This document shows, piece after piece, positions 1 to 64,000 of a DNA stretch of 64,000 nucleotides. How positions within the stretch are numbered: position 1 is the stretch's first letter; each line of letters opens with the position of its first letter. The position numbers and the translations under genes are program-made. This stretch comes from Mycobacteriales bacterium (GTDB lineage Bacteria > Actinomycetota > Actinomycetes > BP-191): NCBI GenBank assembly GCA_035714365.1, contig DASTMB010000014.1, positions 55,720 to 119,719 on the forward strand, read 5' to 3'. The notes under the pieces are model-generated. The model searched no databases, was not told the origin of the DNA, and saw nothing but the letters and a program-made list of their open reading frames with translations.

Positions 1-1
1 C

Positions 2-3934
<3,933 letters not shown>

Positions 3935-3975
3935 CGGCCCCCGGACCCCGCGCCCGGCCAACGGAAGGACGAACG

Positions 3976-4473
3976 GTGGACCCATTCATCGGAGAAGTTC
4001 GGCTCTTCGCGATCCCCTACGCGCCGCAGGGGTGGGCCGAGTGCAACGGGCAGATCCTCCCGATCAACGGGAACCAGGCGCTGTTCTCGCTGCTCGGGAC
4101 GCAGTTCGGCGGCAACGGCTCGACGACGTTCGGGCTGCCGGACCTGCGCGGCCGCGCCGCGGTGCACGCCGACCACATGGGCTTCTCCATGGGCCAGCTC
4201 GGCGGCGAGGCGCAGCACACGCTGATCCCGCAGGAGATGCCGGTGCCCCACTCGCACGTGGCGCAGGGCTCGAAGGACGCGGCGAGCTCGGTCTCGGCGA
4301 GCGGCAACGTCTTCGCCAACTCGACGGTGAACCTCTACCAGGGTGCGCCGAACCAGCCCGTCGCCTCCGCGACCGTGTCCTCTGTGGGCGGAGCTCCCCA
4401 CGAGAACATGGCGCCGTACCAGGTGGTGGTGTTCTGCATCGCCCTCGTCGGCATCTTCCCGTCCCGGTCCTAG
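3976..4473 (+). CDS. Phage tail collar domain protein (MdpB-like), paralog A of cassette 1
   Basis: GTG start with GGAAGGA RBS. Conserved 'GEIRxFxxxxAPxGWxxCNGQxLPIxxNxALFSLLGTxxGGNGxTTFxLPDLRGR' collar motif and an HxH motif (PHSHV). Confidence 0.8.
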   Translation: MDPFIGEVRLFAIPYAPQGWAECNGQILPINGNQALFSLLGTQFGGNGSTTFGLPDLRGRAAVHADHMGFSMGQLGGEAQHTLIPQEMPVPHSHVAQGSKDAASSVSASGNVFANSTVNLYQGAPNQPVASATVSSVGGAPHENMAPYQVVVFCIALVGIFPSRS

Positions 4474-4483
4474 GAGGCCTCGC

Positions 4484-4993
4484 ATGGAGTCCTACGTCGG
4501 TGAGATCAAGATGTTCTGCGGGACCTTCGCTCCCGTGGGCTGGCTCAAGTGCGACGGGTCGCTGCTGAGGATCGCGGACTACGACGTGCTGTTCGCCCTC
4601 ATCGGGATCAACTACGGCGGCGACGGGATCACCACCTTCGCGTTGCCGGACCTGCGCGGCCGGGTGCCGATCCACCGCCTCAAGCCGTCGATGCCCGAGG
4701 GCCTGACGGGCGGGGTCGAGAGCGTGACGCTGACGTCGGCCACCATCGCGCAGCACTCGCACTCGTTCGTCGCGTCGACGGCGCTGGCGACCGACACCGG
4801 GCCTCCCGGAGGTACGCCGGCCCAGGGGACCAGCGCGCAGCTCTTCGTAGAGGACGCCCTCGACCAGCAGTTCAACGCCGCGGCCGTGCTGCCCTACCTC
4901 GACGGCGGCAACCAGCCGCACGAGAACAGGCACCCGTTCCAGGCCGTCAACTACATCATCGCGTACGAGGGTATCTACCCTCCCCACAGCTAG
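4484..4993 (+). CDS. Phage tail collar domain protein, paralog B of cassette 1
   Basis: ATG preceded by the junction cTAGGAGGcc. Same collar N-terminal motif. HSH motif. Confidence 0.8.
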   Translation: MESYVGEIKMFCGTFAPVGWLKCDGSLLRIADYDVLFALIGINYGGDGITTFALPDLRGRVPIHRLKPSMPEGLTGGVESVTLTSATIAQHSHSFVASTALATDTGPPGGTPAQGTSAQLFVEDALDQQFNAAAVLPYLDGGNQPHENRHPFQAVNYIIAYEGIYPPHS

Positions 4994-5002
4994 GAGAATG
5001 TC

Positions 5003-5536
5003 GTGGCCGAGGCATTCATCGGCGAGGTCCGCATCTACGGGTTCAACTTCGCGCCCAGGGGCTGGGCGTTCTGCAACGGCGACCTCCTGTCCATCTCGCA
5101 GAACACCGCGCTGTTCTCGCTGCTCGGCGTCAACTTCGGGGGCAACGGCCAGACGACGTTCGGCCTGCCGGACTTCCGCGGCGGCCGGGTGCCGATCAGT
5201 GCCGGCCAGGGCCCCGGTCTCAGCGCGTACGACATCGGCCAGACCGGCGGCGTCCCCTCGGTCACGCTGACGGTCAAGGAGACGCCGCAGCACGTGCACA
5301 CGGCGTCGGCGAGCAGCACTCCGGCGAACGTCTCCACGCCGACGGCGAACACCGCCATCGCGCGGTCCAAGGGCGCGATGGCGTACGCGCCGCCCGTGCA
5401 GGCCAGCATCGGCCCCATGAGCTCCAACACGATCTCGCAGGCCCCGGGGGGCGCCGCGCCGCACAACAACCTGATGCCGTACCAGGTGCTGAACTACTGC
5501 ATCTGCCTGAACGGCATCTACCCGCAGCGCCCATGA
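5003..5536 (+). CDS. Phage tail collar domain protein, paralog C of cassette 1
   Basis: GTG start after cTAGGAGaa. Collar motif. HVH motif. Confidence 0.8.
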   Translation: MAEAFIGEVRIYGFNFAPRGWAFCNGDLLSISQNTALFSLLGVNFGGNGQTTFGLPDFRGGRVPISAGQGPGLSAYDIGQTGGVPSVTLTVKETPQHVHTASASSTPANVSTPTANTAIARSKGAMAYAPPVQASIGPMSSNTISQAPGGAAPHNNLMPYQVLNYCICLNGIYPQRP

Positions 5537-6012
5537 CGGAGGTGGCGCTGCGCCCGGAGACCCCGGGCGACGAGGCCTTCTCGCGCGCGGTCTATGGATC
5601 GACGCGCGAGGAGGAGCTCGCGGTCACGGGATGGACCGATGAGCAGAAGGCGGCGTTCCTCGCGATGCAGTACGTCGCGCAGCGCACGTACTACCGCGAG
5701 GTCTACCCCGACGCCGCGTACGACGTGATCGTCGTGGACGGCGAGGACGCCGGGCGGCTCTACGTAGCCCGGCTGGCGGACGAGATCCGCATCATCGACA
5801 TCGCGCTGCTGCCGGCGTTCCGCGGCCGCGGGATCGGCCAGGGCCTGCTGGGCGACGTGCTGGCCGAGGCCGGCGCGTCGGGGCGGCGCGTGGTCATCCA
5901 CGTGGAGCAGAACAACCGCGCGCGCGAGCTCTACCTGCGCCTGGGCTTCGAGGTCGCCGAGGACGTCGGCGTGTACCACCGCCTGGAGTGGGCGCCGCCC
6001 GAGGTCAGCTGA
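5533..6012 (+). CDS. GNAT family N-acetyltransferase
   Basis: ATGA overlap with the upstream gene. Motif A 'RGRGIGQGLL' seen in the translation. Confidence 0.75.
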   Translation: MTEVALRPETPGDEAFSRAVYGSTREEELAVTGWTDEQKAAFLAMQYVAQRTYYREVYPDAAYDVIVVDGEDAGRLYVARLADEIRIIDIALLPAFRGRGIGQGLLGDVLAEAGASGRRVVIHVEQNNRARELYLRLGFEVAEDVGVYHRLEWAPPEVS

Positions 6013-6304
6013 AGATCGCCTGGTAGCGCACGCCCTCGGCGTCCTGCGCGATCGGCACCAGGAACAGCGGCAGATCGCCCAGCTCGTCGTGCCCGAGCGT
6101 CCGGATCCCTTGCGGCGCAACGGGTCCCTGCGGCGTCGTGAACACCAGGGAGAACGGCGCGCGGGCGTCCTCGGGCACGTGCCGTGCGGTCTCGGTGAGG
6201 TCCGTCACCTCGGCCAGCGTCAGCTCGGCCCCGGACTCGGCGTCGGTGAACGCCTGCCCGACGCGGTCGCGGAACGTCTCGTAGGTCAGCTCAGTCAGGT
6301 CCAC
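6005..6304 (-). CDS. Small hypothetical protein (99 aa). Homologous by eye to the Tat-secreted protein at 12041-12439.
   Basis: ORF convergent with the GNAT gene. Shared pattern 'FRxxVGxxF...SG...L..V.D....AR....F.L.F...G.....G.....H...G...LF..P...AE.G.Y.A' with the 12041 protein. Confidence 0.5.
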   Translation of the reverse strand: MDLTELTYETFRDRVGQAFTDAESGAELTLAEVTDLTETARHVPEDARAPFSLVFTTPQGPVAPQGIRTLGHDELGDLPLFLVPIAQDAEGVRYQAIFS

Positions 6305-6525
6305 AACCCGCGGATGCTAGCGGGCCCGCCGATGACGCGCGGCGACCACCGGGCGACGGCGCGCGAGCGCCAGGGTCTTTCGGCCCTGATCCGCCTAGGG
6401 ACCTCTGACACGACTTCTCGTGGTGGAGACGTTTTCTTGCCGGAACCGGCTGACAGCGTGGCGCAGTTGGGCCAGTGTCGCCGACTGCACGCGTCGTGCC
6501 CCGCGACGCGACCGAAGGGGGAGCC

Positions 6526-9500
6526 ATGCCAGCCCCGTTCCGCAACCGCCTGTTCGTGCTCGCCGCTTTCGGCCTCCCCGCCGTGGGGTTCGCACTCGCG
6601 TTCTCGGTCTCGGCCGAGGCCGCGGCAGAGTTCGCGGCGACCGCGACGATCTCGAGCTCCCCGCAGTACATCGGGGACACCGCGGGCACGGCGTTCACGT
6701 TCACGGTGACCAACACCGGGACCACGACGACGCTCGGTGCGGTGGAGATCGAGCGGCCGTCGAACGGCTGGTCGATCACGTCGTGCGGCACGACGCCGAC
6801 GGGCTGGACGGGGCAGACGGCGGACCCGAAGTGCCGGTACCGCAGCGGCGAGGCCGGAGCGGACGACATCCTGCCCGGGCAGTCGCGACAGTTCGTCGTC
6901 ACCGCGACGACGCTGGCGGGCACGGCCAACCGCGTCGGGACCTGGCACGTCACGGTGAGCAAGTCGAACCAGTTCGACAACCCGAGCCTCCTCACGGCGG
7001 CCGACGGCGGCCTCCAGACGACCGCGTACACGTGGGAGGTGCTCGACGCCGCCGTGTCCGCGTCGGCGGTCGCGCCCGGCTCCGCGTGCCCGGCCTCCGA
7101 CAAGGACGCGCTCACCAACGCGACCGTCACCATGGTGATCTGCGGGCGCAACCACGCGACGGTCCCGCTGACGCCGACGGCGGGCTACTCGAGCCTCGGG
7201 GGCACGTTCCTCGCCGGGCCGGGCGTGTTCTCGTCCGGCCAGATCGCCGCCAACATCGGGCCGGTCGTCGTCGCGAGCTGGACCGGCGCCAAGGTCGTCG
7301 GCCTGCCCGGCCAGAACCTCACGGTCGTCGCAACCATCGGCAGCGCCGGCAACCAGACGTCGCCCCTCACCACGCTGACCGGCTACGAGGCGATCAACGC
7401 CCCGCCGGTCGCGAACAACGACGCGTACTCCGTCGCGGAGGACGGCTCGCTCTCCCCGGCGGCCCCCGGCGTGCTGGGCAACGACACCGACCCGGAGGGC
7501 CAGCCGATCACGGCGGTCCTGAGCGCCGGCCCCGCCCACGCGGCGAGCTTCACGCTGAACGCGAACGGGTCGTTCACCTACGCACCCGCCGCGAACTACT
7601 CGGGCAGCGACTCGTTCACCTACCGCGCGCACGACGGCATCCAGGCGTCGAGCTCGCCTGCCACCGTGTCGATCACGGTGACCGCGGTCAACGACGCTCC
7701 GGTCAACACCGCGCCGCCCGCGGTCTCGACCGAGGAGGAGACGGCGTACACCTTCGCGCCGGGCGCGCTGTCGGTCGCGGACGTCGACTCCGGTGCCGCG
7801 GACGTCCAGACGAGCCTCACCGTCGCCAACGCCTCGGTGACGGTCGGCACCACCGGTGTCACGGTGACCGGCAACGGGACGGGCCACGTCACGGTGACCG
7901 GCCCCGTCACCGCGGTCGCCGCGGCGCTGGACGGCGCCACGCTCACGCCGGGCGCCGGCTTCAGCGGCTCCACCACGCTGACGATGGTCACCTCCGACCT
8001 CGGCCACACCGGCAGCGGCGGAGCGCTCACCGACACCGACGCGATCACCGTCTCCGTGCAGTTCGTCAACGACGCGCCGTCGTTCACTCCCGGCGCGGAC
8101 CAGACGGCCGCCGAGGACTCCGGTGCGCAGTCGGTCGCCGGCTGGGCGACCGCGATCGACAAGGGCGGCGCGAGCGAGGCGGGCCAGGCGCTGACGTTCC
8201 AGGTCACCAACGACAACGCGGCGCTCTTCGCCGCCGCCCCCGCGGTCTCGCCGAGCGGCACGCTGACCTACACGCCCGCCCCTGACGCGTACGGCACCGC
8301 GACGGTCTCCGTCGTGCTCCACGACGACGGAGGCACCGCCAACGGCGGTGACGACACGTCGGACGCGGTGACGTTCACCATCACCGTGACGCCCGTCAAC
8401 GACGCGCCGTCGGCGGCCGCCCAGTCCGTCACCGCCCAGGCGAACATGCGCCTGCACGTGACCGGCCTGCTGGCCGGCGCGACCGACACCGCCGACGCGG
8501 GCGCGGCGTACACGCCGGGGTTCACCCTCGACTCGGTCACGGCCGCGTCGTGCGCGGGCTGCGGCATCTCCAACGTCGCCCCCGACGGGTCGTTCGACTT
8601 CGACCCGCCGGCGGGCGCGACCGGCAGCTACTCGTTGAGCTACACGATCAAGGACACCGGGTACCCGGCACCCGGCGTGACGAGCGCGCCCGCGACGATC
8701 GACGTCACCGTCCAGGGCCCGGTCGTGTGGTTCGTCGACGCGTCGAACCCGAGCGCCGGCAGCGGCACGCTGACCGACCCGTTCAAGACGCTCTCCGCGG
8801 CCTCCGCCGCGGCGGGCACGGGCCAGCGGATCTTCGTGTCGAGCGGCACGGTGACGGGCAGCCTCAGCCAGGCCACCAACGGCTGGCTGGTCGGCCAGGG
8901 CGTGACCGGCGCGTCGTTCGACGCGGTCATGGGCGTCACGCCGCCGGCAGGGACCGCTCCGCGGCCCGCCATCAACGGCACCCGCCCGACCGTCGTGGGC
9001 GGCGTCTCGCTCGCGGACGGCAGCGTCGTCCGCGGCCTGAACCTCACGCCACCGTCCGGCACGGCAGGGCTCGTCGGCAACGGCGACGACGGCGTGACGG
9101 TCGGCGAGGCCTCCGTGACCTCGGCGAACGCCCGCGCGGTCGACATCCAGTCGTCGCAGGGCAGCACGATCTCGCTGACGAAGGTGTCGTCGACCTCGGC
9201 GCCGAACGGCATCCGGCTCGCCACGGTCAACACCACGACGCCGGGCTCGGTGTCGGTGACCGGCGGCTCGACCGCGGGCAGCGGCGGCACCATCAGCGGC
9301 TCCACCGGCGCCGGCGTCTCGCTGACGAACGTCAACGGCGTCTCGCTGGCCTGGATGACCGTCAGCGGCTCGGGCGCGGAGGGCATCTTCGGCTCGGTCG
9401 TCAACGGCCTCACGGTCGCGGACTCGACCGTCTCGGGCAGCGCGCTCCAGGGCGTCTCGCTCGCGAACCCGGCCGGCCCCTCGGCGCTGACCCGGGTCAC

Positions 9501-10416
9501 GGTGCACGGCTCGGGCTCCGACAATGCGCGCTACTTCGGCTCGACCGGCACGTCGAGCCTCACCGTGACCGACTCGACGTTCCGTGACAACAGCACGACG
9601 ACCGGCGGCAACGGCCTGCTCGTCCAGGCGGACGGGAACGCGGCGATGACCGTCACGGCGACCGGCAACGCGTACCTCCGCAACCGCTCCGTCGGACTCG
9701 CCGTCCGCGCCAACTCCACCGCGACGATGACGTCGACCCTGACCGGCGGCTCGTACGACACCAACGGCGTCGGCATCGACGTCGTGTCGAGCGGCACCGG
9801 CGGGCACGCGTTCGCCCTCAGCGGCGGCACGGTCACCGGCTGCGCCACCTGCGGCACCCCGGTGAACGTCTACAAGGCCACGAGCGGCACGGGCACCGGC
9901 GCGAACGCGCTGTCCGGCACCGTCAGCGGCATGACCGTCACCAACGGCAACTCGGAGAGCTCGAGCGGGATCTGGGTCCACGCCGAGGGCGCGGGCGCCA
10001 CTCGCGTCGCGGTCACGAACAACACCGTCTCGCAGATCGCGGAGCAGGGCATCCTCGTCGCGGCCGGCAACGGCAGCTCCTCGATGGACGCCACCATCAC
10101 CGGCAACACGGTGACGCTGCTCGACCCGGGTGCCCTCCAGGGCATCCAGATCGACTCCGGCACGCTGAGCGGAGACACGACCAAGGTGTGCGCCGACATC
10201 AAGACGAACACCGTGGCCTCGCCGCTGGCCGCGGACGTCCGCGTCCGCAACCTGCGGGCCGGCACGACGTTCCGCCTCCCCGGCTACGCCGGCGGCGCTA
10301 CTAGCACGACGGACGTCGTGACGTTCCTGATTTCGCAGAACACGATCACCGACGCAGCCGCCGTGGTTGGGTCGAGCCCAGGCTTCACCGGGGGTGCCGC
10401 ATGCGCGGCTCCGTAG
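6526..10416 (+). CDS. Giant secreted repeat protein 2, a paralog of the 2-3934 protein. Signal peptide, DUF11-like N-terminal domain, cadherin/Ig-like 'VNDAP' repeats, then a C-terminal right-handed beta-helix.
   Basis: GAAGGGGGAG RBS 5 nt before the ATG. Hydrophobic signal 'FVLAAFGLPAVGFALAFSVSAEA'. Same repeat architecture and 'PVVWFVDASNPSAGSGTLTDPFKTL' cap. Ends ...FTGGAACAAP. Confidence 0.85.
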   Translation: MPAPFRNRLFVLAAFGLPAVGFALAFSVSAEAAAEFAATATISSSPQYIGDTAGTAFTFTVTNTGTTTTLGAVEIERPSNGWSITSCGTTPTGWTGQTADPKCRYRSGEAGADDILPGQSRQFVVTATTLAGTANRVGTWHVTVSKSNQFDNPSLLTAADGGLQTTAYTWEVLDAAVSASAVAPGSACPASDKDALTNATVTMVICGRNHATVPLTPTAGYSSLGGTFLAGPGVFSSGQIAANIGPVVVASWTGAKVVGLPGQNLTVVATIGSAGNQTSPLTTLTGYEAINAPPVANNDAYSVAEDGSLSPAAPGVLGNDTDPEGQPITAVLSAGPAHAASFTLNANGSFTYAPAANYSGSDSFTYRAHDGIQASSSPATVSITVTAVNDAPVNTAPPAVSTEEETAYTFAPGALSVADVDSGAADVQTSLTVANASVTVGTTGVTVTGNGTGHVTVTGPVTAVAAALDGATLTPGAGFSGSTTLTMVTSDLGHTGSGGALTDTDAITVSVQFVNDAPSFTPGADQTAAEDSGAQSVAGWATAIDKGGASEAGQALTFQVTNDNAALFAAAPAVSPSGTLTYTPAPDAYGTATVSVVLHDDGGTANGGDDTSDAVTFTITVTPVNDAPSAAAQSVTAQANMRLHVTGLLAGATDTADAGAAYTPGFTLDSVTAASCAGCGISNVAPDGSFDFDPPAGATGSYSLSYTIKDTGYPAPGVTSAPATIDVTVQGPVVWFVDASNPSAGSGTLTDPFKTLSAASAAAGTGQRIFVSSGTVTGSLSQATNGWLVGQGVTGASFDAVMGVTPPAGTAPRPAINGTRPTVVGGVSLADGSVVRGLNLTPPSGTAGLVGNGDDGVTVGEASVTSANARAVDIQSSQGSTISLTKVSSTSAPNGIRLATVNTTTPGSVSVTGGSTAGSGGTISGSTGAGVSLTNVNGVSLAWMTVSGSGAEGIFGSVVNGLTVADSTVSGSALQGVSLANPAGPSALTRVTVHGSGSDNARYFGSTGTSSLTVTDSTFRDNSTTTGGNGLLVQADGNAAMTVTATGNAYLRNRSVGLAVRANSTATMTSTLTGGSYDTNGVGIDVVSSGTGGHAFALSGGTVTGCATCGTPVNVYKATSGTGTGANALSGTVSGMTVTNGNSESSSGIWVHAEGAGATRVAVTNNTVSQIAEQGILVAAGNGSSSMDATITGNTVTLLDPGALQGIQIDSGTLSGDTTKVCADIKTNTVASPLAADVRVRNLRAGTTFRLPGYAGGATSTTDVVTFLISQNTITDAAAVVGSSPGFTGGAACAAP

Positions 10417-10474
10417 TGACGAGAAGCCAGGCAACCGTCTCACCCGCGACCGCTCCATACGAGGAGGACCAGTA

Positions 10475-10978
10475 ATGGGAGACCCGTTTCTCGGCGAGAT
10501 AAAGATGGTGCCGTACAACTACGCCCAGCAGGGCTGGGCGATGTGCAACGGCAGCCAGCTGCCGATCAACCAGAACCAGGCGCTGTTCTCCCTGCTGGGC
10601 ACGACGTACGGGGGCAACGGCCAGACGACCTTCGCGCTGCCGAACCTCCAGGGCCGGGTCCCGATGCACTTCCAGAACAACGCGTTCAACCAGGGGCAGC
10701 AGGGCGGCGAGCAGGCGCACACGATCACGATCAACGAGCTGCCCACGCACACGCACGTCACGCAGGGCACGCAGAACGCCGCGACGACGGTGGCATCCAC
10801 GGGCAACGTGTTCGCCAACGCGACCGTGAACGCGTACAACGACCCCGCGTCGTTCGCGAGCCTCGCGCCCAACACCATCGGCAACGTCGGCGGCTCGCAG
10901 CCGCACAACAACATGGCCCCCTACACGGTGCTGACGTTCGTCATCGCGCTCCAGGGCGTCTTCCCGTCCCACAACTAG
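10475..10978 (+). CDS. Phage tail collar domain protein, paralog A of cassette 2
   Basis: ATG after GAGGAGG. Most similar to the 3976-4473 protein (shared 'GNVFANxTVNxY'). Confidence 0.8.
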   Translation: MGDPFLGEIKMVPYNYAQQGWAMCNGSQLPINQNQALFSLLGTTYGGNGQTTFALPNLQGRVPMHFQNNAFNQGQQGGEQAHTITINELPTHTHVTQGTQNAATTVASTGNVFANATVNAYNDPASFASLAPNTIGNVGGSQPHNNMAPYTVLTFVIALQGVFPSHN

Positions 10979-10986
10979 GAGGCCCC

Positions 10987-11490
10987 ATGAGCCAGCCATA
11001 CGTCGGCGACATCCGCATCTTCGCCGGGACCTACGCACCCGCCGGGTGGGCGTTCTGCAACGGCCAGCCGCTGCCCATCTCCGAGAACGAGGTGCTGTTC
11101 CAGCTCATCGGCACGACCTACGGCGGCGACGGCCAGGAGACGTTCAACCTGCCTGACCTGCGGGGGCGCCTTCCGATGCACCAGGGGTCGGGCTTCACGC
11201 TCGGCGAGATGGCCGGCACCGAAGAGGTGACGCTCACGACGCAGCAGATCCCGGTGCACAACCACGCGTTCCTGGCCACGACGGCGCTCGCCATCGAGAC
11301 GGGCCCCGCGGGCAACGTCCCCGCGCAGGGCACGAGCATCCAGCTCTTCGTCGAGGACGCGACCGACGTGCAGATGGCGGCCAGCATGGTCGCGCCCACG
11401 GGCGGCAACCAGCCGCACACGAACCTGCACCCGTACCTCTGCGTCAACTTCATCATCGCGCTCTACGGCGTCTTCCCGACTCAGAACTAG
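10987..11490 (+). CDS. Phage tail collar domain protein, paralog B of cassette 2
   Basis: Junction cTAGGAGGcc before the ATG. Most similar to the 4484-4993 protein (shared 'PAQGTSxQLFVEDAxD...GGNQPH'). Confidence 0.8.
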   Translation: MSQPYVGDIRIFAGTYAPAGWAFCNGQPLPISENEVLFQLIGTTYGGDGQETFNLPDLRGRLPMHQGSGFTLGEMAGTEEVTLTTQQIPVHNHAFLATTALAIETGPAGNVPAQGTSIQLFVEDATDVQMAASMVAPTGGNQPHTNLHPYLCVNFIIALYGVFPTQN

Positions 11491-11501
11491 GAGGCCCGGA
11501 C

Positions 11502-12023
11502 ATGGTCGAACCTTTCCTCGCCGAGATCCGGATCTTCGGCTTCAACTTCCCGCCGACCGGCTGGGCGTACTGCAACGGGCAGCTCATGCCCATCTCCCAG
11601 AACACCGCGCTCTTCGCGCTGCTCGGCACCTTCTACGGGGGTGACGGCAAGTCGACGTTCGCGCTGCCGAACATGCAGGGCAACGCGCCCATGCACCCCG
11701 GCCAGGGACCGGGGCTGAGCACCCACTCCCTCGGCGAGGTCGGCGGCACCCCGACGGTCACGCTGCTCCAGTCGGAGATTCCGGCCCACAGTCACACGGT
11801 GAACTCGTCGAGCACGCCGGCCAACGTCAGCACGCCGACGCCCACGACCGTCATCGCGCGGTCGAAGGGTCAGACCGCGTACGCGGCGCCGAACAACCTG
11901 ACGCCGATGGCGTTCCAGACGTTGGCGCCCACCGGCGGCGACTTCCCGCACAACAACCTCATGCCGTACCTGGTGCTCAACTTCTGCATTGCCCTCCAGG
12001 GCGTCTTCCCCCCGCGTCCCTGA
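11502..12023 (+). CDS. Phage tail collar domain protein, paralog C of cassette 2
   Basis: Junction cTAGGAGGcc before the ATG. Most similar to the 5003-5536 protein (shared 'SSTPANVSTPT'). Confidence 0.8.
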   Translation: MVEPFLAEIRIFGFNFPPTGWAYCNGQLMPISQNTALFALLGTFYGGDGKSTFALPNMQGNAPMHPGQGPGLSTHSLGEVGGTPTVTLLQSEIPAHSHTVNSSSTPANVSTPTPTTVIARSKGQTAYAAPNNLTPMAFQTLAPTGGDFPHNNLMPYLVLNFCIALQGVFPPRP

Positions 12024-12040
12024 TCGAAGGAGTGGTCCAC

Positions 12041-12439
12041 ATGGTGGCGCAACCGTCACGCCGTTCGGTGCTGCGGGCCGCTGTGATGCTCGCGGCGGCG
12101 GCGTCCACGCCCCTGCTCGGGGCCCAGCGGGCGTTCTCCCTCGCGCCGGGGGAGGGCGGCGCTCTGCGACGCTCGGCGTTCCGGCCGCACGTCGGGTCGT
12201 CGTTCGCGCTCGCCGCGAGCGGCGTGACGTACCGCGCCAAGCTGGTGAAGGTCGCCGACGTCCGCACCGCGGCGCGCGGGCACGAGAAGAAGTTCCGGCT
12301 GATGTTCGACGTCCGGGGTAGTGGGCCGGGCGCGGGGACGTACCGGTTCTCCCACCCGTCGTACGGCGCCGTGGACCTGTTCGTCAGCCCGGTCGGCGCC
12401 GAGGCCGGGGCGTACGAGGCCGTGGTGGACGCGGGCTAG
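12041..12439 (+). CDS. Small secreted hypothetical protein with a twin-arginine (Tat) signal. Homolog of the 6005-6304 protein.
   Basis: GAAGGAG RBS 9 nt upstream. 'SRRSVLRAAVMLAAAAS' Tat motif. Confidence 0.6.
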   Translation: MVAQPSRRSVLRAAVMLAAAASTPLLGAQRAFSLAPGEGGALRRSAFRPHVGSSFALAASGVTYRAKLVKVADVRTAARGHEKKFRLMFDVRGSGPGAGTYRFSHPSYGAVDLFVSPVGAEAGAYEAVVDAG

Positions 12440-12521
12440 CCGCGCAGCGGCATGGGGGCGGCCCCGTTCCCTCGGCAACGGTGCGCCGAGTGGTGCGCCC
12501 GGGACGGGGCATTGACGAGGC

Positions 12522-12929
12522 ATGCGCACCCCCCAGCAGGTCCTCTCCGGTGCCCGGACCATCGCCGTCGTCGGCGCGTCCGCGGACCCGGACAAGGCAG
12601 CCCACCGCGTCCCCGCCGTGCTCCAGCGGCGCGGCTGGCGCATCGTGCCGGTCAACCCGAACCGCGACGAGGTGCTCGGCGAGAAGTCGTACCCCTCGCT
12701 CGCCGACGTGCCGGAGGACGTCGACGTGGTCGAGGTGTTCCGGCCCGCGGCCGAGGCGGCGGAGGTGGTCCGCCAGGCCGTGGCGCGCGGCGTCCCCGCC
12801 GTCTGGCTCCAGGCGGGGATCGTGTCGGAGCCGGCCCGCGCGATCGCGGACGAGGCCGGCGTCGACTACGTCGAGAACACCTGCATGAAGGTCGTCGCGC
12901 TCGGCGGCGACCTGCACCCGCCCTCCTAA
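12522..12929 (+). CDS. CoA-binding domain protein (YccU-like)
   Basis: 'ARTIAVVGASADPDKAAHRV...IVPVNP' pattern. Confidence 0.7.
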   Translation: MRTPQQVLSGARTIAVVGASADPDKAAHRVPAVLQRRGWRIVPVNPNRDEVLGEKSYPSLADVPEDVDVVEVFRPAAEAAEVVRQAVARGVPAVWLQAGIVSEPARAIADEAGVDYVENTCMKVVALGGDLHPPS

Positions 12930-13948
12930 CGCTCCTTCGTCCAGGCCAGCAGGTCGTCGGCGGAGCGGGCGTTGAGCACCGACTCCACGGGGACGCCGCA
13001 GCGCACCGCGCGCTCGCAGCCGTACGGCTGCCACTCGAGCTGCCCCGGCGCGTGCGCGTCGGTGTCGATCGTGAACACGCAGCCCGCCTCGACGGCGAGG
13101 CGGAGCAGCCGCTTCGGCGGGTCGAGCCGCTCCGGCCGGGAGTTGACCTCCACGGCGGTGCCGAACTCCGCGCACGCCGCGAACACCACCTCCGGGTCGA
13201 ACTCCGACTCCGGCCGGCCGCGCCCGACGACGATCCGCCCGGTGCAGTGGCCGAGCACGTCGGTGTGCGGGTTGGCCACCGCCCACGCCATCCGCCTCGT
13301 CATCTCCGCGCGCGGCATGCGCAGCTTGGAGTGGACCGACGCCACGACGACGTCGAGACGTTCGAGCAGGTCGTCCTCCTGGTCCAGCGAGCCGTCGTCG
13401 AGGATGTCCACCTCGATGCCGGTGAGGATGCGGAACGGGCTCAGCTCCTCGTTGAGCGCGGCGACGACGTCGAGCTGCTCGCGCAGCCGGTCGGGGGACA
13501 GGCCGTTCGCGATGGTGAGCCTGGGGGAGTGGTCGGTGAGCACGATGTACTCGTGGCCGAGGGCGCGTGCGGCCTCGGCCATCTCGCGGATCGGCGAGCC
13601 GCCGTCGGACCAGTCGGAGTGGACGTGGCAGTCGCCGCGCAGCGCGGCGCGCAGCGCGTCGGTGGCCTCGTCGATCGGCGTCGGCTCGGTGGCCTCCAGC
13701 CGGCGCAGGTAGACGGGGCGTTCGCCGGCCAGCGCCTCGGCCACGACGCGGGCGGTGACGTCGCCGACGCCGGGGAGCTCGGTCAGCGTGCCGGCCGCCG
13801 CGCGCGCGGCGAGCTCGCCCGGCGGCAGCGCGTCGACGGTGGCGGCGGCGTTGCGGAACGCCCGCACCCGGTACGTCGGCTCCCGCGCGCGCTCCAGCAG
13901 GTACGCGATCCGGCGCAGCGCCTCGACCGGCTCGATCGGCTCGTCCAT
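12926..13948 (-). CDS. PHP domain (polymerase/histidinol-phosphatase-like) metal-dependent phosphoesterase
   Basis: HVHSDWSDG ... TDHS ... motifs. Start MDEPIE. Confidence 0.75.
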   Translation of the reverse strand: MDEPIEPVEALRRIAYLLERAREPTYRVRAFRNAAATVDALPPGELAARAAAGTLTELPGVGDVTARVVAEALAGERPVYLRRLEATEPTPIDEATDALRAALRGDCHVHSDWSDGGSPIREMAEAARALGHEYIVLTDHSPRLTIANGLSPDRLREQLDVVAALNEELSPFRILTGIEVDILDDGSLDQEDDLLERLDVVVASVHSKLRMPRAEMTRRMAWAVANPHTDVLGHCTGRIVVGRGRPESEFDPEVVFAACAEFGTAVEVNSRPERLDPPKRLLRLAVEAGCVFTIDTDAHAPGQLEWQPYGCERAVRCGVPVESVLNARSADDLLAWTKER

Positions 13949-14025
13949 CCCGCCCAGCCTCGTCCCCGCACGGCCGCGTGGGCAACCTCCGGTTGGCGCG
14001 ATCACCGAACGGGAACGCCGCCCGC

Positions 14026-15483
14026 ATGGTGAACCGGCTGCACGACCTGGACGTGGAGGCCTACCGCCGCGTCCAGGCGACCAACACCCCGCCCTGGCTC
14101 GACACGGGCATCACCGCGCTCACGCACAGCGCCGACCACTCCAAGCTGTGGCTCGGGGCGGCGGCGCTGCTGGCGACGCGCGGGCGCCCCGGCCGCCGCG
14201 CGGCCCTGCGCGGGCTGATGTCGATCGGGCTGGCGTCGTTCGTCGCCAACGTCCCCGCGAAGTACGCGGTGCGGCGCGGCCGGCCCGACGTGCTGACGCT
14301 GGTACGCGCCGGCCGGGTGCCGCACCGCATCCCGAAGACCCGGTCGTTCCCGTCGGGGCACAGCGCGTCGGCGGCGGCGTTCGCCGTGGGCGCGGCGAGC
14401 GAGGTGCCGTCGCTGGCGGTGCCGCTGGGCGTGGCGGCCGCGGCCGTCGGCTACTCGCGCGTGCACACCGGCGTCCACTACCCGGGCGACGTGCTGGCCG
14501 GCTGGGCGCTGGGCGCCACGGTCGGCGTCGCGACGCGCTGGTGGTGGCCGCTGGCGCCGGTCGACCCGGCGACGGTGCGCGAACGGCTCGCGCCCACCTG
14601 CACCCGGCCGGTGCCGGGCGGCCGCGGCGTGACGATCGCCGTCAACGGCTCCGCCGGGCCGGACGCGGCGACGGCCGAGGAGGTGGCCGCCGCGATCCGG
14701 GAGGTGCTGCCCGCCGCCGACGTGGTCGCGCTGGACGAGCCGGAGCAGCTCGCGAAGACGCTGGAGGCGGCCGCGCCGGACGCCGTCGCGATCGGCGTGC
14801 GCGGCGGCGACGGGTCGGTCAACGCCGCCGCCGGCGTCGCCTACGACGCCGGGCGGCCGCTCGTCGTCGTGCCCGGCGGCACGCTGAACCACCTCGCCCG
14901 CGACCTCGGCCTGGAGGGGCTGGACGACGTCGCCGCGGCCGTCGAGAGCGGCTGCACGGTCGACATGGACCTCGCGGAGATCGACGGGCGGCCGTTCCTC
15001 AACACCGCGTCGTTCGGCTCGTACGCCGACCTGGTCGACGCGCGCGAACGCCTCGAGGACCGGGTCGGCAAGTGGCCCGCGCTGGTGCTCGCGCTCGGGC
15101 GCGTGCTGCGCCGCGGCGGCCCGGTGGAGGCCGAGATCGACGGCACGCCCCGCAAGGTGTGGGCCATCTTCGTCGGCAACTGCCGGTACGAGCCGGCCGG
15201 CTTCGCGCCCGCGTCCCGGCCGCGGCTGGACGACGGCACGCTCGACGTGCGGATCATCGACGCGGAGCGGCCGTTGCCGGCGCTGCGGCTGGTCCTGGCT
15301 CTGCTGACGGGCACGCTGGCGCGCTCGCGGGTGTACGAGCAGCGGTTCGCGACGGAGGTCCGCGTGCGGGTGGCCGAGCCGATCCGGCTCGCGTGCGACG
15401 GGGAGACGTTCGACGGGTCGCGGGAGTTCGTCATCCGCAAGCGGCCGCGGCCGCTGCGCGTGTACGCCCGGGCGGCGGACTGA
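14026..15483 (+). CDS. Fusion protein: PAP2 phosphatase domain plus a diacylglycerol-kinase-type catalytic domain (DAGK_cat)
   Basis: PAP2 motifs KxxxxxxRP / PSGHS / SRxxxxxHxxxD. 'GGDGSVN' and 'PGGTLNHLARDLG' kinase motifs. An alternative GTG start lies at 13978. Confidence 0.7.
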   Translation: MVNRLHDLDVEAYRRVQATNTPPWLDTGITALTHSADHSKLWLGAAALLATRGRPGRRAALRGLMSIGLASFVANVPAKYAVRRGRPDVLTLVRAGRVPHRIPKTRSFPSGHSASAAAFAVGAASEVPSLAVPLGVAAAAVGYSRVHTGVHYPGDVLAGWALGATVGVATRWWWPLAPVDPATVRERLAPTCTRPVPGGRGVTIAVNGSAGPDAATAEEVAAAIREVLPAADVVALDEPEQLAKTLEAAAPDAVAIGVRGGDGSVNAAAGVAYDAGRPLVVVPGGTLNHLARDLGLEGLDDVAAAVESGCTVDMDLAEIDGRPFLNTASFGSYADLVDARERLEDRVGKWPALVLALGRVLRRGGPVEAEIDGTPRKVWAIFVGNCRYEPAGFAPASRPRLDDGTLDVRIIDAERPLPALRLVLALLTGTLARSRVYEQRFATEVRVRVAEPIRLACDGETFDGSREFVIRKRPRPLRVYARAAD

Positions 15484-15487
15484 GCCG

Positions 15488-16096
15488 CTACGTCTCGCGG
15501 CGCAGCCAGCGCCCGGCGAGCACCAGGGCCGCCACGAGCACGACCACGCCGACGACGGTGAGCCACGGCCCGGCGCGGTCGTACGCCTCGCCGAGCACGA
15601 AGCCCGCGCCCACGACCTCGGCGAACGACAGCAGCCCGCCGGCCGCGTCCGCCAGGAGGAACCGCCGGGCCGGCATGTCCGACGCGCCCGCCGACGCCGC
15701 GACCACCGACGACGGGAACGCCGCCAGCCGGCCGAGCACGACCAGCGGGACGCCGCGGCGTTCGAGCAGCGCGCACATCGCCTTGACCCGCTTCGCCGGC
15801 AGCAGCCGCTTGGTCACGCGCGGCATCCGCTCCGGGTCGTAGCAGCGGCCGATGAAGTAGAACAGCCAGACGCCGCCGAGCAGCAGCGGCAGCGCGGCCA
15901 GCATGAGCAGCGGCAGCCCCACGTCGTGCCGGCGCAGCAGGAAGCCGCCCGCGAGCAGCACCTCCTTGGTCGGCCGGAGCAGCACGAGCAGCACGAAGTG
16001 GTCGCGGAACAGCGCCGGCGCCAGCGGGATCGCGACGATCCCGAGCACCGCGCGCGCGGCGGCGAGCCAGAGCAGCGGCGTGCGGGCACGCTCCAA
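15488..16096 (-). CDS. DedA/SNARE-associated (VTT domain) membrane protein
   Basis: Multi-TM. 'LGRCYDPERM...GRLAAFPSSVVAASAGASDMP' resembles DedA. Confidence 0.7.
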   Translation of the reverse strand: MERARTPLLWLAAARAVLGIVAIPLAPALFRDHFVLLVLLRPTKEVLLAGGFLLRRHDVGLPLLMLAALPLLLGGVWLFYFIGRCYDPERMPRVTKRLLPAKRVKAMCALLERRGVPLVVLGRLAAFPSSVVAASAGASDMPARRFLLADAAGGLLSFAEVVGAGFVLGEAYDRAGPWLTVVGVVVLVAALVLAGRWLRRET

Positions 16097-16122
16097 CGCC
16101 GGCCTCCTTCGGGTCGTGCGAG

Positions 16123-16926
16123 GTGTGCCTCACCGCCGGAACGGGCAAACCACGGGTCGTGAAGGGGCTGCTGCCGGACTCGGTGCGCCGCCGGTTCGAC
16201 CCGGGCGGGCGGTACGGCCTGCGCATCACGCTGTTCGCGTTCGCGCTGGTGCTGGTGGCGGTGCCGTTCGGCGTCCTGCTCCAGCAGGTCGTCTCCGAGG
16301 GGCCGCTGCTGCGCGTCGACCACGGGGTCGCGAACTCCGTCCACGAGTGGGTGGTGCGGCGCGGGCCGGGGTTCGTCGACGCGGTGCGGCTGGTGTCCTG
16401 GCTCGGCCGGCCGCCGTTCCTCTCGCTCGTCGCGGTGCTGGTCTGCGCGTTCCTGCTCCGGCGGGGGCGGACCCGCCTGGCGATCTTCGTCGTGACCACC
16501 GCGATCATGGGCGGGCTGGTCGACACGGCGGTCAAGAACCTCGTGCACCGGCCGCGGCCGGTGTTCGACCACCCGGTCGCCACGGCGATCGGCAAGAGCT
16601 TCCCGTCCGGGCACTCGATGTCGTCGGCGATCGTCTACGGCTCGCTGCTGCTCGTGCTGCTGCCGGCCATCCCGCGGCGGCGGCGCCCCTGGGCGATCGG
16701 CGGCACCGTGCTGCTCGTCCTCACCATCGCCGCGTCGCGGATCGCGCTGGGCGTCCACTTCCTCTCCGACGTCGTCGGCGGGCTGGTGCTGGGCGTCGCG
16801 TGGCTGGCCGCGAGCGTGGCGGCGTTCCGCATCTGGCGTACGGAGCGTGGTCGCAAGCCCACCCCGGTCGCGGCCGGTCTGGAGCCCGAGGCGGCGCGCG
16901 ACCTCAAGGTCGGCGCCGGCACCTGA
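16123..16926 (+). CDS. PAP2 family membrane phosphatase
   Basis: KNLVHRPRP / PSGHS / GVHFLSDV motifs. The GTG start is uncertain. Confidence 0.7.
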   Translation: MCLTAGTGKPRVVKGLLPDSVRRRFDPGGRYGLRITLFAFALVLVAVPFGVLLQQVVSEGPLLRVDHGVANSVHEWVVRRGPGFVDAVRLVSWLGRPPFLSLVAVLVCAFLLRRGRTRLAIFVVTTAIMGGLVDTAVKNLVHRPRPVFDHPVATAIGKSFPSGHSMSSAIVYGSLLLVLLPAIPRRRRPWAIGGTVLLVLTIAASRIALGVHFLSDVVGGLVLGVAWLAASVAAFRIWRTERGRKPTPVAAGLEPEAARDLKVGAGT

Positions 16927-17199
16927 TCCCGGTACGCGGGCTTCCGGGCCCTACGCGCGTTGTCACGCGTGGTGACCGGAACGCCGCACTCGTCCGGTTC
17001 GCGCTGGGCGGTTCGTCCGGTTCGTGAGCGCGACAGGGCGAACGGCCCGTAGCGAATTGGTCACAACGTGCTAGGGACGCGGGCTTCGGTCGCAGCCAGT
17101 ATTCACACGAACACAAGTAGCGAGGTGCCCCCACCCTGCGCCGTGGAGCCCTTACTGAGAGCAACTGCAGTACATCACTGCGTGACGGGAGACACTCTG

Positions 17200-19071
17200 A
17201 TGGGATCCGCAGCCCAGTCAGGTCGCCGCCTCCGCTGGGTGGCGTACGCCGTGAGCGCCGCCACCCTCGCCGCCCCCGCCTTCTCCGCCGCCGGCTCCGC
17301 CCCCCTGGCGAAGGGCAACACCTGGACGGCGGGCCGCCTCGGCACCAGCACCCAGCGCAGCGTGATCGTGCAGGCGCGTGCCGGGCACGAGTCCGCCGTC
17401 GCCGCCGCGATCCGCGCGGCCGGCGGCGTCGTCGACAAGCCGCTGCCGATCGTCACCGGCTTCGCCGCCCACGTCCCCGCCGCGGCCGTCGCCGCGCTGC
17501 GGGCCCGCCCCGACGTGCGCGACGTGACCGCCAACGACTCGGTGCGCTTCGCCAGCAACGTCTACGACGAGAGCACGGTCGCGTCGTCGTTCACGCGGAC
17601 CGCCGGCGCGACCGCCGCCTGGTCGCAGAACAACCTGGGCGAGGGCGTGGGCGTCGCGGTCATCGACACCGGCATCTCGCCGCAGAACGACTTCTCCGGT
17701 CGCCTGGTGCACGGCCCCGACCTCTCCGGCGAGGGCACCGTCTTCGACACCTACGGCCACGGCACGGTCATGGGCGGCATCATCGGCGGCAGCGGCGCCG
17801 ACTCGGCGAGCAACTCCGGCGGCTCGTACGCCGGTGCCGCGCCGAAGGCCACGCTGGTCGCGGTCAAGGTCGCCGGCCGCAACGGTGCCGCGGACGTCTC
17901 CACGATCCTCCAGGCGATGCACTGGGTCTCGGCGTACAAGGACCAGTTCAACATCCGGGTCCTCAACCTCTCCTGGGGCACCAACTCCACCAGCGACCCG
18001 GCGACCGACCCGCTGAACTACGCGGTCGAGCGGCTGTGGCGCCAGGGCATCGTCGTCGTCGTCGCGGCCGGCAACTCCGGCCCGGGGAGCGGCACCATCA
18101 CCAAGCCGGGCGACGACCCGGTCGTCATCACGGCCGGCGCGTACGACGACAAGGGCGACGCCGTCCTCAGCAACGACTCGATCCCGGCCTGGTCCTCGCG
18201 CGGCCCGACGGCGCAGGGCGTGAGCAAGCCGGACGTCGTCGCGCCGGGCCGCACGCTCATCGCGACGCGCTCGTTCGGCTCGGACGTCGAGAAGAACAAC
18301 CCGAAGGCGCTCGTCCCGCCGAGCTACATCAAGGGCAGCGGCACCTCGGAGGCCGCGGCCGTCACGTCCGGTATCGCCGCCCTGCTGGTCAAGGCGCACC
18401 CGGACTGGACGCCGGACCAGGTCAAGAAGGCGCTGAAGGGCACCGCGAACCCGCTGCCGAACACGCCCACCACGGCGCAGGGCACCGGCCGCATCCAGCT
18501 CGGCGCCGCGCTGGCGACCGACCCGGGCCCGGCGGCGCAGCAGACGTTCTCCTCCACCGGCCTCGGCCCGATCGAGGGCAGCCGCGGCACCAGCCACGTC
18601 TACGCCGACTGCCAGCAGAACGGCACCTGGACCGAGGTCAAGGGCGAGATCACCGACCACTGCCAGCCGTGGGACGGCACCGCCTGGACCGGCACCGCCT
18701 GGACCGGGACGGCGTGGACGGGCACCGCCTGGACCGGCACCGCCTGGACGGGCACGGCGTGGACCAACACCGGCTGGAGCGGCACGGCCTGGACCGGCAC
18801 CGCCTGGACCGGCGGCCAGTGGACCGGCACCGCCTGGACCGGCACGGCCTGGACCGGCACCGCCTGGACGGGCACGGCCTGGACCGGCACCGCCTGGACG
18901 GGGACGGCGTGGACCGGCACCGCCTGGACCGGTACCGCCTGGACGAGCGCCGAGTACGACGACACGCTGTTCCTCAACGCCTTCTGGGGCGCCCGGCCGA
19001 AGGCAGGGAAGCACGTGAACGGTGAGCGCAGCGAGTCCGTCCAGCTGGTGCGGTCCATCGGCATCGACTGA
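17200..19071 (+). CDS. Secreted S8 (subtilisin-like) serine peptidase with a C-terminal array of 18 tandem 'WTGTA' pentapeptide repeats
   Basis: Signal peptide. Catalytic triad contexts VIDTGI / HGTVMGG / GTSEAAAVTSG. Repeat tract seen in the translation. Confidence 0.85.
   Translation: MGSAAQSGRRLRWVAYAVSAATLAAPAFSAAGSAPLAKGNTWTAGRLGTSTQRSVIVQARAGHESAVAAAIRAAGGVVDKPLPIVTGFAAHVPAAAVAALRARPDVRDVTANDSVRFASNVYDESTVASSFTRTAGATAAWSQNNLGEGVGVAVIDTGISPQNDFSGRLVHGPDLSGEGTVFDTYGHGTVMGGIIGGSGADSASNSGGSYAGAAPKATLVAVKVAGRNGAADVSTILQAMHWVSAYKDQFNIRVLNLSWGTNSTSDPATDPLNYAVERLWRQGIVVVVAAGNSGPGSGTITKPGDDPVVITAGAYDDKGDAVLSNDSIPAWSSRGPTAQGVSKPDVVAPGRTLIATRSFGSDVEKNNPKALVPPSYIKGSGTSEAAAVTSGIAALLVKAHPDWTPDQVKKALKGTANPLPNTPTTAQGTGRIQLGAALATDPGPAAQQTFSSTGLGPIEGSRGTSHVYADCQQNGTWTEVKGEITDHCQPWDGTAWTGTAWTGTAWTGTAWTGTAWTGTAWTNTGWSGTAWTGTAWTGGQWTGTAWTGTAWTGTAWTGTAWTGTAWTGTAWTGTAWTGTAWTSAEYDDTLFLNAFWGARPKAGKHVNGERSESVQLVRSIGID
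18674..18945 (+). repeat. Approximately 18 near-perfect tandem copies of the 15-bp unit ggcaccgcctggacc (encoding GTAWT) inside the S8 peptidase gene
   Basis: Direct reading of the sequence. Units differ by only 1-3 nt. Confidence 0.9.
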
Positions 19072-19074
19072 GGA

Positions 19075-21381
19075 ATGACCGAACGCGAGAACGCCACCGC
19101 GACCGGGCCGGCCATGCCGCCCCGGTTGCGGTGGCTCCTCGTCGTCATGGCCACGGCGGGGCTGGCGGCGATCCTCGTCGCGGTCCCGTCGGCGGTGCGC
19201 GACCGCCCCGAGGCGGGCAACCTGCTGCTCGCCGTGGCGTTCTTCCTCATCGGCGACGTCGCGCTGATGAACATCCGGTTCGGCCGGAGCCGCTACACGT
19301 TCACCTGGGCCGAGCTGGCGCTGGTGTTCGGCCTGGTCATGCTGCCGCCGGGCTGGCTGGTCCTCGTCGCGACGCTCTGCGTCGCCGCGGGCCAGGTCAT
19401 GCTGCGCCGGCCGCTCGCCAAGGCCGTGTTCAACGTCTCGATCAACGCCGCCGGCGCCGGCCTCGCCTGGCTCACCGTCACCGTGCTCGGGCGGACGGCG
19501 ACCGAGCACGCGTCGCTGACGAGCAGCCGGGCCTGGCTCACGCTCGCCGCCGGCACCCTCGTCTTCGCCGTCTGGAGCAGCGGCACCGTCGGCATGGCGG
19601 TGGCGTTCTCGCAGGACCTGCCGGTGCGCGCCGTCCTGCGCAAGGGGGCGTTCCTCCAGGCCATGGTCTGGCTGGGCAACACCGTCGCCGGCGTCGGCGT
19701 CGCGATGGTCACCCAGCAGTCCGGCGGCGCGCTGATCGTGCTGCCGTTCTTCCTGGCCCTGCTCTACGCCGCCTACCGCGGCTACCTGCGCGCCGACGAG
19801 GACCGGGACACCTGGCAGGTGCTCCAGGACACCTCCCGCGACCTGTCCCGGCTGCGCCGCACCGAGATCGCCGAGGTCGTGCTGGACCGCGCGGCGGCGC
19901 TGTTCAAGGCCGACTTCGTGGAGCTGATGCTCGTCGACGACGAGCCGAGCGGCCGGGTCACGACCTGGCGCGGCACCGGCGACGAGACCCGGCTGCTGGA
20001 GGGGCGGTCGCTGGAGGACGCGGCCACGTTCTGGCCGCGCGCCCACTCGGAGCGGGAGCCGTACCAGCTCCTGCTGCGCCGGGCGCCCACGGCGCAGCGC
20101 CGCGAGCTGGAGTCGCTGGGGCTCGAGCAGTGCGTCGTCGTCCCGATCGCCACCACCGAACGCTGCCTCGGCACGCTGCGCGTCGGCTTCGCCGGCGTGG
20201 TGCGCATCCGCACCCGCGACCTCCAGGTGCTGCGGACGTTCGCCAACCAGCTCGCGACGTCGGTCGAGAACGCCCGCCTCTACGAGGAGATGCGCGAGGA
20301 GCGCACCAAGCTGAGCCGGGTCGTCGACAACACCTCCGACGGCATCCTCTCCGTCGACGCCCGCGGCCGGATCACGTCGTGGAACCCGGCCATGGCGCGC
20401 ATCTCGGGCCTGTCCGCGGAGAGCATCCTCGGCTCGTCGTTCACGCTCGGCCACGCCGGCACCGACGCCGACGGCACGCCGGTGTCGGCGCAGTGGCTGT
20501 GGGACAAGCTCGGCGGCGACGCGCAGGCGGAGGCGCAGGTCTCGATCGGCTCGAACGAGTCCGGCAAGCGGTGGCTGCACCTGTCGCTCGCCGCCGTGCG
20601 CTCCTCGACCGGCGTCATCGAGGTCGTCGTCGTGGTCGTCCGCGACGTCACCGCGCTGCGCGAGGCGGCGCAGGCGAAGGAGGAGTTCCTCGCCACCGTG
20701 TCGCACGAGCTCCGCACGCCGCTCACGTCGTTGCGCGGCTGGGTGTCGACGCTGCTGCGGCCGGAGTTCCAGCCGAACGAGGAGGAGCGCCGCGAGGTCC
20801 ACGAGCGGCTGATGCACCAGACCGGCCGGCTCCAGCGGCTGATCGAGGACGTGCTGTCGGTGTCGTCGATGGACCGCGGCCAGTTCGTCGTGCAGACCGT
20901 GCCCGTCGGCATCGACGAGGTCATCGAGAAGTCGCTCGCGGAGTTCCGCCGCCAGGTGCCGGACCGCCCGGTCGAGCACGTTCGCGCCGGCCTGGCCGGC
21001 ACCGCCCTCGCCGACGCGGGCCGCGTCGAGCAGGTCATCAACAACCTGGTCTCCAACGCCGACAAGTACTCGCCGCCGGAGACGCCGATCGAGGTGCGCG
21101 TCGCGCGCGAGGCGGACAAGGTCGTCGTCACCGTCTCCGACCACGGCTTCGGCATCCCGGAGGACCAGCGGGAGGCGGTGTTCGAGCGGTTCCACCGGCT
21201 CGGCCACCACATGACCCGCGAGGCGTCCGGCACCGGCCTCGGCCTGCACATCGCCCGGCGGCTGGTCGAGGCGATGGGCGGCCGGATCTGGGTCGACAGC
21301 CGCCTCGGGGAGGGGTCGACGTTCACGTTCACGCTGCCGGCCGCGCCGCTCGTCGCCAAGGGTGCCGACGTCGCGGTCTGA
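19075..21381 (+). CDS. Sensor histidine kinase: N-terminal multi-TM sensor, then GAF-like, PAS, HisKA and HATPase_c domains
   Basis: 'ATVSHELRTPLTSL' H-box. 'NLVSNADKYS' N-box. 'GTGLGLHIARRL' G2 box. Sits 4 nt after the protease stop. Confidence 0.85.
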   Translation: MTERENATATGPAMPPRLRWLLVVMATAGLAAILVAVPSAVRDRPEAGNLLLAVAFFLIGDVALMNIRFGRSRYTFTWAELALVFGLVMLPPGWLVLVATLCVAAGQVMLRRPLAKAVFNVSINAAGAGLAWLTVTVLGRTATEHASLTSSRAWLTLAAGTLVFAVWSSGTVGMAVAFSQDLPVRAVLRKGAFLQAMVWLGNTVAGVGVAMVTQQSGGALIVLPFFLALLYAAYRGYLRADEDRDTWQVLQDTSRDLSRLRRTEIAEVVLDRAAALFKADFVELMLVDDEPSGRVTTWRGTGDETRLLEGRSLEDAATFWPRAHSEREPYQLLLRRAPTAQRRELESLGLEQCVVVPIATTERCLGTLRVGFAGVVRIRTRDLQVLRTFANQLATSVENARLYEEMREERTKLSRVVDNTSDGILSVDARGRITSWNPAMARISGLSAESILGSSFTLGHAGTDADGTPVSAQWLWDKLGGDAQAEAQVSIGSNESGKRWLHLSLAAVRSSTGVIEVVVVVVRDVTALREAAQAKEEFLATVSHELRTPLTSLRGWVSTLLRPEFQPNEEERREVHERLMHQTGRLQRLIEDVLSVSSMDRGQFVVQTVPVGIDEVIEKSLAEFRRQVPDRPVEHVRAGLAGTALADAGRVEQVINNLVSNADKYSPPETPIEVRVAREADKVVVTVSDHGFGIPEDQREAVFERFHRLGHHMTREASGTGLGLHIARRLVEAMGGRIWVDSRLGEGSTFTFTLPAAPLVAKGADVAV

Positions 21382-21391
21382 GCCGACCGCG

Positions 21392-22276
21392 TCAGTCGTG
21401 CGTGAAGTCCGTCGTCGCCAGCGGGAGCGGCTCGGACGTGAGGATCCGCGCGCTCAGCCGGTACGTCCCGGCCGCCGGCGTGTAGCCGAAGTCGTCGTAG
21501 CCGTCCCAGCGGGTGTGCCAGTAGACGCAGTAGCCCGGGTCGATGGTGACGGTCTCCCCGTCGTGCACCACGGGCTGCCCGGCGGAGTACGTCCAGACGG
21601 TGTCGTTGTGCGCGACGTCGACCGCCGCGAAGTCGACGTCCGGGTGGCGGTCGAGGTCGATCGTCTTCGCGCCCGCGCCGACCGAGCGGCAGAGCGTGAG
21701 GTCGATCATGTACTTCTGGCCCGGCCCGGCCGGCGGCGTGACGCTGACGTAGGTGCACCAGTCCTCGGTCTGCGCCGAGAGGCAGTTGGCGTCGGTGGCG
21801 CTCTCCGGGTCGCGCGTGACCGGGACGCGGGACGCGTAGCGCGGCGAGCTCCCCACGCGGACCGGCGGGCGGGTCGGCACGAGCGCGCCGACCGGGCCGG
21901 TCGGGGGGAGGGTGCTGCCCGACGCGGAGCCCGAGGAGCGGCCGCTGGTGGGGGTGCGGCCGGTGCTGCCGGTCGTCGTGCCCGTGCCGTGGCCGGCCGC
22001 GGGGGTCACCGACGGCGTGGGCGTGGTGCGGTTGGTCGTGCGCGGGGCGCCGCCGTCGTTGACGACCGGCGGGTCGTTGGCGGGCCGGACCGTGTCGGTG
22101 CCGGTGCCCTGGTGGCTGACGACGCCGTAGCCGAGCGCGGCGACGAGCACGAGCGCGAGCGCGGAGGAGCCGCCCGTCTGCTTTCGGCGGCGCCGGCGAC
22201 CGCGGCGTACGGCGTCCTCGAAGCCGCCCGGCGGGGGCACCACCAGCGGGTACGAGCGGCGGGGCAGGTCAGTCAC
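21392..22276 (-). CDS. Putative anti-sigma factor / single-pass membrane protein (Pro/Thr-rich linker, Cys-containing C-terminal domain)
   Basis: Start overlaps the stop of the ECF sigma gene by 8 nt. One TM segment 'ALALVLVAALGYGVV'. Confidence 0.5.
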   Translation of the reverse strand: MTDLPRRSYPLVVPPPGGFEDAVRRGRRRRRKQTGGSSALALVLVAALGYGVVSHQGTGTDTVRPANDPPVVNDGGAPRTTNRTTPTPSVTPAAGHGTGTTTGSTGRTPTSGRSSGSASGSTLPPTGPVGALVPTRPPVRVGSSPRYASRVPVTRDPESATDANCLSAQTEDWCTYVSVTPPAGPGQKYMIDLTLCRSVGAGAKTIDLDRHPDVDFAAVDVAHNDTVWTYSAGQPVVHDGETVTIDPGYCVYWHTRWDGYDDFGYTPAAGTYRLSARILTSEPLPLATTDFTHD

Positions 22277-22808
22277 GCTGCCCCTCCAGGTTCGCGGCCA
22301 GCAGCTGTCGCGCCTCGTGCAGGCGCCGCTTCACCGTACCGACCGGGCGCTTCGTGAGCACGGCGACCTCGGTGACGGGCAGGTCGGCGTAGTAGTGCAG
22401 CAGGACGACCTCGCGCAGCCGCTCCGGGAGACGTTCGACCAGGTCGCGCAGCCACGGGTCGTGCACGGTCGCCTCGGCGGCGGGGCGGTGGCCGATCTCG
22501 TCGTAGATCTCCCGCTCGCGCTTGCTGCGGCGCCAGTGGCGGCGGGCCAGGTTGGTGGCCACGTAGTAGACGTACGCCTTCGGCTCCCGGACGCCGACCC
22601 AGCGGGCGAACAGCCGGGCGAACGCCTCCTGCGTGATGTCGCGGGCGAGCTGCACGTCGCCGGTGAGGGCGGTGCAGTACCCGGCCAGCCCGGCGTACTC
22701 GGCGCGGTAGAGGTCGCGGAACCCCTCCTCGCGCGACGTCGGCACCACCGCGGGGGCGGCGGCCACGTCGACGCGCGCATCAGCGCCGAGCACCAGCTCG
22801 GCGGTCAT
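22269..22808 (-). CDS. ECF (sigma-70 family) RNA polymerase sigma factor
   Basis: Region 2 'DITQEAFARLFARW' and region 4 'VVLLHYYADLPVTEVAVLTKRPVGTVKRRLHEAR'. The ORF could extend to 22904. Confidence 0.75.
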   Translation of the reverse strand: MTAELVLGADARVDVAAAPAVVPTSREEGFRDLYRAEYAGLAGYCTALTGDVQLARDITQEAFARLFARWVGVREPKAYVYYVATNLARRHWRRSKREREIYDEIGHRPAAEATVHDPWLRDLVERLPERLREVVLLHYYADLPVTEVAVLTKRPVGTVKRRLHEARQLLAANLEGQRD

Positions 22809-23025
22809 GCCCGTCGCTCCGTCACCGGTCACCAGCTCCTTCGTCCACGGGGATAGAGCCCCCGGGAGCGCGGGAGGTTCGGCGGGATATGGCAGCTGGG
22901 TCATGACGAGGTATCCCGTTCGACACGGTCACCCTCTGCTCCTGCGCGAGCCGTTTCGGTGTCCGATTCGTCGGGGATCCCGCAATCGACCGACTACACC
23001 CAGTCACCGCAGAGAGGTCCCCGCG

Positions 23026-23979
23026 ATGAACACGACGTTCCGGCTCTCCTCCCGAGCCGTCGCGCTGCCCGCGACGGCGCTGCTCCTCGGCACCGCCTTC
23101 GCCGCCCCCGCGCTCGCCGGCGACGGCGCCAAGGGCACCCACGGCCAGGGTGGGCAGCACGCGAACGGCGGCCGGTCCGGAGAGGCGCGGGGCGGCTCCG
23201 GCGGGTCCGGTGCCGCCGCGCAGGGCGACCCGGCCGGCAACAACGGGACGTTCAAGGTCGACGGCCTCGCCTGGAGCGACGGCATGGGGAACGAGCCCCA
23301 CGTCTCCTGCGGCTTCCGGCTGCGCTTCTTCGGCTTCGACGAGGGCCAGACGGGCGACATCACGATCGCCGGCCAGGCGCCGTCCGGCTCCGGCGTCGTC
23401 AGCTCGAAGACCGGCGTCGAGATCAGCGACGACGCGGCCGGCGGCGGCCCGAACGACGTCGACGCCGTGGTGGAGTACACCGCCGGCGACCTGGACCTCA
23501 GCGGCCTCACCGCGCAGCCGAAGCAGGGCTACCACCTCAAGGTGACGCTCACCACGGACGCGCCGGGCGGCGTCAAGCACAAGGTGTTCTGGTACGAGCC
23601 GTGCGCGACCACGCCCCCGGCCGGCGAGACCGGCGGCACCGGCGGCACCGGCGGCACCGGCGGTACGGGCGGCACGGGCGGCACCGGCGGCGAGGTCGGC
23701 GGCGTCACCGTCACCACCCCCGGCACCGTCACCACCCCGGCCTCCGGTACCCAGGACCGCACCGAGGTGCTCGGCGTGAAGCTCGAGCGCACCGACGTGG
23801 CGACCGCCACGGCGCCCCGCCAGGGCGCGCAGGTGCTCGGCACGACGCTGACCCGCAGCGGCGGGCTGCCGTTCACCGGCGCCGTCACGACCGCGCTGCT
23901 CGCGGTCGCGGGCGCCCTCGTCGCGGCCGGTGGCGCGGTGCTCGCGCTCGGCCGGCGCCGCGCGCGGCACGTCGCGTAG
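23026..23979 (+). CDS. Secreted cell-surface protein with a C-terminal LPxTG-like sortase signal (LPFTG, hydrophobic segment, RRRAR)
   Basis: Signal peptide. Gly-rich GGT tract. C-terminal sorting signal. Confidence 0.7.
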   Translation: MNTTFRLSSRAVALPATALLLGTAFAAPALAGDGAKGTHGQGGQHANGGRSGEARGGSGGSGAAAQGDPAGNNGTFKVDGLAWSDGMGNEPHVSCGFRLRFFGFDEGQTGDITIAGQAPSGSGVVSSKTGVEISDDAAGGGPNDVDAVVEYTAGDLDLSGLTAQPKQGYHLKVTLTTDAPGGVKHKVFWYEPCATTPPAGETGGTGGTGGTGGTGGTGGTGGEVGGVTVTTPGTVTTPASGTQDRTEVLGVKLERTDVATATAPRQGAQVLGTTLTRSGGLPFTGAVTTALLAVAGALVAAGGAVLALGRRRARHVA

Positions 23980-23995
23980 CGCCGCCGCAGGACCC

Positions 23996-24032
23996 GGAAC
24001 GGTCGCCGGAACCCCCTCCCGGCGGCCGTTCC
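23996..24032. terminator. Inverted repeat (14-bp stems, 1 mismatch) between the convergent LPxTG gene and aceE. Likely a bidirectional terminator.
   Basis: ggaacggtcgccgg / ccggcggccgttcc. Confidence 0.5.
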
Positions 24033-24068
24033 GCCTGTCCGGGGCCGGTCGCGCGGCCGGCGGCGCCG

Positions 24069-26855
24069 TTACGAGGCGGTGTCCGGCTGCTGGGCCTCCG
24101 TCGAGCCGCCCGCCGCCCGCTCGTCGGTGAGCGCGTACCGCTCGATCGCCCGCGCGACGGCCTCCGCCTTCACCTCGCCGCGCCGGGCCAGCGCCGCCAG
24201 CACCGCCACGGTGATCGACTCGGCGTCGATGTGGAAGTGCCGCCGCAACGCCGCCCGCGTGTCGGACCGGCCGTACCCGTCGGTGCCGAGCGACTCGTAG
24301 TCGCCGGGCACCCAGCGGGAGATCTGGTCCGGCACCGCGCGCATCCAGTCGGATACGGCGACAACCGGGCCGGGCGCGTCGCGCAGCGCGGTCGTGACGT
24401 ACGGCGTCCGCTGGTCGTCGGGGTGCAGGAGGTTCCACTCCTCGCAGGCGAGCGCGTCGCGGCGCAGCTCGTTCCACGAGGTGGCGCTCCACACGTCGGC
24501 GGCGACGCCCCAGTCGTTCGCGAGCAGCTCCTGCGCCTGCACGGCGAGGCGGACCGCGATGCCGCTCGCCAGCACCTGCGCGCGCGGCGGCGCGGCGGCG
24601 CCGTTGCGGCCCTTGCCCTTCGGCTTCTCGGCCGCGGCCGGCGCCGCGGGCGCGGCGGCGTACCGGTACAGCCCGCGGACGATGCCCTCCTCCAGGCCGG
24701 GCAGGTCCGGCGCGGGCGGCTGGGGCATCGGCTCGTTGTAGACGGTGACGTAGTAGAAGACGTCCTCCGCGTCCTCGCCGTACATGCGGCGCAGGCCGTC
24801 CTTGACGATCACGGCGACCTCGTACGCCCACGCCGGGTCGTACGCGACGCAGCCCGGGTTGGTCGAGGCGAGGAGCTGCGAGTGGCCGTCCTGGTGCTGG
24901 AGCCCCTCGCCGTTGAGCGTGGTGCGCCCGGCCGTCGCGCCCATGAGGAAGCCGCGGCCGAGTTGGTCGCCGAGCTGCCAGATCTGGTCGCCGACCCGCT
25001 GGAACCCGAACATCGAGTAGAAGACGAACACCGGGATCATCGGCTCGCCGTGCGTCGCGTACGACGTGCCCGCCGCGATCACCGACGCCATCGAGCCGGC
25101 CTCGCTGATCCCCTCGTGCAGGATGCCGCCCTCGGTGGACTCCTTGTACGACAGCAGCAGCTCGCGGTCGACCGCCTCGTACCGCTGCCCGTGCGGCGAG
25201 TAGATCTTCAACGTCGGGAACAGCGAGTCCATGCCGAACGTCCGCGCCTCGTCCGGGATCACCGGCACGAACCGCGGGCCTACGCCCTTCGCCTTGAGCA
25301 GGTCCTTGAGCAGCCGGACGAACGCCATCGTCGTGGCGACCTCCTGCTTGCCCGAGCCGGTCATCAGGTCGGCGTACGCGTCGTCCGCCGGCAGCGGCAG
25401 CGGCTTCGCCCGCACGACCCGTTGCGGCAGGAACCCGCCCAGCGCCCTGCGGCGGTCCAGCATGTAGCGGATCTCGTCGGAGTCCTGCCCCGGGTGGTAG
25501 TACGGCGGGAGGTCGCCCTCCAGCGCCTTGTCCGGGATGTCGAGGTACAGCCGGTCCCGGAACTCCTTCAGCTCGGCCTTGGTGAGCTTCTTCATCTGGT
25601 GCGTGGCGTTGCGCGCCTCGAAGTCCTTGCCGAGCGTCCAGCCCTTGATCGTCTGGGCCAGGATCACCGTCGGCTGCCCGGTGTGCGCCACCGCGCTCGC
25701 GAACGCCGCGTACACCTTGCGGTAGTCGTGCCCGCCGCGGGAGAGCCGCCGCAGGTCGTCGTCGGAGAGGTGCTCCACCATCCGGCGCAGCCGCGCGTCG
25801 CCGCCGAAGAAGTGCTCGCGGATGTACGCGCCGCTCTCCACCGAGTACGTCTGGAACTGGCCGTCCGGCGTGGTGTTCATCCGGTTGACCAGCACGCCGT
25901 CGCGGTCCTGCGCGAGCAGCGGGTCCCAGTCGCGGCCCCACACCACCTTGATGACGTTCCACCCGGCCCCGCGGAAGAACGACTCCAGCTCCTGGATGAC
26001 CTTGCCGTTGCCGCGCACCGGGCCGTCGAGGCGTTGCAGGTTGCAGTTGACGACGAAGATCAGGTTGTCGAGCTCCTCGCGCGCCGCGACGCCGATCGCG
26101 CCCAGCGACTCCGGCTCGTCCATCTCGCCGTCGCCGAGGAACGCCCACACCCGGCTGCGGCTGGTGTCCTTGATCCGCCGCGCGTGCAGGTAGCGGTTGA
26201 ACCGCGCCTGGTAGATCGCGCCGATCGCCCCGAGGCCCATCGACACCGTCGGGAACTCCCAGAAGTCCGGCATCAGCCGCGGGTGCGGGTAGCTCGGCAG
26301 CCCGCCCGGCCGCGACTCCTGCCGGAACGCGTCGAGCTGCGCCTCCGTCAGCCGCCCCTCGAGGAACGCCCGCGCGTAGATGCCCGGCGAGCCGTGCCCC
26401 TGGATGAACACCTGGTCGCCCGACTCGCCCCCCTCCTTGCCGCGGAAGAAGTGGTTGAAGCCCACCTCGTAGAGGCTCGCGCTGCTGGCGTACGTCGCGA
26501 TGTGGCCGCCCACGCCCAGCCCCGGGCGGTTGCCGCGGCTCACCATGACGGCGGCGTTCCACCGGATGTAGGCCCGGATCCGGCGCTCCACGTACTCGTC
26601 GCCCGGGAACCACGGCTCCTCGTCCGGCGAGATGGTGTTGATGTAGTCGGTGCTCGTCAGGCTCGGCACGCCCACCGCTTGCTGGCGGGCTCTGGCGAGG
26701 AGGCGCAGCAGGATGTAGCGCGCCCGCGTGCGGCCCTGCTCGTTGACGATCGCGTCCAGCGACTCGATCCACTCCGCGGTCTCCGCCGGATCGGTGTCGG
26801 GGAGCTGCGCCGGGAGCCCGTCCGTGATGAGCGACTGTCGCGTGCCTTCTGCCAT
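24069..26855 (-). CDS. aceE: Pyruvate dehydrogenase E1 component (homodimeric type)
   Basis: 928-aa protein starting MAEGT... with typical AceE N-terminus and transketolase-like motifs. Confidence 0.9.
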
Positions 26856-27009
26856 GTGCTCATCCTCGCACTCGGGTGTGACAGGTTCCTGGCCGCTGCG
26901 GGGAACGGGTCCCGCTAGATTCCGCGCCACGCTGCGCGTGGCGCTCCCTTTAGTCGCGGGACCCGTTCCCCGCACCGGCCCCCACACTCGCCCACCGCTG
27001 GAGGATGTC

Positions 27010-27414
27010 GTGAAGACCGAGGTGTTCTCGATCCGGACGGGGCGGGCGGCGGCGGCTGTCGATGTCACCGAGCGGGTGGCCGCGTTCGTGGCGGGGGAGG
27101 GGGACGGCCTGGTGAACGTGTTCGTGCCCCACGCGACCGCCGGGGTGGCGGTGATGGAGGTGGGGGCCGGGTCGGAGCGGGACCTGCTGGCGGCGCTCGA
27201 CGCCGTGCTGCCTGCCGACGACCGGTGGGCGCACCGGCACGGGACGAAGGGCCACGGGCGGGACCACGTGCTGCCGGCATTCGTGGCGCCGTCGGTGGTG
27301 CTGCCGGTGGTCGGCGGGCGGCTCGCGCTGGGCACCTGGCAGGCGGTCGTGCTGGTCGACACCAACGGCGACAACCCCGACCGGCAGGTACGGCTCACCC
27401 TCCTCCGGGGCTGA
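27010..27414 (+). CDS. YjbQ/UPF0047 family protein (secondary thiamine-phosphate synthase-like)
   Basis: GGAGGA RBS, GTG start. Motifs HTTAG / HRHG / GHGRDH. Confidence 0.7.
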
Positions 27415-27500
27415 GGTACTTGCGCGAGGCTCCCCGGCGCGTGTGGACTACGACGTAGCAACGGGCGGCCGGCGCCCGTGCGACGACCGGGGAGGCGCAC

Positions 27501-27941
27501 GTGGCGACCGCGGGTCCCGCGGAAGGGCAGCGCACGGCGGCGGACCGGCTCGGCATCGCGCCGGGGATGGTCGTGCAGGAGCTCGGGCGCGACGACGACT
27601 CCGACGCGGCGCTGGTCGAGGCGATCGTCGCCCGCGCGGGCACGGAGCCGGTGGCGGAGGACTCCGACGACGTCGTCGACGTCGTGCTGCTGTGGTTCCG
27701 GGAGGACGACGGCGACCTGGTCGACGCGCTGATGGACGCGCGGACCCGCCTCGACAACAACGGCGCCATCTGGGTGCTCACCCCGAAGGCCGGGCGCGAG
27801 GGGCACGTGGAGCCGAGCGACATCATCGACGCCGCGCCCACGGCAGGGCTGACGCAGACCAGCACCGTGTCCGCGTCGCAGGACTGGGCCGCCGCCAAGC
27901 TGGTCGTGCCGAAGGGGCAGCGCGCGCCGCGGCACCGTTAG
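27501..27941 (+). CDS. DUF3052-like hypothetical protein
   Basis: ORF with acidic N-terminal half. Low-confidence family assignment from memory. Confidence 0.5.
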
Positions 27942-27949
27942 GCCGGGAA

Positions 27950-27994
27950 CGCCGAAGGCCCGCCCCGGGCGAACCGGGAGCGGGCCTTCGGCGC
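27950..27994. terminator. Perfect 14-bp inverted repeat between convergent genes
   Basis: cgccgaaggcccgc ... gcgggccttcggcg. Confidence 0.55.
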
Positions 27995-28005
27995 GAACGG
28001 GACTA

Positions 28006-31000
28006 CTAACGCAGGACGCGGAGCTTGACGAACGCGCCCGCGGTCGCGGCGAGCGCGACCCCCGCCAGCGCGGCCACGCCCGCCGGCACCGAGGTGCCAC
28101 CCGCCGCCGGGGGCACCGGGGCGAGCGTCGGCACGACGCCGACCGTCTCCGCGCCGCCCGCGATGCCGAGGGTCCCGGCCTTCGCCGGCGCCGCGGCGGC
28201 GCGTACGCCACCCTTGGCCGCGTACACCTGGAGCTCCGCGATCGTGACGTTCGACGCCTGCGGCGCCTGGCGGCAGTCCGAGTTGTTCGCCGGGTCGGCG
28301 TCCTGGTCGCCCAGGAACGCCTTGGTGCCGGTGCACTGGTTGGTGAGCACCCGGATCCGGACGTGCGACGCCTTGACCGGCGCGAACCGGAACTCGCGGA
28401 AGTTCAGGTCCGGCACGCGCGGCCGCGGGCGGTGGCCCGGGAACGCGTCGGCCTTCGACACGTACACCTGGCGGAAGTGCTTGCCGTCGGTGCTGACGTC
28501 GATCGCGAACTGGCGCAGCGTCGAGAACCGGCTCTGCGCCTGGTCGGCCTTCTCCTCGCCGTTGTTCTCCCGGACCGGCCGGTGCATCGCCGAGACGGTG
28601 ACCCGGTCGACGGTCCAGACGCCGCCGGTGAGGTCGACGGTGACGCCGCGGTTCTTGATCGCCTTCGCCGCCGCGGTCGGGTCGGTCTGCTTGCCGGCGA
28701 CGTACGGCGACTGGCCGAAGAACGCCCAGTCGGTCGACTCGGTGTCGTCCACGAGGTCGGTGAGGTACCGGCCCTCGCCGCGCGCGATCGCGCCGTTGTA
28801 GCGCGACGCGAGGTTGCGCGGCAGGCGGACCGTCACGGTGCCGCTCGTCCCGTCGCGGAACGAGTACGCCACGCGGTGCAGGCCGTAGCCCTGGCCGCGG
28901 ACGACGAACTCGTACCGGCCGCCGGCGAGCTGCGCCACGTCCTTGACGTCCTTCGACGGCAGCGTGTCGGCGATCGGCGTGACGCGGGCCTCGAACCGGC
29001 CGACGTAGATCGACGCGCGGACCGGCGCGCCGGTCGCGTCGTCGACGAACCGGAAGCGGACCGTCGCCGGCCGGCGGTACGGCGAGACGAAGCTCGGCGT
29101 CGGCTGCGGGTCGTCCGCGTTCGCCGAGTCGGCGCCCTTGCCCATGCCGCGGTGCGCGAACACCTGCCACATGCCGGCCAGGTCACGGCCGCCGAAGCGG
29201 AGCTTGTCCGCCGCGAGCATCGCGTCGCGGGCGTCGAGCATCGACACGTCCGCCGTCATCAGCAGGAACGAGTCGAACATGAGCTGCACCCAGCGGCGGT
29301 TGCCGGGGCAGGCGTCGGCCGCGAGCTGGCCGCTCGCGCAGCGCACCTGGAGGGTGCGGTTCGACGACGGGTAGCGGGAGTCGTACGCCCGCATGAACCA
29401 CTTGCGCAGCTCCCACTGGACGCCGTTCCAGATCTCGCCGTCGGCGTGGACCTCGGCGCCGGTGGTGTCGAACGCGTAGTCGCCGTAGTTCAGCGGGTTG
29501 CGGTCGAGGTTGAAGTCGCGGATGCCGTCGAGCTTATCGCCGGTGACGTACGCGCCGACGGTGCCCTTCCCCTCGCCGCTCTTACCGGCGTAGCCGTACG
29601 CGTTGAGGAACTCGAGGGCGACCAGGTCGCTCCACGACTCGCCCATCGCGCCGCCCTGCTCGCCGCCGATGCCGGCGTCCGGGCCGCCGACCATGCGGTT
29701 GCTGATCGCGTGCGTGTACTCGTGGCCGATGACCGACATGTCGTAGTCGCCGTCGGTGCAGGCGGCGTAGAACGACGCCGGGATCGGCTGCCACAGGTAC
29801 ATGTTGCTGATCGGCGCGATGCCGTCGTTGAGGGTGAGCTGGTTGGCGTTGTCGCGGCCGCCGAACGTCGGCGCGCCGCCGCCGTTGACCGCGCCGGCCT
29901 GCGCGTCGCCGATCTGCGGGTCGCCCTCGTACTGCGGCGACGTGTTGCCGAAGTTCGAGAGCTGGTGGTTGTAGTTCTTCTCGGTGTAGCCGAGGTGGTA
30001 CGCGAAGTCGTGCATCCGGTTGTGCATCGCGAACAGGTTCGCGGTGGCCGCGTCCACGTCGACGCGCTGCGGCGACACGAACGACGACGGCGCGCAGCCC
30101 TTGCCGGGCTGGCCCGGGGTGGTCGAGGTGCGCCACTGGTCGGTCCACGGGAACGCGTAGTCGCGGCCCGGCGACACCGGCGAGTACTGCTCCGCCGGGG
30201 TGATCGCGCCGATCGCGAGGTCGGCCGGGTCCGGGGCCGGGTTGGCCGCGCCCTCACCGGGCGAGAGCCACGACGACGCGGAGCGCGCGTTGTTGCCGAA
30301 GGTCGTGAACGTCGGCTGGAGCGTGTGCGGGTCGACGTCCCACGGCTGGCGCGACGCCAGGGTCGCGAACGACATGGCGCAGTCGTTGAGCGGCTTGGTG
30401 GTGCTGACCGTCGGCTTCGCGTCCCAGCAGCCGGTGACGCGGGTGTCCTTGCTGCTGCCGAGGAGCGGGTTCGCCGGGAAGATCTTCCACTTCGCCGGGT
30501 AGCTGAACGGGCTGGCCGCCGGGCCGTCGTAGACGCCGTAGACGCCGGCGTAGGACGCGGGGCCGACGCCGCCGTCGAACGCGCAGACCTGGACGGCGTA
30601 CTTGCCGGCCGGGGCGCCGCCCATGGGCGCGTAGTGCGCCTCCTCCGGGCCGTCCACGAGGTCGCCGCGGGCGACCATCGTCTTGCCGCGGAAGATCTTG
30701 ACGACGGTGTCGACGCCGGCCGGCGCCGGGTCGGTCGTGACGACGGCCGCGACGATCGCCGACGGCGGGTCGGTCACCGTGAACGGGTGCAGCGGGCCGC
30801 AGCCGCCCTTCTTGAACGTGCCGGTGAACGCGTTGCCGCCGGGGACGCCGATGCCGCCGGCGGTGCCGGCGGTGCCGCTGCCGAGGCCGTCCAGGCCGTC
30901 GATGCTCGGGCCGGCCATGCCGTCGGCCGCCTGCTGGACGCGGTTCTGGCGGAACAGCACCTTGCCGGTGATCGCGTCGACGAACGACGTGTAGCCGGTG

Positions 31001-31809
31001 AGCTCGCCGTCCTTGTTGTTCGCGACGATCGTCTCGTAGGCGGGGCGGACGCCGTCGGTGCGGGTCGCGAACGCCACCAGGCGCGCGCGCTGCGGCAGCG
31101 TGAAGCCCGGCACCGCGAACACGTCGAAGCCGGTGTGCTCGAGGCCGCGGGCGACGACGTTCGCCAGCGTGAGGCTCTTCAGGCCGGTGTCGGCGGCGGC
31201 GGCGAGCCACGCCTCGGCGGGGCCGATCTTCGGCTGCCCGGCGAGGGTGCCGGAGCCGACCGCCGAGGAGGTGACGAGCGCGATCCGGCCGTCGCGGATC
31301 GCGACCATGATCAGGCCGTCGTTGGCCGACATCAGGCCGCCGAACCGCTGGCGGAACAGCACCGCGTGCGCGGGCGTGCCGGTCAGCGTGGCGTCGTTGA
31401 GCAGCTCGAGGTTGTCGACGTCGGCGTCGGTGAGGCGGAACAGCGCCTGGTGGCGCTTGATCCAGGCGCGGGCGGCGACCTTCGGCTCGCCGGTGAGGCC
31501 GGAGTCGACCCAGCCGGCCGGGTCGGCGGCCTGCAGCACCTGCGGCGTGCCGAACTCGTTCCAGCGGGCGGTGACGCCCTTGAGCGACCGCAGGTCGCGC
31601 AGCGCGGCGGCAGTCGGCAGCCACTTCGTGCCGCCGCGGCTGTCGAAGTCGGCCAGCGCGTCGTGGTCGGAGAGCGTGAGGCCGGTGCGGGACTCGTGGT
31701 CGCCGACGGCGCGGAACGGCGCCGCGGTCGTCGCGGGCGCACCCGCGGCGGCCGCCGACGCGGCGAGGCTCGTGGCGAGGAGGCCGGCGAGCGCGTAGCG
31801 AAGCTTCAC
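28006..31809 (-). CDS. Secreted M36 (fungalysin-like) zinc metallopeptidase with propeptide and a C-terminal discoidin/F5-8-type-C-like domain
   Basis: GTG start with GGGAGA RBS. Signal peptide. HEXXH '[10 protein letters not shown]'. '[11 protein letters not shown]'. Confidence 0.8.
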
Positions 31810-31982
31810 TGGTGGTGTCTCCCGGGGATGGCGGTACCGGGCCGCGCCCAGGGACGGGCGTGGTCTGGGGTGGTGCTGTTCCGACACGTTCGGGGCCGGA
31901 CGTCGGGTTCCTGCGTCGCCTCGGGAAGGTGCCCGCTTTGTGACGAAAAGTTCTCGCGGCGGCCCCGCGTAGCATCGTCCGC

Positions 31983-32438
31983 GTGGTGGAGATCGGGCGG
32001 CCGGCACCGGAGTTCGCGCTGAAGGACCAGAACAACCAGGTCGTCTCGCTGGCGGACTTCCGCGGTGAGAAGGACGTCGTGCTGATCTTCTACCCGTACG
32101 CGTTCACCCGCGTCTGCGAGGGCGAGCTCTGCGCGATCCGCGACGACCTGGCGTCGTTCCAGAACGACCGGGTGCAGGTGCTCACCGTGTCCGTCGACAC
32201 GCCGTTCGCGCACAAGGTGTGGGCGGAGCGGGAGGGGTTCGACTTCCCGATGCTGTCCGACTTCTGGCCGCACGGGGAGGTGTCGCGGGCATACGGCTGC
32301 TTCGACGAGAAGCGCGGCTGCTCGACCCGGGGCACGTACGTCGTCGACCGGTCCGGCGTCCTGCGCTGGCAGGTCGTCAACGCGATCCCGGACGCGCGCG
32401 ACCAGGACGCGTACCTGCGGGTGCTCGCGGGGCTGTAG
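31983..32438 (+). CDS. Peroxiredoxin (AhpC/TSA family, Bcp/AhpE-like)
   Basis: 'FYPYAFTRVCEGELCA' peroxidatic Cys motif. Confidence 0.8.
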   Translation: MVEIGRPAPEFALKDQNNQVVSLADFRGEKDVVLIFYPYAFTRVCEGELCAIRDDLASFQNDRVQVLTVSVDTPFAHKVWAEREGFDFPMLSDFWPHGEVSRAYGCFDEKRGCSTRGTYVVDRSGVLRWQVVNAIPDARDQDAYLRVLAGL

Positions 32439-32449
32439 TGGGCTGCCAC

Positions 32450-32764
32450 GTGTGCGGGGTGCGGCAGACCGACCCCGCGCGGGGCGCGTCGCCGTGGCGG
32501 CGCGGCGTGGTCGCCGGGACCCAGGTGCTGGGCTGCCCCGCCTGCCAGGCGTCGGGGGCGTTCGCGGCGGTGCTGGACCGCTGCGCCGGGTGCGGGTCGA
32601 CGGCGCTGGTGCGGCGGCTGGGGGAGACGGCGTGCCGGTCCTGCGGGCACGTCGGGGACGGCGTGCCGTCCGCGTCCGTCGTCCCGCCGCCGGCCGCCTC
32701 GCCCGCGCTGGCGGAGGAGGTGGCGGCGGCGCTGGACCGGACGTTCGGGCGGTCGGCCCCTTAG
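32450..32764 (+). CDS. Small Cys-rich hypothetical protein (two CxxC pairs, zinc-ribbon-like)
   Basis: GCPACQ ... CAGCG ... CRSCGH. The start is uncertain because the upstream ORF overlaps the peroxiredoxin gene in another frame. Confidence 0.4.
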   Translation: MCGVRQTDPARGASPWRRGVVAGTQVLGCPACQASGAFAAVLDRCAGCGSTALVRRLGETACRSCGHVGDGVPSASVVPPPAASPALAEEVAAALDRTFGRSAP

Positions 32765-34068
32765 CTGCGCGGCCGGGCGAAGCGCGGCAGCAGCCGGCCG
32801 CGCGGCGCGGGGATGGCGGCTCCCGGCGCGACAGGCGTCGCGTCGACCGGGCGCGCCGGCACGCCGGCGGGGACCGGCGTCGCGGCGGGGGCGGCGTTGG
32901 GCAGCGTGAGGAACACCAGCCCCGACGCGACCGCGAGGACGCCGCTGCCGACCCACAGGGTCCCGTGGCCGACGGCGAGCGCCGTGCCGCCGAGCAGCGG
33001 CCCGACCGTGAACGCGAGCGACCAGGCAAGGCCGAGCCCGCCCGCGTAGCGGCCGCGCAGGTCCTGCGGCGCGATCGCGGCGAGGTAGGCCTGGCTGGTC
33101 GGCGAGCCGAGCATCTCGCCCAGCGTCCACACCAGGACCGTCGCGAGCAGCAGCGGGAGGCTGCGGCCCACCGTGCCCATCAGCGCGTAGCCGCCGCCGA
33201 GCGTCACCGCGCCGATCGCCATCACCCGCGGCGGCCGGTACCGGCGGGTCCGCCCGCTGATCCAGAACTCGCTCAGGATGATCACCACGCCGTTGACGCT
33301 GATGAGGGCGCCGTAGACCTGCGTCGAGAAGCCGCGCTCGGTCAGCGCCAGCGGCAGCGTCACCATCGTCTGCGCGAACACGATCGCCATGACGAACGAC
33401 GCCAGCCAGAAGCGGCGGAACGTCGCGTCCGCCAGCACCGTCCCGAAGCCGCGCGCCGGCGCGCCCGCCGCGGCCGGGCGGCGTTGCGGCCGGGTCTCCG
33501 GCAGCAGCGCCAGCGCGACCACCGCGTAGATCCACGACGTCGCCGCGTCGGCGACGAACAGCCGGGCGAAGCCCAGGTGCGTGATGAGCACGCCGCCGAG
33601 GCCGGTGCCGACCGCGAAGCCGAGGTTGATCACCAGGCGGAACAGCGCGAACGCGTCGACCCGCCGCTCCGGCGGCGTCAGGTCGGTGAGCATCGCGCTC
33701 ACCGCGGGCCGGCCCGCCTCCGCGACCGTGCCGGCCACGAACGCCACCGCCACCACCGCCGCCGGGTGCTGCGTGACCAGCAGCAGCACCAGCGACAGCC
33801 CGCCCAGCAGCGGCGAGCCGACGACGACCGGCTTGCGGCCGAGGCGGTCGGCGAGCGTGCCGCCGGACAGCGCCGCGACGATGCCGCCCGCGCCGTACGC
33901 CGCCATGGCGACGCCCGCGTAGCGCAGCGACAGGCCGCGCTCGCGGTGCAGGTAGATCGTGAGGAACGGCACGGCGAAGCTGCCCGCGCGCGTGATCAGC
34001 GTGCCGGCGACGAGCACCCAGACGGCGCGCGGGAGCCCGCGCATCCGCCGTGGCACGAACCGGGTCAT
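32761..34068 (-). CDS. MFS transporter
   Basis: 12 predicted TM segments. 'GTLADRLGRKP' MFS motif. The longer ORF start would overlap the tRNA gene. Confidence 0.8.
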   Translation of the reverse strand: MTRFVPRRMRGLPRAVWVLVAGTLITRAGSFAVPFLTIYLHRERGLSLRYAGVAMAAYGAGGIVAALSGGTLADRLGRKPVVVGSPLLGGLSLVLLLVTQHPAAVVAVAFVAGTVAEAGRPAVSAMLTDLTPPERRVDAFALFRLVINLGFAVGTGLGGVLITHLGFARLFVADAATSWIYAVVALALLPETRPQRRPAAAGAPARGFGTVLADATFRRFWLASFVMAIVFAQTMVTLPLALTERGFSTQVYGALISVNGVVIILSEFWISGRTRRYRPPRVMAIGAVTLGGGYALMGTVGRSLPLLLATVLVWTLGEMLGSPTSQAYLAAIAPQDLRGRYAGGLGLAWSLAFTVGPLLGGTALAVGHGTLWVGSGVLAVASGLVFLTLPNAAPAATPVPAGVPARPVDATPVAPGAAIPAPRGRLLPRFARPRS

Positions 34069-34173
34069 GGGTCGTGTGTAGCGCACCCCTGTGACAAGGA
34101 CGAACGGGTTTCCGGGATTCCCGCGCGGCGGCCTCCGGCGGCGTGCGCGCCGGTACGCTCGGACCGGCAACCC

Positions 34174-34249
34174 GGGCGCGTAGCTCAGCGGAACGAGCAC
34201 TCGGCTTACACCCGAGCGGTCGCAGGTTCGACCCCTGCCGCGCCCACCA
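34174..34249 (+). tRNA. tRNA-Val (anticodon TAC), including the encoded CCA
   Basis: Cloverleaf folded by hand: acceptor GGGCGCG/CGCGCCC, D arm GCTC/GAGC, anticodon stem CTCGG/CCGAG with loop CTTACAC, T arm GCAGG-TTCGACC-CCTGC. Confidence 0.85.
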
Positions 34250-34820
34250 CGCACGCGGTAACTGCGCCTACCTCTACTTGCGTTGCCGCGCTCAGGACCA
34301 GGTGGGCAATATCGCTACCTAAATAGCGCTTTAGAGCCGCTCGCCACGGATGCGAGGCAGGCGCGATCGCCCTGGAGTGCTTGTACGGTTGCTGCGTTCC
34401 GGCCCGAGCCGTTACGGCTTTGAACTGAGCGTCAGGACGGCGTGCTCGTTGCGGCGCCTGGAAGAAGCACTCCTCCAGCACGTCTGACGACTGTTGACGC
34501 GGACCGTAGCTGCCTGGTCGTGGCGGGGACGCGCACTCTTCCTCCCATCGAAGGAACGACGTCAGAGACGATGCGCCTCGCATTCGGTACAGATCTCGCA
34601 GGTCTGCAGGCTGAGCGACAGCCGGCCGCCCTACATGAGCGGTGGTCCCTAGGGGCCAACGGCGAGGCTACGGGTGACGTGTATCGGTGTGTTGAACGCG
34701 GTCCCAACCTAGGTCTCGGCTACTTGGACAACAGGCGCGCGCAGGCAGCACCCCGGCCGTACACTGTGTGTGCCCCATGAAGGATCGGTCTAAGCCGAGG
34801 AGAAAGATGGGCGGGGGACA

Positions 34821-37800
34821 ATGGAAGGTGCGTTCATCCTCGCGCGCGGCGACGAGCTCAGCCGCTTTCGGTCGTTGCTGGACGAGGTGCTGGAGAGCGC
34901 CCGGCATCCGTCGTTGACGAGCAGCAGTTACCTGGTCGTGATCCACGGTCTCGGGGGGATCGGCAAGACTGAGCTGTGGAAGCGCTACTGCGGAATCACT
35001 CGGGGTGACCTCGAGGACGACCTCCGCTTCCGCAGTAGGTTCACCCTCGCCGAGCTGGACTGGGAGATTGATCGCGAACGCAACCCGGGGGACTATTCGG
35101 CGACGGGACCCACTCTGGTGCGTGCGCTCAACGCGCTCTACCAGACCTTGGCCGCGGCTATGTCGTCCAAGAACCACCAGGGGCACGCGGAGAAGGCTTT
35201 CAAGCGATATCGGGAGCTCGCAGCGCAGCAGATTACCGGTCTACCGCGCGCAAATGATCCTCAGGGCTCGGCGCTGCAGACTGCGATCGAGTCGCTGGCG
35301 GACGTGGTGGGACCCGTCGACCCGACGCCCATGCGCGCCGCGGCGAAGAGTACCAAGGCTCTCGCCGCCATGGTCGGTGCCTTCGATACCGAACGCCGGC
35401 GCCGCAGGGGGGCCATGAACAGTGCCGACCTTGAGGCGGTGGCGCGCCCGGAACGGGCACTCACCACTGCGTTTGTCGCCGGCCTTCGTGACCTGACCCG
35501 CCATATCCCACCGATCGTGATCGCGCTGGACACGGCGGAGATCCTGGGCGACGCGCGAATCCCGCTGTTCGACGTGATCAACAGCCAGATCCCGCAGGTG
35601 GTCTGGGTACTGGCGATGCGGCTGGCCGGTACCGACAGTCAGGACGATTCGGTCGCTACCCGCTACCTGCGCGAAATGCCCTCCTCCCATCTGCGGGTCA
35701 TCGTGCCATCTCGGTTCAACGTTCCGGATATCGCGGAATACCTACACCGTCGCCTTGGCTACGCAGCCTCGGCGCCGGTCACTCCATCTGCAGTCCTCGC
35801 GCTTACCCAGGGCATCCCGCTCGCGGTACGGCTGCTGGCCGACCTGCTCGGGCGAGGAGCCGATCCGGTGGAAGCGCTGAAGGCGGTGTCGGACGATGGC
35901 GAGGTATCGACGGTCGTCACCAGCCTGGCCCGCCGCTATCTCGTCCACATTGCCGATCAACCCGACGCGCACGAGGACCTCCAGCGCATTTATGGCCTGG
36001 CACTGCTGCGCGGCGAGCGTGCTGATCCAGAATTGCTGGCCGCACTGTGGGGCGTGCCGCCATCGGATCTCGCCGTCGTGACAAGCCGGTTGATTCACAG
36101 GCACGATTTCGTTCGCAGCCGCGGTATGGAGCTACACCAGGACGTCCGGGATACGATCCGCGCCTACCTGCTCAACCCCGAGCGGCGAGCCGAGGTACAG
36201 GCCGCGAACAGGCGCGCAGTCGGTGTCCTGCGAGCTCGCACCGGGGCGCTCGGCCCAGTGACGATTGAAGAACAACTGGCCAGCGACGACTGGTGTACGG
36301 CGGCGCTCAACCTCCTCTGGCACACCCTGTGGGTCGATAGCCGAGAGGGGGTTCGCCTCCTTGCCCACCTGCTCCCCGCGTCGTATGTGCTCCGCCCGCA
36401 ATTTGCCCTCGCGTTACTCCAGGTCGCCGGCGAGTTCGGGCCGGTATGCACGGCGGAACTGCGCGAAGTGGTGGGCGGACTGCGATTGCTGATGCCGAGC
36501 TCGCCGTTCGTGATGGCGATCGGGACCGCACTGCGCCAGGCTCGCCAGCAGGGCGCATCCGACGCGATCCTCGACCGCGATCCTACCCAGGCCGCTGTAG
36601 CCTGGCTCGAAGCCGGAAGCGCCCTCCCGGAACCCGTGCTCGGCACGGATGTACCGCCAGGCACCCTGATCCCACTGCTGGACCTGTTGCGTCCGCGCCG
36701 GATCGAGGACAGGGCGGACTTGGACCGGTTGCTACTCCAGGCGGAGGCAGTCGACGCCGCGCTGCGGGTGGAGCCGGCTAGACATCCCCGGTTAATAGAG
36801 GCCGCCGCAAACGCAGCAGCTGAGCTGATGTGGTCGTACTACGAGAAGAAGGACTACGAGCGTGCCGCTCGGAGCGGCCACCTTGCGCTTCGACACGAGA
36901 CCGCCGACGTTGTTCGGTGGCACCGCTACTACCGGGTACTCTCTGCATCCGACGACCGAAACGGTGCACTGGCTGCGGCGGACCGGTGCGTTGCGCTCGA
37001 CCCGACGAGTCCGGTCAACCACCACAACCTCGGTGTCGCGCTGCAGGCGCTCGGCCGGCACGAGGAGGCGGTCACCCCGTTCCGGACTGCGGTCGATCTG
37101 GATTCCTCCTCGGCGCGCCGGCTCGCTCTTGCGCGGTGTCTCTTCGCCTGTGGACGGTTCGCGGAGGTGGTCAGCCTGTGCACCGAGGTTCTCGCGACTG
37201 AGGAGATTGCCGAGGCGCGGGTGCTCCGAGGTAACGCCCACGCCAGGTTGGGTCAGGACAACGAAGCGATCGACGACTACCAGGTAGCGGTCACGGGGGA
37301 AACGCCGTCCATTGCGGCGCTCAACAACCTCTATATTGCCCTGGCGCGCTCGGGTCGGCTGGAGGAGGCGCTAGCTGCGATCGACCGTGCGGTTGCGCTC
37401 GACCGCGCATCAGGCACCCACCAGGCGAACCGCGGCGAATGCCTGCTGCTGCTTAGTCGCCACGAGGAAGCCACGGCTGCCCTTCGCCATGCAATCGAAG
37501 ACGAACAGGACCACTTGGAGGCCCGGGTTCTGCTGGCCCTCATGTTGTGGACCACGGCGCCTGAAGCGGCAGTCGCGCTGTGCGAGCAGGCACTGCGCAG
37601 TCAAGGAGAGATGAACTCGCCGTTCCGCGCGGCCGAGCTGCGCGCTATTGCGAAGCTACTGCTCGGGGATGAAGCCGCCGCGGAACAAATTCTGCGCGAC
37701 GCTTCTGCGCGCCGGCTCCGGAGCGACTGGTACCAGGAACCGGTCTACGAGTTGCTTCGCTCATCAGGTGTCGCGGGAGTTGACCGGCTAATCGCGGTGT

Positions 37801-37835
37801 GGCGGGACGGAGAGTCTCCGGCGGTGCCGCTGTGA
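34821..37835 (+). CDS. STAND-type P-loop NTPase (NB-ARC-like, Walker A 'GLGGIGKTE') with a C-terminal TPR repeat array. No recognisable DNA-binding domain.
   Basis: 1004-aa ORF in lower-GC DNA immediately downstream of the tRNA. TPR-like 34-aa periodicity in the last ~300 aa. Confidence 0.8.
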   Translation: MEGAFILARGDELSRFRSLLDEVLESARHPSLTSSSYLVVIHGLGGIGKTELWKRYCGITRGDLEDDLRFRSRFTLAELDWEIDRERNPGDYSATGPTLVRALNALYQTLAAAMSSKNHQGHAEKAFKRYRELAAQQITGLPRANDPQGSALQTAIESLADVVGPVDPTPMRAAAKSTKALAAMVGAFDTERRRRRGAMNSADLEAVARPERALTTAFVAGLRDLTRHIPPIVIALDTAEILGDARIPLFDVINSQIPQVVWVLAMRLAGTDSQDDSVATRYLREMPSSHLRVIVPSRFNVPDIAEYLHRRLGYAASAPVTPSAVLALTQGIPLAVRLLADLLGRGADPVEALKAVSDDGEVSTVVTSLARRYLVHIADQPDAHEDLQRIYGLALLRGERADPELLAALWGVPPSDLAVVTSRLIHRHDFVRSRGMELHQDVRDTIRAYLLNPERRAEVQAANRRAVGVLRARTGALGPVTIEEQLASDDWCTAALNLLWHTLWVDSREGVRLLAHLLPASYVLRPQFALALLQVAGEFGPVCTAELREVVGGLRLLMPSSPFVMAIGTALRQARQQGASDAILDRDPTQAAVAWLEAGSALPEPVLGTDVPPGTLIPLLDLLRPRRIEDRADLDRLLLQAEAVDAALRVEPARHPRLIEAAANAAAELMWSYYEKKDYERAARSGHLALRHETADVVRWHRYYRVLSASDDRNGALAAADRCVALDPTSPVNHHNLGVALQALGRHEEAVTPFRTAVDLDSSSARRLALARCLFACGRFAEVVSLCTEVLATEEIAEARVLRGNAHARLGQDNEAIDDYQVAVTGETPSIAALNNLYIALARSGRLEEALAAIDRAVALDRASGTHQANRGECLLLLSRHEEATAALRHAIEDEQDHLEARVLLALMLWTTAPEAAVALCEQALRSQGEMNSPFRAAELRAIAKLLLGDEAAAEQILRDASARRLRSDWYQEPVYELLRSSGVAGVDRLIAVWRDGESPAVPL

Positions 37836-38185
37836 TCAAGTTGGACGTAGAGCTCCTCAAGCGCGCCCAGCTTGCCGAACTCCCACCGGCGTTCGTCAAC
37901 GTCATCTTGCGATCGACCTACGAGGAACTTGAGATGCGGGTCGGTGCGCGGCTGGCCGCACGGATGTCGGACGCACAGTTCGACGAATTCGAGACATTTA
38001 TAGACAATGACGACGACTCTGGAGCCCTCGCCTGGTTGGAAGCCAACTTCCCAGACTACCGTGAGATAGTAGCTGCAGAGTTCGACCGGCTGGTGGACGA
38101 GTTAGGTGCGGTCAGCCAGGAGGTCCGAGATATGGCGTTCGCATTGCTGCCCCCGTCCGACAGTCACGCGCGTGCCTTGTGGTAA
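37832..38185 (+). CDS. Small acidic hypothetical protein (117 aa), translationally coupled to the STAND NTPase by a GTGA overlap
   Basis: Start overlaps the upstream stop. No recognisable domain. Confidence 0.5.
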   Translation: MIKLDVELLKRAQLAELPPAFVNVILRSTYEELEMRVGARLAARMSDAQFDEFETFIDNDDDSGALAWLEANFPDYREIVAAEFDRLVDELGAVSQEVRDMAFALLPPSDSHARALW

Positions 38186-38423
38186 CCAGCACTCCTCGGA
38201 CAGGGCGGCGCCGGGTCGCGGCCTGTGCGTAGACCGACGCGGCCGTAGCCTCACGAGCCCTTCCGGAACAGCGTGGAGGAGGTCGACTCGGCGTAATTCC
38301 ACAATCGAACTGCCCGGTGCTCGACCGCAGCTCGTCCACGGCTGATACGTGTCCGGACTGTCCAGGAAGGCCATGTTGCGGCACCATGGCGGCTCCCCGC
38401 ACACCACCCTCGAAGGAGCGCAC

Positions 38424-38606
38424 ATGCCCGTCCGCCGCACGCTGTCCCTCAAGCGCGAGGTGCTCCAGGAGCTGACCGACGGTGACCTCCAGGTCATCGG
38501 CGGCGCCGGCCCGGACACCAAGGAGACGCTCTACAGCTGCCTGGCCTTCCAGAGCTGCCGGATCGTCAACTGCGGTGCCCTCGAGACGGCGATCTGCCCC
38601 GTCTGA
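38424..38606 (+). CDS. Precursor-like peptide 1 (60 aa). Double-glycine-type leader 'LSLKREVLQELTDGDLQVIGG', then a 4-Cys core 'AGPDTKETLYSCLAFQSCRIVNCGALETAICPV'.
   Basis: GAAGGAG RBS. Conserved leader shared with two paralogs downstream. Strong hairpin immediately 3'. Confidence 0.6.
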   Translation: MPVRRTLSLKREVLQELTDGDLQVIGGAGPDTKETLYSCLAFQSCRIVNCGALETAICPV

Positions 38607-38616
38607 CGCACCCGGA

Positions 38617-38664
38617 CGAACGGGCCCCGGTCCGGCGCGCACCGACGCGCCGCCGGGGCCCGTT
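38617..38664 (+). terminator. Compound hairpin: 13-bp perfect stem gaacgggccccgg/ccggggcccgttc enclosing an inner stem cggcgcg/cgcgccg
   Basis: Direct reading, 11 nt after the stop of peptide 1. Confidence 0.6.
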
Positions 38665-38697
38665 CGCGTTCCCGGCCGCGGCGGTAGCGTCTCCGCC

Positions 38698-39207
38698 GTG
38701 GAGGTCGCGGAGGCGCTGGAGGTCCTGTCCCGCACGCCGGGGGCGCTGCGCGCGCTGCTCGGCGGGCTGCCGGACGCCTGGCTGCGGTGCGGCGGCGCGG
38801 ACGACTGGGGTCCGGCCGAGGTGCTCGCGCACCTGGTCGAGGGGGAGCTGACCGACTGGCTGCCGCGGCTGCGCACGATCCTCGCCCACGGCACGGAGCG
38901 GGCGTTCGCGCCGTTCGACCGCACGACGGTGCCGGCGGTCGGCGGCGACCCGCTGGAACGCTTCGCCGGCCTGCGCGCGGCGAACGTCGCGGCCGTGCGC
39001 GATCTCGGCCCGCTCGACCTCGACGCGCGTGGCGTCCACCCCGAGCTGGGCGAGGTCACGCTCGGCGAGCTGCTGGCGACGTGGGCGGTCCACGACCTGG
39101 CGCACGTCGCGCAGGTGGCCGAGGCGATGGCCCGGAGCCGGCGCGACGAGGTCGGCCCGTGGCGGGCATACCTGCCCGTGCTGGACCGCGGTCCCGCCAC
39201 CGACTGA
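38698..39207 (+). CDS. DinB_2/DinB-family four-helix-bundle metalloenzyme-like protein (family of mycothiol/bacillithiol transferases)
   Basis: 'AHLVEGE...W' and 'WAVHDLAHVAQ' His-containing helices. The start is uncertain (GTG 38698). Confidence 0.55.
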   Translation: MEVAEALEVLSRTPGALRALLGGLPDAWLRCGGADDWGPAEVLAHLVEGELTDWLPRLRTILAHGTERAFAPFDRTTVPAVGGDPLERFAGLRAANVAAVRDLGPLDLDARGVHPELGEVTLGELLATWAVHDLAHVAQVAEAMARSRRDEVGPWRAYLPVLDRGPATD

Positions 39208-39293
39208 CGCCGCTCCCGCGGCGCGCGGGTCTGTCGCCGTTGCCCCTGGTGGTGCAGGATGTCGCCGACGTCCCCCGCCCCGCAGGAGTCCTG

Positions 39294-39467
39294 ATGCGTC
39301 GCACCCTCTGCCTCAAGCGCGAGGCCCTCGCCGAGCTCGGCACCGCCGACCTGGTTGGCATCGGCGGCGCCGGGGGCGCAACCGGCTTCAGCTGCCTCGA
39401 CTACGTGAGCTGCTACCCGTGGGACTGCCTGCCCCAGACGCTGGTCTGCGTCGAGGGCGCCCGGTGA
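39294..39467 (+). CDS. Precursor-like peptide 2 (57 aa). Leader 'LCLKREALAELGTADLVGIGG', core 'AGGATGFSCLDYVSCYPWDCLPQTLVCVEGAR'.
   Basis: GCAGGAG RBS. Paralog of peptide 1. Confidence 0.55.
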   Translation: MRRTLCLKREALAELGTADLVGIGGAGGATGFSCLDYVSCYPWDCLPQTLVCVEGAR

Positions 39468-39637
39468 AGCGCCGCCTGGTGCTCCGGCGCGAGGCGCTGG
39501 CCGAGGTCACGCCCGACGACCTGCGCGCCGTCGGCGGCGCGGCGACGCTGGCGGGCGCCTGCGGCGCGCTGACGGTGTTCGTGCAGGGCTGCGTCTCGGA
39601 CCCGCGGTTCTGCAACTACGTCACGGACCTCTGCTAG
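39464..39637 (+). CDS. Precursor-like peptide 3 (57 aa). Leader 'LVLRREALAEVTPDDLRAVGG', core 'AATLAGACGALTVFVQGCVSDPRFCNYVTDLC'.
   Basis: GTGA overlap with peptide 2. Paralog. Confidence 0.5.
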   Translation: MKRRLVLRREALAEVTPDDLRAVGGAATLAGACGALTVFVQGCVSDPRFCNYVTDLC

Positions 39638-39641
39638 CCGC

Positions 39642-41030
39642 TCACCGGACGGCGGTGAGGTGGCCCATCACCAGCTCGTCGCCGAGCGCGCTGTCGACGA
39701 ACGCGCCCCACACGCTGCCGTCCGGTGCCAGCGCCACGTCGATGAAGTCGAGCACGCCGTCGTCGCACCGTCCCGGCCCGCACGTGCCGTGGACGAACGC
39801 CGCGTCGTCGCCGCGGGTCACCGGCCCGGACCAGATCAACGGCTTCCGGTCGAGCGGCCGCTGTACCAGCCCGAGGTAGCCGGTGAACGTCGTGTCGGCG
39901 TACGAGCCGGTCCACGGCGCCCGGGGCGAGTTGGTGGAGCCCATGTAGGCGATGGCGAGCCGGCCGCGGGAGTCGAGGTCGAGCGACGGCCCCCACGCCT
40001 CGCGCAGCCCCGGCGGCGCGACGCGCAGGGGAGCGCCGAACGTCTGCCCGCCGTCGCGGGACACGGCGAGGTACGGCAGCCGGTCCTTCGCCATCCAGAG
40101 GTAGAACACGTTCCCCTTGGCGTCGGCGGCGACGGCGGCCTCGTGGTCGCTCTGGCCGCTGCCGGGCGCGACGAGGCCGAAGCCGCCGCTGACGGAGGTG
40201 TTCATGCCGTTCTTCGCGACCTGGGTGCGCGTCCACGTGACGCCCTCGTCGCGGGAGACGGCGAGCCACGGCTGGCCGCACCAGCCGCGCGGGACGTAGA
40301 GGGCGCCGTCGCCGCCGACCCAGATGGGCCCGTTGTCGCCGTTGCAGTGGCCGGGGACGCCGGCGTCGCCGGAGCCCTCGCCCACGCCGTACGGGCTGGG
40401 GTCGTTGAACGCGAACGTCCCGGTCGGCGCCCACGTCAGGCCGCCGTCGTTCGAGCGGGCGCAGCCGGTCGCGAACGAGTAGCCGTTGTAGCCCATGGTC
40501 TGCGAGCAGTTGTAGACGACGTTGGGGTACCCGACGGCGGGGACGGTGGTGGCCGGGCCGGCGGCGATGGTCTGGTGGTCGGACTGGTTGCAGGCGGCGG
40601 GCGCGTGCGTCCATGTCTCGCCGCGGTCGTCGCTCCACGACAGGAGCTGGCAGGTGCCGGCGAGGTCGGACTTGTAGACGCGCGAGGTGGCGTTGTCCAC
40701 GTACAGGTACGGGTCGAGCGTGGTGGCGTGCCCGTCGAGCGACAGGCGGGACCAGTGGCGGCCGCCGTCGGTGGAGCGGGCGACCTGCGCCTGCACGTCC
40801 GACCAGATGGTGCCGTCCTTGGCGATGCCGATGTTCGGCTCCCCGGCGTTGCGGAAGCCGGTGCGGAACGTCTCGACCCGCGGCGGCGTGCCGGTGGTCC
40901 GCGCGGGGGCGCCGCCCGGGTAGAACGCCGTGGCGCGCGCGCTGCCGGCGGCGTCGGACGCGCCGCCGAGCGCGGCGCAGGCGAGGGCACCGGCGGCGAG
41001 CGCGGTGGCGGCACGGGCGCGGGATCGCAT
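39642..41030 (-). CDS. Secreted BNR/Asp-box repeat protein (sialidase/glycosyl-hydrolase-like beta-propeller)
   Basis: Signal peptide. Repeated 'S.DGG.TW' Asp-box motifs (STDGGRHW, SDDRGETW, SNDGGLTW, SRDEGVTW, SRDGGQTF). Confidence 0.7.
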   Translation of the reverse strand: MRSRARAATALAAGALACAALGGASDAAGSARATAFYPGGAPARTTGTPPRVETFRTGFRNAGEPNIGIAKDGTIWSDVQAQVARSTDGGRHWSRLSLDGHATTLDPYLYVDNATSRVYKSDLAGTCQLLSWSDDRGETWTHAPAACNQSDHQTIAAGPATTVPAVGYPNVVYNCSQTMGYNGYSFATGCARSNDGGLTWAPTGTFAFNDPSPYGVGEGSGDAGVPGHCNGDNGPIWVGGDGALYVPRGWCGQPWLAVSRDEGVTWTRTQVAKNGMNTSVSGGFGLVAPGSGQSDHEAAVAADAKGNVFYLWMAKDRLPYLAVSRDGGQTFGAPLRVAPPGLREAWGPSLDLDSRGRLAIAYMGSTNSPRAPWTGSYADTTFTGYLGLVQRPLDRKPLIWSGPVTRGDDAAFVHGTCGPGRCDDGVLDFIDVALAPDGSVWGAFVDSALGDELVMGHLTAVR

Positions 41031-41081
41031 GGGTACGGCGTTCGGCGCGGCGGGCGGCGATCCCTGCGTAGCATCCGGCGG

Positions 41082-42191
41082 GTGGCACGGGTCGGGGACT
41101 GGGTGGCGGCGCTGGAGGCGCTGTACGACCCGTCGTGGGCGGAGGACTGGGACGCCGTCGGCCTGGTCGCCGGCGACCCGGACGCGCCGGCGGACGAGGC
41201 GGTGTTCGCGATCGACCCGGTCGCGGCGACGGTGGACGAGGCGGTCGCGCGCGGCGCGAAGCTGCTCGTCACGCACCACCCGTTGCTGCTGCGCGCGGTC
41301 CACGGCGTGCCCGCGACCGACTATAAGGGGCGGCTGGTCGACCGGCTGGTCCGCGAGGGCATCGCCCTCTACGTCGCGCACACCAACGCCGACGTCGCCT
41401 CGCCCGGCGTCTCCGACGTGCTCGCCGGGACGCTCGGCGTCCGGGACGCGCTGCCGCTCGCGCCCGGCCCGCCCGACGACGCCGCGAAGATCGTCGTCTA
41501 CGTCCCGCCGGACGCGACCGACCGCGTGGTCGACGCGCTGAGCGCCGCCGGCGCCGGGCAGATCGGCGGGTACGCGCGGTGCGCGTGGTGGACCGAGGGG
41601 ACGGGGACGTTCGAGCCGGGTCCCGGCACCCACCCGGCCGTCGGCGAGCCGGGGGAGCGGACCGAGACGCCCGAACGCCGCGTGGAGCTGGTGGTCCCGC
41701 ACGCGCGGGTCCCGGCGGCGGTGCGCGCGCTGCTGGCGGCGCACCCGTACGAGGAGCCGGCGTACGACGTCGTCCCGGTGCTGCTCCCGCACGACCGCGG
41801 CGCGGGCCGCGTCGGGGAGCTGGCGGAGCCGACGACGCTGGGGGAGTTCGCCGCGCTGGTGGCGCGGGCGCTGCCCACGACGGCGCAGCCGGTGCGGGTC
41901 GCGGGCGACGCGGCGGCGCCGGTGCGCCGCGTCGCGGTCTGCGGCGGCGGGGGCGACGACCTCATCGACGCCGCCCGCCGCGCCGGCGCCGACGTCTACG
42001 TCACCGCCGACCTGCGCCACCACCCCGTCTCGGAGGCGCGCGAGCGTGGCCTGGCGCTCATCGACGCCGGCCACTGGGCGACGGAGTGGCCGTGGCTGGC
42101 CGACGCGGCCGAGCGGGTGACCCGTAGGGTGGACGGCGTACGCGCCCACGTCTCCACGATCGTCACCGACCCCTGGAGCCTCCTCGCGTGA
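41082..42191 (+). CDS. Nif3-family dinuclear metal centre protein (YqfO/GTP cyclohydrolase I type 2 homologue)
   Basis: 'LLVTHHPLLL' and 'LIDAGHWATE' motifs. Confidence 0.75.
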   Translation: MARVGDWVAALEALYDPSWAEDWDAVGLVAGDPDAPADEAVFAIDPVAATVDEAVARGAKLLVTHHPLLLRAVHGVPATDYKGRLVDRLVREGIALYVAHTNADVASPGVSDVLAGTLGVRDALPLAPGPPDDAAKIVVYVPPDATDRVVDALSAAGAGQIGGYARCAWWTEGTGTFEPGPGTHPAVGEPGERTETPERRVELVVPHARVPAAVRALLAAHPYEEPAYDVVPVLLPHDRGAGRVGELAEPTTLGEFAALVARALPTTAQPVRVAGDAAAPVRRVAVCGGGGDDLIDAARRAGADVYVTADLRHHPVSEARERGLALIDAGHWATEWPWLADAAERVTRRVDGVRAHVSTIVTDPWSLLA

Positions 42192-42931
42192 AAGCACCGC
42201 CCGCCGCCCAGCTCCGCCTGCTCGACCTGCAGGAGCTCGACACCGCGCTCGACCGCCTCGCGCACCGGCGCCGCACGCTGCCCGAGCTGGCCGCGATCGA
42301 GGCCGCCGAGGCGCGACTGACCGAGCTGCGCGACGCCGTCATCGGCGCCGAGACCGAGCTCTCCGACGCCGACCGCGAGCAGCGCAAGGTCGAGAACGAC
42401 GTCGACCTCGTCCGCACCCGCATGACCCGCGACCAGCAGCGCCTCGACAGCGGCAACGTCTCCAGCGCCAAGGAGCTGGAGAACCTCCAGCACGAGCTCG
42501 GCACGCTCGCCAAGCGGCAGGCCGACCTCGAGGAGGTCGTCCTCGAGCACATGGAACGCCGCGAGGAGATCGAGTCGCGGCTGACCGCATTGCAGGCCGA
42601 ACGCGCCCGCGTCACCGCCGACCTGGAGGGCGCGGGGGCGCGGCGGGACGCGGCGTTCGCGGAGATCGACGCGGAGGCGGCGGCGCGTTCGACGGAACGC
42701 TCGTCGGTCGCGGCGGAGCTGCCGGCCGACCTGCTCGCGCTGTACGAGAAGGTCCGCGCGTCCTCCGGCGGCCAGGGCGCCGCGGCGCTGCACCGCGGCC
42801 AGTGCCAGGGCTGCCACCTGTCGTTGCCGCCGAACGACCTGGCGGCGTTCCGGGCGGCGCCGGAGGACGAGGTGCTGCGCTGCGAGGAGTGCCGGCGCAT
42901 CCTCGTGCGCCGTCCCGACAGCGGGCTGTAG
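42188..42931 (+). CDS. C4-type zinc-ribbon / coiled-coil protein (DUF164-like), the usual partner of Nif3
   Basis: Coiled-coil body. C-terminal 'CQGCHLSLPP...CEECRRIL'. Confidence 0.7.
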   Translation: MKAPPAAQLRLLDLQELDTALDRLAHRRRTLPELAAIEAAEARLTELRDAVIGAETELSDADREQRKVENDVDLVRTRMTRDQQRLDSGNVSSAKELENLQHELGTLAKRQADLEEVVLEHMERREEIESRLTALQAERARVTADLEGAGARRDAAFAEIDAEAAARSTERSSVAAELPADLLALYEKVRASSGGQGAAALHRGQCQGCHLSLPPNDLAAFRAAPEDEVLRCEECRRILVRRPDSGL

Positions 42932-44077
42932 GTGGGGCGGCGCGTCGTCGTCGAGGCCGACGGCGGGTCCCGGGGCAACCCCGGCCCGGCCGGCTACGGC
43001 GCCGTCGTGCGCGACGCGGACAGCGGCGAGGTGCTCGCCGAGGTCGCGGCCGGGATCGGCCGGGCCAGCAACAACGTCGCGGAGTACCGCGGCCTCCTCG
43101 CCGGCCTGACCGCGGCGATCGGGCTCGGCGACGTGGACGACGTCGAGGTCCGGATGGACTCCAAGCTCGTGGTCGAGCAGATGGCCGGCCGCTGGCAGGT
43201 CAAGCACCCGGACATGCGCACGCTGCGCCGCGAGGCGGCGGAGCTGGTCGCGCGGCTGCCGCGGGTGACGTTCACGCACGTCCCCCGCGCGCGCAACGCG
43301 CACGCCGACCGGCTCGCCAACGAGGCGATGGACGCGGCGGCGCGCGGCGAGACGTGGGAGCGCGGTCCGCGCGGCGCGGCGCCGGCGGCCGTCGAGGCCC
43401 CGGCGGCGCGGCCCACCGGCTGGCAGCTCGCGCGCGGCGAGCCGACGTCGTTGCTGCTGCTCCGGCACGGGCAGACCGCCATGAGCGTCGAACGCCGCTT
43501 CTCCGGCAGCGGCGACCCGCCGCTCACCCAGGTGGGCCGCGCCCAGGCGGCCGCGTTGGCGGGGCGGGTGGCGGCGATGCCGGGGCCGTTCGCGGCGGTG
43601 GTGTCGTCGCCGCTGGCCCGCGCGCGCCAGACCGCCGAGCCGGTGGCGGCGGCGTTGGGGCTCGACGTCGTCGTGGACGAACGCCTGCGCGAGACGGACT
43701 TCGGCGCGTGGGAGGGGCTGACGTTCGGCGAGATCCGCGAACGCGACCCCGAGGGGCTGCAGGACTGGCTGGACGACCCGGCGGTGCCGGCGCCGGGCGG
43801 GGAGTCGTTCGCGCAGGTGGGGCGGCGGGTGCGGCAGGCGCGCGACGCGCTGCTCGCCGAGCACGGCGGCGCGAGCGTCGTCGTCGTGACCCACGTCACG
43901 CCGGTCAAGCTGCTGCTCTCGCTCGCGCTCGACGCGCCCACCGTGCTGTACCGCGTCAACCTCGACCTCGCGTCGATCTCGCAGGCCGAGTGGTACCCCG
44001 ACGGCAACGCCGTCGTCCGCCGCGTCAACGACACCGCGCACCTCGAGGGGCTTGACGAGGCCGCCCTTCACGTGTGA
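42932..44077 (+). CDS. Bifunctional RNase H-like / histidine-phosphatase (CobC-like) protein
   Basis: N-terminal 'VEADGGSRGNPGPAGYG...NNVAEY' RNase H fold. C-terminal 'LLLLRHGQT' RHG phosphoglycerate-mutase motif. Confidence 0.8.
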   Translation: MGRRVVVEADGGSRGNPGPAGYGAVVRDADSGEVLAEVAAGIGRASNNVAEYRGLLAGLTAAIGLGDVDDVEVRMDSKLVVEQMAGRWQVKHPDMRTLRREAAELVARLPRVTFTHVPRARNAHADRLANEAMDAAARGETWERGPRGAAPAAVEAPAARPTGWQLARGEPTSLLLLRHGQTAMSVERRFSGSGDPPLTQVGRAQAAALAGRVAAMPGPFAAVVSSPLARARQTAEPVAAALGLDVVVDERLRETDFGAWEGLTFGEIRERDPEGLQDWLDDPAVPAPGGESFAQVGRRVRQARDALLAEHGGASVVVVTHVTPVKLLLSLALDAPTVLYRVNLDLASISQAEWYPDGNAVVRRVNDTAHLEGLDEAALHV

Positions 44078-44089
44078 CTGTCTGGTCAC

Positions 44090-44830
44090 ATGAACGACGC
44101 GGTGTGGCGGGCGCTCGCCGACCCGTCGCGGCGGGCGCTCCTCGACCTGCTGCGCGACGGGCCGCGGACGACCGGCGACCTCGCCGCGGCGTTCCCGGAC
44201 GTGACGCGGTACGCCGTGATGAAGCACCTGGCCGTCCTCACCGACGCCGGTCTCGTCACCGTGCGGCGCCGCGGCCGGGAGCGGTGGAACCACCTCAACG
44301 CCGTGCCGTTACGGCAGGCGTACGAGCGCTGGCTGGCGCCGTACGCCGAGCGCGCCGCGGTCACGGCGTTGCGGCTCAAGGACTTCGTCGAAGGGGAACC
44401 CATGAACGGCACGCTCGACGTCGCCACCGACGTCACGATCGACGCGCCGCGCGAGAAGGTGTGGGACGCGGTGCTGCGGATGGGCGAGTGGTGGCCGCAC
44501 CGCGCGCGCGAGGGGACGCCGGCGGTGCTCGAGCCGTTCGCCGGCGGGCGGTTCTTCGAGGACTGGGGCGACGGCGCCGGGGTGCTCTACGGCACCGTCA
44601 CGCGGCTCTGCCCGCCCGACCGGATCGTCGTCACCGGCCCCATGGGCATCCGCGGTCCCGTCGTCGGCGTCTGGACGCTCGAGCTCGTCGCGGAAGGTGA
44701 TGCGACGCGGCTGCTCGGCACGCACCGGGCATTCGGGGACGTGGACGAGGAGACGCGACAGGCGTACACCCACGGGTGGGGCGAGGTCTACGACTCGCTC
44801 CGCGGCTACCTCGGGGTGGAGGGCGCGTGA
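44090..44830 (+). CDS. ArsR-family wHTH regulator fused to an SRPBCC (AHSA1-like) domain
   Basis: 'LADPSRRALLDLLRDGPRTTGDLAAAF' HTH. Confidence 0.7.
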   Translation: MNDAVWRALADPSRRALLDLLRDGPRTTGDLAAAFPDVTRYAVMKHLAVLTDAGLVTVRRRGRERWNHLNAVPLRQAYERWLAPYAERAAVTALRLKDFVEGEPMNGTLDVATDVTIDAPREKVWDAVLRMGEWWPHRAREGTPAVLEPFAGGRFFEDWGDGAGVLYGTVTRLCPPDRIVVTGPMGIRGPVVGVWTLELVAEGDATRLLGTHRAFGDVDEETRQAYTHGWGEVYDSLRGYLGVEGA

Positions 44831-45630
44831 GCGAGCTGCAGGCGTACGCCGACGCGTTCGAGCAGACGTGGGCCGGCGTGTCCTCCGCGTGCACCAACCT
44901 CACGCCGGAGCAGTGGCACAGCCCGACCGACCTGCCCGGCTGGACCGTCAAGGACAACGTGTCCCACATCCTCGGCGAGGAGAAGTTCGCGCTCGGCGAC
45001 CCCGCGCCCGAGCACGAGGTGCCCGACCTGCCGCACCTGCGGCACGACTTCGCGCGGCTCATCGAGATCCCCGTCGACCTGCGCCGGCCGGTGCCCGGCG
45101 ACGAGGTGCTGCGGGAGTTCCGCGAGGTCACCGCGCGACGGCTGGCCATGCTGCGTTCGCTGCCCGACTCGGCGCTGGACGACGAGGTGCCCGGCCCCGA
45201 CGGCACCTGGCAGCGGCGGCGCCAGCTCGGCGTGCGGGTGTTCGACTGCTGGACGCACGAGCAGGACATCCGCCGCGCGCTCGGCCACCCCGGCGGGCTC
45301 GCCACGTCCGCCGCGCGGATCTCGCTGGAACGCGTGCTTCGCTCGCTCCCCGGCCTCGCCGAGGACGTGCCCGCCGCCACCGGCCGGTCCATGGCCGTCA
45401 CCACCACCGGGGCCGTCGCGTCCGCGTCGACGCTGCGCTTCGACCCGGATCGCTCCTATGTGGACGGCGCCGCCGCCGACGCGGACGTGCGGGTCACGGT
45501 GGACTTCGCGACGTTCCTCCGGATCGCGACCGGGCGAGTCCCGTACGACGCCGTCGCGGCCGAGGTCGCCGTCGAGGGCGACGTCGCGCTCGGCGAGGAG
45601 CTGCTGCGCCACGCGGCGATCACGCCGTAA
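44827..45630 (+). CDS. Mycothiol-dependent maleylpyruvate-isomerase-family (DinB-like N-terminal domain) protein
   Basis: GTGA overlap. 'NVSHILGEE' and 'WTHEQD' metal-binding motifs. Confidence 0.65.
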   Translation: MSELQAYADAFEQTWAGVSSACTNLTPEQWHSPTDLPGWTVKDNVSHILGEEKFALGDPAPEHEVPDLPHLRHDFARLIEIPVDLRRPVPGDEVLREFREVTARRLAMLRSLPDSALDDEVPGPDGTWQRRRQLGVRVFDCWTHEQDIRRALGHPGGLATSAARISLERVLRSLPGLAEDVPAATGRSMAVTTTGAVASASTLRFDPDRSYVDGAAADADVRVTVDFATFLRIATGRVPYDAVAAEVAVEGDVALGEELLRHAAITP

Positions 45631-46070
45631 TGGCGACCTGGGCCGAGGTCGTTGTCGCCGCGCCGGAGCTGGCTGCCGCCGTGCGCGAACGGTTCGCCGT
45701 ACGCAAGCACGCGACCATGGCGACGTTGCGCCGCGACGGCTCACCGCGGATCAGCGGCACCGAGGTGGAGTTCGACGGCGGCGACGTCGTGCTCGGGTCC
45801 ATGTCCGGCGCGGTCAAGGCGCGCGACCTGCTGCGCGACCCGCGCGTCGCGATCCACTCGCCGACCGTCGACCCTGATCCTGGCGACCCGTCGGCCTGGC
45901 CCGGCGAGGCGAAGCTCGCCGGCCTCGCCGTCGAGGTGCCGACCGAGGATGCCGCGCACCGGTTCGCGATCGACGTCCGCGAGGTCGTGCTGACGCGGGT
46001 GTCCGGCGACCGGCTGGTCGTGGAGTCGTGGCACCCCGGCCGCGGCGTCGAGCGGCGGGAGCGGGCGTAG
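45630..46070 (+). CDS. Pyridoxamine-5'-phosphate-oxidase-like FMN-binding split-barrel protein
   Basis: TAATG overlap. 'HATMATLRRDGSPRISGTEV' pattern. Confidence 0.55.
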   Translation: MATWAEVVVAAPELAAAVRERFAVRKHATMATLRRDGSPRISGTEVEFDGGDVVLGSMSGAVKARDLLRDPRVAIHSPTVDPDPGDPSAWPGEAKLAGLAVEVPTEDAAHRFAIDVREVVLTRVSGDRLVVESWHPGRGVERRERA

Positions 46071-46080
46071 GATCGGCTCG

Positions 46081-46477
46081 CGAACGAGTCGGCCGGACGG
46101 TCGCGTCGGGGCAACCCGCCGAGGAAAGTCCGGGCTCCACAGGGCAGGGTGGTCGGTAACACCGACCCGGGGTGACCCGCGGGACAGTGCCACAGAGAAC
46201 AGACCGCCGTCGCGCTCCGGCGCGGCGGCAAGGGTGAAACGGTGGTGTAAGAGACCACCAGCGCCCCGGGTGACCGGGGCGGCTCGGCAAACCCCACCCG
46301 GAGCAAGGTCGAAAGGGCGCCGGCTTCGGCCGGAGCCTGCGCAGGCGTTCGAGGGTGGCCCGCCCGAGCCTGCGGGTGGACCGCTAGAGGTCGCCGGCAA
46401 CGGCGACCCGAGATGGATGACCGTCCGTGGTGGCTCCGGCCGCCACGACAGGACCCGGCTTACAGGCCGGCTCGTTC
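46081..46477 (+). ncRNA. rnpB: RNase P RNA (bacterial type A)
   Basis: Universal 'GAGGAAAGTCCGGGCTCCACAGGGCAGGGTG' core, 'ACAGAGAACAGACCGCC', 'GGTGAAACGGTGGTGTAAGAGACCACCAG' and 'AGATGGATGACCGTCC' elements. 5'/3' P1 pairing cgaacgagtcggcc / ggccggctcgttcg. Confidence 0.85.
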
Positions 46478-46582
46478 GCCCCACCTCTCCGGACCGTGTT
46501 CGGAGAGGCCGTTTCCGCAGGTCAGAGGCCCTTTCGCGGGTCCGCCGTCATGTCGGCCCGTTGCCTCCTGTAAGGCTGAGTA

Positions 46583-46613
46583 TCACAGATTCTGTGACAT
46601 CGGTGTGACATCG
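46583..46613. promoter_or_regulatory. Operator-like palindrome tcacagaTTCtgtga followed by two direct repeats gtgacatcg, ~170 bp upstream of the TA pair
   Basis: Direct reading. Sits in low-GC DNA (30/60 G+C counted in 46561-46620). Confidence 0.4.
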
Positions 46614-46780
46614 ACGTTCGCCGATCACTTACAGGCCGGGTCCGCGAGCCGATCACACTCAGTGACGGTGACGCCGTGTAGTCGGGTGCCGCGTCGGCCC
46701 TTGCGCGTCGTCGGCGAGACGTTGAGCGACGCTGACCGGTGGGCCGTGCGAAGCGGGCTAACCTACGTGCAGGAGGAGCG

Positions 46781-47011
46781 ATGTCGTACGAGCGGATCAG
46801 CATCGACCACGCGAAGATGGGCGGGCTGCCCTGCATTCGCGATCTGCGGATTCCGGTGAGCACGGTGATCGGGCAGCTCGCCGCGGGGCGCACGCACGCC
46901 GACATCCTGGCCGACTTCCCCGATCTCGAAGAGGCCGACATCGTGGCGGCGCTGGAGTACGCGGCTGCGGCGGTGCAGGAACGTGAGCTGCCGCTGGCGG
47001 CGCACGGGTGA
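46781..47011 (+). CDS. DUF433 domain protein (antitoxin-like)
   Basis: AGGAGGAG RBS. 'ISIDHAKMGGLPCIRDLRIPVSTV' DUF433 signature. Confidence 0.7.
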   Translation: MSYERISIDHAKMGGLPCIRDLRIPVSTVIGQLAAGRTHADILADFPDLEEADIVAALEYAAAAVQERELPLAAHG

Positions 47012-47385
47012 GGTTGCTCCTCGACGCGAACCTGTCGCACCGAATCGCTGTCCTTTTGCGAGCGCGAGGGTTCGACGCGAGTCACGTGCGCGACCACGGG
47101 TTGCAGCACGCGGACGACGAGGCGATCTTCGACTTCGCCGCTGCTGATGGCTGTGTGCTGGTGTCGGAGGACACCGACTTCGGGGAGATCCTCGCTACCC
47201 GGGGTGCGAAGGTCCCGTCGCTGGTCCTGCTGCGATCCGCCGAACCCATCAGCCCCGACGACTGCGTCGACCTGCTCGCCGACAACCTTCCATTGGTCGC
47301 GACCGCTCTCGACTCCGGGTCGCTGGTCGTCATCGCTCGGGGCCGGATGCGGATCCGCGCATTGCCCTTCGGGCGAGGCGAGTAG
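47008..47385 (+). CDS. DUF5615-like PIN-fold protein (toxin partner of DUF433)
   Basis: GTGA overlap with the DUF433 gene. 'LLLDANL' N-terminal acidic motif. Confidence 0.65.
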   Translation: MRLLLDANLSHRIAVLLRARGFDASHVRDHGLQHADDEAIFDFAAADGCVLVSEDTDFGEILATRGAKVPSLVLLRSAEPISPDDCVDLLADNLPLVATALDSGSLVVIARGRMRIRALPFGRGE

Positions 47386-47401
47386 ACGGCGCTCCTGCAT
47401 C

Positions 47402-48592
47402 GTGGACCGACTTGTGATCGTTCTGGCCGTCCTGATGGTGATGGCTGCTGTCGTCGGGCTGTTACTGGCCCGGCGTGTCCGCCGTGCGCCCGTATCCGAG
47501 CCCGGTGAGCTTGCCGCTCTCGACGAGCCCTCGGTCGATCTCGACACGGTGATGGCGGATGCCGGCGCCACGTTGTACATCCCCATCGACGCTGGGCGGA
47601 CGTACCTGGCGGTCGCCCACCCCGACGCGCCGGTCGAGGGGTGTACGTCGCCCGTCCCCTCTCAGCTCGTGGCGGCTGCCGTGGCCGGGCAAGCCGGCCT
47701 GGAGGCGCTGGTCAGCGCCGGGCGACTGACCGGGCGCCTGGTCCTCGTCGACCCCGCCACGGCAAAGGCGATCAAGGCCGGCACGATGGTCACCGACAAA
47801 GCGGGCGACATGCTCGCCGTGATCAGAGGCAGCGGCGGTGGCTTCTCCGGACTGACCCGAATCAAGCCGCTCTCCGGTGGCCTGGTGAAGAGCGCAGCCG
47901 CTGGTCCCGCCATGTTGAGCGCGATCGCGATGCAACAACAGCTCGCTCGGGTCGAGAAGTCGATCAGCGAGGTACGGGACGCCGTCGATGCCGTCAAGGG
48001 GTACCTGGAAGCAGCCCAGCGGGCAGCCGTCGAAGGGCGTCGGGCCACCCTGGCAACGGTCTACCGGACAGCACAGGAGACTGGCCGGATGACTCAGTCC
48101 CTGTGGGACCAGATCCAGGATCTTGAGTCAACGCTCATCGCCGACGCCAAGCTCGCTGACCGCGCTCTCGCGCAGGCGGTCAGCGAGCTGGAGCAAGCCG
48201 CACCCGGCCTGGTGGGTTCGCGTCTCAAGTGGCTGGAGGATGCCTGCAGCCCCGTGGCCGCTGCGGTCGCCGGCGTGGCTGACGCCCGCCGGAGCCTGGT
48301 CCAGTTCTCGATGTTGCGACTTTGGTGGCTCGCGGTGGTCGACGACCCGACGCTGGCCAGCAGGCAGTCGCAACTCCGTGAGCTCCTCGCCGAACTTCCC
48401 GACCACGCCGCCGAGCAGGCCCGCGCCGAGAAGGCGCTCGCCGAGGTCGGAGAGCTCAAGACGCATCACCGCGTCCTCGCGCCCCGCAAGCACAAGCAGG
48501 TGGCGTCCCGGGTGGGGCATGCACAGCGCGAGATGCAGGACCTCCCATGGAAGCTCGCGGACGTCCGACGAATTGCCGCGCTGGAGCCGTAG
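47402..48592 (+). CDS. Membrane-anchored (single N-terminal TM) coiled-coil hypothetical protein
   Basis: TM 'LVIVLAVLMVMAAVVGLLLA'. No recognisable domain. Confidence 0.5.
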   Translation: MDRLVIVLAVLMVMAAVVGLLLARRVRRAPVSEPGELAALDEPSVDLDTVMADAGATLYIPIDAGRTYLAVAHPDAPVEGCTSPVPSQLVAAAVAGQAGLEALVSAGRLTGRLVLVDPATAKAIKAGTMVTDKAGDMLAVIRGSGGGFSGLTRIKPLSGGLVKSAAAGPAMLSAIAMQQQLARVEKSISEVRDAVDAVKGYLEAAQRAAVEGRRATLATVYRTAQETGRMTQSLWDQIQDLESTLIADAKLADRALAQAVSELEQAAPGLVGSRLKWLEDACSPVAAAVAGVADARRSLVQFSMLRLWWLAVVDDPTLASRQSQLRELLAELPDHAAEQARAEKALAEVGELKTHHRVLAPRKHKQVASRVGHAQREMQDLPWKLADVRRIAALEP

Positions 48593-48839
48593 CACCCGGC
48601 AGCCGACCCGCCTCTACCTCACTTCTACCTATACCTCGGCCCGAACGCTGGCTCACCTGGTCCAAGCCGTTCGTCGCAACGCCCGCCGGCTCGTCGTGAA
48701 TCGGCGAGCGCGTCGAGTGCGGCTTCGCAGTCGGCGCTTCACGACGAGCAGGCGAACCTCGCCCGGGCAGTTGAGCGGACGCTCGAGTCGGCGGATCGCC
48801 GCGTCCAGCGTGCCCGCAGCAACTGCCGAATCCTGACAC

Positions 48840-49112
48840 CTAGAACGGTGGTTCTCCGGAACCTTGCAACTCGGAGGAATCATCGCCGTACGAGGTGATA
48901 ATCAGGTCCGCCGTGCGCTCCCCGATCGTGATTGTGGAGGGGGAGTTGTCGAACGCCTTCCACATGATGTCGCCGTCACCGTCTGGGCGGACCCGACCCG
49001 ACCAGACCTTCATGCCGGAGGCTTGTTCCACCAGTTCGAAGAGCATCGCGTGTACGGGGCCGCTTGTGCCGTCCGCGGATCGCAGCACGGCTGGGCCCTT
49101 GTATTCGCGCAT
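48840..49112 (-). CDS. Small hypothetical protein (90 aa)
   Basis: GGGAGA RBS before the ATG (MREYKGP...). Confidence 0.4.
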   Translation of the reverse strand: MREYKGPAVLRSADGTSGPVHAMLFELVEQASGMKVWSGRVRPDGDGDIMWKAFDNSPSTITIGERTADLIITSYGDDSSELQGSGEPPF

Positions 49113-49249
49113 GACGTCTCCCGATGGCGGCAAACGAACTAGCGGTGCCCCGCAAGTGTCAGGTACGACAGCACCGAGACGGTGAAGCCACCCTGACGCT
49201 CGCGACACTAGCCCTGGCGGACCCGTCGCGGCAGAAGCGGTCGTCTTCA

Positions 49250-49564
49250 TCAGCTGGGCGTCGCGGGTGCTGTGTACTCGATGCCGAAGTGATCTGCGAT
49301 AAGCCGAGTGGTCTCACAGGCCCAACCTGAGCGATCGGCGATCGCGACGGCCTCTTCGTCGGCGCTGTCGCATTCACCGGTGCCGGAGCCGCAGTCCCGA
49401 TGGAGCTTCAAGAGGCGCCGGGCCAAGGGATCCTCGATGCTGTTCAACCGCCGCATCGACTCGAGCCAGTTCGCCACCGGCACCGGTTTGTTCTCTGGGA
49501 CCTCGTAGACCACGTCCATGTGCTCGGCTTCGCTCGCTGCTTCGTCGTACTCGAATCGCGCCAC
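49250..49564 (-). CDS. Small hypothetical protein (104 aa)
   Basis: ORF only. Confidence 0.4.
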   Translation of the reverse strand: MARFEYDEAASEAEHMDVVYEVPENKPVPVANWLESMRRLNSIEDPLARRLLKLHRDCGSGTGECDSADEEAVAIADRSGWACETTRLIADHFGIEYTAPATPS

Positions 49565-49581
49565 ATGACGACCCTAGAGAC

Positions 49582-50745
49582 TCAGGGAGTGCTCGGCGAT
49601 CGTCGGCGACAGAGCTCGGAGGCGGCAAGAGCGGATGACGGCGCGACGACAGTTGGCCGCGTTCGCGGGCGCCTCGACCGGCAGGGGCTCATGCGGCACT
49701 TCGCCGGCGGCGACATTAGGCCAGCGCCCCGACAAATCCGCGTGGGTGATCCGTACCAGCCGCGGCGTCCAGCCGGGCACGGTAGACGACCGGCTTGACG
49801 GCTGCGACGACCTCGATGGCGGTGTGCCAGCGCAGCAGCGGCTCCTCGGCAAGAGCATTGGTCACCACCGCCATGACCCAGTCCGGGTTCGTCACGGACT
49901 TGTCCAGTTTCGTTGGCCGTGACGTAGACGGTCGGTGCCGGTCCGCTGGTGGTCTTGACCTCGATGCATAGCCGGGCGTCAGTCAGGGTGGCGGTGATGT
50001 CCCACCCGCACTTCTCGCGGTCCACGAGATCGACCTTCCACGGCGGTGAGAAGTAGGCAGTGACCATGTCCATGCCGATCTTCTCTACGGCCTGTGGGTC
50101 GACGCTGTGCCCCTGCCTGGCGGTGAGGTCTCGTGCGCTGTCGCTGATGGCCTTGGCCGCCGGGTCGGTGGGCAGGTTGTCGAAGATCGACGGCCATTCC
50201 TGTAAGTGGCAGAAGGCGTGCCACAGGAACTCCTTGGCGTGCTCCAAGTCCACGAAGGACGTGCCCGGTAGCGCTTCGAGCGCCTCCCGGAGCAGGTCGT
50301 TGCTCCAGTAGGCCAGCCGCCCGATGCTCAGGCCGGTGCTGTCGGAGTTCGGCATGGGCAGTCCGAAGACCACCCGCCCGATGTCTTGCTTGCCCTTGCC
50401 GTTGGCGCTCTCGTACGGCAGCAGTGCGATGAAGCGCTGCGGCTGCATGACGCAGAGGACTTTTGTGAGCAGCACGACGCCGACGCCGTAGGTGTTGCCC
50501 ACCATGTCGGTTAGGCGGTCTTCCTCGTCGCCGGGGCCGCGCATCAGGTACTCGATGGTGCTGCGGACGCTCGCTGCCGTAGCCTCCGGCCCGTTCTCGT
50601 TCCAGCCCTTGTAGAACGTGCCGAGGTTGCCGGGCGCAGCCATCGTCGGTGACGTGATGAAGGCCCAGAGGTCGTCGGGGGTCGCGGCTGCCAAGGCTTC
50701 CGGGGTGCTGAAGATCGCCCGGTTCCGGGCTGCGTACTCGTGCAC
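49582..50745 (-). CDS. Hypothetical protein with a C-terminal DUF3883 / PD-(D/E)xK-like nuclease motif 'DLVDREKCGWDITATLTDARLCIEVKTT'. Possibly frameshifted at the 5' end.
   Basis: GTG at 50745 is one candidate start. The upstream ORF 50769-50987 in another frame suggests a disrupted N-terminus. Confidence 0.4.
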   Translation of the reverse strand: MHEYAARNRAIFSTPEALAAATPDDLWAFITSPTMAAPGNLGTFYKGWNENGPEATAASVRSTIEYLMRGPGDEEDRLTDMVGNTYGVGVVLLTKVLCVMQPQRFIALLPYESANGKGKQDIGRVVFGLPMPNSDSTGLSIGRLAYWSNDLLREALEALPGTSFVDLEHAKEFLWHAFCHLQEWPSIFDNLPTDPAAKAISDSARDLTARQGHSVDPQAVEKIGMDMVTAYFSPPWKVDLVDREKCGWDITATLTDARLCIEVKTTSGPAPTVYVTANETGQVRDEPGLGHGGGDQCSCRGAAAALAHRHRGRRSRQAGRLPCPAGRRGWYGSPTRICRGAGLMSPPAKCRMSPCRSRRPRTRPTVVAPSSALAASELCRRRSPSTP

Positions 50746-51173
50746 TTCGGGACTCGGCTCAGGTTGGATCAGCAGGTAGCGGGCCTTGAGGTCCGCAGGA
50801 GTGCGACGGTGTCGACCGGGATCTGGTCGGCCTTGGGGAAGGCCGCACGTGCCTCGGTCAGCGTCCGGACCCGTCTTCCGCCACGCTGCGCCGGGGGAGC
50901 GGGAGGCGGGGAGGCCAGATACGCGGCGACCGCCGCCTCGCAACTGGGGCAGCCCGGCACCGCACGGATGTGATCGCAGGTCATGCGCGAACTATGCCGC
51001 CCCATGGTGGCGCGAGTCCGCGGCCGATCTGAAACTGCCTCGCCCTTCACCGGCGACCCAGTCGGCACTAGCCGCTGTGAGCAGGTGCGCTGTGCGGGAG
51101 ACGAGGATGCCGAGCAATCCGAGCTTCTGAGCAGCAAGTGGCGTCCTGGGGTCTCACTGTCTTCAGCTGACGG

Positions 51174-51980
51174 CTACTCCCAGGGCGCGTCCTGAACGAT
51201 CTCCCAACCTCGGTCGCGCTCGTAGTGGAGCCCGGGGCCGGGGCAGTCTGGCCACACCCACAGGTCCGTCAGGTCGTCGGGCGGTTCGTAGGCGGGGAGG
51301 GTGTAGGACGCGGCTCCGGAGTCGTTGCTGGCGTCGAGGGCGATGGCGATGGCGAGCCCGGCTTCGGAGGCGCTATCGACCTGGAGGTAGAGGTGCCGGC
51401 TGTCCCCTCCGGCGCGGCGGAGCTTCTGGACGTGGTCGACGACGCTGGGCTCCTGAAACGCCGCGTCCAGCCAGGTGTCGACACCGCTGCCTTGTACGCC
51501 TCTGGCTCCCGTGCTGCCGCCGGTGAGGCTGACGGTGCCGGTTGGGCCCTCGGCGTCCCGGTACGCGACTGCCTCGATGCCGAGGGAGTGCATCAGGTCG
51601 GCCACCTCAAGGGGGCAGTTGCCGGGCGCGATGAGTCGGCCCGCTTGCTTGACGGCGTCGAGCACCGTCTCGAGCCCGGCAGCTTTCGGCACGTCGCGCG
51701 TGTCGACGTTGCGGTGGAGGTAGAGGGTCCACTCGCCAGGCATCGACACCGTAAACGTGCGCCTCTTGAGGATGGCCGCCCGCTGCACCTTTCGACGCTT
51801 GTCAGGCCGCGAGGTCACCTCGACGTGACCGGGCGCGCCGGGACCAATGAGTCTGTAGTCCGGCAGCCCGATCGTGCCAGGGACGTCGGCGGTTTCGAGT
51901 GGCCCCACGTACGGTTCGAGGCGGCGCCGGGCAAGCTTCTCCTCCGGCTCTTCCTCGCCGCTACCGCTCATGCAGTCCAT
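51174..51980 (-). CDS. Hypothetical protein
   Basis: ORF with a plausible GAGCGAGA RBS. Confidence 0.4.
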   Translation of the reverse strand: MDCMSGSGEEEPEEKLARRRLEPYVGPLETADVPGTIGLPDYRLIGPGAPGHVEVTSRPDKRRKVQRAAILKRRTFTVSMPGEWTLYLHRNVDTRDVPKAAGLETVLDAVKQAGRLIAPGNCPLEVADLMHSLGIEAVAYRDAEGPTGTVSLTGGSTGARGVQGSGVDTWLDAAFQEPSVVDHVQKLRRAGGDSRHLYLQVDSASEAGLAIAIALDASNDSGAASYTLPAYEPPDDLTDLWVWPDCPGPGLHYERDRGWEIVQDAPWE

Positions 51981-52254
51981 TCTCGCTCGGAGTGCAAACT
52001 GATTGGCTGGCCGACCGCCGCAGTCAGGATGATCTAGCGGTGGTGGTGTTCCGCCACTGCTTCTCGTGCAGCCCACGAGCAATCAGGCGCAGTCGGACCG
52101 CTTCGCGGCATGAGCGGTCATTTCCGCAGTCCCATATCCGCGTCTTACTCGGTCTGAAGCATCGCGGGTCGAGGGATCCGGTAGCCGCCACATCGGGGCG
52201 GCGATTAGGTATACGGTCGCCGCAAGGGCGGGATGCGGGAGAGGAGGAGTACGG

Positions 52255-53376
52255 ATGAGTTTGGATTCGTACCTCGCGGCGTTGCGGGACTCGACAAGTA
52301 TGCCCGCGCCGATCGTAGAGAGGGCGGTGAGCGAGCGAAGCTATGCGATTACAACGCTAGACACGGTGGACGAGCTTGGGCAGATCGAGCGCACGGTCGA
52401 GGAGATGGAGCGGTTCGCCGAGGAACAGTCGGCGGGCACGCTGGCCGGCCGGTCAGTACTCACCCTCGGCGGGCTGGTTAACGTGCGACAGGGTGCCCGG
52501 CTACTGGTCGCGGCGGACGCGGTCGAGACGACCGGCGGGCTGTACGCGTTGAGAGCCGGCTTTAGCGAGCAGTCGCTCGCCGATGCCATCCTGAGCGACC
52601 CGGATATCGAGGAGATGATCACCGCGATCCGGAAAGCGGCTGCTTACGAGCCTACCGCTGCGGGGTCGGTGCCGGCCGCGCCGGTTGATCTGAGCGCACT
52701 GGAGAAGGATCTGCAGGCGAATGTCGATGCGATCTTGCTTGCGGGTGACTCGGCGGTGAAGGACCTGGCTGGTGTGGTCGGGTGGGGCGCGGTCGCCGGG
52801 TCGGTGGGCGGAGCGCTGTCCTCGGCGGTACAGCGTTCGGCGGCCCTGCAGGCAGCGAAGGAGGTCGTCGGACGGATCAAGCGGCTTGCGCTGCGCATGG
52901 TCGAGGCCGGCTTCCGGGCGTTGCAGAAGGCGATTGGCGACGGGCCGCTCGGCCAGTTCATCGACAAGGCCAAGGCGCAGTTGTCCGAGTGGCTCGATCA
53001 TGGCGGCATCGGAGATCTGCTCGGCCGGCTGCTCAACGCGGATACCGTCGCGCCGGCATGCCTCGACGCGGTTCGCGCGGCTGGCGCGACTGACACGCAG
53101 CAGGCGGCTGCGCGGAACGCCGGGAAGCATGTTGCCGAGCACGCCCAGCAGTTGGCCCGTGTCAGTGACAAGGTCACCGACGTGGTGAGCTGGTTCGGCG
53201 GCGGCTTGTGGTCGGGCCCGATCGGCGCGTACCTGGCGGCTGGCTTCGTCGTCGCCATCGCCGCCGCGGCCTGGCAGGTTCAGGACCACCTGGACACGAC
53301 GGAGCCGTTCGGATTGCCGGATGTGACCGAGGGGATGATCAGCTCGGTTCGTGCGGCGGTCACCGGAACCGCCTGA
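52255..53376 (+). CDS. Hypothetical protein with a C-terminal hydrophobic segment
   Basis: AGGAGGAG RBS 6 nt upstream of the ATG. Confidence 0.55.
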   Translation: MSLDSYLAALRDSTSMPAPIVERAVSERSYAITTLDTVDELGQIERTVEEMERFAEEQSAGTLAGRSVLTLGGLVNVRQGARLLVAADAVETTGGLYALRAGFSEQSLADAILSDPDIEEMITAIRKAAAYEPTAAGSVPAAPVDLSALEKDLQANVDAILLAGDSAVKDLAGVVGWGAVAGSVGGALSSAVQRSAALQAAKEVVGRIKRLALRMVEAGFRALQKAIGDGPLGQFIDKAKAQLSEWLDHGGIGDLLGRLLNADTVAPACLDAVRAAGATDTQQAAARNAGKHVAEHAQQLARVSDKVTDVVSWFGGGLWSGPIGAYLAAGFVVAIAAAAWQVQDHLDTTEPFGLPDVTEGMISSVRAAVTGTA

Positions 53377-53565
53377 CACCGCGAGCCCGAAGACCCGCGT
53401 CGGGCGGGGCAGGACTACAGGGGTCCTGCCCCACGGCGCCCCAGGGGTGGCGGGGCTGACGCTCTACATGCCGACAGACGCCGACCGGATAAAGGTCAGC
53501 GCGCGCGGGTAGCGGCATGAGCGGACGTTCACGGTAGGGCCACCCGGTGCAGAACAGGTGCGCTC

Positions 53566-55872
53566 TCAGCCGCTGCGAGCAAGGCGTCTGCGCTGCCTGC
53601 GGCAGTTGCTGCAGCCGGTGCCATTCCGCGTCCTGTTCTTCACGCTGGTCAACCACTCGAAGCCGCAGGCGCTGCATCGCCAGCGGCACCGGTCGTGGCT
53701 ACCGGCCTTCAGCATGTGCGGGAGCCGGTTGATGTTGGTCTCATTTGCAACGAACTCCGCTGCAAGCTCTGGGTGTAAGTCCGCGAGCGACCTGCCGGGA
53801 CGGGGACGGGCCTTGCCGGCCGCGGTCCGCGCTCGGGCACAGGCTGGGCATCCAGCACCGGCAGTGCGGCTGGCAACCGTGGTGCTCCACTCATGGCCAC
53901 ACGTGATGCACGACCAACGGCACGTCTTGTTCGACGATGAGAGAAGCGTGGCCGCCGTGTGCGCGGGCTCCGCGGTGCACTTGATCAACTCGGTGGCGAC
54001 AAGGGGATGGAGGTCGGCGAGGCTTGCGCCAGCCGGAGCGATAGTGCGCGAAAGACGGACCCGTTCACGGCCACACGAGGCGCAGCCTCTGCCTCGAAGT
54101 CGTGTCGCGGGGGACGCCGTGAATTGCTGTCCGCACGTTCTGCACCGCCAAGAGCAGGCCAGATTGCTCGACGGTCGGAGCGTCGCCGCCGTTCGAGAAG
54201 GGTCTGCCAGGCACGCGGTGAACTCGTCGGCGATCTCGGGATGTGTGTCGGCAAGGGACTCGCCCGGACCCGGAATGGAGCGTTGCCTGCTGGCAGAAGC
54301 AACGCGTGCGCGGCTGCAGGGCGGACAGCCCGAGCCTGTGCCAGCTCGGGATGCGACCGAGCTGATCCACGTGTGGCTGCATCTTGCGCACTGCCACTCG
54401 CAGCTGTCTCGTGCGTTCGGGCTCAGCCAGTCGAGCGTGACCCCTTCACGGGTCAGGTTCCGGCGGAACTCGCCGGCGAGCTGCGGCGCGATGTCGAGCG
54501 CGCTCGACCGGGGCGGTGCATTGACGTCAGCCTGCCAACTGGCGAAGGCGGTGGCCAGCGCGGCGGAACGCTCACCGAGTGTCAGCTTCTTCCAGTTGAG
54601 TCCCCTGCTCCTCACAGTCGGTCTGAGCGCATCTGCCCAGACGTAGGGGTCCTCGCAGCCGTCATCGACGAGAACGACCGAGCAGTCCAGCGCCGGCAGC
54701 GATCGCGGCCGGATGCGCAGGTATGTCTCACCGCGCATGGCGGCCGCTTTGCGCTGGTCTCGCTGCGGATGGCGGTGCCAATGCTTCGGGTCGAGGTCGA
54801 TTAGGAGTCCGATGTTGCTGATCGCCAGATCCACGCGCCACCGGCGACCGTCAGCTTCGACACCGACGTCGACCAGAACCGCGGTGCCGGTTGCTGCGGC
54901 GACTAGTTCTGCCACCTCATGTTCGAAGAGGGATCTGCCGTTGCGAGTGCATCGGGCGCAACCAGCACCGGCGACTCGCGAGGCGACCGTCGTGCTCCAT
55001 ATATGTCCCTTGCGGCAACGCCACTGGCAGATGTCGTTCGAGCCGGCTGCTAACAACTCTGGCCCGCGTCCAGGCACGGTCTGGTTCACGACGAACTCGG
55101 CGGCGACGCTCGGGGATACCTCCGAGAGGGCACGACCGGGCCGCGGATTCCGACGCGCAGTTCCGCTTCTCGCGTTGGCGCAGCGTGGGCAGCCACTGTT
55201 CTTGGTTACGCGGTTGGTCACGGTCGCCGTCCACCTGTACCCGCAGCTGCCGCATCGCCAGGCGCAGCGGTCCACGGAAGATGGGCGGAGTCCGTCGAGT
55301 CCGCTGCCGGGGTTCGTGAGGTTCTCGAGGAACTCGTGGGTGATCGCCGGCGCCATACCCGCCGCGGTCGCGGCATCATGCCGTGGACCCCGACGGCTGG
55401 CTGCTCGTGCCTGGTTGGCGCATGCCGGACAGCCGCGGCCGTGTGCACGGTTGGCGACGACCGATTCCCACTCTGTCGAGCACACACCGCACCGCCAGAG
55501 GCAGCGCTGCTTGCTTTTGACGCGCAACTCGGCTGGACCCATGTCGGGACGGTCAAGGTTGCGAACAAACTCGGCCGCAAGCTTGGGGTTTAGGTCTTTC
55601 AGTGCCTTGCCCGCGGGCGCTTGGGCGCGAGAACGGGCTCGGCGGGCCCAGGCGCACTCGGGGCAACCGGTGCCTGCCTGGGCCCGCGCGGCCACGGTTG
55701 TAGCCCACTGGTATCTACACAATCGGCAGCGCCACCGCACCTTGATGTTGCTGCCTAGGCCAAGGTTTGCGATGTTCATGTCCCGGCCCGGGGTAGTTAC
55801 CGCTTCAGCGAGGAGATCGGTCCGTCCGGCTCCGATCGTCTGCTGCGGCGCTGGTCCCGGCACGTGCACCAT
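53566..55872 (-). CDS. Protein with seven treble-clef zinc-ribbon repeats (pattern L..EF..N.....LxxxSxxxCxWRCxxCGHxWxTTVxxRxxxGxGCPxCA) flanking a central Vsr/DUF559-like endonuclease-fold segment
   Basis: Repeats read directly. The central 'RVDLAISNIGLLIDLDPKHWH...RGETYLRIR' resembles very-short-patch-repair-like nucleases. Confidence 0.55.
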   Translation of the reverse strand: MVHVPGPAPQQTIGAGRTDLLAEAVTTPGRDMNIANLGLGSNIKVRWRCRLCRYQWATTVAARAQAGTGCPECAWARRARSRAQAPAGKALKDLNPKLAAEFVRNLDRPDMGPAELRVKSKQRCLWRCGVCSTEWESVVANRAHGRGCPACANQARAASRRGPRHDAATAAGMAPAITHEFLENLTNPGSGLDGLRPSSVDRCAWRCGSCGYRWTATVTNRVTKNSGCPRCANARSGTARRNPRPGRALSEVSPSVAAEFVVNQTVPGRGPELLAAGSNDICQWRCRKGHIWSTTVASRVAGAGCARCTRNGRSLFEHEVAELVAAATGTAVLVDVGVEADGRRWRVDLAISNIGLLIDLDPKHWHRHPQRDQRKAAAMRGETYLRIRPRSLPALDCSVVLVDDGCEDPYVWADALRPTVRSRGLNWKKLTLGERSAALATAFASWQADVNAPPRSSALDIAPQLAGEFRRNLTREGVTLDWLSPNARDSCEWQCARCSHTWISSVASRAGTGSGCPPCSRARVASASRQRSIPGPGESLADTHPEIADEFTACLADPSRTAATLRPSSNLACSWRCRTCGQQFTASPATRLRGRGCASCGRERVRLSRTIAPAGASLADLHPLVATELIKCTAEPAHTAATLLSSSNKTCRWSCITCGHEWSTTVASRTAGAGCPACARARTAAGKARPRPGRSLADLHPELAAEFVANETNINRLPHMLKAGSHDRCRWRCSACGFEWLTSVKNRTRNGTGCSNCRRQRRRLARSG

Positions 55873-56044
55873 TCTCGTAGATCACGCGATAGCACGCTGG
55901 CAAGCGGCTGACTCCTCCGCGGCATGAGCGGACGTGCGGCTACGCCCCGTCGAGCATTCCGGGGCCCCGACCCGGGCGGTTTTGTCGGTATAGCAGCGCG
56001 AAGATGCTGCGCTCCGTACCGTCAGTTGACGGAGGAGACCGACG

Positions 56045-59000
56045 ATGAGCTCAACCGAAGCGCCTGTCGACCTCGGTCCGGCGCGCGCTGCCGACGCCGC
56101 GCGTGCCATCTTCCACGACCCGTCCGCGACCGGCCTGCACGAGCCCGTCGGACAGGACGAGTGCGCGGCCGCCGTCGCCGCGCTCGCGAGCTGCTTCTCC
56201 GGTGCCGGCGGGACGGTCAGCAACATCGTCGCGAACGCCCGGGCCGCCGCGCAGGTTCTGTCCGGCGACAGGCTCCAGGGACTGTCAGAGATCGTGCAGA
56301 ACGCCGACGACGCCGGCGCGTCCCAAGTCCGGATCTTCCACGCCGACGACGCGCTCCTGGCCGTCCACGACGGACAGCCGTTGACCCTTCGCAACGTTCA
56401 CGCGCTGGCCGCGCCGTGGCTCACCACGAAGCGCGACGACGCCGGCGCGACCGGCCGGTTCGGGATAGGCCTGCTGACCTTGCACGCGCTCGCGGACGCT
56501 TTCGAACTCCACAGCGCGGACTACCACTTGCGCCTGGGAGATCCGACACTCGAGACGATCCCCGCGTTCCTCGAGGCGGCCCTGGCCGGGCCCGACGACA
56601 CCGTCGTGCGGGTCCCGCTCAACCCGGGCGCGCTCGGCCCGGACGAGCTCATGGCCTGGTGCGAGCACTGGGACGACAGCAGCCTTCTGTTCCTGCGCAA
56701 CATCCGCAACATCACGTTCGTCGCGGCTGGCGGCCGCCGCGAGCTCGCGCTCCGCCCCGAACCGATGCCGCCCGTCACCTGGAACCTGTCCGGCGCCGAC
56801 GTGCCCGTCTCACGCGCCCGCGTCACCGCCGCCGACGGGCGGCGCTGGCTGGTCTACCAAGCAGACCTCGCCAGTCCCGGCGGTCTGCAGCGGGCCCACA
56901 AACAGACCGACCCGACGACGCCGGTCGGCGTCGCCCTGCCCGCCGCCGACCGCGGCACCGGCGGGCAGCTTTTCGCCGGTCTGCCCGTCGTCCCGATCCG
57001 CGCAAGGCTTTCCGCGAACGCCCAGTTCGACCCGATCGCGAGCCGACAGAACCTCGCAGACAGCGCCTGGAACTCCGCGCTCGCCGAGCGAGTCGCAGCG
57101 CTGTGGGCGAACGCCGTCCTCGACCTGTTCGCGGTCGCGCCCGCATCAGCGTGGGCACTCTTGCCAGCGCCCGCCGAGCCGGATCCCGCGAAGACTCACA
57201 GCGCCCGCCCGGGAATCGTTGACCAGATCGAGAGCCTCCTCGACGACGCCACGGCGCGCGAGATCGGCACCCGGCTAGTTCTGCCCGTCGACGGACGGCT
57301 CGTCCACGTGAACGACCTCGCGGTCGAAGCCGCGGCCCTCACCGGCATCGTCGGCGACGGCGAGATCGCGGCCCTCGCTGGTCTGGCCGACACGCTGCCC
57401 CGTACCGCCCGCGACGCGGACGGCCGCTGGCGCGACGTGCTCGCCGCCTGGCGCGGCGCCGGCCACGGACTGCCGCCGGAAGTTACCGTCGCGGACGCGC
57501 TGCCGCTCGCCGAGGACGATGGACGCGACCCACAGGCAACGCTTGCCCTGGTCGCCGCCGGCGTCGGCGCCGCGCTCTACCAAGCCCTCGCGCGCCTGCG
57601 GTGCGTGCTCCTCCGCGACTCAAGCCGGACGACGCCTCCCGACCCGGACGAGCTCCGCGTGCTCACAGGCGGCGCCGGCGGGCTCGCCACGTCGCTCGGC
57701 ATCGCCGACGAGCTCCACCCGTCGCTGCTCGCAGACACCGACGATGCAGCTGCCGTACGCGCGTGGCTCGAACACCGCCACAAGCTTGTCGACTCGGACG
57801 GTGACGCCGACGTCCTCCGACTCCTCGCAGACGCCGGCAACCGCGGCCTAACGCTCGACCAGCCGCTCGCCGACGGCCAGGCCGTCGCGCTACGCAACGG
57901 CCTCGAGCACGCCGGCCAGGCCGACTGGCAACGCCTCGGAGCCGGCATCGGCAAGGCAATCCGGCTGCACGCCGTCACCTACGGCCCCAGGGGCAAGCTC
58001 GAGAACACCACCGCCCGGCCCGCAGACGCCTACCAGCCGAAGACCATCGACCGCGAACCCGACAGCTTTGCCGTCGCGGCGGACACCACACCGGGGCTGT
58101 TATGGATCGCGCCGCGGTACTCCGCCGTCCTGCGCTCGCCCCTGGGCCGTGCAGGCCTTGGCGCGCAACGTTTCCTGCGCCTTCTCGGAGCGGAGACATC
58201 GCCGCGGCTAGAGCCTCACCCCCGGCTGCTCTCCCGATACTCCGACCCGCGGCGCGGCCTGCACATCGACATCGCCGGCACCACTTCCGAACGCGCGCAG
58301 GCCCTGCGCGACCTGCAGGCGAGCTACTCCCTCGACGACCACCACAGCCCCGACCTGCAGGCCGTCCTCGACCACATCGCCAGGGACCGCAAGGCGACCC
58401 GCCGCAGGCAGCGGGCCGCGGCCGTCCTCAGTGTCCTCGGGCGATCGTGGACCTCGCTCGCCGACCACGCGCAGGTCCCCGCAGCGCACGACTACAACGG
58501 CTGGCGCCTGCAAGGGCCCATCCGCTCATGGTGGCTCTGGGCAGCGGGCAGCGTCGCATGGCTCGACAACGCCGCGTCGGTGCCGTCCGCGCCGAAGGCC
58601 CTGCGGCTGCGGACCCCGGCGACCGTCGCCGTCCACGGCGACGACGCCGGGTCGTACCTGCACCCTTCGTTTCGGGCCGTCCGCGCCGACGTACTCGCGC
58701 ACCTGGGTGTCGCCGGCGAGCCAAGTACCCGAGAGCTCGTCGCCAGGCTTGAGCACCTCCGCGCGTCGCCGGCCGCCCTCGACATCGCCGCGGAAACCGC
58801 GATCGTCTACCAGGCCCTCGCCGACCGTGCCCGGGAAAGGCGGCGCTCGTCGGGGCACCTGCCCCCGAACAAGCTCCGCGAGCTGTTCGGCGCCGGCACG
58901 GGCCTCATCCTCACCGCGAAAGGCTGGCTTCCGCCCGGAGAGGTTTTGCGCGGTCCGCCGGTCTTTGGGCCGTATCGGGCATTCGTCCCGCAGACGGCAG

Positions 59001-60580
59001 GCACCGAGCCGCTCTGGTCGGCCCTGCAGGTAAGGCGGCCCGACCTCGATGACTGCCTCGGCGTCCTGCGCGACATCGCGAAGACGCGCCTTGCGGACAC
59101 GCCGACGCGCACCGTCGTTCTGGAAATCCTCCGGCTCATGGCCCAACTCGTCGCGGCCGCAGACGTCGACGACCGGATCGCGAAACGCCTCCAGCGCGCG
59201 CCCTTGCTCACCAGCCAAGGCTGGACCGCCGTCCGGCCCGTTTACTGCGTCGACGACCTCCCGCTAGCAACCGGCATCGCCGACAGCCTGCCCGTCTGGG
59301 CGCCCGGCGGCGAACTCGAGCAGTTCAAGGCGCTCGTCCGGCCGCTGCGGCTCACGTCTGTCTCCGTCGCGGACGCGCCCCTTGTTAGCGTCGCCGACAG
59401 CTACCTCGACGATGACACGACCGAACTGCTCCACGACGCCGTTGCGCTCCTGCGCGAGGACCTAGCCCGCAACGACCCGGCGAGCGAACAGGGCCTGACC
59501 TGTGGCTGGGACGTCCTCGAGACGCTCGACGTCCGCATCGCCGCCGAGCTGCGGGTCTCCCTCGACACGGTGCCCGGTCGGCCGACGACGGTGCCCGTCG
59601 CCGCGCGGCTCGACGTAGCCGCGGCGACGCTCTACCTCACCGACCCGGACGACGTTGGCCGCGTCGACAGCGGCGGCCGTGCCGTCGCCAGCGCGTTCTC
59701 GGCGGACCACAGAGCGATGTCGCAGGCGTGGCTCGCCGCGATCGCCTCTGCCCGGGAAGGCCGCGCGGCGGTACGGCTCCGGCTCGCCGCCGAGACTGCG
59801 GCAGACGAAGCCGCCAAGTCCCAGGCCGCGATCAGCGCGAAACTCGACGAGCTCAGAGGACAGGTTAAGGACCGGAAAGCCAAAGCAGCGACCGGGACAG
59901 GGGCCAAGGGCCGGGCGACAACCCTCGCGAAGGACCTGCCGCCGCCCCCGCCCGGTCGCAAGCCTGCGCTGTCCCCCACGCCGCGCGTTCTCGTCGACCC
60001 GTCGACGCTCGTCGTCGTCGATCCCCAAGGCGTCATCGTTTCCGGGACCGGCGCTCCGCCCGCCCGACCCGGCGCGACGGAAAAGCCTCGCGGTCCGCTG
60101 CCCGCGCCGCGGCCCGGCGGCGCCGTGCCGAGCGCGCGAAAGTCGCGACGCGACTACACCGACCTGGAGAAGGAGACGGTCGGGCTCGAGTTGGTCCGTC
60201 GTGTCCTGGGCGGCAGCGCGAAAGAGATCGTCGATCTGCGTGCGCAGCACGGCGTCGGCGCGGACGCCGTCGACGAGCTCCGTCAGTTCTACGAGCTCAA
60301 GGTGGCCGCGGGCACCGAGCCTGACGAGATCGTGCTGGAGGACGCACAAATCCGACGCGCCTTGTCGGCGAAGGACTTCTTCCTTGTCATCGTCTCCGGC
60401 GTCGAAGGCGCAGCGGCAACCCCGCGCGTCCGCGTCGTCGTCAACCCCGTGGGGCAGCTCCGAATGTCCAAACGCAGCCAGGTCCGGTTCGGCGGAATCC
60501 GGCAGTCGCTCAGCCTGGTTTACGACCTGCGTCCCGCCGCGGACGCCGGGCCGGACGACGCCGCGCCGACCGCCGGCTGA
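56045..60580 (+). CDS. 1511-aa protein: N-terminal GHKL/sacsin-MORC-like ATPase (Bergerat motif 'SEIVQNADDAGAS'), long middle region, C-terminal DUF3883-like nuclease domain
   Basis: Motifs read in the translation. Low-GC context. Confidence 0.75.
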   Translation: MSSTEAPVDLGPARAADAARAIFHDPSATGLHEPVGQDECAAAVAALASCFSGAGGTVSNIVANARAAAQVLSGDRLQGLSEIVQNADDAGASQVRIFHADDALLAVHDGQPLTLRNVHALAAPWLTTKRDDAGATGRFGIGLLTLHALADAFELHSADYHLRLGDPTLETIPAFLEAALAGPDDTVVRVPLNPGALGPDELMAWCEHWDDSSLLFLRNIRNITFVAAGGRRELALRPEPMPPVTWNLSGADVPVSRARVTAADGRRWLVYQADLASPGGLQRAHKQTDPTTPVGVALPAADRGTGGQLFAGLPVVPIRARLSANAQFDPIASRQNLADSAWNSALAERVAALWANAVLDLFAVAPASAWALLPAPAEPDPAKTHSARPGIVDQIESLLDDATAREIGTRLVLPVDGRLVHVNDLAVEAAALTGIVGDGEIAALAGLADTLPRTARDADGRWRDVLAAWRGAGHGLPPEVTVADALPLAEDDGRDPQATLALVAAGVGAALYQALARLRCVLLRDSSRTTPPDPDELRVLTGGAGGLATSLGIADELHPSLLADTDDAAAVRAWLEHRHKLVDSDGDADVLRLLADAGNRGLTLDQPLADGQAVALRNGLEHAGQADWQRLGAGIGKAIRLHAVTYGPRGKLENTTARPADAYQPKTIDREPDSFAVAADTTPGLLWIAPRYSAVLRSPLGRAGLGAQRFLRLLGAETSPRLEPHPRLLSRYSDPRRGLHIDIAGTTSERAQALRDLQASYSLDDHHSPDLQAVLDHIARDRKATRRRQRAAAVLSVLGRSWTSLADHAQVPAAHDYNGWRLQGPIRSWWLWAAGSVAWLDNAASVPSAPKALRLRTPATVAVHGDDAGSYLHPSFRAVRADVLAHLGVAGEPSTRELVARLEHLRASPAALDIAAETAIVYQALADRARERRRSSGHLPPNKLRELFGAGTGLILTAKGWLPPGEVLRGPPVFGPYRAFVPQTAGTEPLWSALQVRRPDLDDCLGVLRDIAKTRLADTPTRTVVLEILRLMAQLVAAADVDDRIAKRLQRAPLLTSQGWTAVRPVYCVDDLPLATGIADSLPVWAPGGELEQFKALVRPLRLTSVSVADAPLVSVADSYLDDDTTELLHDAVALLREDLARNDPASEQGLTCGWDVLETLDVRIAAELRVSLDTVPGRPTTVPVAARLDVAAATLYLTDPDDVGRVDSGGRAVASAFSADHRAMSQAWLAAIASAREGRAAVRLRLAAETAADEAAKSQAAISAKLDELRGQVKDRKAKAATGTGAKGRATTLAKDLPPPPPGRKPALSPTPRVLVDPSTLVVVDPQGVIVSGTGAPPARPGATEKPRGPLPAPRPGGAVPSARKSRRDYTDLEKETVGLELVRRVLGGSAKEIVDLRAQHGVGADAVDELRQFYELKVAAGTEPDEIVLEDAQIRRALSAKDFFLVIVSGVEGAAATPRVRVVVNPVGQLRMSKRSQVRFGGIRQSLSLVYDLRPAADAGPDDAAPTAG

Positions 60581-60742
60581 GCGACATCCGCCCGCGACAG
60601 CTCAGAGCGGCTCGACGTGCGCGTGCGGATACTGAGGCGGGGTCTCGCCAGAGCGCGGCCGCGCCCACCAGGCCCACGACGAACGCCGGCCGCAGTCCGG
60701 CGGAGCGCCGCTACCGTCGAAGGGTTCGCGCTGGCTTGGGGC

Positions 60743-61087
60743 CTACTCCGTGAAGCTGAGTTGACCTGCAGCAGCGCGCGACAGTGTCAGCGTCGCGCCG
60801 TGCAGGGTGAGGTCGAGCGACAGGCCACTCTCGAGCACAGCCTGCACTCCAGCGTGATCACGGGCCGCGACCACGCCGACAACGTCGGCCAGCTCGTCGA
60901 GAACGACGAGCTGGTCCTTATCGTCCGACTCGACGATCGACACCGCCACAGGGTCAGCAGACACATCACCGCCGACCTGCACGCTGGCCTTGGCGCTGCC
61001 GGTCGCCATCAGCTCCCCGAGCTTGTGCCGGTCGTTCCCCTGGACGTACGCGAGAAGGTCCAGCACGTCGGTAGGCGACGCGTTCAA
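60743..61087 (-). CDS. Small hypothetical protein (114 aa) whose TTG start overlaps the helicase stop (TTGA). Alternatively it is the true C-terminus of the helicase after a -1 frameshift.
   Basis: The frame after the helicase stop stays open and protein-like for 114 codons. Confidence 0.35.
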   Translation of the reverse strand: MNASPTDVLDLLAYVQGNDRHKLGELMATGSAKASVQVGGDVSADPVAVSIVESDDKDQLVVLDELADVVGVVAARDHAGVQAVLESGLSLDLTLHGATLTLSRAAAGQLSFTE

Positions 61088-64000
61088 CCTCTCGCGCCAC
61101 CCACGGATGTGCAGTCCGGCGAGGAAGTCACGCAGACCCGCGGCGTCCAGTCCCGCCTCCCGTGCGATCCGCCCAGGTCCCGCGCCAGTGCGCGGCTCTT
61201 GACGTCCCGCACTAGCAGCTCGATCGCGAGCGGGGTGTCCACGCCGTATCGCAGATGCGCTGCCGTGCTCGGGTACAGCTGCATCGGGCTTAGGCGCGAG
61301 AGCAGGATGTCGTTCGCATGGCTGACGACGAGCCCCACGGTCCACGACAAGTAGTGCTGAACGCCCTCGCTGATGCCGTCGACCGTCTGCTCGAGCCGGA
61401 ACGCGGGGTCCGGCACGGCCCCCAGGTGCGCATCGGCCAGGTCCGTGAAGTCCCGGCCGGCGACCCAGTCGCGGACCAGAACCGCAGCGGGCACATTCAA
61501 CGAGGCCCCCCTGGGGGACACCTTGAAGCGCCAGTGCTTTTGCGCCTCGGGCACGGCCAGAAGCCTCGAGTACACGTCCAGCTCGGTCAGCACGTCCAGC
61601 GTCGCATCCAAGGACAGCTCCCCGATGCTGCCGAGCTGCTGCACCCGGTCAGCGACGTCCTTCGCGATCGTCTCCAAGACTGCCGCCGTGCCGAGGCTCG
61701 TCCCAGCCTGCGCCCACCGACGTCGTGACGCTGGGGCCGTCCGCGCGTACCGGTCCGCGACGACCTCCGCCAGGGCGAGCCACCGTGCCTTGAGGTCCTC
61801 ACTGAGCTGCGTGAACGCGAACAGGCGCGTAACGACGTCACGCCAGTTGCCTGTTGCGGCCAGGTTCGGCACGAGCTCGAGGGCGTGCATGACGAACCAG
61901 ACGTAGTTGACGAAGCCACCGGTCTGGCCGTCGTGCGGGAGCTGCAAGATCGCATCCTGAGTCTGCGCGACGAGGGCCTCTGCCTCGGCGAGTGCAGCCA
62001 TGGCGGCCTCGTCGGCTAGCGTCGAGCGGACCTCCAGGTCACTCGCAGCGGGGGTCAGCCGGTCGAAGTCGCTGTCCTGCAGAGTCTTGGGTAGCGACAG
62101 GACGATCCAGCCCTCGGACTCCTTGCCGGCGCGGCCCGCGCGACCGACAGCGTTGAGCAGCTGAGCGGGCGTCATACGCTGACCCGGGTCTTGCCCGTCG
62201 TACGACGTCGTGGCGATCACGACCGTCCGCACCGGCAGATTGACACCGTCGGTCAGGGTGCTAGTGGCGACGACGGCTCGGAGCCTCTCGTCACGGATGG
62301 CGTCCTCGACGGCTTCCTGCACCTCGACGGGCAGGCCCGCGTGGTGGTAGCCGATGCCCTTGCGGACGCAGGCCACCAGCGGGTGGTCGGACCCGAGCCG
62401 GGCGGCGAGCGCGTCGGCGAGCCCCTGCGCCCGGGGCTCGTCGTCGAGCATCTCCGCCATGACCTTGGCAGCGTCACGCGCCTGTGCACGTTGCGTGACG
62501 ACCATCAGCAAGCTCCCTGCCCGCAGCAGCCATGTCGCGGTCCGAGCGGTCGTGACGTACGCCGGCGTCGTGTTGCCCTTGCCGGTCACGCGCTCGTTCC
62601 CTCTCAAGACGAGCTGACCGATCGGGGAGTCGTCGGTGGTGACGAGCTCCTTCTGCGTAGCGCTCGTCGGGCGCACCGAGAGCTTCGCGCGAAGGTCGTA
62701 CCGCGTCTTGGGAACTGCGCTGCCGCGCACGGGCACCGTTGTTTGACTCGGCAGAATCTTCTCGGTCGTCATCAGCACGTGCAGCCGCCTGGGGGCCCGC
62801 CACTCATCGGTGAATAGCACGTTGCCCTGGCCGCGGCTCGCCCATGTCGCGAGCGAGGCAGCGTTCCCGATCACGCCAGAGAGCAGCATGAGCCGGGCGC
62901 CGCTCGCCTCGAGAACGGACAGCAGACCGTCCATCAGCAGGCCCCGTCCGCCTGACTGGGCGATGAGGTGCGCCTCGTCGATGATGAACAGGCTGAAGCG
63001 GTCAAGCACCTCCTGCGGCGACTGACGTAGTGCATTCATCAGCCGCTCGGGTGTCATTACCTCCACCTGCGGAAGCGATGCGCCGTCACGGTCGCCGTTG
63101 CTCTCCTCACTGAGGAGGTCCTGGTTGCCGAAGCCGTCCGGGAGATCGGCGCCAAGACGCCGGTCGAGGTAGCGCAGGCGAGACCGGAGGGCTTGGCGCA
63201 TCTCCCTGCCGAGACTGCGCAGCGGCGTGACGTAGCAGACGTCGCCGGTGTCCTGCGCGGTGTGTGCGCAGATGATCAGCTGGGCTAGCAGCGTCTTACC
63301 CGCGCTGGTCGGCACGGACACGAGCAGACGGGACGTGTCCGGGTGGAGCGGCCCGTTCGCCGGGGCGGCGATGAGCTTGCGCTGCGGTGGCCAGAGCGTC
63401 AGGACCGGGTTCCGGTCCAGGGTGAAAGCCTGCTTGACCGCGGCGGGGAGACTCGGGGGCAGGACGGCCCAGACGCTGTTCTCGCCGAGCCCGTCGGCGA
63501 GAGCCAGCAGGTGCGCCGCGACCCAGCGGGTGTCGAGGTCGCTGAGGCCAACCACCTCACGTACGACGAGCTCGAGGTGACCACGCGCGGCGTCCAGGAC
63601 CTCGACGTCGCCTTCGCGCAGGTACGTGACGAGGTCGGCGACGCCGCGCAGCAACCGCTGCGTCGGCCCGAACATGGTTCCGTCGAGGCTCCCGAGCTGT
63701 GTGCCGCGGGTGAGCGCACGAGCGGCGGAGCCCCAGGCCCGCAGCCGCTGGCTGAGGATGGCGACCTCCATGCCGAGGAACAAGATCCCGGCGTGTAGGG
63801 CGACGTCGCCACCGTTCGTAAAGGCCGGGATCGGGGTGTCGTCGTCACGAAGGTGCCGACGGATCGCGGCGGCGTTCGGGCTCTGGTCTGCGCGGTGGTA
63901 CCCGACCTGGGCCGCGAACGCGGTGTTCAACCGGGCGGTCCCGACCTCAGCGGGGTCGGACAGGAGTAGGTCGAGGACGTGCGAGCTGACCGCGAAGGCG
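61084..64000 (-). CDS. Large DEAH-box superfamily-2 helicase (Lhr/Ski2-like), 5' partial (the frame continues beyond the window end)
   Basis: Motif I 'PTSAGKTLLAQL'. Motif II 'FIIDEAHLI'. Motif VI 'NAVGRAGRAG'. No stop upstream of 63930 up to position 64000. Confidence 0.8.
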   Translation of the reverse strand, partial: AFAVSSHVLDLLLSDPAEVGTARLNTAFAAQVGYHRADQSPNAAAIRRHLRDDDTPIPAFTNGGDVALHAGILFLGMEVAILSQRLRAWGSAARALTRGTQLGSLDGTMFGPTQRLLRGVADLVTYLREGDVEVLDAARGHLELVVREVVGLSDLDTRWVAAHLLALADGLGENSVWAVLPPSLPAAVKQAFTLDRNPVLTLWPPQRKLIAAPANGPLHPDTSRLLVSVPTSAGKTLLAQLIICAHTAQDTGDVCYVTPLRSLGREMRQALRSRLRYLDRRLGADLPDGFGNQDLLSEESNGDRDGASLPQVEVMTPERLMNALRQSPQEVLDRFSLFIIDEAHLIAQSGGRGLLMDGLLSVLEASGARLMLLSGVIGNAASLATWASRGQGNVLFTDEWRAPRRLHVLMTTEKILPSQTTVPVRGSAVPKTRYDLRAKLSVRPTSATQKELVTTDDSPIGQLVLRGNERVTGKGNTTPAYVTTARTATWLLRAGSLLMVVTQRAQARDAAKVMAEMLDDEPRAQGLADALAARLGSDHPLVACVRKGIGYHHAGLPVEVQEAVEDAIRDERLRAVVATSTLTDGVNLPVRTVVIATTSYDGQDPGQRMTPAQLLNAVGRAGRAGKESEGWIVLSLPKTLQDSDFDRLTPAASDLEVRSTLADEAAMAALAEAEALVAQTQDAILQLPHDGQTGGFVNYVWFVMHALELVPNLAATGNWRDVVTRLFAFTQLSEDLKARWLALAEVVADRYARTAPASRRRWAQAGTSLGTAAVLETIAKDVADRVQQLGSIGELSLDATLDVLTELDVYSRLLAVPEAQKHWRFKVSPRGASLNVPAAVLVRDWVAGRDFTDLADAHLGAVPDPAFRLEQTVDGISEGVQHYLSWTVGLVVSHANDILLSRLSPMQLYPSTAAHLRYGVDTPLAIELLVRDVKSRALARDLGGSHGRRDWTPRVCVTSSPDCTSVGGARG

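Follow-up and report, generated by a model that had tools for sequence, protein, structure and literature searches.

The window, a 64,000-nucleotide stretch from a Mycobacteriales bacterium (GCA_035714365.1, DASTMB010000014.1:55720-119719), carries at positions 17200-19071 an open reading frame of 623 amino acids, encoding an S8 subtilase with a C-terminal domain of tryptophan-centred pentapeptides. All features described here lie on the plus strand. The encoded protein is identical to P0121 (HEU0130080.1). An alternative GTG start at 17068 would give a longer reading frame; homologues and the NCBI model of P0121 begin at the ATG, and a GGGAG motif lies about 8 nt 5′ of this ATG. Rfam and promoter scans upstream of the gene returned no RNA element and no sigma-70-like promoter.

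The catalytic domain spans residues 147-430 (17638-18489) and is matched there by the Pfam model PF00082 with an E-value of 2.4e-44 and a score of 152.2 bits, against a gathering cutoff of 21.8, in agreement with the original prediction of a subtilase at this site. Its triad can be read directly as D156 (17665-17667), H187 (17758-17760) and S383 (18346-18348), with N292 as the oxyanion residue, and all four positions are invariant across 87 aligned sequences. The locus thus encodes an S8 peptidase with an intact catalytic triad. Residues 1-49 (17200-17346, limits approximate) form a signal-like region in which RRLR is followed by an Ala-rich hydrophobic stretch; the family consensus there is M..R..R..A...A...L, and AlphaFold assigns it a pLDDT below 50. 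An I9-inhibitor-like propeptide follows at residues ~50-118 (17347-17553), where a beta-alpha-beta unit is modelled confidently. PF05922 matches in the homologues P0002, P0010 and P0023 support this assignment, and the closest structural match of the segment is Pro-Tk-SP (3afg). When AlphaFold2 was fed the 87-sequence alignment, the propeptide and the S8 core were predicted with a pLDDT above 90, and confidence in the full-length model stays high (pLDDT about 90) up to about residue 495. The basic and Ala-rich hydrophobic N-terminus, together with two invariant cysteines on either side of where the repeat starts, fits an exported enzyme, and the protease is probably secreted.

Subtilases of the Tk-SP type from Thermococcus kodakarensis (3afg, 9ues) are the best match to the N-terminal propeptide and S8 core, both in sequence (E 1.5e-51) and in structure (Foldseek against 3afg, E 2.5e-30); the model reaches a target-normalised TM-score of 0.9 to subtilisins, as expected for a subtilisin fold. 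The matches to 3afg and 9ues are limited to the propeptide and catalytic core, up to residue 438 of the query, and the Trp-repeat tail aligns to no entry in the PDB as part of a subtilase. Among NCBIfam models the best match is to the mycosins, the S8 proteases of type VII secretion systems (TIGR03921, E 2.6e-42), which share with the present protein an actinobacterial origin and the S8 fold, as well as export, in our case a predicted one. Assignment as a mycosin was rejected: the score of 145.2 bits falls below the equivalog cutoff of 278.75, and there is no C-terminal membrane anchor, the hydropathy scan of the protease detecting no hydrophobic segment after residue 399. Six flanking ORFs were scanned against Pfam, and no type VII secretion protein was among them.

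Beyond the catalytic core, the protein continues into a domain with three parts. The first is an N-terminal cap (18559-18669) with the invariant columns GLG.IE.SRG, C471, GE, C488 and PW. Both cysteines are invariant in the family and the cap is modelled with a pLDDT of ~90 up to about residue 495; a disulfide between C471 and C488 seems likely. The second is the array itself (18670-18954), which, read in codon register, consists of 19 W-x-G-x-x pentapeptides. Fourteen of these are WTGTA, the others being WDGTA, WTNTG, WSGTA, WTGGQ and WTSAE. The irregular WTGGQ is unit 10 (18805-18819) and divides the array into nine units, a central unit and nine further units. The third part is a conserved C-terminal cap and tail (18955-19068), YDD..FLNAFWGARPKAGKHVNGERSE..., in which columns F151, A154, F155, G157, P160, G168 and E169 of alignment A2 are invariant or nearly so; its pLDDT is 54-65.

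An 18-copy array had been predicted at this place, and Tandem Repeats Finder indeed detects 18.0 copies of a 15-nt period at 18675-18944, far above chance expectation, one copy short of the 19 units in codon register. The accompanying description of the DNA units as almost invariant does not hold. The matches amount to 80%, only 7 of the 19 units are exact matches, mean pairwise DNA identity between units is 0.81, and the 14 WTGTA units are written in 8 codon versions.

The domain is widespread. A homologue search yielded 1785 proteins at E below 1e-10, of which the best 120 were analysed. These are 56-76% identical to the query, come from metagenome-assembled genomes (MAGs) of Frankiaceae, Mycobacteriales, Acidimicrobiales and relatives, and are labelled "AprX" by JGI. 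A period-five Trp array is present in every one of the 120, with 18-20 units in 95 and an irregular W.GG. unit in 105. Exactly nine units precede this irregular unit in 84 of the 105 proteins, and nine or ten follow it in 82. Across the 87 aligned homologues the Trp at every fifth column is invariant or nearly so, as are, in the alignments, the Gly, both cysteines and the tail motif; the conserved segments on either side of the array read GLG.IE.SRG...C...GE....C.PW and [ST]AEY...FLTAFWG.RP...GE. In subfamilies further away the arrays count 6-15 or 22-24 units and are sometimes interrupted, so array length is fixed within clades rather than family-wide. The loci considered are the best 80 of 126, and all 80 come from MAGs.

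An exhaustive profile search reached 1503 cluster representatives at E below 1e-10. When ten of the top proteins with a Trp array were checked against Pfam, nine were S8 peptidases, some of which have NHL, beta-helix or FIMAH parts as well, and one was unrelated, an adhesion-GPCR-like protein with 93 WNG[QL]V units. A word-indexed homologue search with the C-terminal domain gave no candidates, probably owing to its handling of low-complexity sequence. Pfam, NCBIfam and the searchable literature yielded no Trp-centred pentapeptide tail, no such layout or mode of evolution and no such pairing with a sensor (described below). While the protease core is ordinary, these features are the new part. 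More than 1000 S8 proteases of uncultured soil Actinomycetota share an uncharacterised domain with a Trp tail for which Pfam has no model.

The arrays most resemble pentapeptide-repeat proteins (PF00805, the Rfr fold, including Qnr, MfpA and Rfr32), whose tandem five-residue units likewise have a large hydrophobic residue in the middle, a small one at i-2 and Gly or Ser at i+2. The domain profile built from alignment A2 matched 15 PDB sequences, all of them pentapeptide-repeat proteins or designs derived from them, among them Qnr, Rfr32, TL15, an McbG-like protein and beta1, with whole-sequence E-values from 1.4e-5 to 0.8. In the alignments printed for the top two matches, Trp lines up with the central Leu/Phe and Gly with Gly. 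The per-stretch E-value of ~0.02 is weak and may reflect no more than the shared period of five and a composition rich in Gly and Ala. The GANWS variant of P0023 scores 29 bits, above the Pfam threshold of PF00805, while the Pfam pentapeptide models gave no match to the C-terminal 163 residues in the window even at E 10. Unlike pentapeptide-repeat proteins, the Trp arrays place Trp at every centre and have near-identical units within a protein; they also differ in the fixed 9+1+9 layout, in possessing a Cys cap and tail of their own and in being fused to a secreted S8 protease. In addition, the array in the window scores below the Pfam cutoff, and its AlphaFold models do not show the Rfr fold.

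The original prediction had raised a beta-solenoid as one possible form of the repeat. In favour of it, the profile matches in the PDB are confined to pentapeptide-repeat proteins; against it, AlphaFold2 models the array with a pLDDT of only 26-35 in the full-length protein and 50-62 in the domain alone, and Foldseek found no significant match for the low-confidence domain-only model. The solenoid therefore remains plausible. An alternative is that the array is an intrinsically disordered, Trp-studded, sticky tether holding the protease to the cell wall, the membrane interface or a substrate of hydrophobic or polysaccharide nature. The very low pLDDT and the lack of a Foldseek match would agree with disorder, as would the uncharged composition of Trp, Gly and small polar residues and the tolerance of distant members for anything from 6 to 24 units. 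Against a sticky tether stand the strictly periodic, invariant Trp and Gly, the conserved central unit and the conserved caps, which together point to a defined geometry; all the PDB profile matches are beta-solenoid proteins, and the domain-only model shows short strands every 5 residues. Disorder is accordingly judged unlikely. The best guess from the sequence pattern is a beta-solenoid akin to the pentapeptide-repeat fold, although Trp at every core position may poorly suit that fold in its canonical form. With Trp at every central position and no confident model, the domain should be useful as a test for structure prediction.

The repeat units show a characteristic pattern of divergence. 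Within a protein, a mean of 71% of the units equal that protein's own consensus unit. Across proteins there are 26 distinct consensus units (WTGSA, WTGSS, WTGAS, WTGNS, WTGTS, WTGTA and others), and the consensus is common to only 9.6% of protein pairs. P0013 and P0128 are 83% identical, yet all their regular units differ, with GAS in the former and GSS in the latter. Because units are uniform within proteins and divergent between them, comparison of the sequences indicates that they undergo concerted evolution. Other repeat proteins that evolve in this way, such as spider silk spidroins, for which intragenic homogenisation has been described (PMC3933166), share this uniformity inside a gene and divergence from one gene to another. 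The Trp array differs from them in being short (95 aa), constrained in length, interrupted by a conserved irregular unit and attached to a bacterial enzyme.

At the DNA level, unit identity ranges from 0.74 to 1.00 across arrays; most arrays lie between 0.74 and 0.90, and in most of them identical peptides are encoded by many codon versions. Near-perfect arrays (0.96-1.00) occur in a few lineages (L030, L081, L007, L023 and L033). The simplest reading is one of episodic homogenisation by recombination followed by synonymous decay, with selection keeping both the unit count and the odd unit in the middle. The variable positions would be homogenised now and then by recombination within the array, while selection on the protein would maintain its length and layout. 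The family offers a case of repeat evolution in which units have been homogenised repeatedly and the unit number and one irregular unit stay. The array in the window is the decayed state of this cycle, and would be an old copy with scrambled synonymous sites instead of a recent expansion.

The original prediction had seen in this array a recent expansion or ongoing slippage. According to this reading, an unstable repeat would vary in length between strains through slipped-strand mispairing or recombination and give the enzyme a stalk of variable length. Third codon positions in the array are as mixed as elsewhere in the protease gene: for Thr, Gly and Ala, codon choice does not differ significantly between the array and the remaining sequence (chi-square p 0.78, 0.71 and 0.11). 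The array is not a perfect tandem tract of the type expected of a simple-sequence contingency locus, since adjacent units are never identical in DNA and exact internal repeats reach 32 nt at most, the two copies of that length lying 120 nt apart. The units are only 81% alike, the 19-unit layout with its central GG unit is common to homologues of 60-76% identity, and the 9+1+9 arrangement is kept across those of 56-76%.

Copy number among relatives is more equivocal. Some clusters at 90% identity do differ in unit number (19/16/20/14, 22/20/14/20, 19/15 and 19/18), which together with the near-perfect arrays of a few lineages and the differing lengths in distant subfamilies would favour instability. 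The deviating members are mostly the most perfect arrays in short-read metagenome assemblies, where collapse of repeats is expected, and real variation and assembly collapse are for that reason not separable. The array in the window does not share in this variation: the same 19-unit protein is found in three assemblies (P0001, P0121/L087), and the members of its own 90% cluster and two other assemblies all have 19 units. The L087 assembly is 100% identical over 7.9 kb and therefore gives no strain-level information; metagenome contigs scanned for exact matches to the unique sequence immediately 5′ of the array yielded no strain variants. For this array, recent or ongoing expansion is very unlikely.

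Several finer models of array maintenance were considered. Pairing of the two array halves across the GG unit as a hairpin is unsupported, because the numbers of units before and after it are uncorrelated (Spearman -0.09, p 0.34). Selection against identical neighbouring units was rejected, the family total of 90 observed against 75 expected being not significant. Positional orthology of units was likewise set aside: between the window and L086, the closest GTAWT homologue, units at the same position have an identity of 0.87 and those at other positions one of 0.80, and most of the excess comes from the special units. A two-unit (30-nt) periodicity is strong in L050, L017 and L003 and weak overall (lag 1 against lag 2, p 0.019).

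Immediately downstream of the protease lies a gene for a sensor histidine kinase of 768 aa (19075-21381), identified as an ORF with Pfam GAF, PAS, HisKA and HATPase_c domains. Its input module (19075-20298) combines a polytopic membrane region at residues ~20-238, which has short loops according to hydropathy, with a GAF domain at residues 263-399; residues 1-260 have no match in Pfam. The output part (20308-21345) comprises PAS (412-525), HisKA (534-602) and HATPase_c (647-757), with kinase-domain scores of 65 bits for PF00512 and 113 bits for PF02518. The protease stop codon occupies 19069-19071 and the sensor ATG begins at 19075, leaving a spacer of 3 nt, and the junction shows no terminator-like site. 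The linkage of protease and kinase put forward in the original prediction is borne out by this arrangement and by the finding that all evaluable related loci have a sensor gene next on that strand, and co-transcription of the two genes appears probable.

The sensor gene was surveyed in 71 evaluable related loci, 68 of them distinct, with the input module detected by tblastn. A homologue of the module (transmembrane region plus GAF, TM+GAF) lies directly downstream on the same strand in 69 of the 71 loci (66 of the 68 distinct ones). Its output is GGDEF-EAL in 47 loci and PAS plus kinase in 20. In the remaining two loci of the survey, where the module went undetected, a kinase or GGDEF-EAL gene is still there. 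The input module in the window is 38% and 29% identical (E 3e-58 and 8e-40) to the N-termini of two Acidimicrobiales GGDEF-EAL proteins, both of which follow orthologous proteases. Other flanking genes differ between orders, and in these two Acidimicrobiales loci they are unrelated to those of the window. A word-indexed homologue search with the TM+GAF module gave only 6 matches, too few to be informative. Judged by gene order, the protease and sensor form a conserved, tightly spaced gene pair, one that is so far undescribed. Since the TM+GAF module is kept next to the protease while the output varies, the unit under selection would be the pair, with an interchangeable output domain. The strict pairing with a membrane and GAF input, whose output is either a phosphorelay or c-di-GMP, suggests the hypothesis that proteolysis outside the cell acts as an input to two-component or second-messenger signalling.

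Taken together, these observations point, as the probable explanation, to an exported, catalytically intact S8 subtilase that is paired with a TM+GAF sensor and whose conserved, non-catalytic C-terminal domain has the repeat as its core. In such a model, the domain would consist of the cap, 19 pentapeptides with Trp at each fifth residue and Gly usually two residues later, and the FL.AFWG..P...GE tail. The two-Cys cap would pack on the protease domain. The array, which in sequence is the bacterial pentapeptide repeat A(D/N)LxG in a Trp-centred form, would most likely fold into a regular beta-solenoid-like rod, which may scaffold or target the enzyme in the extracellular space or at the cell envelope. 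The protease gene would be translationally coupled to the gene for the polytopic-membrane and GAF sensor, and the two-gene module appears conserved across classes of Actinomycetota, with a histidine kinase as output in the window or a GGDEF-EAL c-di-GMP enzyme elsewhere. Extracytoplasmic proteolysis may thereby be functionally tied to sensor signalling, in either direction.

The constant presence of a sensor partner also admits a different role for the array, namely that of a multi-copy precursor from which the fused subtilase, cutting after each Trp, would free some 18 identical peptides (e.g. TGTAW) for the adjacent sensor. Units that are uniform within a protein and diverge fast between lineages recall pheromone or neuropeptide polyproteins, and the obligatory sensor with its short extracytoplasmic loops resembles membrane-embedded peptide sensors. 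The array has no confidently predicted fold, and large hydrophobic P1 residues are commonly accepted by subtilases, a preference that would suit cleavage after Trp. Against this stand the fixed count, the conserved irregular unit 10 and the conserved caps, none of which a peptide factory would obviously require; the units also follow one another without spacer or recognition sequences, and the kinase has an ordinary HisKA domain, not one of the Agr type. This role is highly improbable, and the non-catalytic, paired C-terminal domain described above is preferred.

A bolder extension of the pairing is that protease and sensor constitute a self-contained extracellular signalling device of a new kind. 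It could take one of two forms: either the fused subtilase excises uniform, lineage-specific Trp pentapeptides, which the neighbouring polytopic TM-GAF receptor senses, or the Trp array forms a solenoid of a new type, a Trp ladder, and docks on this receptor. Even the two forms jointly are quite unlikely. Were either to apply, repeat sequence and receptor would co-diversify between lineages.

The subtilase C-terminal array is built of tandem Trp-led pentapeptides, each encoded by 15 nt, and its orthologs at several related genome loci (L050, L017, L015, L003/L010, L013 and L085) display alternate units that are far more similar to each other than adjacent ones. In the L050 array, unit identity is 0.97 between alternate units (lag 2) versus 0.64 between neighbors (lag 1). 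Because alternate units are more alike than adjacent ones, the array sequences suggest that duplication or conversion in these lineages proceeds by a 30-nt block of two units.

Further Trp period-5 arrays, with bulky or charged variable residues, occur in the related proteins P0153, P0177, P0179, P0171, P0183, P0207 and P0195, and include WDGIS (36 copies), WDGMS (28), WTGID (24), WTGLD (21), WIGLD (23) and WCGVV (23). P0177 and P0171, the two scanned among these seven, were confirmed as S8 peptidases. One adhesion-GPCR-like protein carries 93 WNG[QL]V units N-terminal to its GPS and 7tm_2 domains. Some short proteins with Trp period-5 arrays may be fragments or wrong-frame calls.

Directly upstream of the protease gene lie lipid-related genes (window 13978-16926), namely a PAP2-DAGK fusion (13978-15483, + strand), a VTT/DedA gene (15488-16096, - strand) and a PAP2 gene (16123-16926, + strand), and in close relatives these too are neighbors of the protease gene. 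On the other side, the protease-kinase pair (+ strand) converges with two - strand genes that overlap by 8 nt: a 294-aa ORF (21392-22276) and an ECF sigma factor gene (22269-22904). Relatives from Frankiales/Mycobacteriales share this synteny; Acidimicrobiales do not. The product of the 294-aa ORF has a single TM segment and a linker rich in Ser, Thr, Pro and Gly, and it weakly matches BsuPI, a subtilisin-inhibitor-like domain (E 0.007 in the window); this match is stronger in the counterparts from the related loci L005 and L086. A possible role for this protein is that of an anti-sigma factor, with an outer domain that would interact with the S8 protease.

A 390-aa ORF (22807-23979, + strand) has a signal-like N-terminus, a run of TGGTGGTGGTGG residues encoded by (GGT)n, a weak PF00746 match and a C-terminal sortase anchor consisting of LPFTG, a TM segment and RRRAR. 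Elsewhere in the window, RNA genes on the + strand comprise a tRNA gene (34174-34246) and a bacterial class A RNase P RNA (46085-46478, 276.8 bits).

What the first reader, a model, noticed from the sequence alone, without database searches (positions are those of the whole stretch)
34174..38185. Low-GC insertion after tRNA-Val carrying a STAND NTPase-TPR protein and a coupled small acidic protein
Immediately 3' of tRNA-Val(TAC) the composition drops, and roughly 570 bp of non-coding DNA precede the STAND gene. A 1004-aa P-loop NB-ARC-like ATPase follows, with C-terminal TPRs but no SARP or HTH DNA-binding domain. A 117-aa acidic protein is fused to it by a GTGA overlap. This is the hallmark architecture of Avs/STAND antiphage sensors or signal-transduction ATPases acquired horizontally at a tRNA site. 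No integrase or obvious direct repeat of the tRNA 3' end was found by eye.
Basis: partly seen in the sequence, partly recalled or inferred. Interest (0 to 1): 0.6.

Follow-up and report, generated by a model that had tools for sequence, protein, structure and literature searches.

The report
Horizontally acquired STAND–DUF5663 gene pair
A foreign 4-kb DNA segment next to a tRNA-Val gene carries a rare NLR-like ATPase switch with no killing or DNA-binding domain, always co-encoded with a small uncharacterised helical protein (DUF5663); it may be an undescribed two-part bacterial immune sensor, but this is unproven.

Summary
tRNA-Val(TAC) ends at 34249. GC then falls from about 0.75 to 0.656, the lowest value of any 4-kb stretch in the window. 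GC3 of the two genes is 0.77 and 0.73, against 0.91–0.98 in the flanking genes.

The 1004-aa protein is a true STAND NTPase. It has Walker A, Walker B, GxP and MHD-like motifs, and its AlphaFold model matches Apaf-1, RdrA, Avs3 and Avs5. A TPR arm follows. There is no effector, SARP or HTH domain, and no PADLOC hit.

The 117-aa acidic protein is DUF5663, joined by a GTGA overlap.

New findings:
- All seven other members of the closest STAND subclade with a readable 3' end also carry an overlapping DUF5663 gene, each in an unrelated neighbourhood.
- An 80%-identical copy sits at a different locus, and both genes are under purifying selection.
- Elsewhere, DUF5663 is coupled to a SIR2–P-loop protein and to DUF87/HerA-like ATPases.

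No integrase or att repeat was found. No close relatives exist to show an empty site.

Verdict: this is a mobile, uncharacterised two-gene STAND module. It is plausibly a conflict or defence sensor (about 0.45). It is not a member of Avs, AfsR or MalT.

The parts
34174..34249 (+). tRNA-Val(TAC), with CCA encoded. It forms the left border of the low-GC segment.
   Evidence: ARAGORN; Rfam RF00005, 64.6 bits. GC drops immediately 3' of it.
34250..34820 (.). 571-bp low-GC spacer (GC about 0.64) with no detectable gene, RNA family, promoter consensus or integrase remnant.
   Evidence: Flat GC by codon phase. Its ORFs have no significant Pfam match (best E=0.041, below cut-off). No Rfam match at E<=1 and no sigma-70-like site. 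This spacer is not a conserved part of the cassette: in L007 and L118 the STAND gene starts 42-67 nt after the upstream gene.
34821..37835 (+). Effector-less STAND NTPase, 1004 aa, 110 kDa. Domain order is NBD, HD1, WHD, HD2, TPR arm, then a family-specific C-terminal cap.
   Evidence: ORF and translation. GC3 0.77. Family alignments A1 and A4. AF2 model of residues 1-650, pLDDT 83.4. Foldseek against PDB gives Apaf-1 at 1.4e-5, then RdrA, Avs3, PAB2304, EfAvs5, NLRP9/7, NRC4 and Sr35.
34947..34970 (+). Walker A motif GLGGIGKT (residues 43-50).
   Evidence: Coordinates. G43, G45, G46, G48 and K49 are invariant or nearly so in 43-46 homologues.
35073..35498 (+). Helical insertion of about 140 aa in the nucleotide-binding domain (residues about 85-226). 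It lies between strand beta-2 and the Walker B strand.
   Evidence: AF2 secondary structure shows strands E75-80 and E232-237 with helices 81-226 between them; pLDDT is 45-69 over residues 140-200. The AAA_16 profile match spans 224 residues for 134 profile positions. Conserved positions D80, W81, G96, P97, F127 and R131.
35517..35540 (+). Walker B motif VIALDTAE (residues 233-240). D237, T238 and E240 are invariant. The sensor-1-like R267 follows strand beta-4 (nt 35607-35630).
   Evidence: The strand positions come from the AF2 model.
35811..35828 (+). GxP motif GIPLAV (residues 331-336) in helical domain HD1.
   Evidence: P333, L334 and A335 are invariant and G331 nearly invariant. The motif sits at the start of helix 333-344 in the model.
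36132..36152 (+). MHD-like motif LHQDVRD (residues 438-444) in the winged-helix domain, just after the beta-wing.
   Evidence: H439 is invariant and R443 nearly invariant; the family consensus is RLHDDVRDTLR. The hairpin at about 431-438 and helix 440-450 are seen in the model.
36798..37550 (+). TPR sensor arm (residues about 660-910).
   Evidence: Pfam TPR_1 at 3.5e-14, TPR_2 at 9.8e-14 and others. PDB consensus-TPR proteins match at 1e-33. Length varies among homologues from 936 to 1506 aa, through TPR number.
37551..37832 (+). Family-specific C-terminal cap (residues 911-1004), with motifs F/CRxxELRAxA...LG...AE and YELL.
   Evidence: Conserved in all members of the DUF5663-linked subclade, including the L123 and L124 fragments.
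37832..38185 (+). DUF5663 protein: 117 aa, pI 4.26, predicted to form six helices. It is translationally coupled to the STAND gene by a GTGA overlap.
   Evidence: Pfam PF18908, 1e-19, 71.3 bits against a cut-off of 23.7. The invariant MIKLD N-terminus fixes the start. AF2 pLDDT 85.6. No fold match in PDB or BFVD. dN/dS 0.155 against the copy in L124.
38186..38423 (.). Right junction. GC and GC3 return to host values, and the first native-composition gene starts at 38424.
   Evidence: Homology with the independent cassette copy L124 ends at window position 38158, and the downstream gene there is different. A stable hairpin is predicted just after the stop codon, but it has no T-run and no shuffle control was run.

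Best explanation
The segment 34250-38400 is a horizontally acquired two-gene cassette. It lies in a variable interval immediately 3' of tRNA-Val, inside an otherwise conserved Bcp / tRNA-Val / NIF3 neighbourhood.

Gene 1 encodes a STAND (NLR-type) NTPase with an intact P-loop core, a TPR arm and no fused effector or DNA-binding domain. Gene 2 is translationally coupled to it and encodes a small acidic six-helix DUF5663 protein.

Shown here: the fold and motifs, the foreign composition, the conserved pairing, the mobility of the pair, and purifying selection on both genes.

Inferred mechanism:
1. The TPR arm binds a ligand, most probably a protein.
2. Binding releases autoinhibition and drives nucleotide exchange and oligomerisation, as in other STAND proteins.
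3. Because the protein has no effector of its own, the signal passes through, or is gated by, the stoichiometrically co-made DUF5663 partner.

The most likely biological role is sensing in a genetic conflict, that is, defence against phages or mobile elements. I put that role at about 0.45. I put the structural and evolutionary description at about 0.9.
For: Foreign origin:
- The segment has the lowest GC in the window (0.656 against a mean of 0.720). GC3 is 0.73-0.77 against 0.91-0.98 in flanking genes.
- The same pair is also lower in GC than its flanks in L007, L116 and L117.
- Bcp / tRNA-Val / NIF3 are 50-300 bp apart in several Actinomycetota (L014, L017, L038, L060). The tRNA-NIF3 gap is 1.8-8.8 kb in others.
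- None of the 80 NIF3 loci (1.4 Mb) holds a family member or a DUF5663 gene.

STAND identity:
- Walker A, Walker B, R267, GxP and the LHD motif are invariant across 43-46 homologues.
- The AF2 model has pLDDT 83. Top PDB folds are Apaf-1, RdrA, Avs3, PAB2304, EfAvs5, NLRPs, NRC4 and Sr35.

The pair is the functional unit:
- A DUF5663 gene overlaps the STAND stop by 4-17 nt in the window and in all seven other members of the closest subclade with a readable 3' end: L007 Actinoplanes, L009 Dactylosporangium, L116, L117, L118, L123 and L124. Neighbouring genes differ in every case.
- L124 is 80% identical in DNA, keeps the GTGA overlap, and has a different downstream gene.
- dN/dS is 0.155 for DUF5663 and at most 0.35 for the STAND C-terminus.

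Conflict-system hints:
- The family is rare and patchy: about 50-63 clusters among 5.8 billion proteins, with at most 42% identity to this protein.
- An integrase fragment lies beside the pair in L116.
- Elsewhere DUF5663 overlaps a SIR2_2 plus P-loop protein. That protein has weak PADLOC hits to LmuA, Dsr1 and ThsA (L120-L122).
- DUF5663 also follows DUF87/HerA-like ATPases on a Rhodococcus conjugative plasmid and on a metagenome contig.
Against: - The protein has no effector domain.
- There is no PADLOC hit for either protein at E<=0.1.
- No defence gene lies within 5 kb in this window, and none appeared among the Pfam-annotated neighbours of L007, L009, L116, L117 and L118. Only three unannotated neighbours were scanned against PADLOC. 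By the two criteria of Lee et al. 2026 (PMC13581612), the family would therefore not be scored as defence-associated on present data.
- DUF5663 shows no catalytic, membrane or known toxic feature and has no fold match.
- DUF5663 is a large family (2477 clusters at 50% identity). Many of its members have long P/Q-rich tails, and one sampled member lies next to infB, fmt and def in a housekeeping-type context.
- A more distant branch of the STAND family (at most 34% identity) has no DUF5663 partner.
- No integrase or att repeat marks the insertion.
- No close relative of the host exists among the species representatives. The best NIF3 identity is 58%, so an empty site could not be shown.
- Physical interaction between the two proteins was not modelled or measured.
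Confidence: 0.5

Rival explanations
1. This is a regulatory (housekeeping-type) signal-transduction STAND. On this view it is a MalT- or AfsR-like ligand-sensing ATPase that has lost, or never had, a DNA-binding domain. It would control a cellular process by binding or releasing the small DUF5663 protein. DUF5663 would then act on transcription, translation or another host machine. This would loosely resemble afsR, which has the small afsS gene downstream (recalled from memory, not tested here).
For: - The only NTPase profile that reaches its cut-off in homologues is AAA_16, the family that also covers MalT/LAL-type regulators. P0037 scores 35.8 bits and P0004 34.0 bits against a cut-off of 32.6.
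- There is no effector domain, no PADLOC hit and no defence neighbour.
- DUF5663 is widespread. One sampled member lies next to infB, fmt and def.
- Lee et al. 2026 find non-defence STAND clades interspersed with defence clades.
Against: - There is no HTH, SARP or LuxR domain.
- hhalign of the family profile against E. coli MalT aligns only the P-loop, with probability 9.9%.
- The module is rare, patchy, compositionally foreign and sits in unrelated neighbourhoods with no recurrent target genes. That is unusual for a regulator.
- The nearest DUF5663 relatives are coupled to SIR2-type and HerA/DUF87-type proteins.
Confidence: 0.3
2. The architecture and acquisition are as in the best explanation, but the roles are reversed. 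DUF5663 is not the output. It is a negative regulator or guarded bait that occupies the TPR arm or the NBD insertion and keeps the STAND protein off. Loss, modification or displacement of DUF5663 during infection would fire the STAND protein, which then acts through oligomerisation alone, for example by sequestering a host factor.
For: - Tight translational coupling is conserved in all eight loci. This ensures co-production, as in toxin-antitoxin-like pairs.
- DUF5663 is acidic, small and shows no enzymatic feature.
- It is under stronger purifying selection (dN/dS 0.155) than the STAND C-terminus (at most 0.35).
- Lee et al. 2026 report a STAND protein (Avs7) that incorporates an abundant host protein as a structural component (abstract).
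Against: - There are no interaction data.
- No viral structural look-alike of DUF5663 exists in BFVD that would suggest a decoy.
- An output mechanism for a STAND protein with no effector is unknown.
Confidence: 0.15
3. This is an inert remnant: the last surviving cargo of a decayed integrative element at tRNA-Val, with no present function.
For: - No integrase and no att repeat were found.
- A 571-bp gene-free, low-GC spacer lies between the tRNA and the first gene.
Against: - Both ORFs are intact and all catalytic motifs are preserved.
- dN/dS is 0.155 and at most 0.35 against an 80%-identical copy, with dS of 0.66-0.85.
- The pairing and overlap are conserved at 40-60% protein identity.
Confidence: 0.05
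4. This is an ancestral core gene pair with atypical composition, not a horizontal acquisition.
For: No close relative was available to show an empty site.
Against: - GC3 is 0.2 below that of the neighbours.
- Homologues are absent from 80 NIF3 loci of other bacteria.
- The family occurs in scattered actinomycete genera at only 36-43% identity, in unrelated contexts.
- An 80%-identical copy lies in a different context.
Confidence: 0.03

Closest known systems
Avs / AVAST antiviral STAND NTPases (for example Avs3, PDB 8dgc; EfAvs5, PDB 9jap)
   Same: Both have a central STAND NTPase with the same NBD-HD1-WHD fold (Foldseek E 7e-5 to 1e-4). Both have a large C-terminal alpha-helical TPR-type arm. 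Both show patchy, horizontally transferred distribution.
   Different: This protein has no fused effector (nuclease, SIR2, protease and so on). No PADLOC Avs model hits it. No defence-island context was found. It has an obligate small DUF5663 partner gene, and its NBD carries a helical insertion of about 140 aa.
RADAR (RdrA ATPase plus RdrB deaminase; PDB 8hr8)
   Same: Both are two-gene modules in which a large STAND-like ATPase has no effector of its own and a second gene supplies the partner. RdrA is the second-best fold match (E 3.5e-5).
   Different: The partner here is a 117-aa helical DUF5663 protein, not an adenosine deaminase. This protein has a TPR arm. There is no PADLOC RdrA hit.
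Apaf-1 / plant NLR (NB-ARC, AP-ATPase clade)
   Same: Apaf-1 is the best fold match (3j2t, E 1.4e-5). GxP (GIPLA) and MHD-like (LHDDVRD) motifs occupy the canonical positions.
   Different: The Pfam NB-ARC profile does not match beyond the P-loop. Walker B is hhhLDTxE rather than hhhDD. The sensor is TPR rather than WD40 or LRR. There is no CARD, TIR or CC domain.
AfsR (SARP-NB-ARC-TPR) and MalT/LAL regulators of actinomycetes and E. coli
   Same: Both combine a STAND NTPase with a TPR-like sensor and use a ligand-gated ATP switch. Homologues match AAA_16. A small gene follows afsR (afsS; recalled from memory).
   Different: This protein has no SARP or LuxR DNA-binding domain. The profile comparison with MalT aligns only the P-loop. 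The module is mobile, and its small partner is translationally coupled.
Effector-associated domains (EADs) and other small helical adaptor domains of NTPase conflict systems (Kaur et al. 2020, PMC7159879)
   Same: Both involve a small all-alpha module encoded next to a large NTPase of a conflict-type system.
   Different: EADs work through two copies, one fused to the NTPase or VMAP component and one fused to the effector. DUF5663 here is standalone, and the DUF5663 profile finds no second copy in the STAND protein. No Death-fold match was found in PDB.

Membership tests
STAND NTPase superfamily | [quoted passage not shown] | tested here: met
   GLGGIGKT at residues 43-50 and VIALDTAE at 233-240. 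G43, G45, G46, G48, K49, D237, T238 and E240 are invariant across the 43-sequence alignment A2; in the 46-sequence A4, which adds N-terminally truncated fragments, the Walker A residues are nearly invariant. Coordinates.
STAND NTPase superfamily | An NBD followed by helical domain HD1 with a GxP motif, then a winged-helix domain with a conserved His | tested here: met
   GIPLA at 331-335 and LH439QDVRD at 438-444 are invariant or nearly so. The AF2 model places them in HD1 and after the WHD beta-wing. Foldseek hits Apaf-1, Avs3, Avs5, the NLRPs, NRC4 and Sr35 with probability 1.00.
STAND NTPase superfamily | A C-terminal repeat (sensor) domain | tested here: met
   TPR_1 and TPR_2 at E about 1e-14 over residues 660-910.
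Pfam NB-ARC (PF00931) | A profile match above the gathering score | tested here: not met
   No hit for the query even at E<=10. Homologues match only about 20 residues of the P-loop (E 0.011-0.22).
Pfam AAA_16 (PF13191) | A profile match above the gathering score (32.6 bits) | tested here: inconclusive
   The query scores 10.5 bits (E 0.84). Homologue P0037 scores 35.8 and P0004 scores 34.0, while P0006 at 31.0 is just below. The precomputed PF13191 tag appears on 13 of the 50 family members listed.
Avs (antiviral STAND) | An effector domain fused to the NTPase | tested here: not met
   The P-loop begins at residue 43. No non-TPR, non-NTPase Pfam or NCBIfam domain is present.
Avs (antiviral STAND) | A match to Avs or other defence STAND profiles | tested here: not met
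   PADLOC-DB v2 gives 0 families at E<=0.1 for both proteins. Newer families (Avs7-21) are not in that library, so they were not tested.
Avs (antiviral STAND) | Enrichment of known defence genes within about 5 kb (criterion of Lee et al. 2026) | tested here: not met
   The window neighbours are MFS, Bcp, DinB, BNR and NIF3. The Pfam-annotated neighbours in L007, L009, L116, L117 and L118 are metabolic or regulatory, and three unannotated neighbours have no PADLOC hit. The sample is only six loci. TmtA and a HamB-like gene lie 18-23 kb away in the window.
Avs (antiviral STAND) | Activation by a phage protein, and protection against phage | not testable with these tools
   This needs experiments.
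AfsR / SARP-STAND regulators | An N-terminal SARP (Trans_reg_C plus BTAD) DNA-binding module | tested here: not met
   No Trans_reg_C hit. The BTAD hits in homologues fall inside the TPR arm (residues 743-840), not at the N-terminus.
MalT / LAL regulators | A C-terminal LuxR-type HTH, and specific NTPase similarity to MalT | tested here: not met
   No GerE/LuxR hit. hhalign of A1 against E. coli MalT aligns 49 P-loop columns with probability 9.9%. This is a weak test because the template was a single sequence.
RADAR | An RdrB adenosine deaminase partner and an RdrA profile match | tested here: not met
   The partner is DUF5663. There is no PADLOC RdrA or RdrB hit. Only fold-level similarity to RdrA was found.
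DUF5663 (PF18908) | A profile match above the gathering score (23.7 bits) | tested here: met
   71.3 bits, E 1e-19, covering profile positions 1-83 of 84.
tRNA-linked genomic island | Directly abuts the tRNA 3' end and has deviant composition | tested here: met
tRNA-linked genomic island | An integrase gene and a direct repeat of the tRNA 3' end at the far border | tested here: not met
   No repeat within 3 mismatches over 25 nt in the whole window. No repeat family involving the tRNA. No integrase-like ORF or remnant.
tRNA-linked genomic island | An empty site in related genomes | tested here: inconclusive
   No close relative is available; the best NIF3 identity is 58%. In distant Actinomycetota that keep Bcp / tRNA-Val / NIF3, the pair is absent and the interval varies from 50 bp to 8.8 kb.
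Effector-associated domain (EAD) adaptors | The same small domain present both on the NTPase component and on the neighbouring effector | tested here: not met
   The DUF5663 HMM hits only the small ORF, not the STAND protein, in any locus.

The most novel reading that the evidence does not exclude
DUF5663 may be a so-far unrecognised small subunit shared by several NTPase-centred conflict systems: the STAND-TPR family described here, SIR2-P-loop proteins and HerA/DUF87-type ATPases. On that reading, the STAND-DUF5663 pair would be a new two-component antiphage or anti-plasmid system of Actinomycetota. An effector-less NLR-like sensor would signal through, or be gated by, a separately encoded 12-kDa helical protein rather than a fused enzymatic effector.
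Probability: 0.3. Interest if true: 0.7.

Novelty: new variant of a known kind. Interest (0 to 1): 0.5.

Why it matters
STAND/NLR proteins are central pattern-recognition receptors in all domains of life. The bacterial ones with a known mechanism carry their own effector, or, as in RADAR, an obvious enzymatic partner.

This family has neither. Its only constant companion is a small domain of unknown function that no paper in the searched library mentions. The same domain also rides with SIR2-type and HerA-type proteins.

If the pair is an immune or conflict module, it would show a new way for an NLR-like switch to deliver its output. It would also give a first function to a family of about 2,500 sequence clusters. 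If it is a regulator, it would be a mobile STAND regulator without a DNA-binding domain.

Either way, this is a compact two-gene unit that can be tested directly.

Tried and rejected
- att site: I searched for a direct repeat of the tRNA 3' end (25 nt, up to 3 mismatches, whole window) and ran a general repeat search over 34100-39000. Nothing was found.
- Integrase remnant: Pfam on all ORFs of the 571-bp spacer and the right junction gave no significant hit.
- RNA element or promoter in the spacer: Rfam at E<=1 found only the tRNA, plus an antisense artefact on the tRNA itself. There was no sigma-70-like site, and the only terminator-like site is on the opposite strand, inside the STAND gene.
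- Known defence family: PADLOC gave no hit.
- Phage origin: PHROGs gave only a weak TPR hit. There were no relatives of either protein in IMG/VR viral contigs.
- Plasmid origin: the STAND protein is absent from PLSDB, and DUF5663 gave one Rhodococcus hit.
- Sequence relatives with solved structures: only TPR proteins matched the full protein, and only P-loop-level matches (E>=0.16) were found for the N-terminal profile.
- MalT relationship: hhalign probability was 9.9%.
- DUF5663 as a Death-fold or EAD adaptor: no Death, CARD or PYD hit among PDB folds, and no second copy in the STAND protein.
- DUF5663 as a mimic of a phage protein: no BFVD match.
- Fusion partners of DUF5663 that might reveal function: the long members checked carry only disordered P/Q/G-rich tails.
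- A conserved small gene replacing DUF5663 in the distant STAND branch: none was found.
- L001 as an independent locus: rejected, because it is 100% identical to window 37234-48185.

Full report
**1.

ARAGORN finds one tRNA in the window, tRNA-Val(TAC), at 34174-34249 on the + strand. Rfam confirms it.

GC in 500-nt windows is 0.74-0.82 upstream. It falls to 0.63-0.68 from 34250 to about 38250 and returns to 0.71-0.78 after that. The stretch 34250-38400 has GC 0.656. That is lower than all 515 other 4.15-kb windows of the sequence (mean 0.720, minimum 0.666, z = -2.5).

The host shows the extreme third-position bias of a high-GC actinomycete, with GC3 of 0.91-0.98 in five flanking genes. The two genes of the segment have GC3 of 0.77 and 0.73.

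The 571 bp between the tRNA and the first gene show no coding phase. They also contain:
- no ORF with a significant Pfam match;
- no Rfam family at E<=1;
- no sigma-70-like site.

The large ORF (34821-37835, 1004 aa) and the small one (37832-38185, 117 aa) overlap in GTGA. The DUF5663 family begins with an invariant MIKLD, which fixes the GTG start and hence the overlap. The small protein is acidic, with pI 4.26.

**2. The large protein is a STAND NTPase, but a divergent one**

Pfam, NCBIfam and PDB sequence searches see only TPRs, at residues 660-910. No NB-ARC, NACHT, SARP or HTH domain is detected.

Two searches of 5.8 billion proteins return only about 50-63 relatives, none above 42% identity. 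They come from Actinoplanes, Dactylosporangium, Streptomyces, Amycolatopsis, Actinomadura, Iamia and from metagenomes.

Alignment of 43-46 of these relatives shows the following invariant or nearly invariant features:
- Walker A: G43-LGGIGK49-T.
- Walker B: hhhL-D237-T238-x-E240.
- An arginine after strand beta-4 (R267).
- A GxP motif: G331-I-P-L-A335.
- An MHD-like motif: L-H439-(Q/D)-D-V-R443-D.

An AlphaFold2 model of residues 1-650 has pLDDT 83.4. It places these motifs where STAND proteins have them. The GxP motif opens a helix of HD1, and the His follows the beta-wing of a winged-helix domain.

Foldseek against the PDB returns, at probability 1.00: Apaf-1 (1.4e-5), RdrA of RADAR, Avs3, the archaeal ATPase PAB2304, EfAvs5, NLRP9/7, NRC4, Sr35 and NOD2. 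ORC/Cdc6 follow.

At the profile level only AAA_16 responds. It is below the cut-off in this protein (10.5 bits) and just above it in two homologues. A profile of the N-terminal 650 residues finds nothing in PDB sequences beyond the P-loop. hhalign against E. coli MalT also aligns only the P-loop, with probability 9.9%.

A family peculiarity is a helical insertion of about 140 residues between strand beta-2 and the Walker B strand.

The P-loop starts at residue 43, so there is no room for an N-terminal effector. After the TPRs comes a family-specific cap of about 95 residues.

**3. The small protein is DUF5663, and it is the constant partner**

The match is to Pfam PF18908, at 71.3 bits against a cut-off of 23.7. 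The model (pLDDT 85.6) is a six-helix bundle. It has no fold match in the PDB or in BFVD; the best E-values are about 3. No paper in the searched library contains the word DUF5663.

I looked up the genomic places of the closest STAND homologues. In every one with a readable 3' end, a DUF5663 gene overlaps the STAND stop codon by 4-17 nt:
- L007: Actinoplanes CP192102.
- L009: Dactylosporangium CP192030.
- L116, L117 and L118.
- L123: its upstream fragment aligns to the very end of the family, including the cap.
- L124.

Junction sequences are given. The neighbouring genes differ in every locus. They include GGT and MFS, GH16 and a methyltransferase, LysR and MarR with an integrase fragment, GntR and DnaB-N fragments, and a transketolase-like gene.

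L124 is 80% identical in DNA over the STAND 3' end and DUF5663, and it keeps GTGA. Homology stops 27 nt before the DUF5663 stop codon, after which a different gene follows. The transferable unit therefore ends right after DUF5663.

Nei-Gojobori estimates between the two copies give dN/dS of 0.155 for DUF5663. For the STAND C-terminus the value is at most 0.35, from an ungapped alignment that overestimates dN around one indel. dS is 0.66-0.85. Both genes are thus maintained by selection.

Pairwise identities of the STAND proteins and their DUF5663 partners correlate only moderately (r = 0.50 over 15 pairs).

The pair is also lower in GC than its flanks in L007, L116 and L117, though not in L009.

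A more distant branch of the STAND family, at 34% identity or less, was sampled from metagenome contigs. It has no DUF5663 gene and no conserved small downstream gene.

L001, which first looked like an independent copy, is 100% identical to window 37234-48185. It is not independent evidence.

**4. What DUF5663 does elsewhere**

An exhaustive profile search finds 2477 clusters (at 50% identity) with E<=1e-3. Many members consist of the N-terminal DUF5663 domain plus a long P/Q/G-rich tail with no other domain.

For the relatives nearest to the window's protein, the contexts I could read were these:
- A TPR/STAND family member (P0067, L123).
- A gene overlapping DUF5663 by 14 nt, seen in contigs from three samples (L120-L122). 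It encodes a SIR2_2 domain (8.8e-22; weak PADLOC hits to LmuA, Dsr1 and ThsA). A P-loop of mad8/HerA type lies about 650 residues further on.
- DUF87/HerA-like ATPases directly upstream, on the conjugative Rhodococcus ruber plasmid pYYL1.1 (L119; PADLOC mad8 at 1.9e-17) and on a JGI contig that also has an FtsK-like ATPase.
- A housekeeping-like infB / DUF5663 / fmt / def context in one case.

So four of five readable contexts put DUF5663 beside a large P-loop NTPase, and one of those carries a defence-type SIR2 domain. The sample is small and was chosen by similarity. It is a lead, not a statistic.

**5. Insertion site**

The host has no close relative among 185,579 species representatives. 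The neighbouring NIF3 protein reaches only 58% identity, to Actinomycetota MAGs, Kribbella, Jiangellaceae and Angustibacter.

The neighbourhood is nevertheless old. In L014, L017, L038 and L060, tRNA-Val(TAC) lies 50-300 bp upstream of NIF3. Bcp lies immediately upstream of the tRNA in several loci, including L017, L077 and L041. In other genomes the tRNA-NIF3 gap is 1.8-8.8 kb and is filled with genes of native composition.

In the window the gap is 6.9 kb. The low-GC pair comes first. It is followed by native-GC lineage-specific genes: three Cys-rich peptides, DinB_2 and a BNR protein. None of these has a homologue in the 80 loci.

No family member and no DUF5663 gene occurs in those 80 loci, which total 1.4 Mb.

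There is no integrase, no remnant of one and no att-type repeat. Acquisition is therefore well supported, but its mechanism is not.

**6. Mechanism and comparison with known systems**

Shown here:
- an intact STAND switch with a TPR arm;
- no effector or DNA-binding domain;
- a conserved, translationally coupled small partner;
- mobility of the pair;
- purifying selection on both genes.

Inferred from established STAND biology (Apaf-1, NLRs, Avs, MalT): ligand binding to the repeat arm releases autoinhibition and drives nucleotide-dependent oligomerisation.

Inferred from the missing effector and the coupling: DUF5663 is either the output or adaptor, or a brake or bait.

The defence reading is favoured by the patchy, mobile and compositionally foreign character of the pair, and by the company DUF5663 keeps. 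It fails both criteria that Lee et al. 2026 use to call a STAND clade defence-associated, namely a fused effector or defence genes within 5 kb. PADLOC is also silent. I therefore give the defence role about 0.45 and a regulatory role about 0.3.

Family by family:
- Avs: not a member, because there is no effector and no profile match.
- AfsR and MalT: not a member, because there is no DNA-binding domain and no specific similarity.
- RADAR: not a member, because there is no deaminase.
- EAD-type adaptors: DUF5663 does not qualify, because the STAND protein carries no second copy.

It is best described as a new variant within the STAND kind.

**7. Verdict**

This is a real and well-delimited feature. 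Interest is moderate (0.5). A specialist would not be astonished by another STAND module. However, an effector-less NLR-like sensor bound to an unstudied DUF that recurs with SIR2 and HerA-type proteins is a concrete, testable lead.

Noticed in passing
window 38424-38606 (+), 39294-39467 (+), 39464-39637 (+): Three paralogous small peptides (57-60 aa) have native GC3 of about 0.95. Each has a leader-like motif 'R.L.LKREALAEL...DL..VGG' followed by a core with four Cys residues. The second and third overlap in GTGA. A DinB_2 gene (38692-39207) lies between the first and second. They look like double-glycine-leader RiPP or bacteriocin precursors. They have no Pfam or NCBIfam hit and no homologue in 80 NIF3 loci.
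   Followed up: partly
window about 46000-64000: A second, larger low-GC stretch (GC 0.66-0.69) carries accessory and defence cargo:
- a DUF433 / DUF5615 (PIN-like) pair at 46739-47385;
- a NOV_C protein at 49582-50943 (-);
- several ORFs without any family;
- a full-length TmtA (Tiamat) match at 56045-60580 (PADLOC PDLC03968, 1465 bits);
- a HamB/PDC-M23B-like helicase at 61084-63999 (-) that reaches the window end.

Native-GC core genes separate this stretch from the STAND pair by 8-18 kb.
   Followed up: partly
L120 538-4246, L121 537-4202, L122 437-1694: A DUF5663 gene (149 aa) overlaps by 14 nt the start of a gene longer than 1091 aa. That gene has a SIR2_2 domain and, about 650 residues later, a mad8/HerA-like P-loop. 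The arrangement is seen in contigs from three samples. It may be a separate uncharacterised SIR2-NTPase module that uses the same small partner.
   Followed up: partly
L119 5589-8267 (Rhodococcus ruber plasmid pYYL1.1, NZ_CP024892.1) and the JGI 3300056388 contig: DUF5663 directly follows a DUF87/HerA-like ATPase (PADLOC mad8, 1.9e-17) on a conjugative plasmid. CYTH and NYN domain genes are nearby. On the metagenome contig the same arrangement sits next to an FtsK/SpoIIIE ATPase.
   Followed up: partly
L014, L017, L038, L060, L026, L033, L041, L023, L077 (upstream of position 10001 or the NIF3 match): The Bcp / tRNA-Val(TAC) / NIF3 linkage is conserved across distant Actinomycetota. The tRNA-NIF3 gap ranges from about 50 bp to 8.8 kb, so this interval is a recurrent site of gene gain. 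The content of the longer gaps was not annotated.
   Followed up: partly
window 37234 (= position 1 of JGI contig Ga0334944_000165, L001): The public 31-kb JGI contig of the same genome is 100% identical over 10,952 nt and begins inside the TPR region of the STAND gene. The assembly break could reflect TPR repeats or strain-level presence/absence of the cassette.
   Followed up: no
window 35073-35498 (STAND residues about 85-226): The helical insertion of about 140 residues in the nucleotide-binding domain is conserved in the family (D80, W81, G96, P97, F127, R131). It is modelled with low confidence in its middle (pLDDT 45-69). Its role is unknown. It could be a docking surface.
   Followed up: partly
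L116 8602-8850; L008 6319-7812; L117 3543-4720: Mobile-element traces lie near family members. There is a phage-integrase fragment 0.6 kb downstream of the pair in L116. A group II intron reverse transcriptase lies near the DUF5663-less homologue in L008. Two DnaB N-terminal-domain fragments lie upstream of the pair in L117.
   Followed up: no
window 34174-34247 (-): Rfam reports a sub-threshold 'Plastid-ycf2 5'UTR' match (34.1 bits against a gathering score of 65.7) antisense to the tRNA. This is almost certainly an artefact of tRNA-like structure.
   Followed up: no
window 28006-32007 (-): A very large (1333-aa) ORF with a fungalysin M36 metallopeptidase domain (2.2e-61) lies between aceE-like and bcp genes. 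Such peptidases are uncommon in bacteria.
   Followed up: no

What the first reader, a model, noticed from the sequence alone, without database searches (positions are those of the whole stretch)
38424..39637. Three paralogous double-glycine-leader, 4-Cys precursor-like peptides with a DinB_2-family gene and no transporter
Three ORFs of 57-60 aa share an N-terminal approximately 25-aa sequence: 'L.LKRE.L.EL...DL..(I/V)GGA'. This matches the double-glycine leader consensus (Leu-12, acidic/Leu-8/-7, Ile/Val, GlyGly) of bacteriocins and RiPPs. The leader is followed by divergent cores, each with exactly four Cys plus several Ser/Thr. Peptide 1 has its own RBS and is followed by a strong hairpin, as is typical of structural-peptide genes. 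Peptides 2 and 3 overlap by GTGA. A DinB_2-family (thiol-transferase-type) gene lies between them. No peptidase-domain ABC transporter, LanM/LanB, radical-SAM or YcaO gene is nearby, so maturation and export machinery must be elsewhere or novel. A DinB-type thiol-dependent enzyme acting on Cys-rich cores would be unusual.
Basis: partly seen in the sequence, partly recalled or inferred. Interest (0 to 1): 0.75.

Follow-up and report, generated by a model that had tools for sequence, protein, structure and literature searches.

The report
Satellite class I lanthipeptide precursor genes
The three small genes are real, but they are spare precursor genes of a lanthipeptide (ring-forming modified peptide) family whose standard enzymes and exporter sit at another locus in sister genomes, and the DinB gene between them is a bystander.

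Summary
Three ORFs (38424-38606, 39294-39467, 39464-39637, + strand) share a double-glycine leader and 4-Cys cores, show coding GC3, have RBSs, and overlap by GTGA. A strong hairpin follows peptide 1, and a DinB_2 gene lies between peptides 1 and 2. The 64-kb window has no RiPP enzyme or PCAT.

The interpretation does not hold. A profile of the peptides finds hundreds of homologues, almost all in uncultured Frankiaceae/Mycobacteriales MAGs and soil metagenomes. They occur as tandem arrays at many loci per genome. Some members pass NCBIfam NF038153 (class I lanthipeptide leader).

In sister genomes, family members lie directly beside a LanC-LanB-(154 aa)-C39 PCAT cluster (L036/L037, L022). Others lie beside a methyltransferase-LanB module (L034, L035).

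Core statistics fit thioether peptides rather than disulfide peptides: 47% have odd Cys counts, Ser+Thr is at least equal to Cys in all 122, and cores are 14% Cys and 12% Thr.

DinB_2, STAND-TPR, DUF5663 and BNR homologues appear only in same-species contigs, never at other family loci.

Best reading: these are satellite class I LanA genes matured in trans and exported by a PCAT. The one gap is that no LanB was found for this MAG itself. This is a new member of a known kind; interest is moderate because the family is so expanded.

The parts
38412..38418 (+). Ribosome-binding site GAAGGAG, 5 nt upstream of the pep1 ATG
   Evidence: Read directly from the sequence. The same GAAGGAG precedes the orthologue in L006.
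38424..38606 (+). pep1: 60-aa LanA-type precursor. Leader MPVRRTLSLKREVLQELTDGDLQVIGGA, core GPDTKETLYSCLAFQSCRIVNCGALETAICPV.
   Evidence: GC3 is 0.95. Leader HMM E = 2.6e-11. Orthologues are P0012 (66% identity, in the syntenic locus L010), P0005 and P0007. The leader is conserved and the core diverges with its Cys positions kept.
38614..38669 (+). GC-rich stem-loop after pep1. Probably a T-tract-less terminator, attenuator or RNA-stabilising hairpin of the kind common after structural-peptide genes.
   Evidence: strand folding gives -55.5 kcal/mol, z = -4.63, with 0 of 200 shuffles as stable. The consensus terminator scan does not call it because there is no T-run. Its function is inferred.
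38698..39207 (+). DinB_2-fold gene (169 aa) lying between pep1 and pep2. It is a neighbour and is judged not to be part of the peptide system.
   Evidence: Pfam DinB_2 E = 8.3e-15. Homologues occur only in same-species contigs L002-L005 and at no other family locus. The syntenic array in L010 has no DinB.
39284..39288 (+). Ribosome-binding site AGGAG, 5 nt upstream of the pep2 ATG
   Evidence: Read directly from the sequence.
39294..39467 (+). pep2: 57-aa LanA-type precursor. Leader MRRTLCLKREALAELGTADLVGIGGA, core GGATGFSCLDYVSCYPWDCLPQTLVCVEGAR.
   Evidence: GC3 is 0.95-0.97 in this frame. Leader HMM E = 2.3e-11. The core subfamily is conserved in P0025, P0006 and P0058.
39464..39637 (+). 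pep3: 57-aa LanA-type precursor with a GTG start overlapping pep2's stop (GTGA), which suggests translational coupling. Leader (M)KRRLVLRREALAEVTPDDLRAVGGA, core ATLAGACGALTVFVQGCVSDPRFCNYVTDLC, ending in a C-terminal Cys.
   Evidence: GC3 reaches 0.9-1.0 in this frame. Leader HMM E = 5.6e-12. The core subfamily is conserved in P0057, P0077 and P0082.

Best explanation
The three ORFs are translated precursor genes (LanA) of a lineage-specific, heavily expanded family of class I lanthipeptides with a double-glycine leader.

Proposed mechanism:
1. The conserved N-terminal leader (RTLSLKRExLxEL...DLxxVxGG/GA) recruits a LanB dehydratase, which converts core Ser/Thr to dehydro-residues.
2. A LanC cyclase adds the core Cys thiols to those residues, forming thioether rings.
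3. A C39-peptidase ABC transporter (PCAT) cuts after the GG/GA and exports the product.

These enzymes are not in the window. They act in trans from one dedicated locus, as in sister genomes where LanC-LanB-(154 aa)-PCAT is directly followed by peptides with the same leader. The window locus is one of many satellite arrays scattered around the chromosome, analogous to the prochlorosin arrangement of class II systems.

The DinB_2, STAND-TPR, DUF5663 and BNR genes around the peptides are unrelated neighbours in a variable region between the AhpC/MFS genes and the NIF3 operon.

Shown here: the ORFs are coding; they belong to the family; the family is physically linked to LanB, LanC and PCAT in related genomes; DinB is not conserved with the peptides. 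Inferred: the same machinery exists in this organism, it accepts these three cores, and the products carry lanthionine rings.
For: 1. Coding and under selection.
- GC3 is 0.93-0.97 in frame, and RBSs are present.
- Identical genes appear in three independent assemblies (L003-L005).
- pep1 against orthologue P0012: the leader has 3 synonymous and 4 non-synonymous changes in 24 codons. The core has 3 and 16 in 32 codons, with all Cys kept.

2. Family.
- The profile search finds 646 homologues at E <= 1, all about 50-70 aa.
- The representative library holds 2136 representatives at E <= 1e-3.
- A degenerate leader pattern hits only 5 of 185,579 species genomes, all uncultured Frankiaceae/Mycobacteriales, at many loci each.
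- Tandem arrays of 3-15 genes occur.

3. Class assignment.
- P0075, from the same MAG as the window, together with P0088 and P0013, passes the NCBIfam NF038153 'class I lanthipeptide' leader cut-off. NCBI names P0075 and P0088 accordingly.

4. Physical linkage to the machinery.
- L036/L037 carry LANC_like (413 aa), Lant_dehydr_N+C (1027 aa), a 154-aa gene and Peptidase_C39+ABC (721 aa), followed by 5 family peptides.
- L022 carries the PCAT orthologue (E 5e-239) plus 7 family peptides.
- L034 and L035 carry a methyltransferase-LanB pair flanked by family peptides.
- The leader HMM also hits small ORFs beside LanB in 28 of 80 unrelated soil loci. Of those 80 loci, 56 have LanC homologues and 54 have PCAT homologues.

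5. Core chemistry (122 members).
- Cys counts are 3:10, 4:39, 5:44, 6:26 and 7:3, so 47% are odd.
- Ser+Thr is at least equal to Cys in 100% of cores.
- Cores are 14.4% Cys, 11.9% Thr and 7.6% Ser.
- 92% carry [ST]C-x4-C, and 43% end in Cys.

6. Precedent.
- Class I lanthipeptides with double-glycine leaders have been characterised: viridisins, thalassomonasins, Ped15.1/15.2 and pinensins (PMC9680876).
Against: - The window's own three peptides do not reach any curated model: there is no Pfam or NCBIfam hit. They are linked to the class only through the family profile.
- No LanB, LanC or PCAT is in the 64-kb window.
- No LanB carrying an accession of this MAG (HEU013...) was recovered. Trans-maturation in this organism is therefore inferred. 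The MAG may simply be incomplete.
- There is no chemical or expression evidence.
- pep1-3 cores use an SC-x4-SC-x4-C motif rather than the dominant TCP-x3-C motif. Whether the same enzymes accept them is unknown.
Confidence: 0.72

Rival explanations
1. The peptides are unmodified, disulfide-bonded double-glycine-leader peptides (class II bacteriocin-like or signalling peptides). A PCAT only cleaves and exports them, and each core forms two disulfides.
For: - There are four Cys in each of the three window cores.
- The leader is a canonical GG leader.
- Weak sub-threshold hits of family members to Bacteriocin_IIc and to the lactobin A/cerein 7B family.
- No modification enzyme lies in the window.
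Against: - Across the family, 47% of cores have an odd number of Cys.
- Ser+Thr is at least equal to Cys in every member.
- Family members sit beside LanB and LanC, not only beside the PCAT.
- Some members pass the class I lanthipeptide leader model.
Confidence: 0.12
2. One reading: the DinB_2 (thiol-transferase-fold) enzyme encoded between the peptides modifies their Cys-rich cores, making this a new RiPP class.
For: - The DinB_2 gene lies between pep1 and pep2 on the same strand.
- There is a weak resemblance to the YfiT bacillithiol transferase (E 7e-4, far below the cut-off).
Against: - DinB homologues are found only in same-species contigs and at none of the other family loci. These include the syntenic locus L010, the arrays L001, L009, L011 and L014, and the LanB clusters.
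- A strong hairpin separates pep1 from the DinB gene.
- DinB-fold genes are common here. A second one lies 5.6 kb away at 44827-45630.
Confidence: 0.03
3. The genes are stranded relics. This genome has lost (or never had) the synthetase, and the three genes are unexpressed or make no functional product.
For: - No LanB from this MAG was found in the protein collection.
- The locus lies in a variable region next to low-GC3, probably acquired, genes.
Against: - The ORFs are intact, with RBSs and translational coupling.
- GC3 is as high as in housekeeping genes.
- The sequences are identical in three other assemblies.
- Cys positions and core subfamilies are conserved across species.
- The same MAG keeps a second array of about 14 genes (L009).
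- At least four related MAGs with the family do have LanB.
Confidence: 0.08
4. The peptides are substrates of the second, LanC-less module (UbiE-type methyltransferase plus LanB). That would give dehydrated and methylated peptides whose rings, if any, form without a dedicated cyclase.
For: The methyltransferase-LanB module is flanked on both sides by family peptides in two species, and no LANC_like gene is called in the flanks read on either side (3.3 kb upstream to the contig end and 10 kb downstream in L034; 10 kb each side in L035).
Against: - The peptides next to that module form distinct core and leader subtypes (KLTLKTERLAEL...), unlike pep1-3.
- The same genome (accessions HEX800...) also encodes the full LanC-LanB-PCAT cluster.
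Confidence: 0.05

Closest known systems
Class I lanthipeptides with double-glycine leaders (viridisins VdsA1-3, thalassomonasins, Ped15.1/15.2, pinensins). The corresponding leader model is NCBIfam NF038153 lant_leader_L1a.
   Same: - Short precursors with a K/R-x-L-x-L-x-K/R-E-x-L-x-x-L ... L-x-x-V-x-GG leader and Ser/Thr/Cys-rich cores.
- Several precursors per cluster.
- Separate LanB and LanC enzymes (PMC9680876).
   Different: - The known examples come from Bacteroidota and Gammaproteobacteria and sit inside their cluster.
- Here the host is an uncultured Frankiaceae/Mycobacteriales lineage.
- The window copies are more than 25 kb from any Lan gene.
- The three peptides score below every curated leader model.
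- Each genome carries tens of copies.
Prochlorosins (class II; ProcA precursors and the single ProcM synthetase of Prochlorococcus/Synechococcus). This comparison rests on established knowledge.
   Same: - Many precursor genes with a conserved leader and hypervariable cores.
- The precursors are scattered over the genome, away from the single synthetase locus.
- The leader has a GG-type cleavage site.
   Different: - Prochlorosins use a Nif11-type leader and a bifunctional LanM.
- This family has a short L1a-type leader and is linked to split LanB/LanC enzymes.
- This is a resemblance in how the system works, not family membership.
Class II (unmodified) double-glycine-leader bacteriocins exported by PCATs
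   Same: - A GG/GA leader with the -4, -7, -8 and -12 signature.
- A C39-ABC transporter beside family members in L036.
   Different: - Core composition and odd Cys counts.
- Adjacency to LanB and LanC points to modified peptides.

Membership tests
Class I lanthipeptide precursor (LanA) | The leader matches a curated class I leader model (NCBIfam NF038153 or Pfam PF28317 Lant_leader_dom). | tested here: not met
   pep1-3 have no NCBIfam hit at E <= 1 and no Pfam hit at E <= 10. Family members P0075 (same MAG), P0088 and P0013 do pass NF038153, with 24.8, 23.5 and 27.6 bits against a cut-off of 22. The link for pep1-3 is indirect, through the family profile at E about 1e-11.
Class I lanthipeptide precursor (LanA) | The gene is encoded beside, or in the same genome as, a LanB dehydratase and a LanC cyclase. 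| tested here: inconclusive
   Not met in the window: there are no homologues in 64 kb. Met for family members in sister genomes: L036/L037 carry LanC-LanB-PCAT plus 5 peptides, and L034 and L035 carry LanB. No LanB was recovered for this MAG.
Class I lanthipeptide precursor (LanA) | The core is rich in Ser/Thr and Cys, with enough Ser/Thr to partner every Cys. | tested here: met
   Ser+Thr against Cys is 5/4 in pep1, 4/4 in pep2 and 4/4 in pep3. Across the family, Ser+Thr is at least equal to Cys in 122 of 122 cores, which are 14% Cys and 12% Thr.
Class I lanthipeptide precursor (LanA) | The mature product contains (methyl)lanthionine thioether rings. | not testable with these tools
   This needs mass spectrometry or NMR of native or co-expressed peptide.
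Double-glycine-leader peptide (PCAT substrate) | GG/GA/GS at -2/-1, a hydrophobic residue at -4, -7 and -12, and an acidic residue at -8. | tested here: met
   All three leaders are in register: L-12, D-8, L-7, I/V-4 and G-A at -2/-1. The register holds across 98 aligned homologues.
Double-glycine-leader peptide (PCAT substrate) | A cognate ABC transporter with an N-terminal C39 peptidase domain. | tested here: inconclusive
   None is in the window. One is present next to family peptides in L036/L037 (Peptidase_C39+ABC_membrane+ABC_tran, with the QxxxxxCG and HFVVL motifs visible in the sequence) and in L022.
Prochlorosin-type system (class II, LanM, Nif11 leader) | A LanM synthetase and a Nif11/NHLP-type leader. 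| tested here: not met
   No Nif11 or NHLP hit for the peptides. The associated enzymes are LanB and LanC. This is an analogy of organisation only.
DinB_2 superfamily (the intervening gene) | Match to the DinB_2 four-helix-bundle domain. | tested here: met
   Pfam PF12867 E = 8.3e-15, 55.8 bits against a cut-off of 24.8. The YfiT bacillithiol-transferase equivalog is not met: 19 bits against 160.

The most novel reading that the evidence does not exclude
An uncultured Frankiaceae/Mycobacteriales lineage runs a prochlorosin-like combinatorial library on a class I (LanB/LanC) chassis. One LanC-LanB-PCAT locus, plus a second LanC-less methyltransferase-LanB module, would serve tens of hypervariable precursors per genome, spread over at least 5-8 chromosomal loci. 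Lower-bound counts are at least 17 in this MAG, about 29 in SMAG_U6499 and about 43 in SMAG_U3176. The window trio would be one satellite of this library. To my knowledge such a large trans-acting class I library has not been described, and my literature searches found none.
Probability: 0.5. Interest if true: 0.6.

Novelty: new member of a known kind. Interest (0 to 1): 0.38.

Why it matters
For annotation: these genes are deposited as 'hypothetical protein' and escape the Pfam and NCBIfam models. Cluster-based miners such as antiSMASH would be expected to miss them, because no enzyme lies nearby. A leader profile built from the family recovers them.

For RiPP biology: if the trans-maturation model is right, the LanB/LanC pair of this lineage must tolerate dozens of unrelated cores. 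That kind of promiscuity has been exploited so far mainly with class II ProcM. The family offers hundreds of natural core sequences from an uncultured soil actinobacterial clade.

For the original claim: there is no case for a DinB-dependent RiPP chemistry.

Tried and rejected
- Direct Pfam and NCBIfam scans of the three peptides gave no hits.
- The look-up of encoding contigs with pep1 found nothing on record.
I replaced it with a degenerate DNA leader pattern.
- The convergent gene next to the arrays in L001, L009, L011 and L014 was considered as a radical-SAM maturase. I rejected this. Its sequence (CPQYCGHC motif) and its position beside KDD and the lysine-5,6-aminomutase subunits identify it as KamA of a lysine-degradation operon.
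- I tested for a STAND NTPase association, comparing the window STAND-TPR with the L019 NACHT protein. The two proteins are unrelated, E = 1.8.
- The BNR protein convergent to pep3 has homologues only in same-species contigs.
- Actinopeptins (DUF6229, LanM) and 'lanthiphage' FxLD-type class I peptides have different leaders and core motifs.
- I tried to find LanB in the window's own MAG through protein accessions. No HEU013... entry turned up.
- The metagenome scan for LanB did not return contigs from the samples that hold window-identical contigs, so it could not link machinery to this population.
Full report
**Observation**

The window is 71.7% G+C. NCBI holds the same peptides as hypothetical proteins VFQ85_03785, _03795 and _03800 of a 'Mycobacteriales bacterium' MAG, on a 125-kb contig.

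The three ORFs are at 38424-38606 (pep1, 60 aa), 39294-39467 (pep2, 57 aa) and 39464-39637 (pep3, 57 aa, GTG start inside the GTGA overlap).

- Third-position G+C is 0.93-0.97 in exactly these frames and switches frame where the genes do.
- pep1 and pep2 have GAAGGAG and AGGAG 5 nt before the ATG.
- The 77 nt after pep1 fold into a -55.5 kcal/mol hairpin (z = -4.6). It lacks a T-run.
- The gene at 38698-39207 is a DinB_2 domain protein (E 8e-15).
- The leaders align in register with the double-glycine consensus, and the cores each carry four Cys.
- A degenerate DNA pattern for the leader hits the window exactly three times, against zero in 100 shuffles.

**Surroundings**

I called genes by codon-position G+C and scanned them against Pfam.

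- Upstream: an M36 peptidase, AhpC, a 108-aa gene, an MFS transporter, a STAND-TPR protein and DUF5663.
- Downstream: a secreted BNR protein on the opposite strand, then the NIF3 / CT398 zinc-ribbon / RNase H-phosphatase operon, an HTH-AHSA1 gene, a second DinB-fold gene (MDMPI_N+DinB_2), and others.

There is no Lan enzyme, PCAT, radical-SAM or YcaO gene anywhere in the 64 kb. phmmer with LanB, LanC, PCAT and methyltransferase queries also finds nothing.

**The family**

A profile of the three peptides found only six outside homologues. Adding their tandem neighbours gave 646 homologues at E <= 1, all about 50-70 aa. In the 1.84-billion representative library there are 2136 representatives at E <= 1e-3.

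The leader pattern occurs in only 5 of 185,579 species-representative genomes. All five are uncultured Frankiaceae or 'Mycobacteriales' MAGs, with many loci each. Counting leader-HMM hits in the stretches fetched gives these lower bounds:

| Genome | Precursors (lower bound) |
|---|---|
| SMAG_U3176 | about 43 |
| SMAG_U6499 | about 29 |
| The window's MAG (3 in the window plus 14 in L009) | at least 17 |

The largest array (9-15 genes) always lies between an AsnC-type regulator and a lysine-degradation operon. Smaller sets lie beside unrelated housekeeping genes.

The syntenic locus of a related organism (L010: AhpC - 108 aa - MFS ... peptides - NIF3 operon) has three pep1-type genes. It has no DinB, STAND, DUF5663 or BNR gene.

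**What kind of peptide**

Three lines of evidence converge.

1. Curated models. Three members, including P0075 from the same MAG as the window, pass the NCBIfam NF038153 'class I lanthipeptide' leader model. NCBI names two of them (P0075, P0088) so. The window's own three do not reach it.

2. Physical linkage.
   - In L036/L037 (the MAG with accessions HEX800..., i.e. SMAG_U3176), a LANC_like gene (413 aa), a full LanB (1027 aa, Lant_dehydr_N+C), a 154-aa gene and a Peptidase_C39-ABC transporter (721 aa) are followed directly by five peptides with this leader.
   - L022 of another species has the PCAT orthologue (E 5e-239) and seven family peptides.
   - A second module, UbiE-type methyltransferase plus LanB without LanC, is flanked by family peptides in L034 and L035.
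   - LanB homologues are also recorded for at least three further Frankiaceae MAGs.
   - In 80 unrelated soil LanB loci, the leader HMM finds small ORFs of the type KKLxLxKETLRxL...ELxxVVGG beside LanB in 28. LanC homologues are present in 56 of the 80 and PCAT homologues in 54.

3. Core statistics on 122 members.
   - Cys counts are 3:10, 4:39, 5:44, 6:26 and 7:3, so 47% are odd. That is not expected for disulfide peptides.
   - Ser+Thr is at least equal to Cys in every member.
   - Cores are 14% Cys, 12% Thr and 7.6% Ser.
   - 92% contain [ST]C-x4-C, and 43% end in Cys.

Between pep1 and its orthologue P0012 the leader is conserved. The core has 16 non-synonymous changes in 32 codons, with all Cys retained. 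That is the usual pattern for RiPP precursors.

**Mechanism**

The best-supported model is a class I lanthipeptide pathway acting in trans:

1. The leader is bound by LanB.
2. LanB dehydrates core Ser/Thr.
3. LanC catalyses thioether formation.
4. The C39 PCAT cleaves after GG/GA and exports the product.

Family membership and linkage of the family to LanB, LanC and PCAT are shown. That this organism has the enzymes, and that they accept pep1-3, is inferred. I could not find a LanB with this MAG's accession prefix, which may reflect MAG incompleteness.

The hairpin after pep1 probably attenuates transcription or stabilises the pep1 message. This is inference from position and stability only.

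**DinB**

The DinB_2 gene and the other window neighbours (STAND-TPR, DUF5663, BNR) have homologues only in contigs of the same species (L002-L005). None occurs in the other family loci or in the 80 LanB loci.

DinB-fold genes are frequent here; a second one lies 5.6 kb away. The STAND-TPR and DUF5663 genes have atypically low GC3 (0.77 and 0.72), which suggests a recently acquired insert in a variable region. I therefore treat the DinB adjacency as incidental.

**Comparison with known systems**

Class I lanthipeptides with double-glycine leaders and several precursors per cluster are established. Examples are the viridisins, thalassomonasins, Ped15.1/15.2 and pinensins (PMC9680876).

The genome-wide scattering of many precursors resembles the prochlorosins, which are class II and use ProcM. 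That comparison rests on established knowledge. It is an analogy only, because the leader and the enzymes differ.

Actinopeptins (PMC13509491) and FxLD-type 'lanthiphages' (bioRxiv 10.1101/2024.06.26.600839) are different families.

My literature searches found no description of this Frankiaceae family, nor of a class I system with tens of dispersed precursors. The paper library is incomplete, so this does not prove novelty.

**Verdict**

- The RiPP-precursor reading is supported, but as satellite copies of a recognisable class I lanthipeptide system.
- The DinB hypothesis is not supported.
- This is a new member of a known kind. The interest is moderate and comes from the scale and dispersal of the precursor family rather than from the locus itself.

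Noticed in passing
window 2-12439: Two tandem paralogous modules. Each has a protein of about 1300 aa with Big_9, cadherin-like and beta-helix domains. In the first module this is followed by three proteins of 165-177 aa with a phage tail collar domain and a GNAT acetyltransferase. The second module has four similar-sized small genes that I did not scan. The function is unknown.
   Followed up: partly
window 34821-38185: The STAND-TPR gene (1004 aa) and the DUF5663 gene have GC3 of 0.77 and 0.72, against at least 0.92 in neighbouring genes. Contigs from other assemblies break inside the TPR gene (L003, L004). This looks like a recently acquired insert in a variable region. The STAND protein is unrelated to the NACHT protein beside the peptides in L019.
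   Followed up: partly
L034 3339-7865; L035 8006-13207: A conserved two-gene module, UbiE-type SAM methyltransferase (275 aa) plus full-length LanB (about 950 aa), with no LANC_like gene called in the flanks read (3.3 kb upstream to the contig end and 10 kb downstream in L034; 10 kb each side in L035). It is flanked on both sides by family peptides of a distinct subtype (KLTLKTERLAEL... leaders) and lies next to hrpA.
   Followed up: partly
L009 4312-7419; L014 8701-14016; L017; L021: The main peptide array (9-15 genes) always sits between an AsnC-type regulator and a KamA / KDD / lysine-5,6-aminomutase operon. In several species it has an M4 (thermolysin-like) peptidase, an FA_hydroxylase-family membrane protein and an unknown protein of about 270 aa embedded in it. 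Whether these take part in maturation or immunity is untested.
   Followed up: partly
L006 17-436; L025 2968-3333; L026 2400-2834; L034 2349-2747; L035 5116-5559: Small glyoxalase/VOC-fold proteins (Glyoxalase_6, 3-dmu-9_3-mt) recur next to peptide arrays at five independent loci. This could be chance, because the fold is common in actinobacteria, or it could be a binding or immunity protein. I did not test for enrichment.
   Followed up: no
P0183 (representative library hit): A 481-aa protein with nine tandem repeats. Each repeat is a GG-leader-like stretch (IELSEEDLEAIVGG) followed by a short C-x4-C core and NHNETL. It looks like a multi-core precursor from an unrelated lineage.
   Followed up: no
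L023 6427-8000; L085 4441-5508: A core subfamily '...TGYYPSLNAPCP...' is shared between a dispersed array in SMAG_U3176 and a small ORF next to a LanB in an unrelated soil contig. This hints that core types travel with the LanB clade.
   Followed up: no
window 44827-45630: A second DinB-fold gene (MDMPI_N + DinB_2, 267 aa) lies 5.6 kb downstream. It is conserved in the syntenic locus L010, unlike the DinB_2 gene between the peptides.
   Followed up: yes

Follow-up and report, generated by a model that had tools for sequence, protein, structure and literature searches.

Two described defence systems are closest to the large genes analysed here. Tiamat consists of a single gene whose product carries a PD-(D/E)xK domain; the system shows enrichment in Actinobacteria, and its mechanism is listed as unknown (PMC10482375, PMC12926258, bioRxiv 10.1101/2024.10.26.620412); PMC12926258 cites Millman et al. 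2022 as the source of the system. Its protein, TmtA, is represented in PADLOC by nine sub-models, PDLC03964-03972. Hachiman, known from HamAB of E. coli ECOR31 (PDB 8vx9 and 8vxy) and from AbpAB (PDB 8zue), comprises a gene for a small D-E-x-K nuclease that overlaps and lies upstream of the gene for a large Ski2-like DEAH helicase. PDC-M23, a PADLOC candidate system of two proteins, A and B, had no mention in the literature searched.

The window analysed is a 64,000-nt stretch of contig DASTMB010000014.1 from a Mycobacteriales bacterium. The region 3' of rnpB was originally predicted to encode an uncharacterised multi-gene system without a recognised layout. Base composition, gene content and the differing contexts of homologues point instead, with a probability of roughly 85 %, to a horizontally acquired defence island of independent modules standing side by side, and not to one multi-gene machine.

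tmtA and the convergent helicase operon

The 1511-aa protein encoded at 56045..60580 on the plus strand is a member of the TmtA family with intact ATPase motifs. It matched PDLC03968 with 1464.9 bits over profile positions 10-1483 of 1486 and was strong on this sub-model alone; the other eight gave at most 84 bits in weak and partial matches, and the protein may be far from the one tested experimentally. A sacsin-type GHKL ATP-binding domain at the N-terminus (NCBIfam NF047352, 75.4 bits; Pfam SACS, 35.2 bits; both over the curated cutoffs) is separated by a long middle region from a nuclease-like domain at the C-terminus. Among 20 homologues with identity down to 41 %, the residues E82, N86, D89 and G137-x-x-G-x-G142 (here G137-R-F-G-x-G142) are invariant, as are D1407, E1417 and K1419 of the C-terminal D1407...E1417-x-K1419. 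The original prediction of a GHKL ATPase joined to DUF3883 was thus correct for the ATPase, whereas Pfam finds no NOV_C/DUF3883 in the C-terminus, where the invariant D...E-x-K and a weak hhalign match to DUF3883 are all that speaks for it.

The length of about 1500 aa, the end-to-end profile match, the N-terminal ATPase and the C-terminal D...E-x-K agree with Tiamat, as does the occurrence of a stand-alone chromosomal gene in an actinobacterium, the phylum of the reported enrichment; the lack of a Pfam-detectable NOV_C/DUF3883 domain sets the protein apart. The N-terminus also matches sacsin models and the structures 5v44-5v47, and the layout of an ATPase with a C-terminal nuclease-like domain, recognised already in the original prediction, is shared with sacsin, NO VEIN and prokaryotic MORC-type GHKL ATPases with DUF3883. 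This likeness is one of domain architecture only, and the specific family is TmtA.

The tmtA gene is autonomous and travels as a cassette by itself. Among 79 loci, a gene family recurs beside it 11 times at most, and DNA conservation with the locus of an 86 %-identical TmtA relative is restricted to positions 9880-14584 of L001, that is to tmtA with about 120 nt upstream and about 50 nt downstream. The relative sits in a different island, the remainder of which is unlike the one described here.

The second large gene, at 61084..64000 on the minus strand, encodes a hamB-like SF2 (Ski2/Hel308-like) DEAH helicase, identified by PADLOC, PDB and Pfam DEAD/Helicase_C matches. Expected to have at least 970 aa, its reading frame has 971 aa inside the window (residues 82-1052 of the truncated frame) and 1052 aa on the full contig. 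The best PADLOC score was that of PDC-M23B (PDLC04531, 229 bits, profile positions 212-1009 of 1060), with HamB models at 185.5 bits and lower, and the best PDB match was HamB (8vx9_B, E 1.2e-25). The N-terminus of the helicase lies beyond position 64000, as does an upstream gene (window-equivalent 64227-65147) that encodes a 306-aa protein and overlaps the helicase gene by 16 nt, an arrangement shared with Citricoccus, Nocardioides and Rhodococcus. Residues G162, D164, W181-E182-x-K184 and Q203 are invariant in the family of this partner. DUF1837/HamA and PDC-M23A sequence models did not match it, distant family members included. Its AlphaFold model (pLDDT 94.1, pTM 0.91), by contrast, retrieved HamA chains only in Foldseek at E <= 1e-3 (8vx9_A at 6.9e-6, 8vxy_A and 8zue_A). 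The predicted structure and the catalytic motif suggest that the partner is a HamA-like protein of divergent sequence.

The locus thus resembles Hachiman in the order and overlap of its two genes and in the matches of the helicase to HamB profiles and structure; homologous helicase/partner pairs, moreover, occur in defence islands adjoining CBASS and Thoeris. It differs in that the partner is only about 12-15 % identical to solved HamA, and in that the hamB gene is split by a frameshift which detaches the last ~140 residues. Since the partner is matched by no HamA or PADLOC model, HMM-based tools would see the helicase as an orphan HamB/PDC-M23B. The resemblance to PDC-M23 is confined to the helicase, as the upstream partner matches neither PDC-M23A nor any other PADLOC model.

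The original prediction proposed the ATPase-nuclease giant (GHKL/MORC-like), the SF2 helicase and a small coupled ORF between them as parts of one new multi-gene antiphage system; it missed that the tmtA and helicase genes are on opposite strands and convergent, so that co-transcription is not possible. The two genes are adjacent with a gap of 162 bp, cooperating defence genes are often neighbours, and at the locus of the 86 % TmtA relative, too, a helicase pair lies at a distance of 2.7 kb. That pair, however, is a different one: its helicase is just 30 % identical to the one here, and a HTH gene and a MNT/HepT pair lie between it and tmtA. The gene pair at 56045-64000 is not conserved as a unit either: of 77 genome loci with a TmtA homologue, 0 have a homologue of the helicase, of the partner protein or of the small ORF within 10 kb. 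In addition, TmtA matches a single-gene Tiamat model from end to end, the helicase has a conserved, overlapping upstream partner of its own, and the small ORF is the C-terminus of the helicase. A single system built from these genes is extremely improbable, and the proposal is refuted on its own terms since profile searches placed both large proteins in described systems, the giant in TmtA and the helicase in HamB/PDC-M23B. Judged from their sequences, they probably belong to two separate systems that already have names, Tiamat and, in a divergent form, Hachiman, with putative antiphage roles.

Frameshifts in the helicase and NOV_C genes

The small ORF regarded as a component of the proposed system proved to be a part of the helicase cut off by a 1-nt deletion at ~61171-61174 (junction GACCTGGGC^GGATCGCA). 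The C-terminal tail of ~140 aa lies at 60743..61174 on the minus strand in a different frame. Three homologues with an intact frame (1165-1172 aa) align to it over their residues 1024-1164 with 52-58 % identity. In public gene calls the tail appears as a separate ORF of 107/114 aa at 60743-61087, and the plus-strand ORF at 60617-61354 is its shadow. If the deletion is real and not introduced in assembly, it may cripple the Hachiman-type system.

The second frameshift affects the gene for a NOV_C (DUF3883) PD-(D/E)xK-type protein at 49716..50745 on the minus strand, in which one inserted nucleotide near 49908 (GAA-A-CTG) breaks the frame. As read, the NOV_C domain scores 27.7 bits in Pfam and ends at profile position 65 of 91, the rest being found in another frame; with the frame repaired, the tail reaches position 86 of 91 at 37.5 bits. 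The DUF3883-like protein expected at 49582-50745 is present in this form, and the ORF runs on to the listed 49582 by out-of-frame read-through.

These observations raise the question of whether the island is decaying, in which case NOV_C and the Hachiman-type operon would be true pseudogenes, leaving functional only Tiamat and, outside the window, RosmerTA. The two independent single-base changes both fall in conserved domains and are identical across four assemblies, and an IS element is close by. Loss of the tail is likely to matter because in E. coli HamB a C-terminal OB-like barrel contacts DNA (PMC12278908). However, the assemblies are 100 % identical to each other, probably represent one population or data set and may share one read set, so that a common assembly or consensus error is possible. 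The tail is still open, and its identity to the homologues and GC3 of 0.81 suggest that the change either is very recent or is an error; two polypeptides could also still assemble into a split helicase. Decay is therefore put forward tentatively, at slightly less than even odds, as a refinement of the island of independent modules.

The zinc-finger protein and the smaller genes

A 768-aa protein is encoded at 53566..55872 on the minus strand, although public gene calls place the gene on the opposite, wrong strand. It was originally described as a protein with seven zinc ribbons and an embedded Vsr-like fold. The repeats number eight, four DUF4379 treble-clef zinc fingers on each side of a central domain (Pfam DUF4379, 293.9 bits in 8 stretches). 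The central domain (~residues 310-460) is conserved, with invariant E317, D348, D359-L-D361-P, W365-H366, R371-D372, K375, R386 and R388, but it was not recognised by Pfam or PDB profile searches, so that of the Vsr-like assignment only the conserved D/D-x-D/H/R-D/K pattern stands. The family includes 58 homologues of ~755-780 aa. The nuclease-like character of the central domain makes the protein a candidate stand-alone nuclease.

This gene and tmtA are divergent, with 172 bp between them, and the same layout exists in Dactylosporangium maewongense, where the two proteins are just 46 and 35 % identical to those of the window; the zinc-finger protein might thus form a functional pair with TmtA, for example by assisting Tiamat as a DNA-binding protein or nuclease. 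Such a pair is very unlikely, however, as just 1 of the 77 other TmtA loci shows it and the locus of the 86 % relative lacks it, and as no TmtA accompanies the zinc-finger homologues of Myceligenerans and Kribbella, which stand alone.

Next to rnpB, the predicted toxin-antitoxin pair of DUF433 and DUF5615 was found as two plus-strand genes with a 4-nt overlap. The antitoxin-like DUF433 protein is encoded at 46739..47011 (start at 46781 in public gene calls; PF04255, 77.8 bits) and the toxin-like DUF5615/PIN-like (Mut7-C-like) protein at 47008..47385 (PF18480, 89.4 bits; PIN_10, 34 bits; Mut7-C, 22.9 bits). The membrane coiled-coil protein that was expected to follow is an orphan of 392 aa (47414..48592, plus strand), helical/coiled-coil in its body and with one hydrophobic helix at the N-terminus; its sole family match is a weak, sub-threshold one to ALIX_LYPXL_bnd (ALIX coiled-coil), and PADLOC, NCBIfam and PDB searches gave none. 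A small minus-strand ORF at 48840..49250 is DUF4873-like, just over the cutoff (PF16170, 25.8 bits; cutoff 25 bits), and has a GC3 of 0.71, the minimum of the island. Three further orphans had no match in Pfam, PADLOC and NCBIfam: a 104-aa ORF at 49250..49564 (minus strand) called in public assemblies, a 268-aa protein at 51174..51980 (minus strand, the ORF running to 52082) supported by GC3 and a public gene call, and a publicly called 373-aa protein with a C-terminal hydrophobic segment at 52255..53376 (plus strand).

Composition and organisation of the island

The left edge of the island is rnpB, the class A bacterial RNase P RNA gene (46085..46478, plus strand; Rfam RF00010, 276.8 bits, full model 1-367). 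In 2-kb windows the GC content of 0.73-0.77 at 39-46 kb falls to 0.665-0.70 right after rnpB and returns to 0.72-0.73 over 56-60 kb, and GC3 is 0.71-0.87 in the island genes versus 0.87-0.99 in the long upstream ORFs, so the 'low GC' of the island is relative. The claim that every gene after rnpB is atypical holds insofar as GC3 of all of them is below the upstream median, but tmtA, with a GC content of 0.724, is scarcely so.

The near-host composition of tmtA, together with a report that Tiamat is almost always chromosomal (PMC10482375), would agree with ordinary core or housekeeping genes of the lineage and an incidental shift in composition. There is very little chance of this, given the uniformly lowered GC3, three consecutive matches to defence-system models accompanied by a toxin-antitoxin-like pair, an IS element and pseudogenes, and the fact that homologues lie in unrelated surroundings, with integrases, IS110, CBASS and Thoeris genes as neighbours. 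The predicted defence island itself was borne out by the full-length Tiamat gene and the Hachiman-type operon, and also by genes past the window end. There the gene for RmrT (260 aa, 116.6 bits) is followed by an overlapping gene for RmrA (389 aa, 421.1 bits; HTH_3 and Peptidase_M78), as in RosmerTA, a defence system of a toxin and a HTH-Zn-peptidase antitoxin (bioRxiv 10.1101/2022.05.11.491447), and an IS481 transposase gene is found, with contigs stopping at the IS element on the right side. RosmerTA, outside the coordinates of the original prediction, is a member of the island and no part of the system proposed there.

The island is accordingly best read as four modules. The first is the DUF433/DUF5615 (PIN-like) pair, toxin-antitoxin in appearance, separated from the second by orphan genes that include the frameshifted NOV_C nuclease gene and the zinc-finger gene. 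In the second, the GHKL/sacsin-type ATPase of TmtA could serve as an ATP-driven sensor or clamp which licenses the C-terminal D...E-x-K nuclease-like domain for cutting of invading DNA. In the third, the minus-strand Hachiman-type operon convergent with tmtA, the HamB-like helicase would survey DNA and, by analogy with E. coli HamAB (PMC12278908), release or activate the HamA DNase upon sensing damaged or free-ended DNA in infection; degradation of DNA would then abort the infection. RosmerTA and the IS481 transposase, beyond the window, make up the fourth. The island is another instance of known systems, Tiamat and a divergent Hachiman, both already named.

Composition and gene content of the island

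The rnpB gene (46085-46478, plus strand; Rfam RF00010, 276.8 bits) lies at the left edge of the island, which was examined over positions 46781-64000 of the window. The GC content in 2-kb windows was 0.73-0.77 across 39-46 kb, then 0.665-0.70, and it was back to 0.72-0.73 at 56-60 kb. The GC3 of long ORFs upstream of rnpB was 0.87-0.99 versus 0.71-0.87 for the genes after it. The change in composition after rnpB described in the original prediction was therefore real, and most of the genes listed there were confirmed by profile searches. Since the genome has approximately 74 % GC and the values return to 0.72-0.73 within the island, its "low GC" is relative; the gene encoding the 1511-aa protein, with a GC content of 0.724, is hardly atypical.

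The gene inventory was drawn from GC3-supported ORFs and profile searches against Pfam, PADLOC and NCBIfam. A DUF433 gene (PF04255, 77.8 bits) overlaps by 4 nt a DUF5615/PIN_10 (PIN-like) gene (PF18480, 89.4 bits), and the two adjacent, overlapping genes constitute a putative toxin-antitoxin (TA)-like pair. They are accompanied by a gene whose 392-aa product carries an N-terminal hydrophobic helix and matches no family significantly, an ORF weakly matching DUF4873, a 104-aa orphan, the gene for a NOV_C (DUF3883) protein (49716-50745, minus strand), two more orphans of 268 and 373 aa, and a minus-strand gene (53566-55872) whose 768-aa product contains DUF4379 treble-clef repeats in eight copies (293.9 bits). 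The set is completed by the gene for the 1511-aa protein (56045-60580, plus strand), which bears a GHKL ATP-binding domain of the sacsin type, and by a DEAH helicase gene (61084-64000, minus strand) that extends past the end of the window. The four remaining orphans had no match in Pfam, PADLOC or NCBIfam, and three of them also had no sequence match in PDB. The sequence comes from a MAG of a Mycobacteriales bacterium (protein HEU0130113.1, locus tag VFQ85_03885). For an empty-site comparison, homologues of the PNPOx gene located upstream of rnpB were taken from 80 metagenome loci; they were at most 70 % identical, and rnpB was present in 0 of the 80 loci.

A second low-GC stretch was noticed at 34174-37835 (GC 0.664, GC3 0.77), directly after tRNA-Val (34174-34249). 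It carries a single ORF of 1013 aa (34794-37835, plus strand), the C-terminal third of which consists of TPR repeats, and it may be a further integrated element or a STAND-like gene.

An exact-sequence look-up of the 1511-aa protein identified three public contigs, 100 % identical to the window and all reaching past its end, two of which (L001 and L002) also cover the left part of the window. On L001 the genes for RmrT (19297-20079, 116.6 bits) and RmrA (20076-21245, 421.1 bits; Pfam HTH_3 and Peptidase_M78) follow each other in the order expected of RosmerTA, pointing to a predicted system of this type just outside the window. The next genes encode a UPF0489-domain protein of 243 aa and a transposase of the IS481 family (L001 21344-23281, equivalent to window positions 67388-69325). 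The public contigs end at this transposase, and the island was followed as far as this point.

The view of the region as a defence island was supported, with a predicted Tiamat gene, a Hachiman-type operon and the TA-like pair in it and the RosmerTA genes beyond the window. The proposal of a novel multi-gene system combining the GHKL protein and the helicase was refuted by the condition that the original prediction itself had set, profile searches having assigned both large proteins to described systems. That prediction had overlooked that the genes for these two proteins are convergent, and that the N-terminus of the helicase and the gene preceding it lie beyond position 64000.

The Tiamat protein and its neighbourhood

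The 1511-aa protein matched the PADLOC model PDLC03968 with 1464.9 bits, residues 12-1498 being aligned with positions 10-1483 of a 1486-position profile, and on this sequence evidence it is assigned to Tiamat (TmtA). The ATP-binding domain scored above the cutoffs of both NF047352 (75.4 bits vs 50) and Pfam SACS (35.2 bits vs 32.8). There are about 290 full-length homologues, chiefly in Actinomycetota and Chloroflexota. Tiamat has been described as a single-gene system that contains a PD-(D/E)xK domain, is enriched in Actinobacteria and nearly always chromosomal, and acts by an unknown mechanism (PMC10482375, PMC12926258, bioRxiv 10.1101/2024.10.26.620412). Tiamat is absent from the 2022 preprint of Millman et al.

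The Bergerat-fold residues E82, N86 and D89 and the motif G137-R-F-G-x-G142 were invariant in 20 TmtA homologues with identity down to 41 %, as were the C-terminal D1407 and E1417-x-K1419. The only solved relatives found by PDB profile search were ATPase domains of sacsin. Pfam did not bear out the DUF3883 label, NOV_C being detected neither in the C-terminus of TmtA nor in that of four homologues. An hhalign comparison of this C-terminus with the NOV_C protein of the window brought the catalytic residues into register, but the match was weak (E 1.1e-3, probability 20 %); some TmtA homologues are named DUF3883/NO VEIN in UniRef.

The original prediction had suggested checking whether the gene pair at 56045-64000 is conserved as a unit. 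Loci with TmtA homologues were gathered by an alignment-based scan of genome contigs (a scan with a single-protein query gave none), and neighbours were sought by tblastn (E <= 1e-5) in flanks of up to 10 kb on each side of the gene in 77 of them. Homologues of the helicase, of the gene upstream of it or of the small ORF between the two large genes were present within these flanks in 0 of the 77 loci, so the pair is not conserved as a unit at these loci. Other neighbours from the window were hardly more frequent: the zinc-finger gene and the DUF433 pair were each found near TmtA in one locus of the 77. In the former, from Dactylosporangium maewongense (L008 3738-11169), the zinc-finger homologue (35 % identity) is divergent and upstream of the TmtA homologue (46 %), as in the window. 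In the latter, from an Acidimicrobiales MAG (L007 5746-6344), TmtA and the DUF433/DUF5615 pair are separated by about 3.7 kb.

Clustering of flanking ORFs within 4 kb gave a top family present in 11 of 79 TmtA loci, and none was commoner. Synteny of closely related Streptomyces, or a loose grouping at low identity, accounted for the larger clusters. The identification of the 11-locus family as an IS110 transposase was dropped, as it is a loose low-identity cluster lying at varying distances.

An 86 %-identical TmtA is encoded in a wholly different island (locus L086) with an integrase, IS110 and MNT/HepT. The DNA shared by the two islands comprises only tmtA, about 120 nt upstream and about 50 nt downstream (L001 9880-14584 against L086 9886-14587, 86.5 % identity). 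Conservation restricted to the cassette, together with the absence of the helicase, its partner and the small ORF from all 77 loci and of any flanking family from more than 11 of 79 loci, indicates that TmtA behaves as a self-contained cassette with no obligatory partner gene. Scans for terminators, promoters and inverted repeats between the convergent tmtA and hamB genes revealed none above the shuffled expectation.

The helicase, its HamA-like partner and two frameshifts

On the extended contigs the helicase is a protein of 1052 aa, and its gene is preceded, with a 16-nt overlap, by a gene encoding 306 aa (window-equivalent positions 64227-65147). The helicase contains the motifs PTSAGKT and IIDEAH and matched more than 25 HamB models of PADLOC, the top one with 185.5 bits and near full-length coverage. 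Its nearest solved relative in a PDB profile search was HamB of the E. coli Hachiman system (8vx9_B, E 1.2e-25). The PADLOC candidate system PDC-M23 was also considered, as its B model matched the helicase with 229 bits (PDC-M23B); it was rejected, the A model being unmatched by any gene of L001 or any member of the partner family. PDC-M23 was absent from the literature searched.

The family of the 306-aa protein comprises 269 clusters at 50 % identity, and G162, D164, W181-E182-x-K184 and Q203 are invariant in it. Neither the protein itself nor 22 close homologues nor 9-10 distant representatives matched Pfam DUF1837 (PF08878) or the PADLOC HamA models, and the PDB profile search with the 306-aa protein was empty. 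HamA appeared by name only in the UniProt entry of a 64 % homologue ("HamA C-terminal domain"). A first AlphaFold model, built on the 22 close homologues, had a pLDDT of 61.4 and gave meaningless Foldseek matches, and it was replaced by a second one based on an alignment of 107 diverse sequences from a representative-library search. The second model reached a pLDDT of 94.1 and a pTM of 0.91, and Foldseek with it returned three matches at E <= 1e-3, all of them HamA chains (8vx9_A, 8vxy_A and 8zue_A). The partner is accordingly modelled as a protein with a predicted HamA fold and D-E-x-K active site.

A HamB-like helicase with an overlapping partner of predicted HamA fold argues for a Hachiman-type operon, in which HamA would be too divergent for current sequence models. 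As in Hachiman, the hamA-like gene is directly upstream of hamB in one overlapping operon; it differs in that the partner is not recognised by sequence as DUF1837 or PADLOC HamA. The same pair with the same 16-nt overlap was found in Citricoccus, Nocardioides and Rhodococcus. The helicase of E. coli HamAB is a sensor of damaged DNA that sets the HamA DNase free or switches it on (PMC12278908); by analogy, the helicase described here would respond to damaged DNA by releasing or activating its HamA-like DNase.

The neighbourhoods of these pairs were also inspected. In Citricoccus (L081 5819-12436) and Rhodococcus (L084 3414-14884) they adjoin CBASS genes (SMODS and AGS_C, with NUDIX or SLATT effectors), and the Rhodococcus pair is also beside the Thoeris genes ThsA_Macro and ThsB_TIR. 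In Nocardioides (L083 15152-16050) a DUF433 gene and a 168-aa ORF lie 2.7 kb downstream of HamAB; as with the pair near TmtA in L007, a gene pair containing DUF433 again accompanies defence genes. The L086 island carries, 2.7 kb downstream of tmtA and co-oriented with it, a pair encoding a 311-aa protein without a Pfam match and a 1070-aa helicase (17280-21424). The latter is only 30 % identical to the helicase of the window, and the pair probably represents a further Hachiman-like variant that has escaped recognition.

In Citricoccus, Nocardioides and Rhodococcus the helicase comprises 1165-1172 aa, versus 1052 aa plus an ORF of 107/114 aa here. Residues 1-1024 of the intact homologues aligned in one frame at 71-73 % identity and residues 1024-1164 in another at 52-58 %. 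The junction in hamB, GACCTGGGC^GGATCGCA, lacks one base relative to a sequence encoding the expected D-L-G-R-I-A, so that the reading frame appears to be broken by a 1-nt deletion near position 61172 (61171-61174). The two-frame alignment and the missing base argue that the small ORF, described in the original prediction as coupled, is the displaced C-terminus of hamB, and that the plus-strand ORF at 60617-61354 is its shadow. The C-terminus of E. coli HamB forms an OB-like barrel (PMC12278908), to which the detached tail would correspond.

A second frame change was found in the NOV_C gene, where an extra A follows ...ACGGCCAACGAA near position 49908. As read, the protein matches the Pfam profile up to position 65 of 91 (27.7 bits), and after repair up to position 86 (37.5 bits). 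The two frameshifts, each of a single base, affect a conserved nuclease domain and a conserved helicase domain and lie less than 12 kb apart; all four available assemblies are identical, both frameshifts included. They reflect either decay of the island or indel errors of a shared assembly.

Orphan genes and significance of the island

The 768-aa zinc-finger protein has 58 homologues, mostly of 725-840 aa and from Actinobacteria where the source organism is named. They share a central domain flanked by four fingers on each side, with invariant E317, D348, D359-x-D361, W365-H366, R371-D372, K375, R386 and R388. The pattern of D348, D359-x-D361, H366, R371-D372 and K375 is compatible with a Vsr/DUF559-like nuclease; Pfam and PDB profile searches gave no match to the central domain at E <= 10. 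The homologues occur alone in variable regions, beside Peptidase_M78/HTH (RosmerTA-like) pairs or beside an integrase. The closest match in protein collections was 69 % identical. The protein itself is missing from the databases because public gene calls are on the wrong strand: in the metagenome annotation two plus-strand ORFs cover this minus-strand gene (window 53566-55872, L001 7688-9883).

With low probability, the orphan genes at 47.4-55.9 kb may include at least one undescribed defence gene. The best candidate among them is the 768-aa protein, whose actinobacterial family is conserved over its full length and whose gene is divergent from and adjacent to tmtA in two distant genomes. As a separate matter, the HamA-like family would extend Hachiman to a subtype missed by current tools. 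On the preferred reading, the region adds a further example of systems already known: a Tiamat gene, a sequence-divergent and possibly inactivated Hachiman and a putative TA-like pair, with RosmerTA just past the window end.

What appeared to be a new system of two big, odd proteins is corrected to a predicted Tiamat and a Hachiman-type operon standing back to back in an island. The TmtA cassette with about 120 nt of upstream DNA, kept in two islands, would be a compact, self-contained unit for studying Tiamat in an actinobacterial host. The HamA-like proteins form a large actinobacterial family seen only via predicted structure and missed by all current sequence models, and HMM-based annotation would therefore under-count Hachiman in this phylum.
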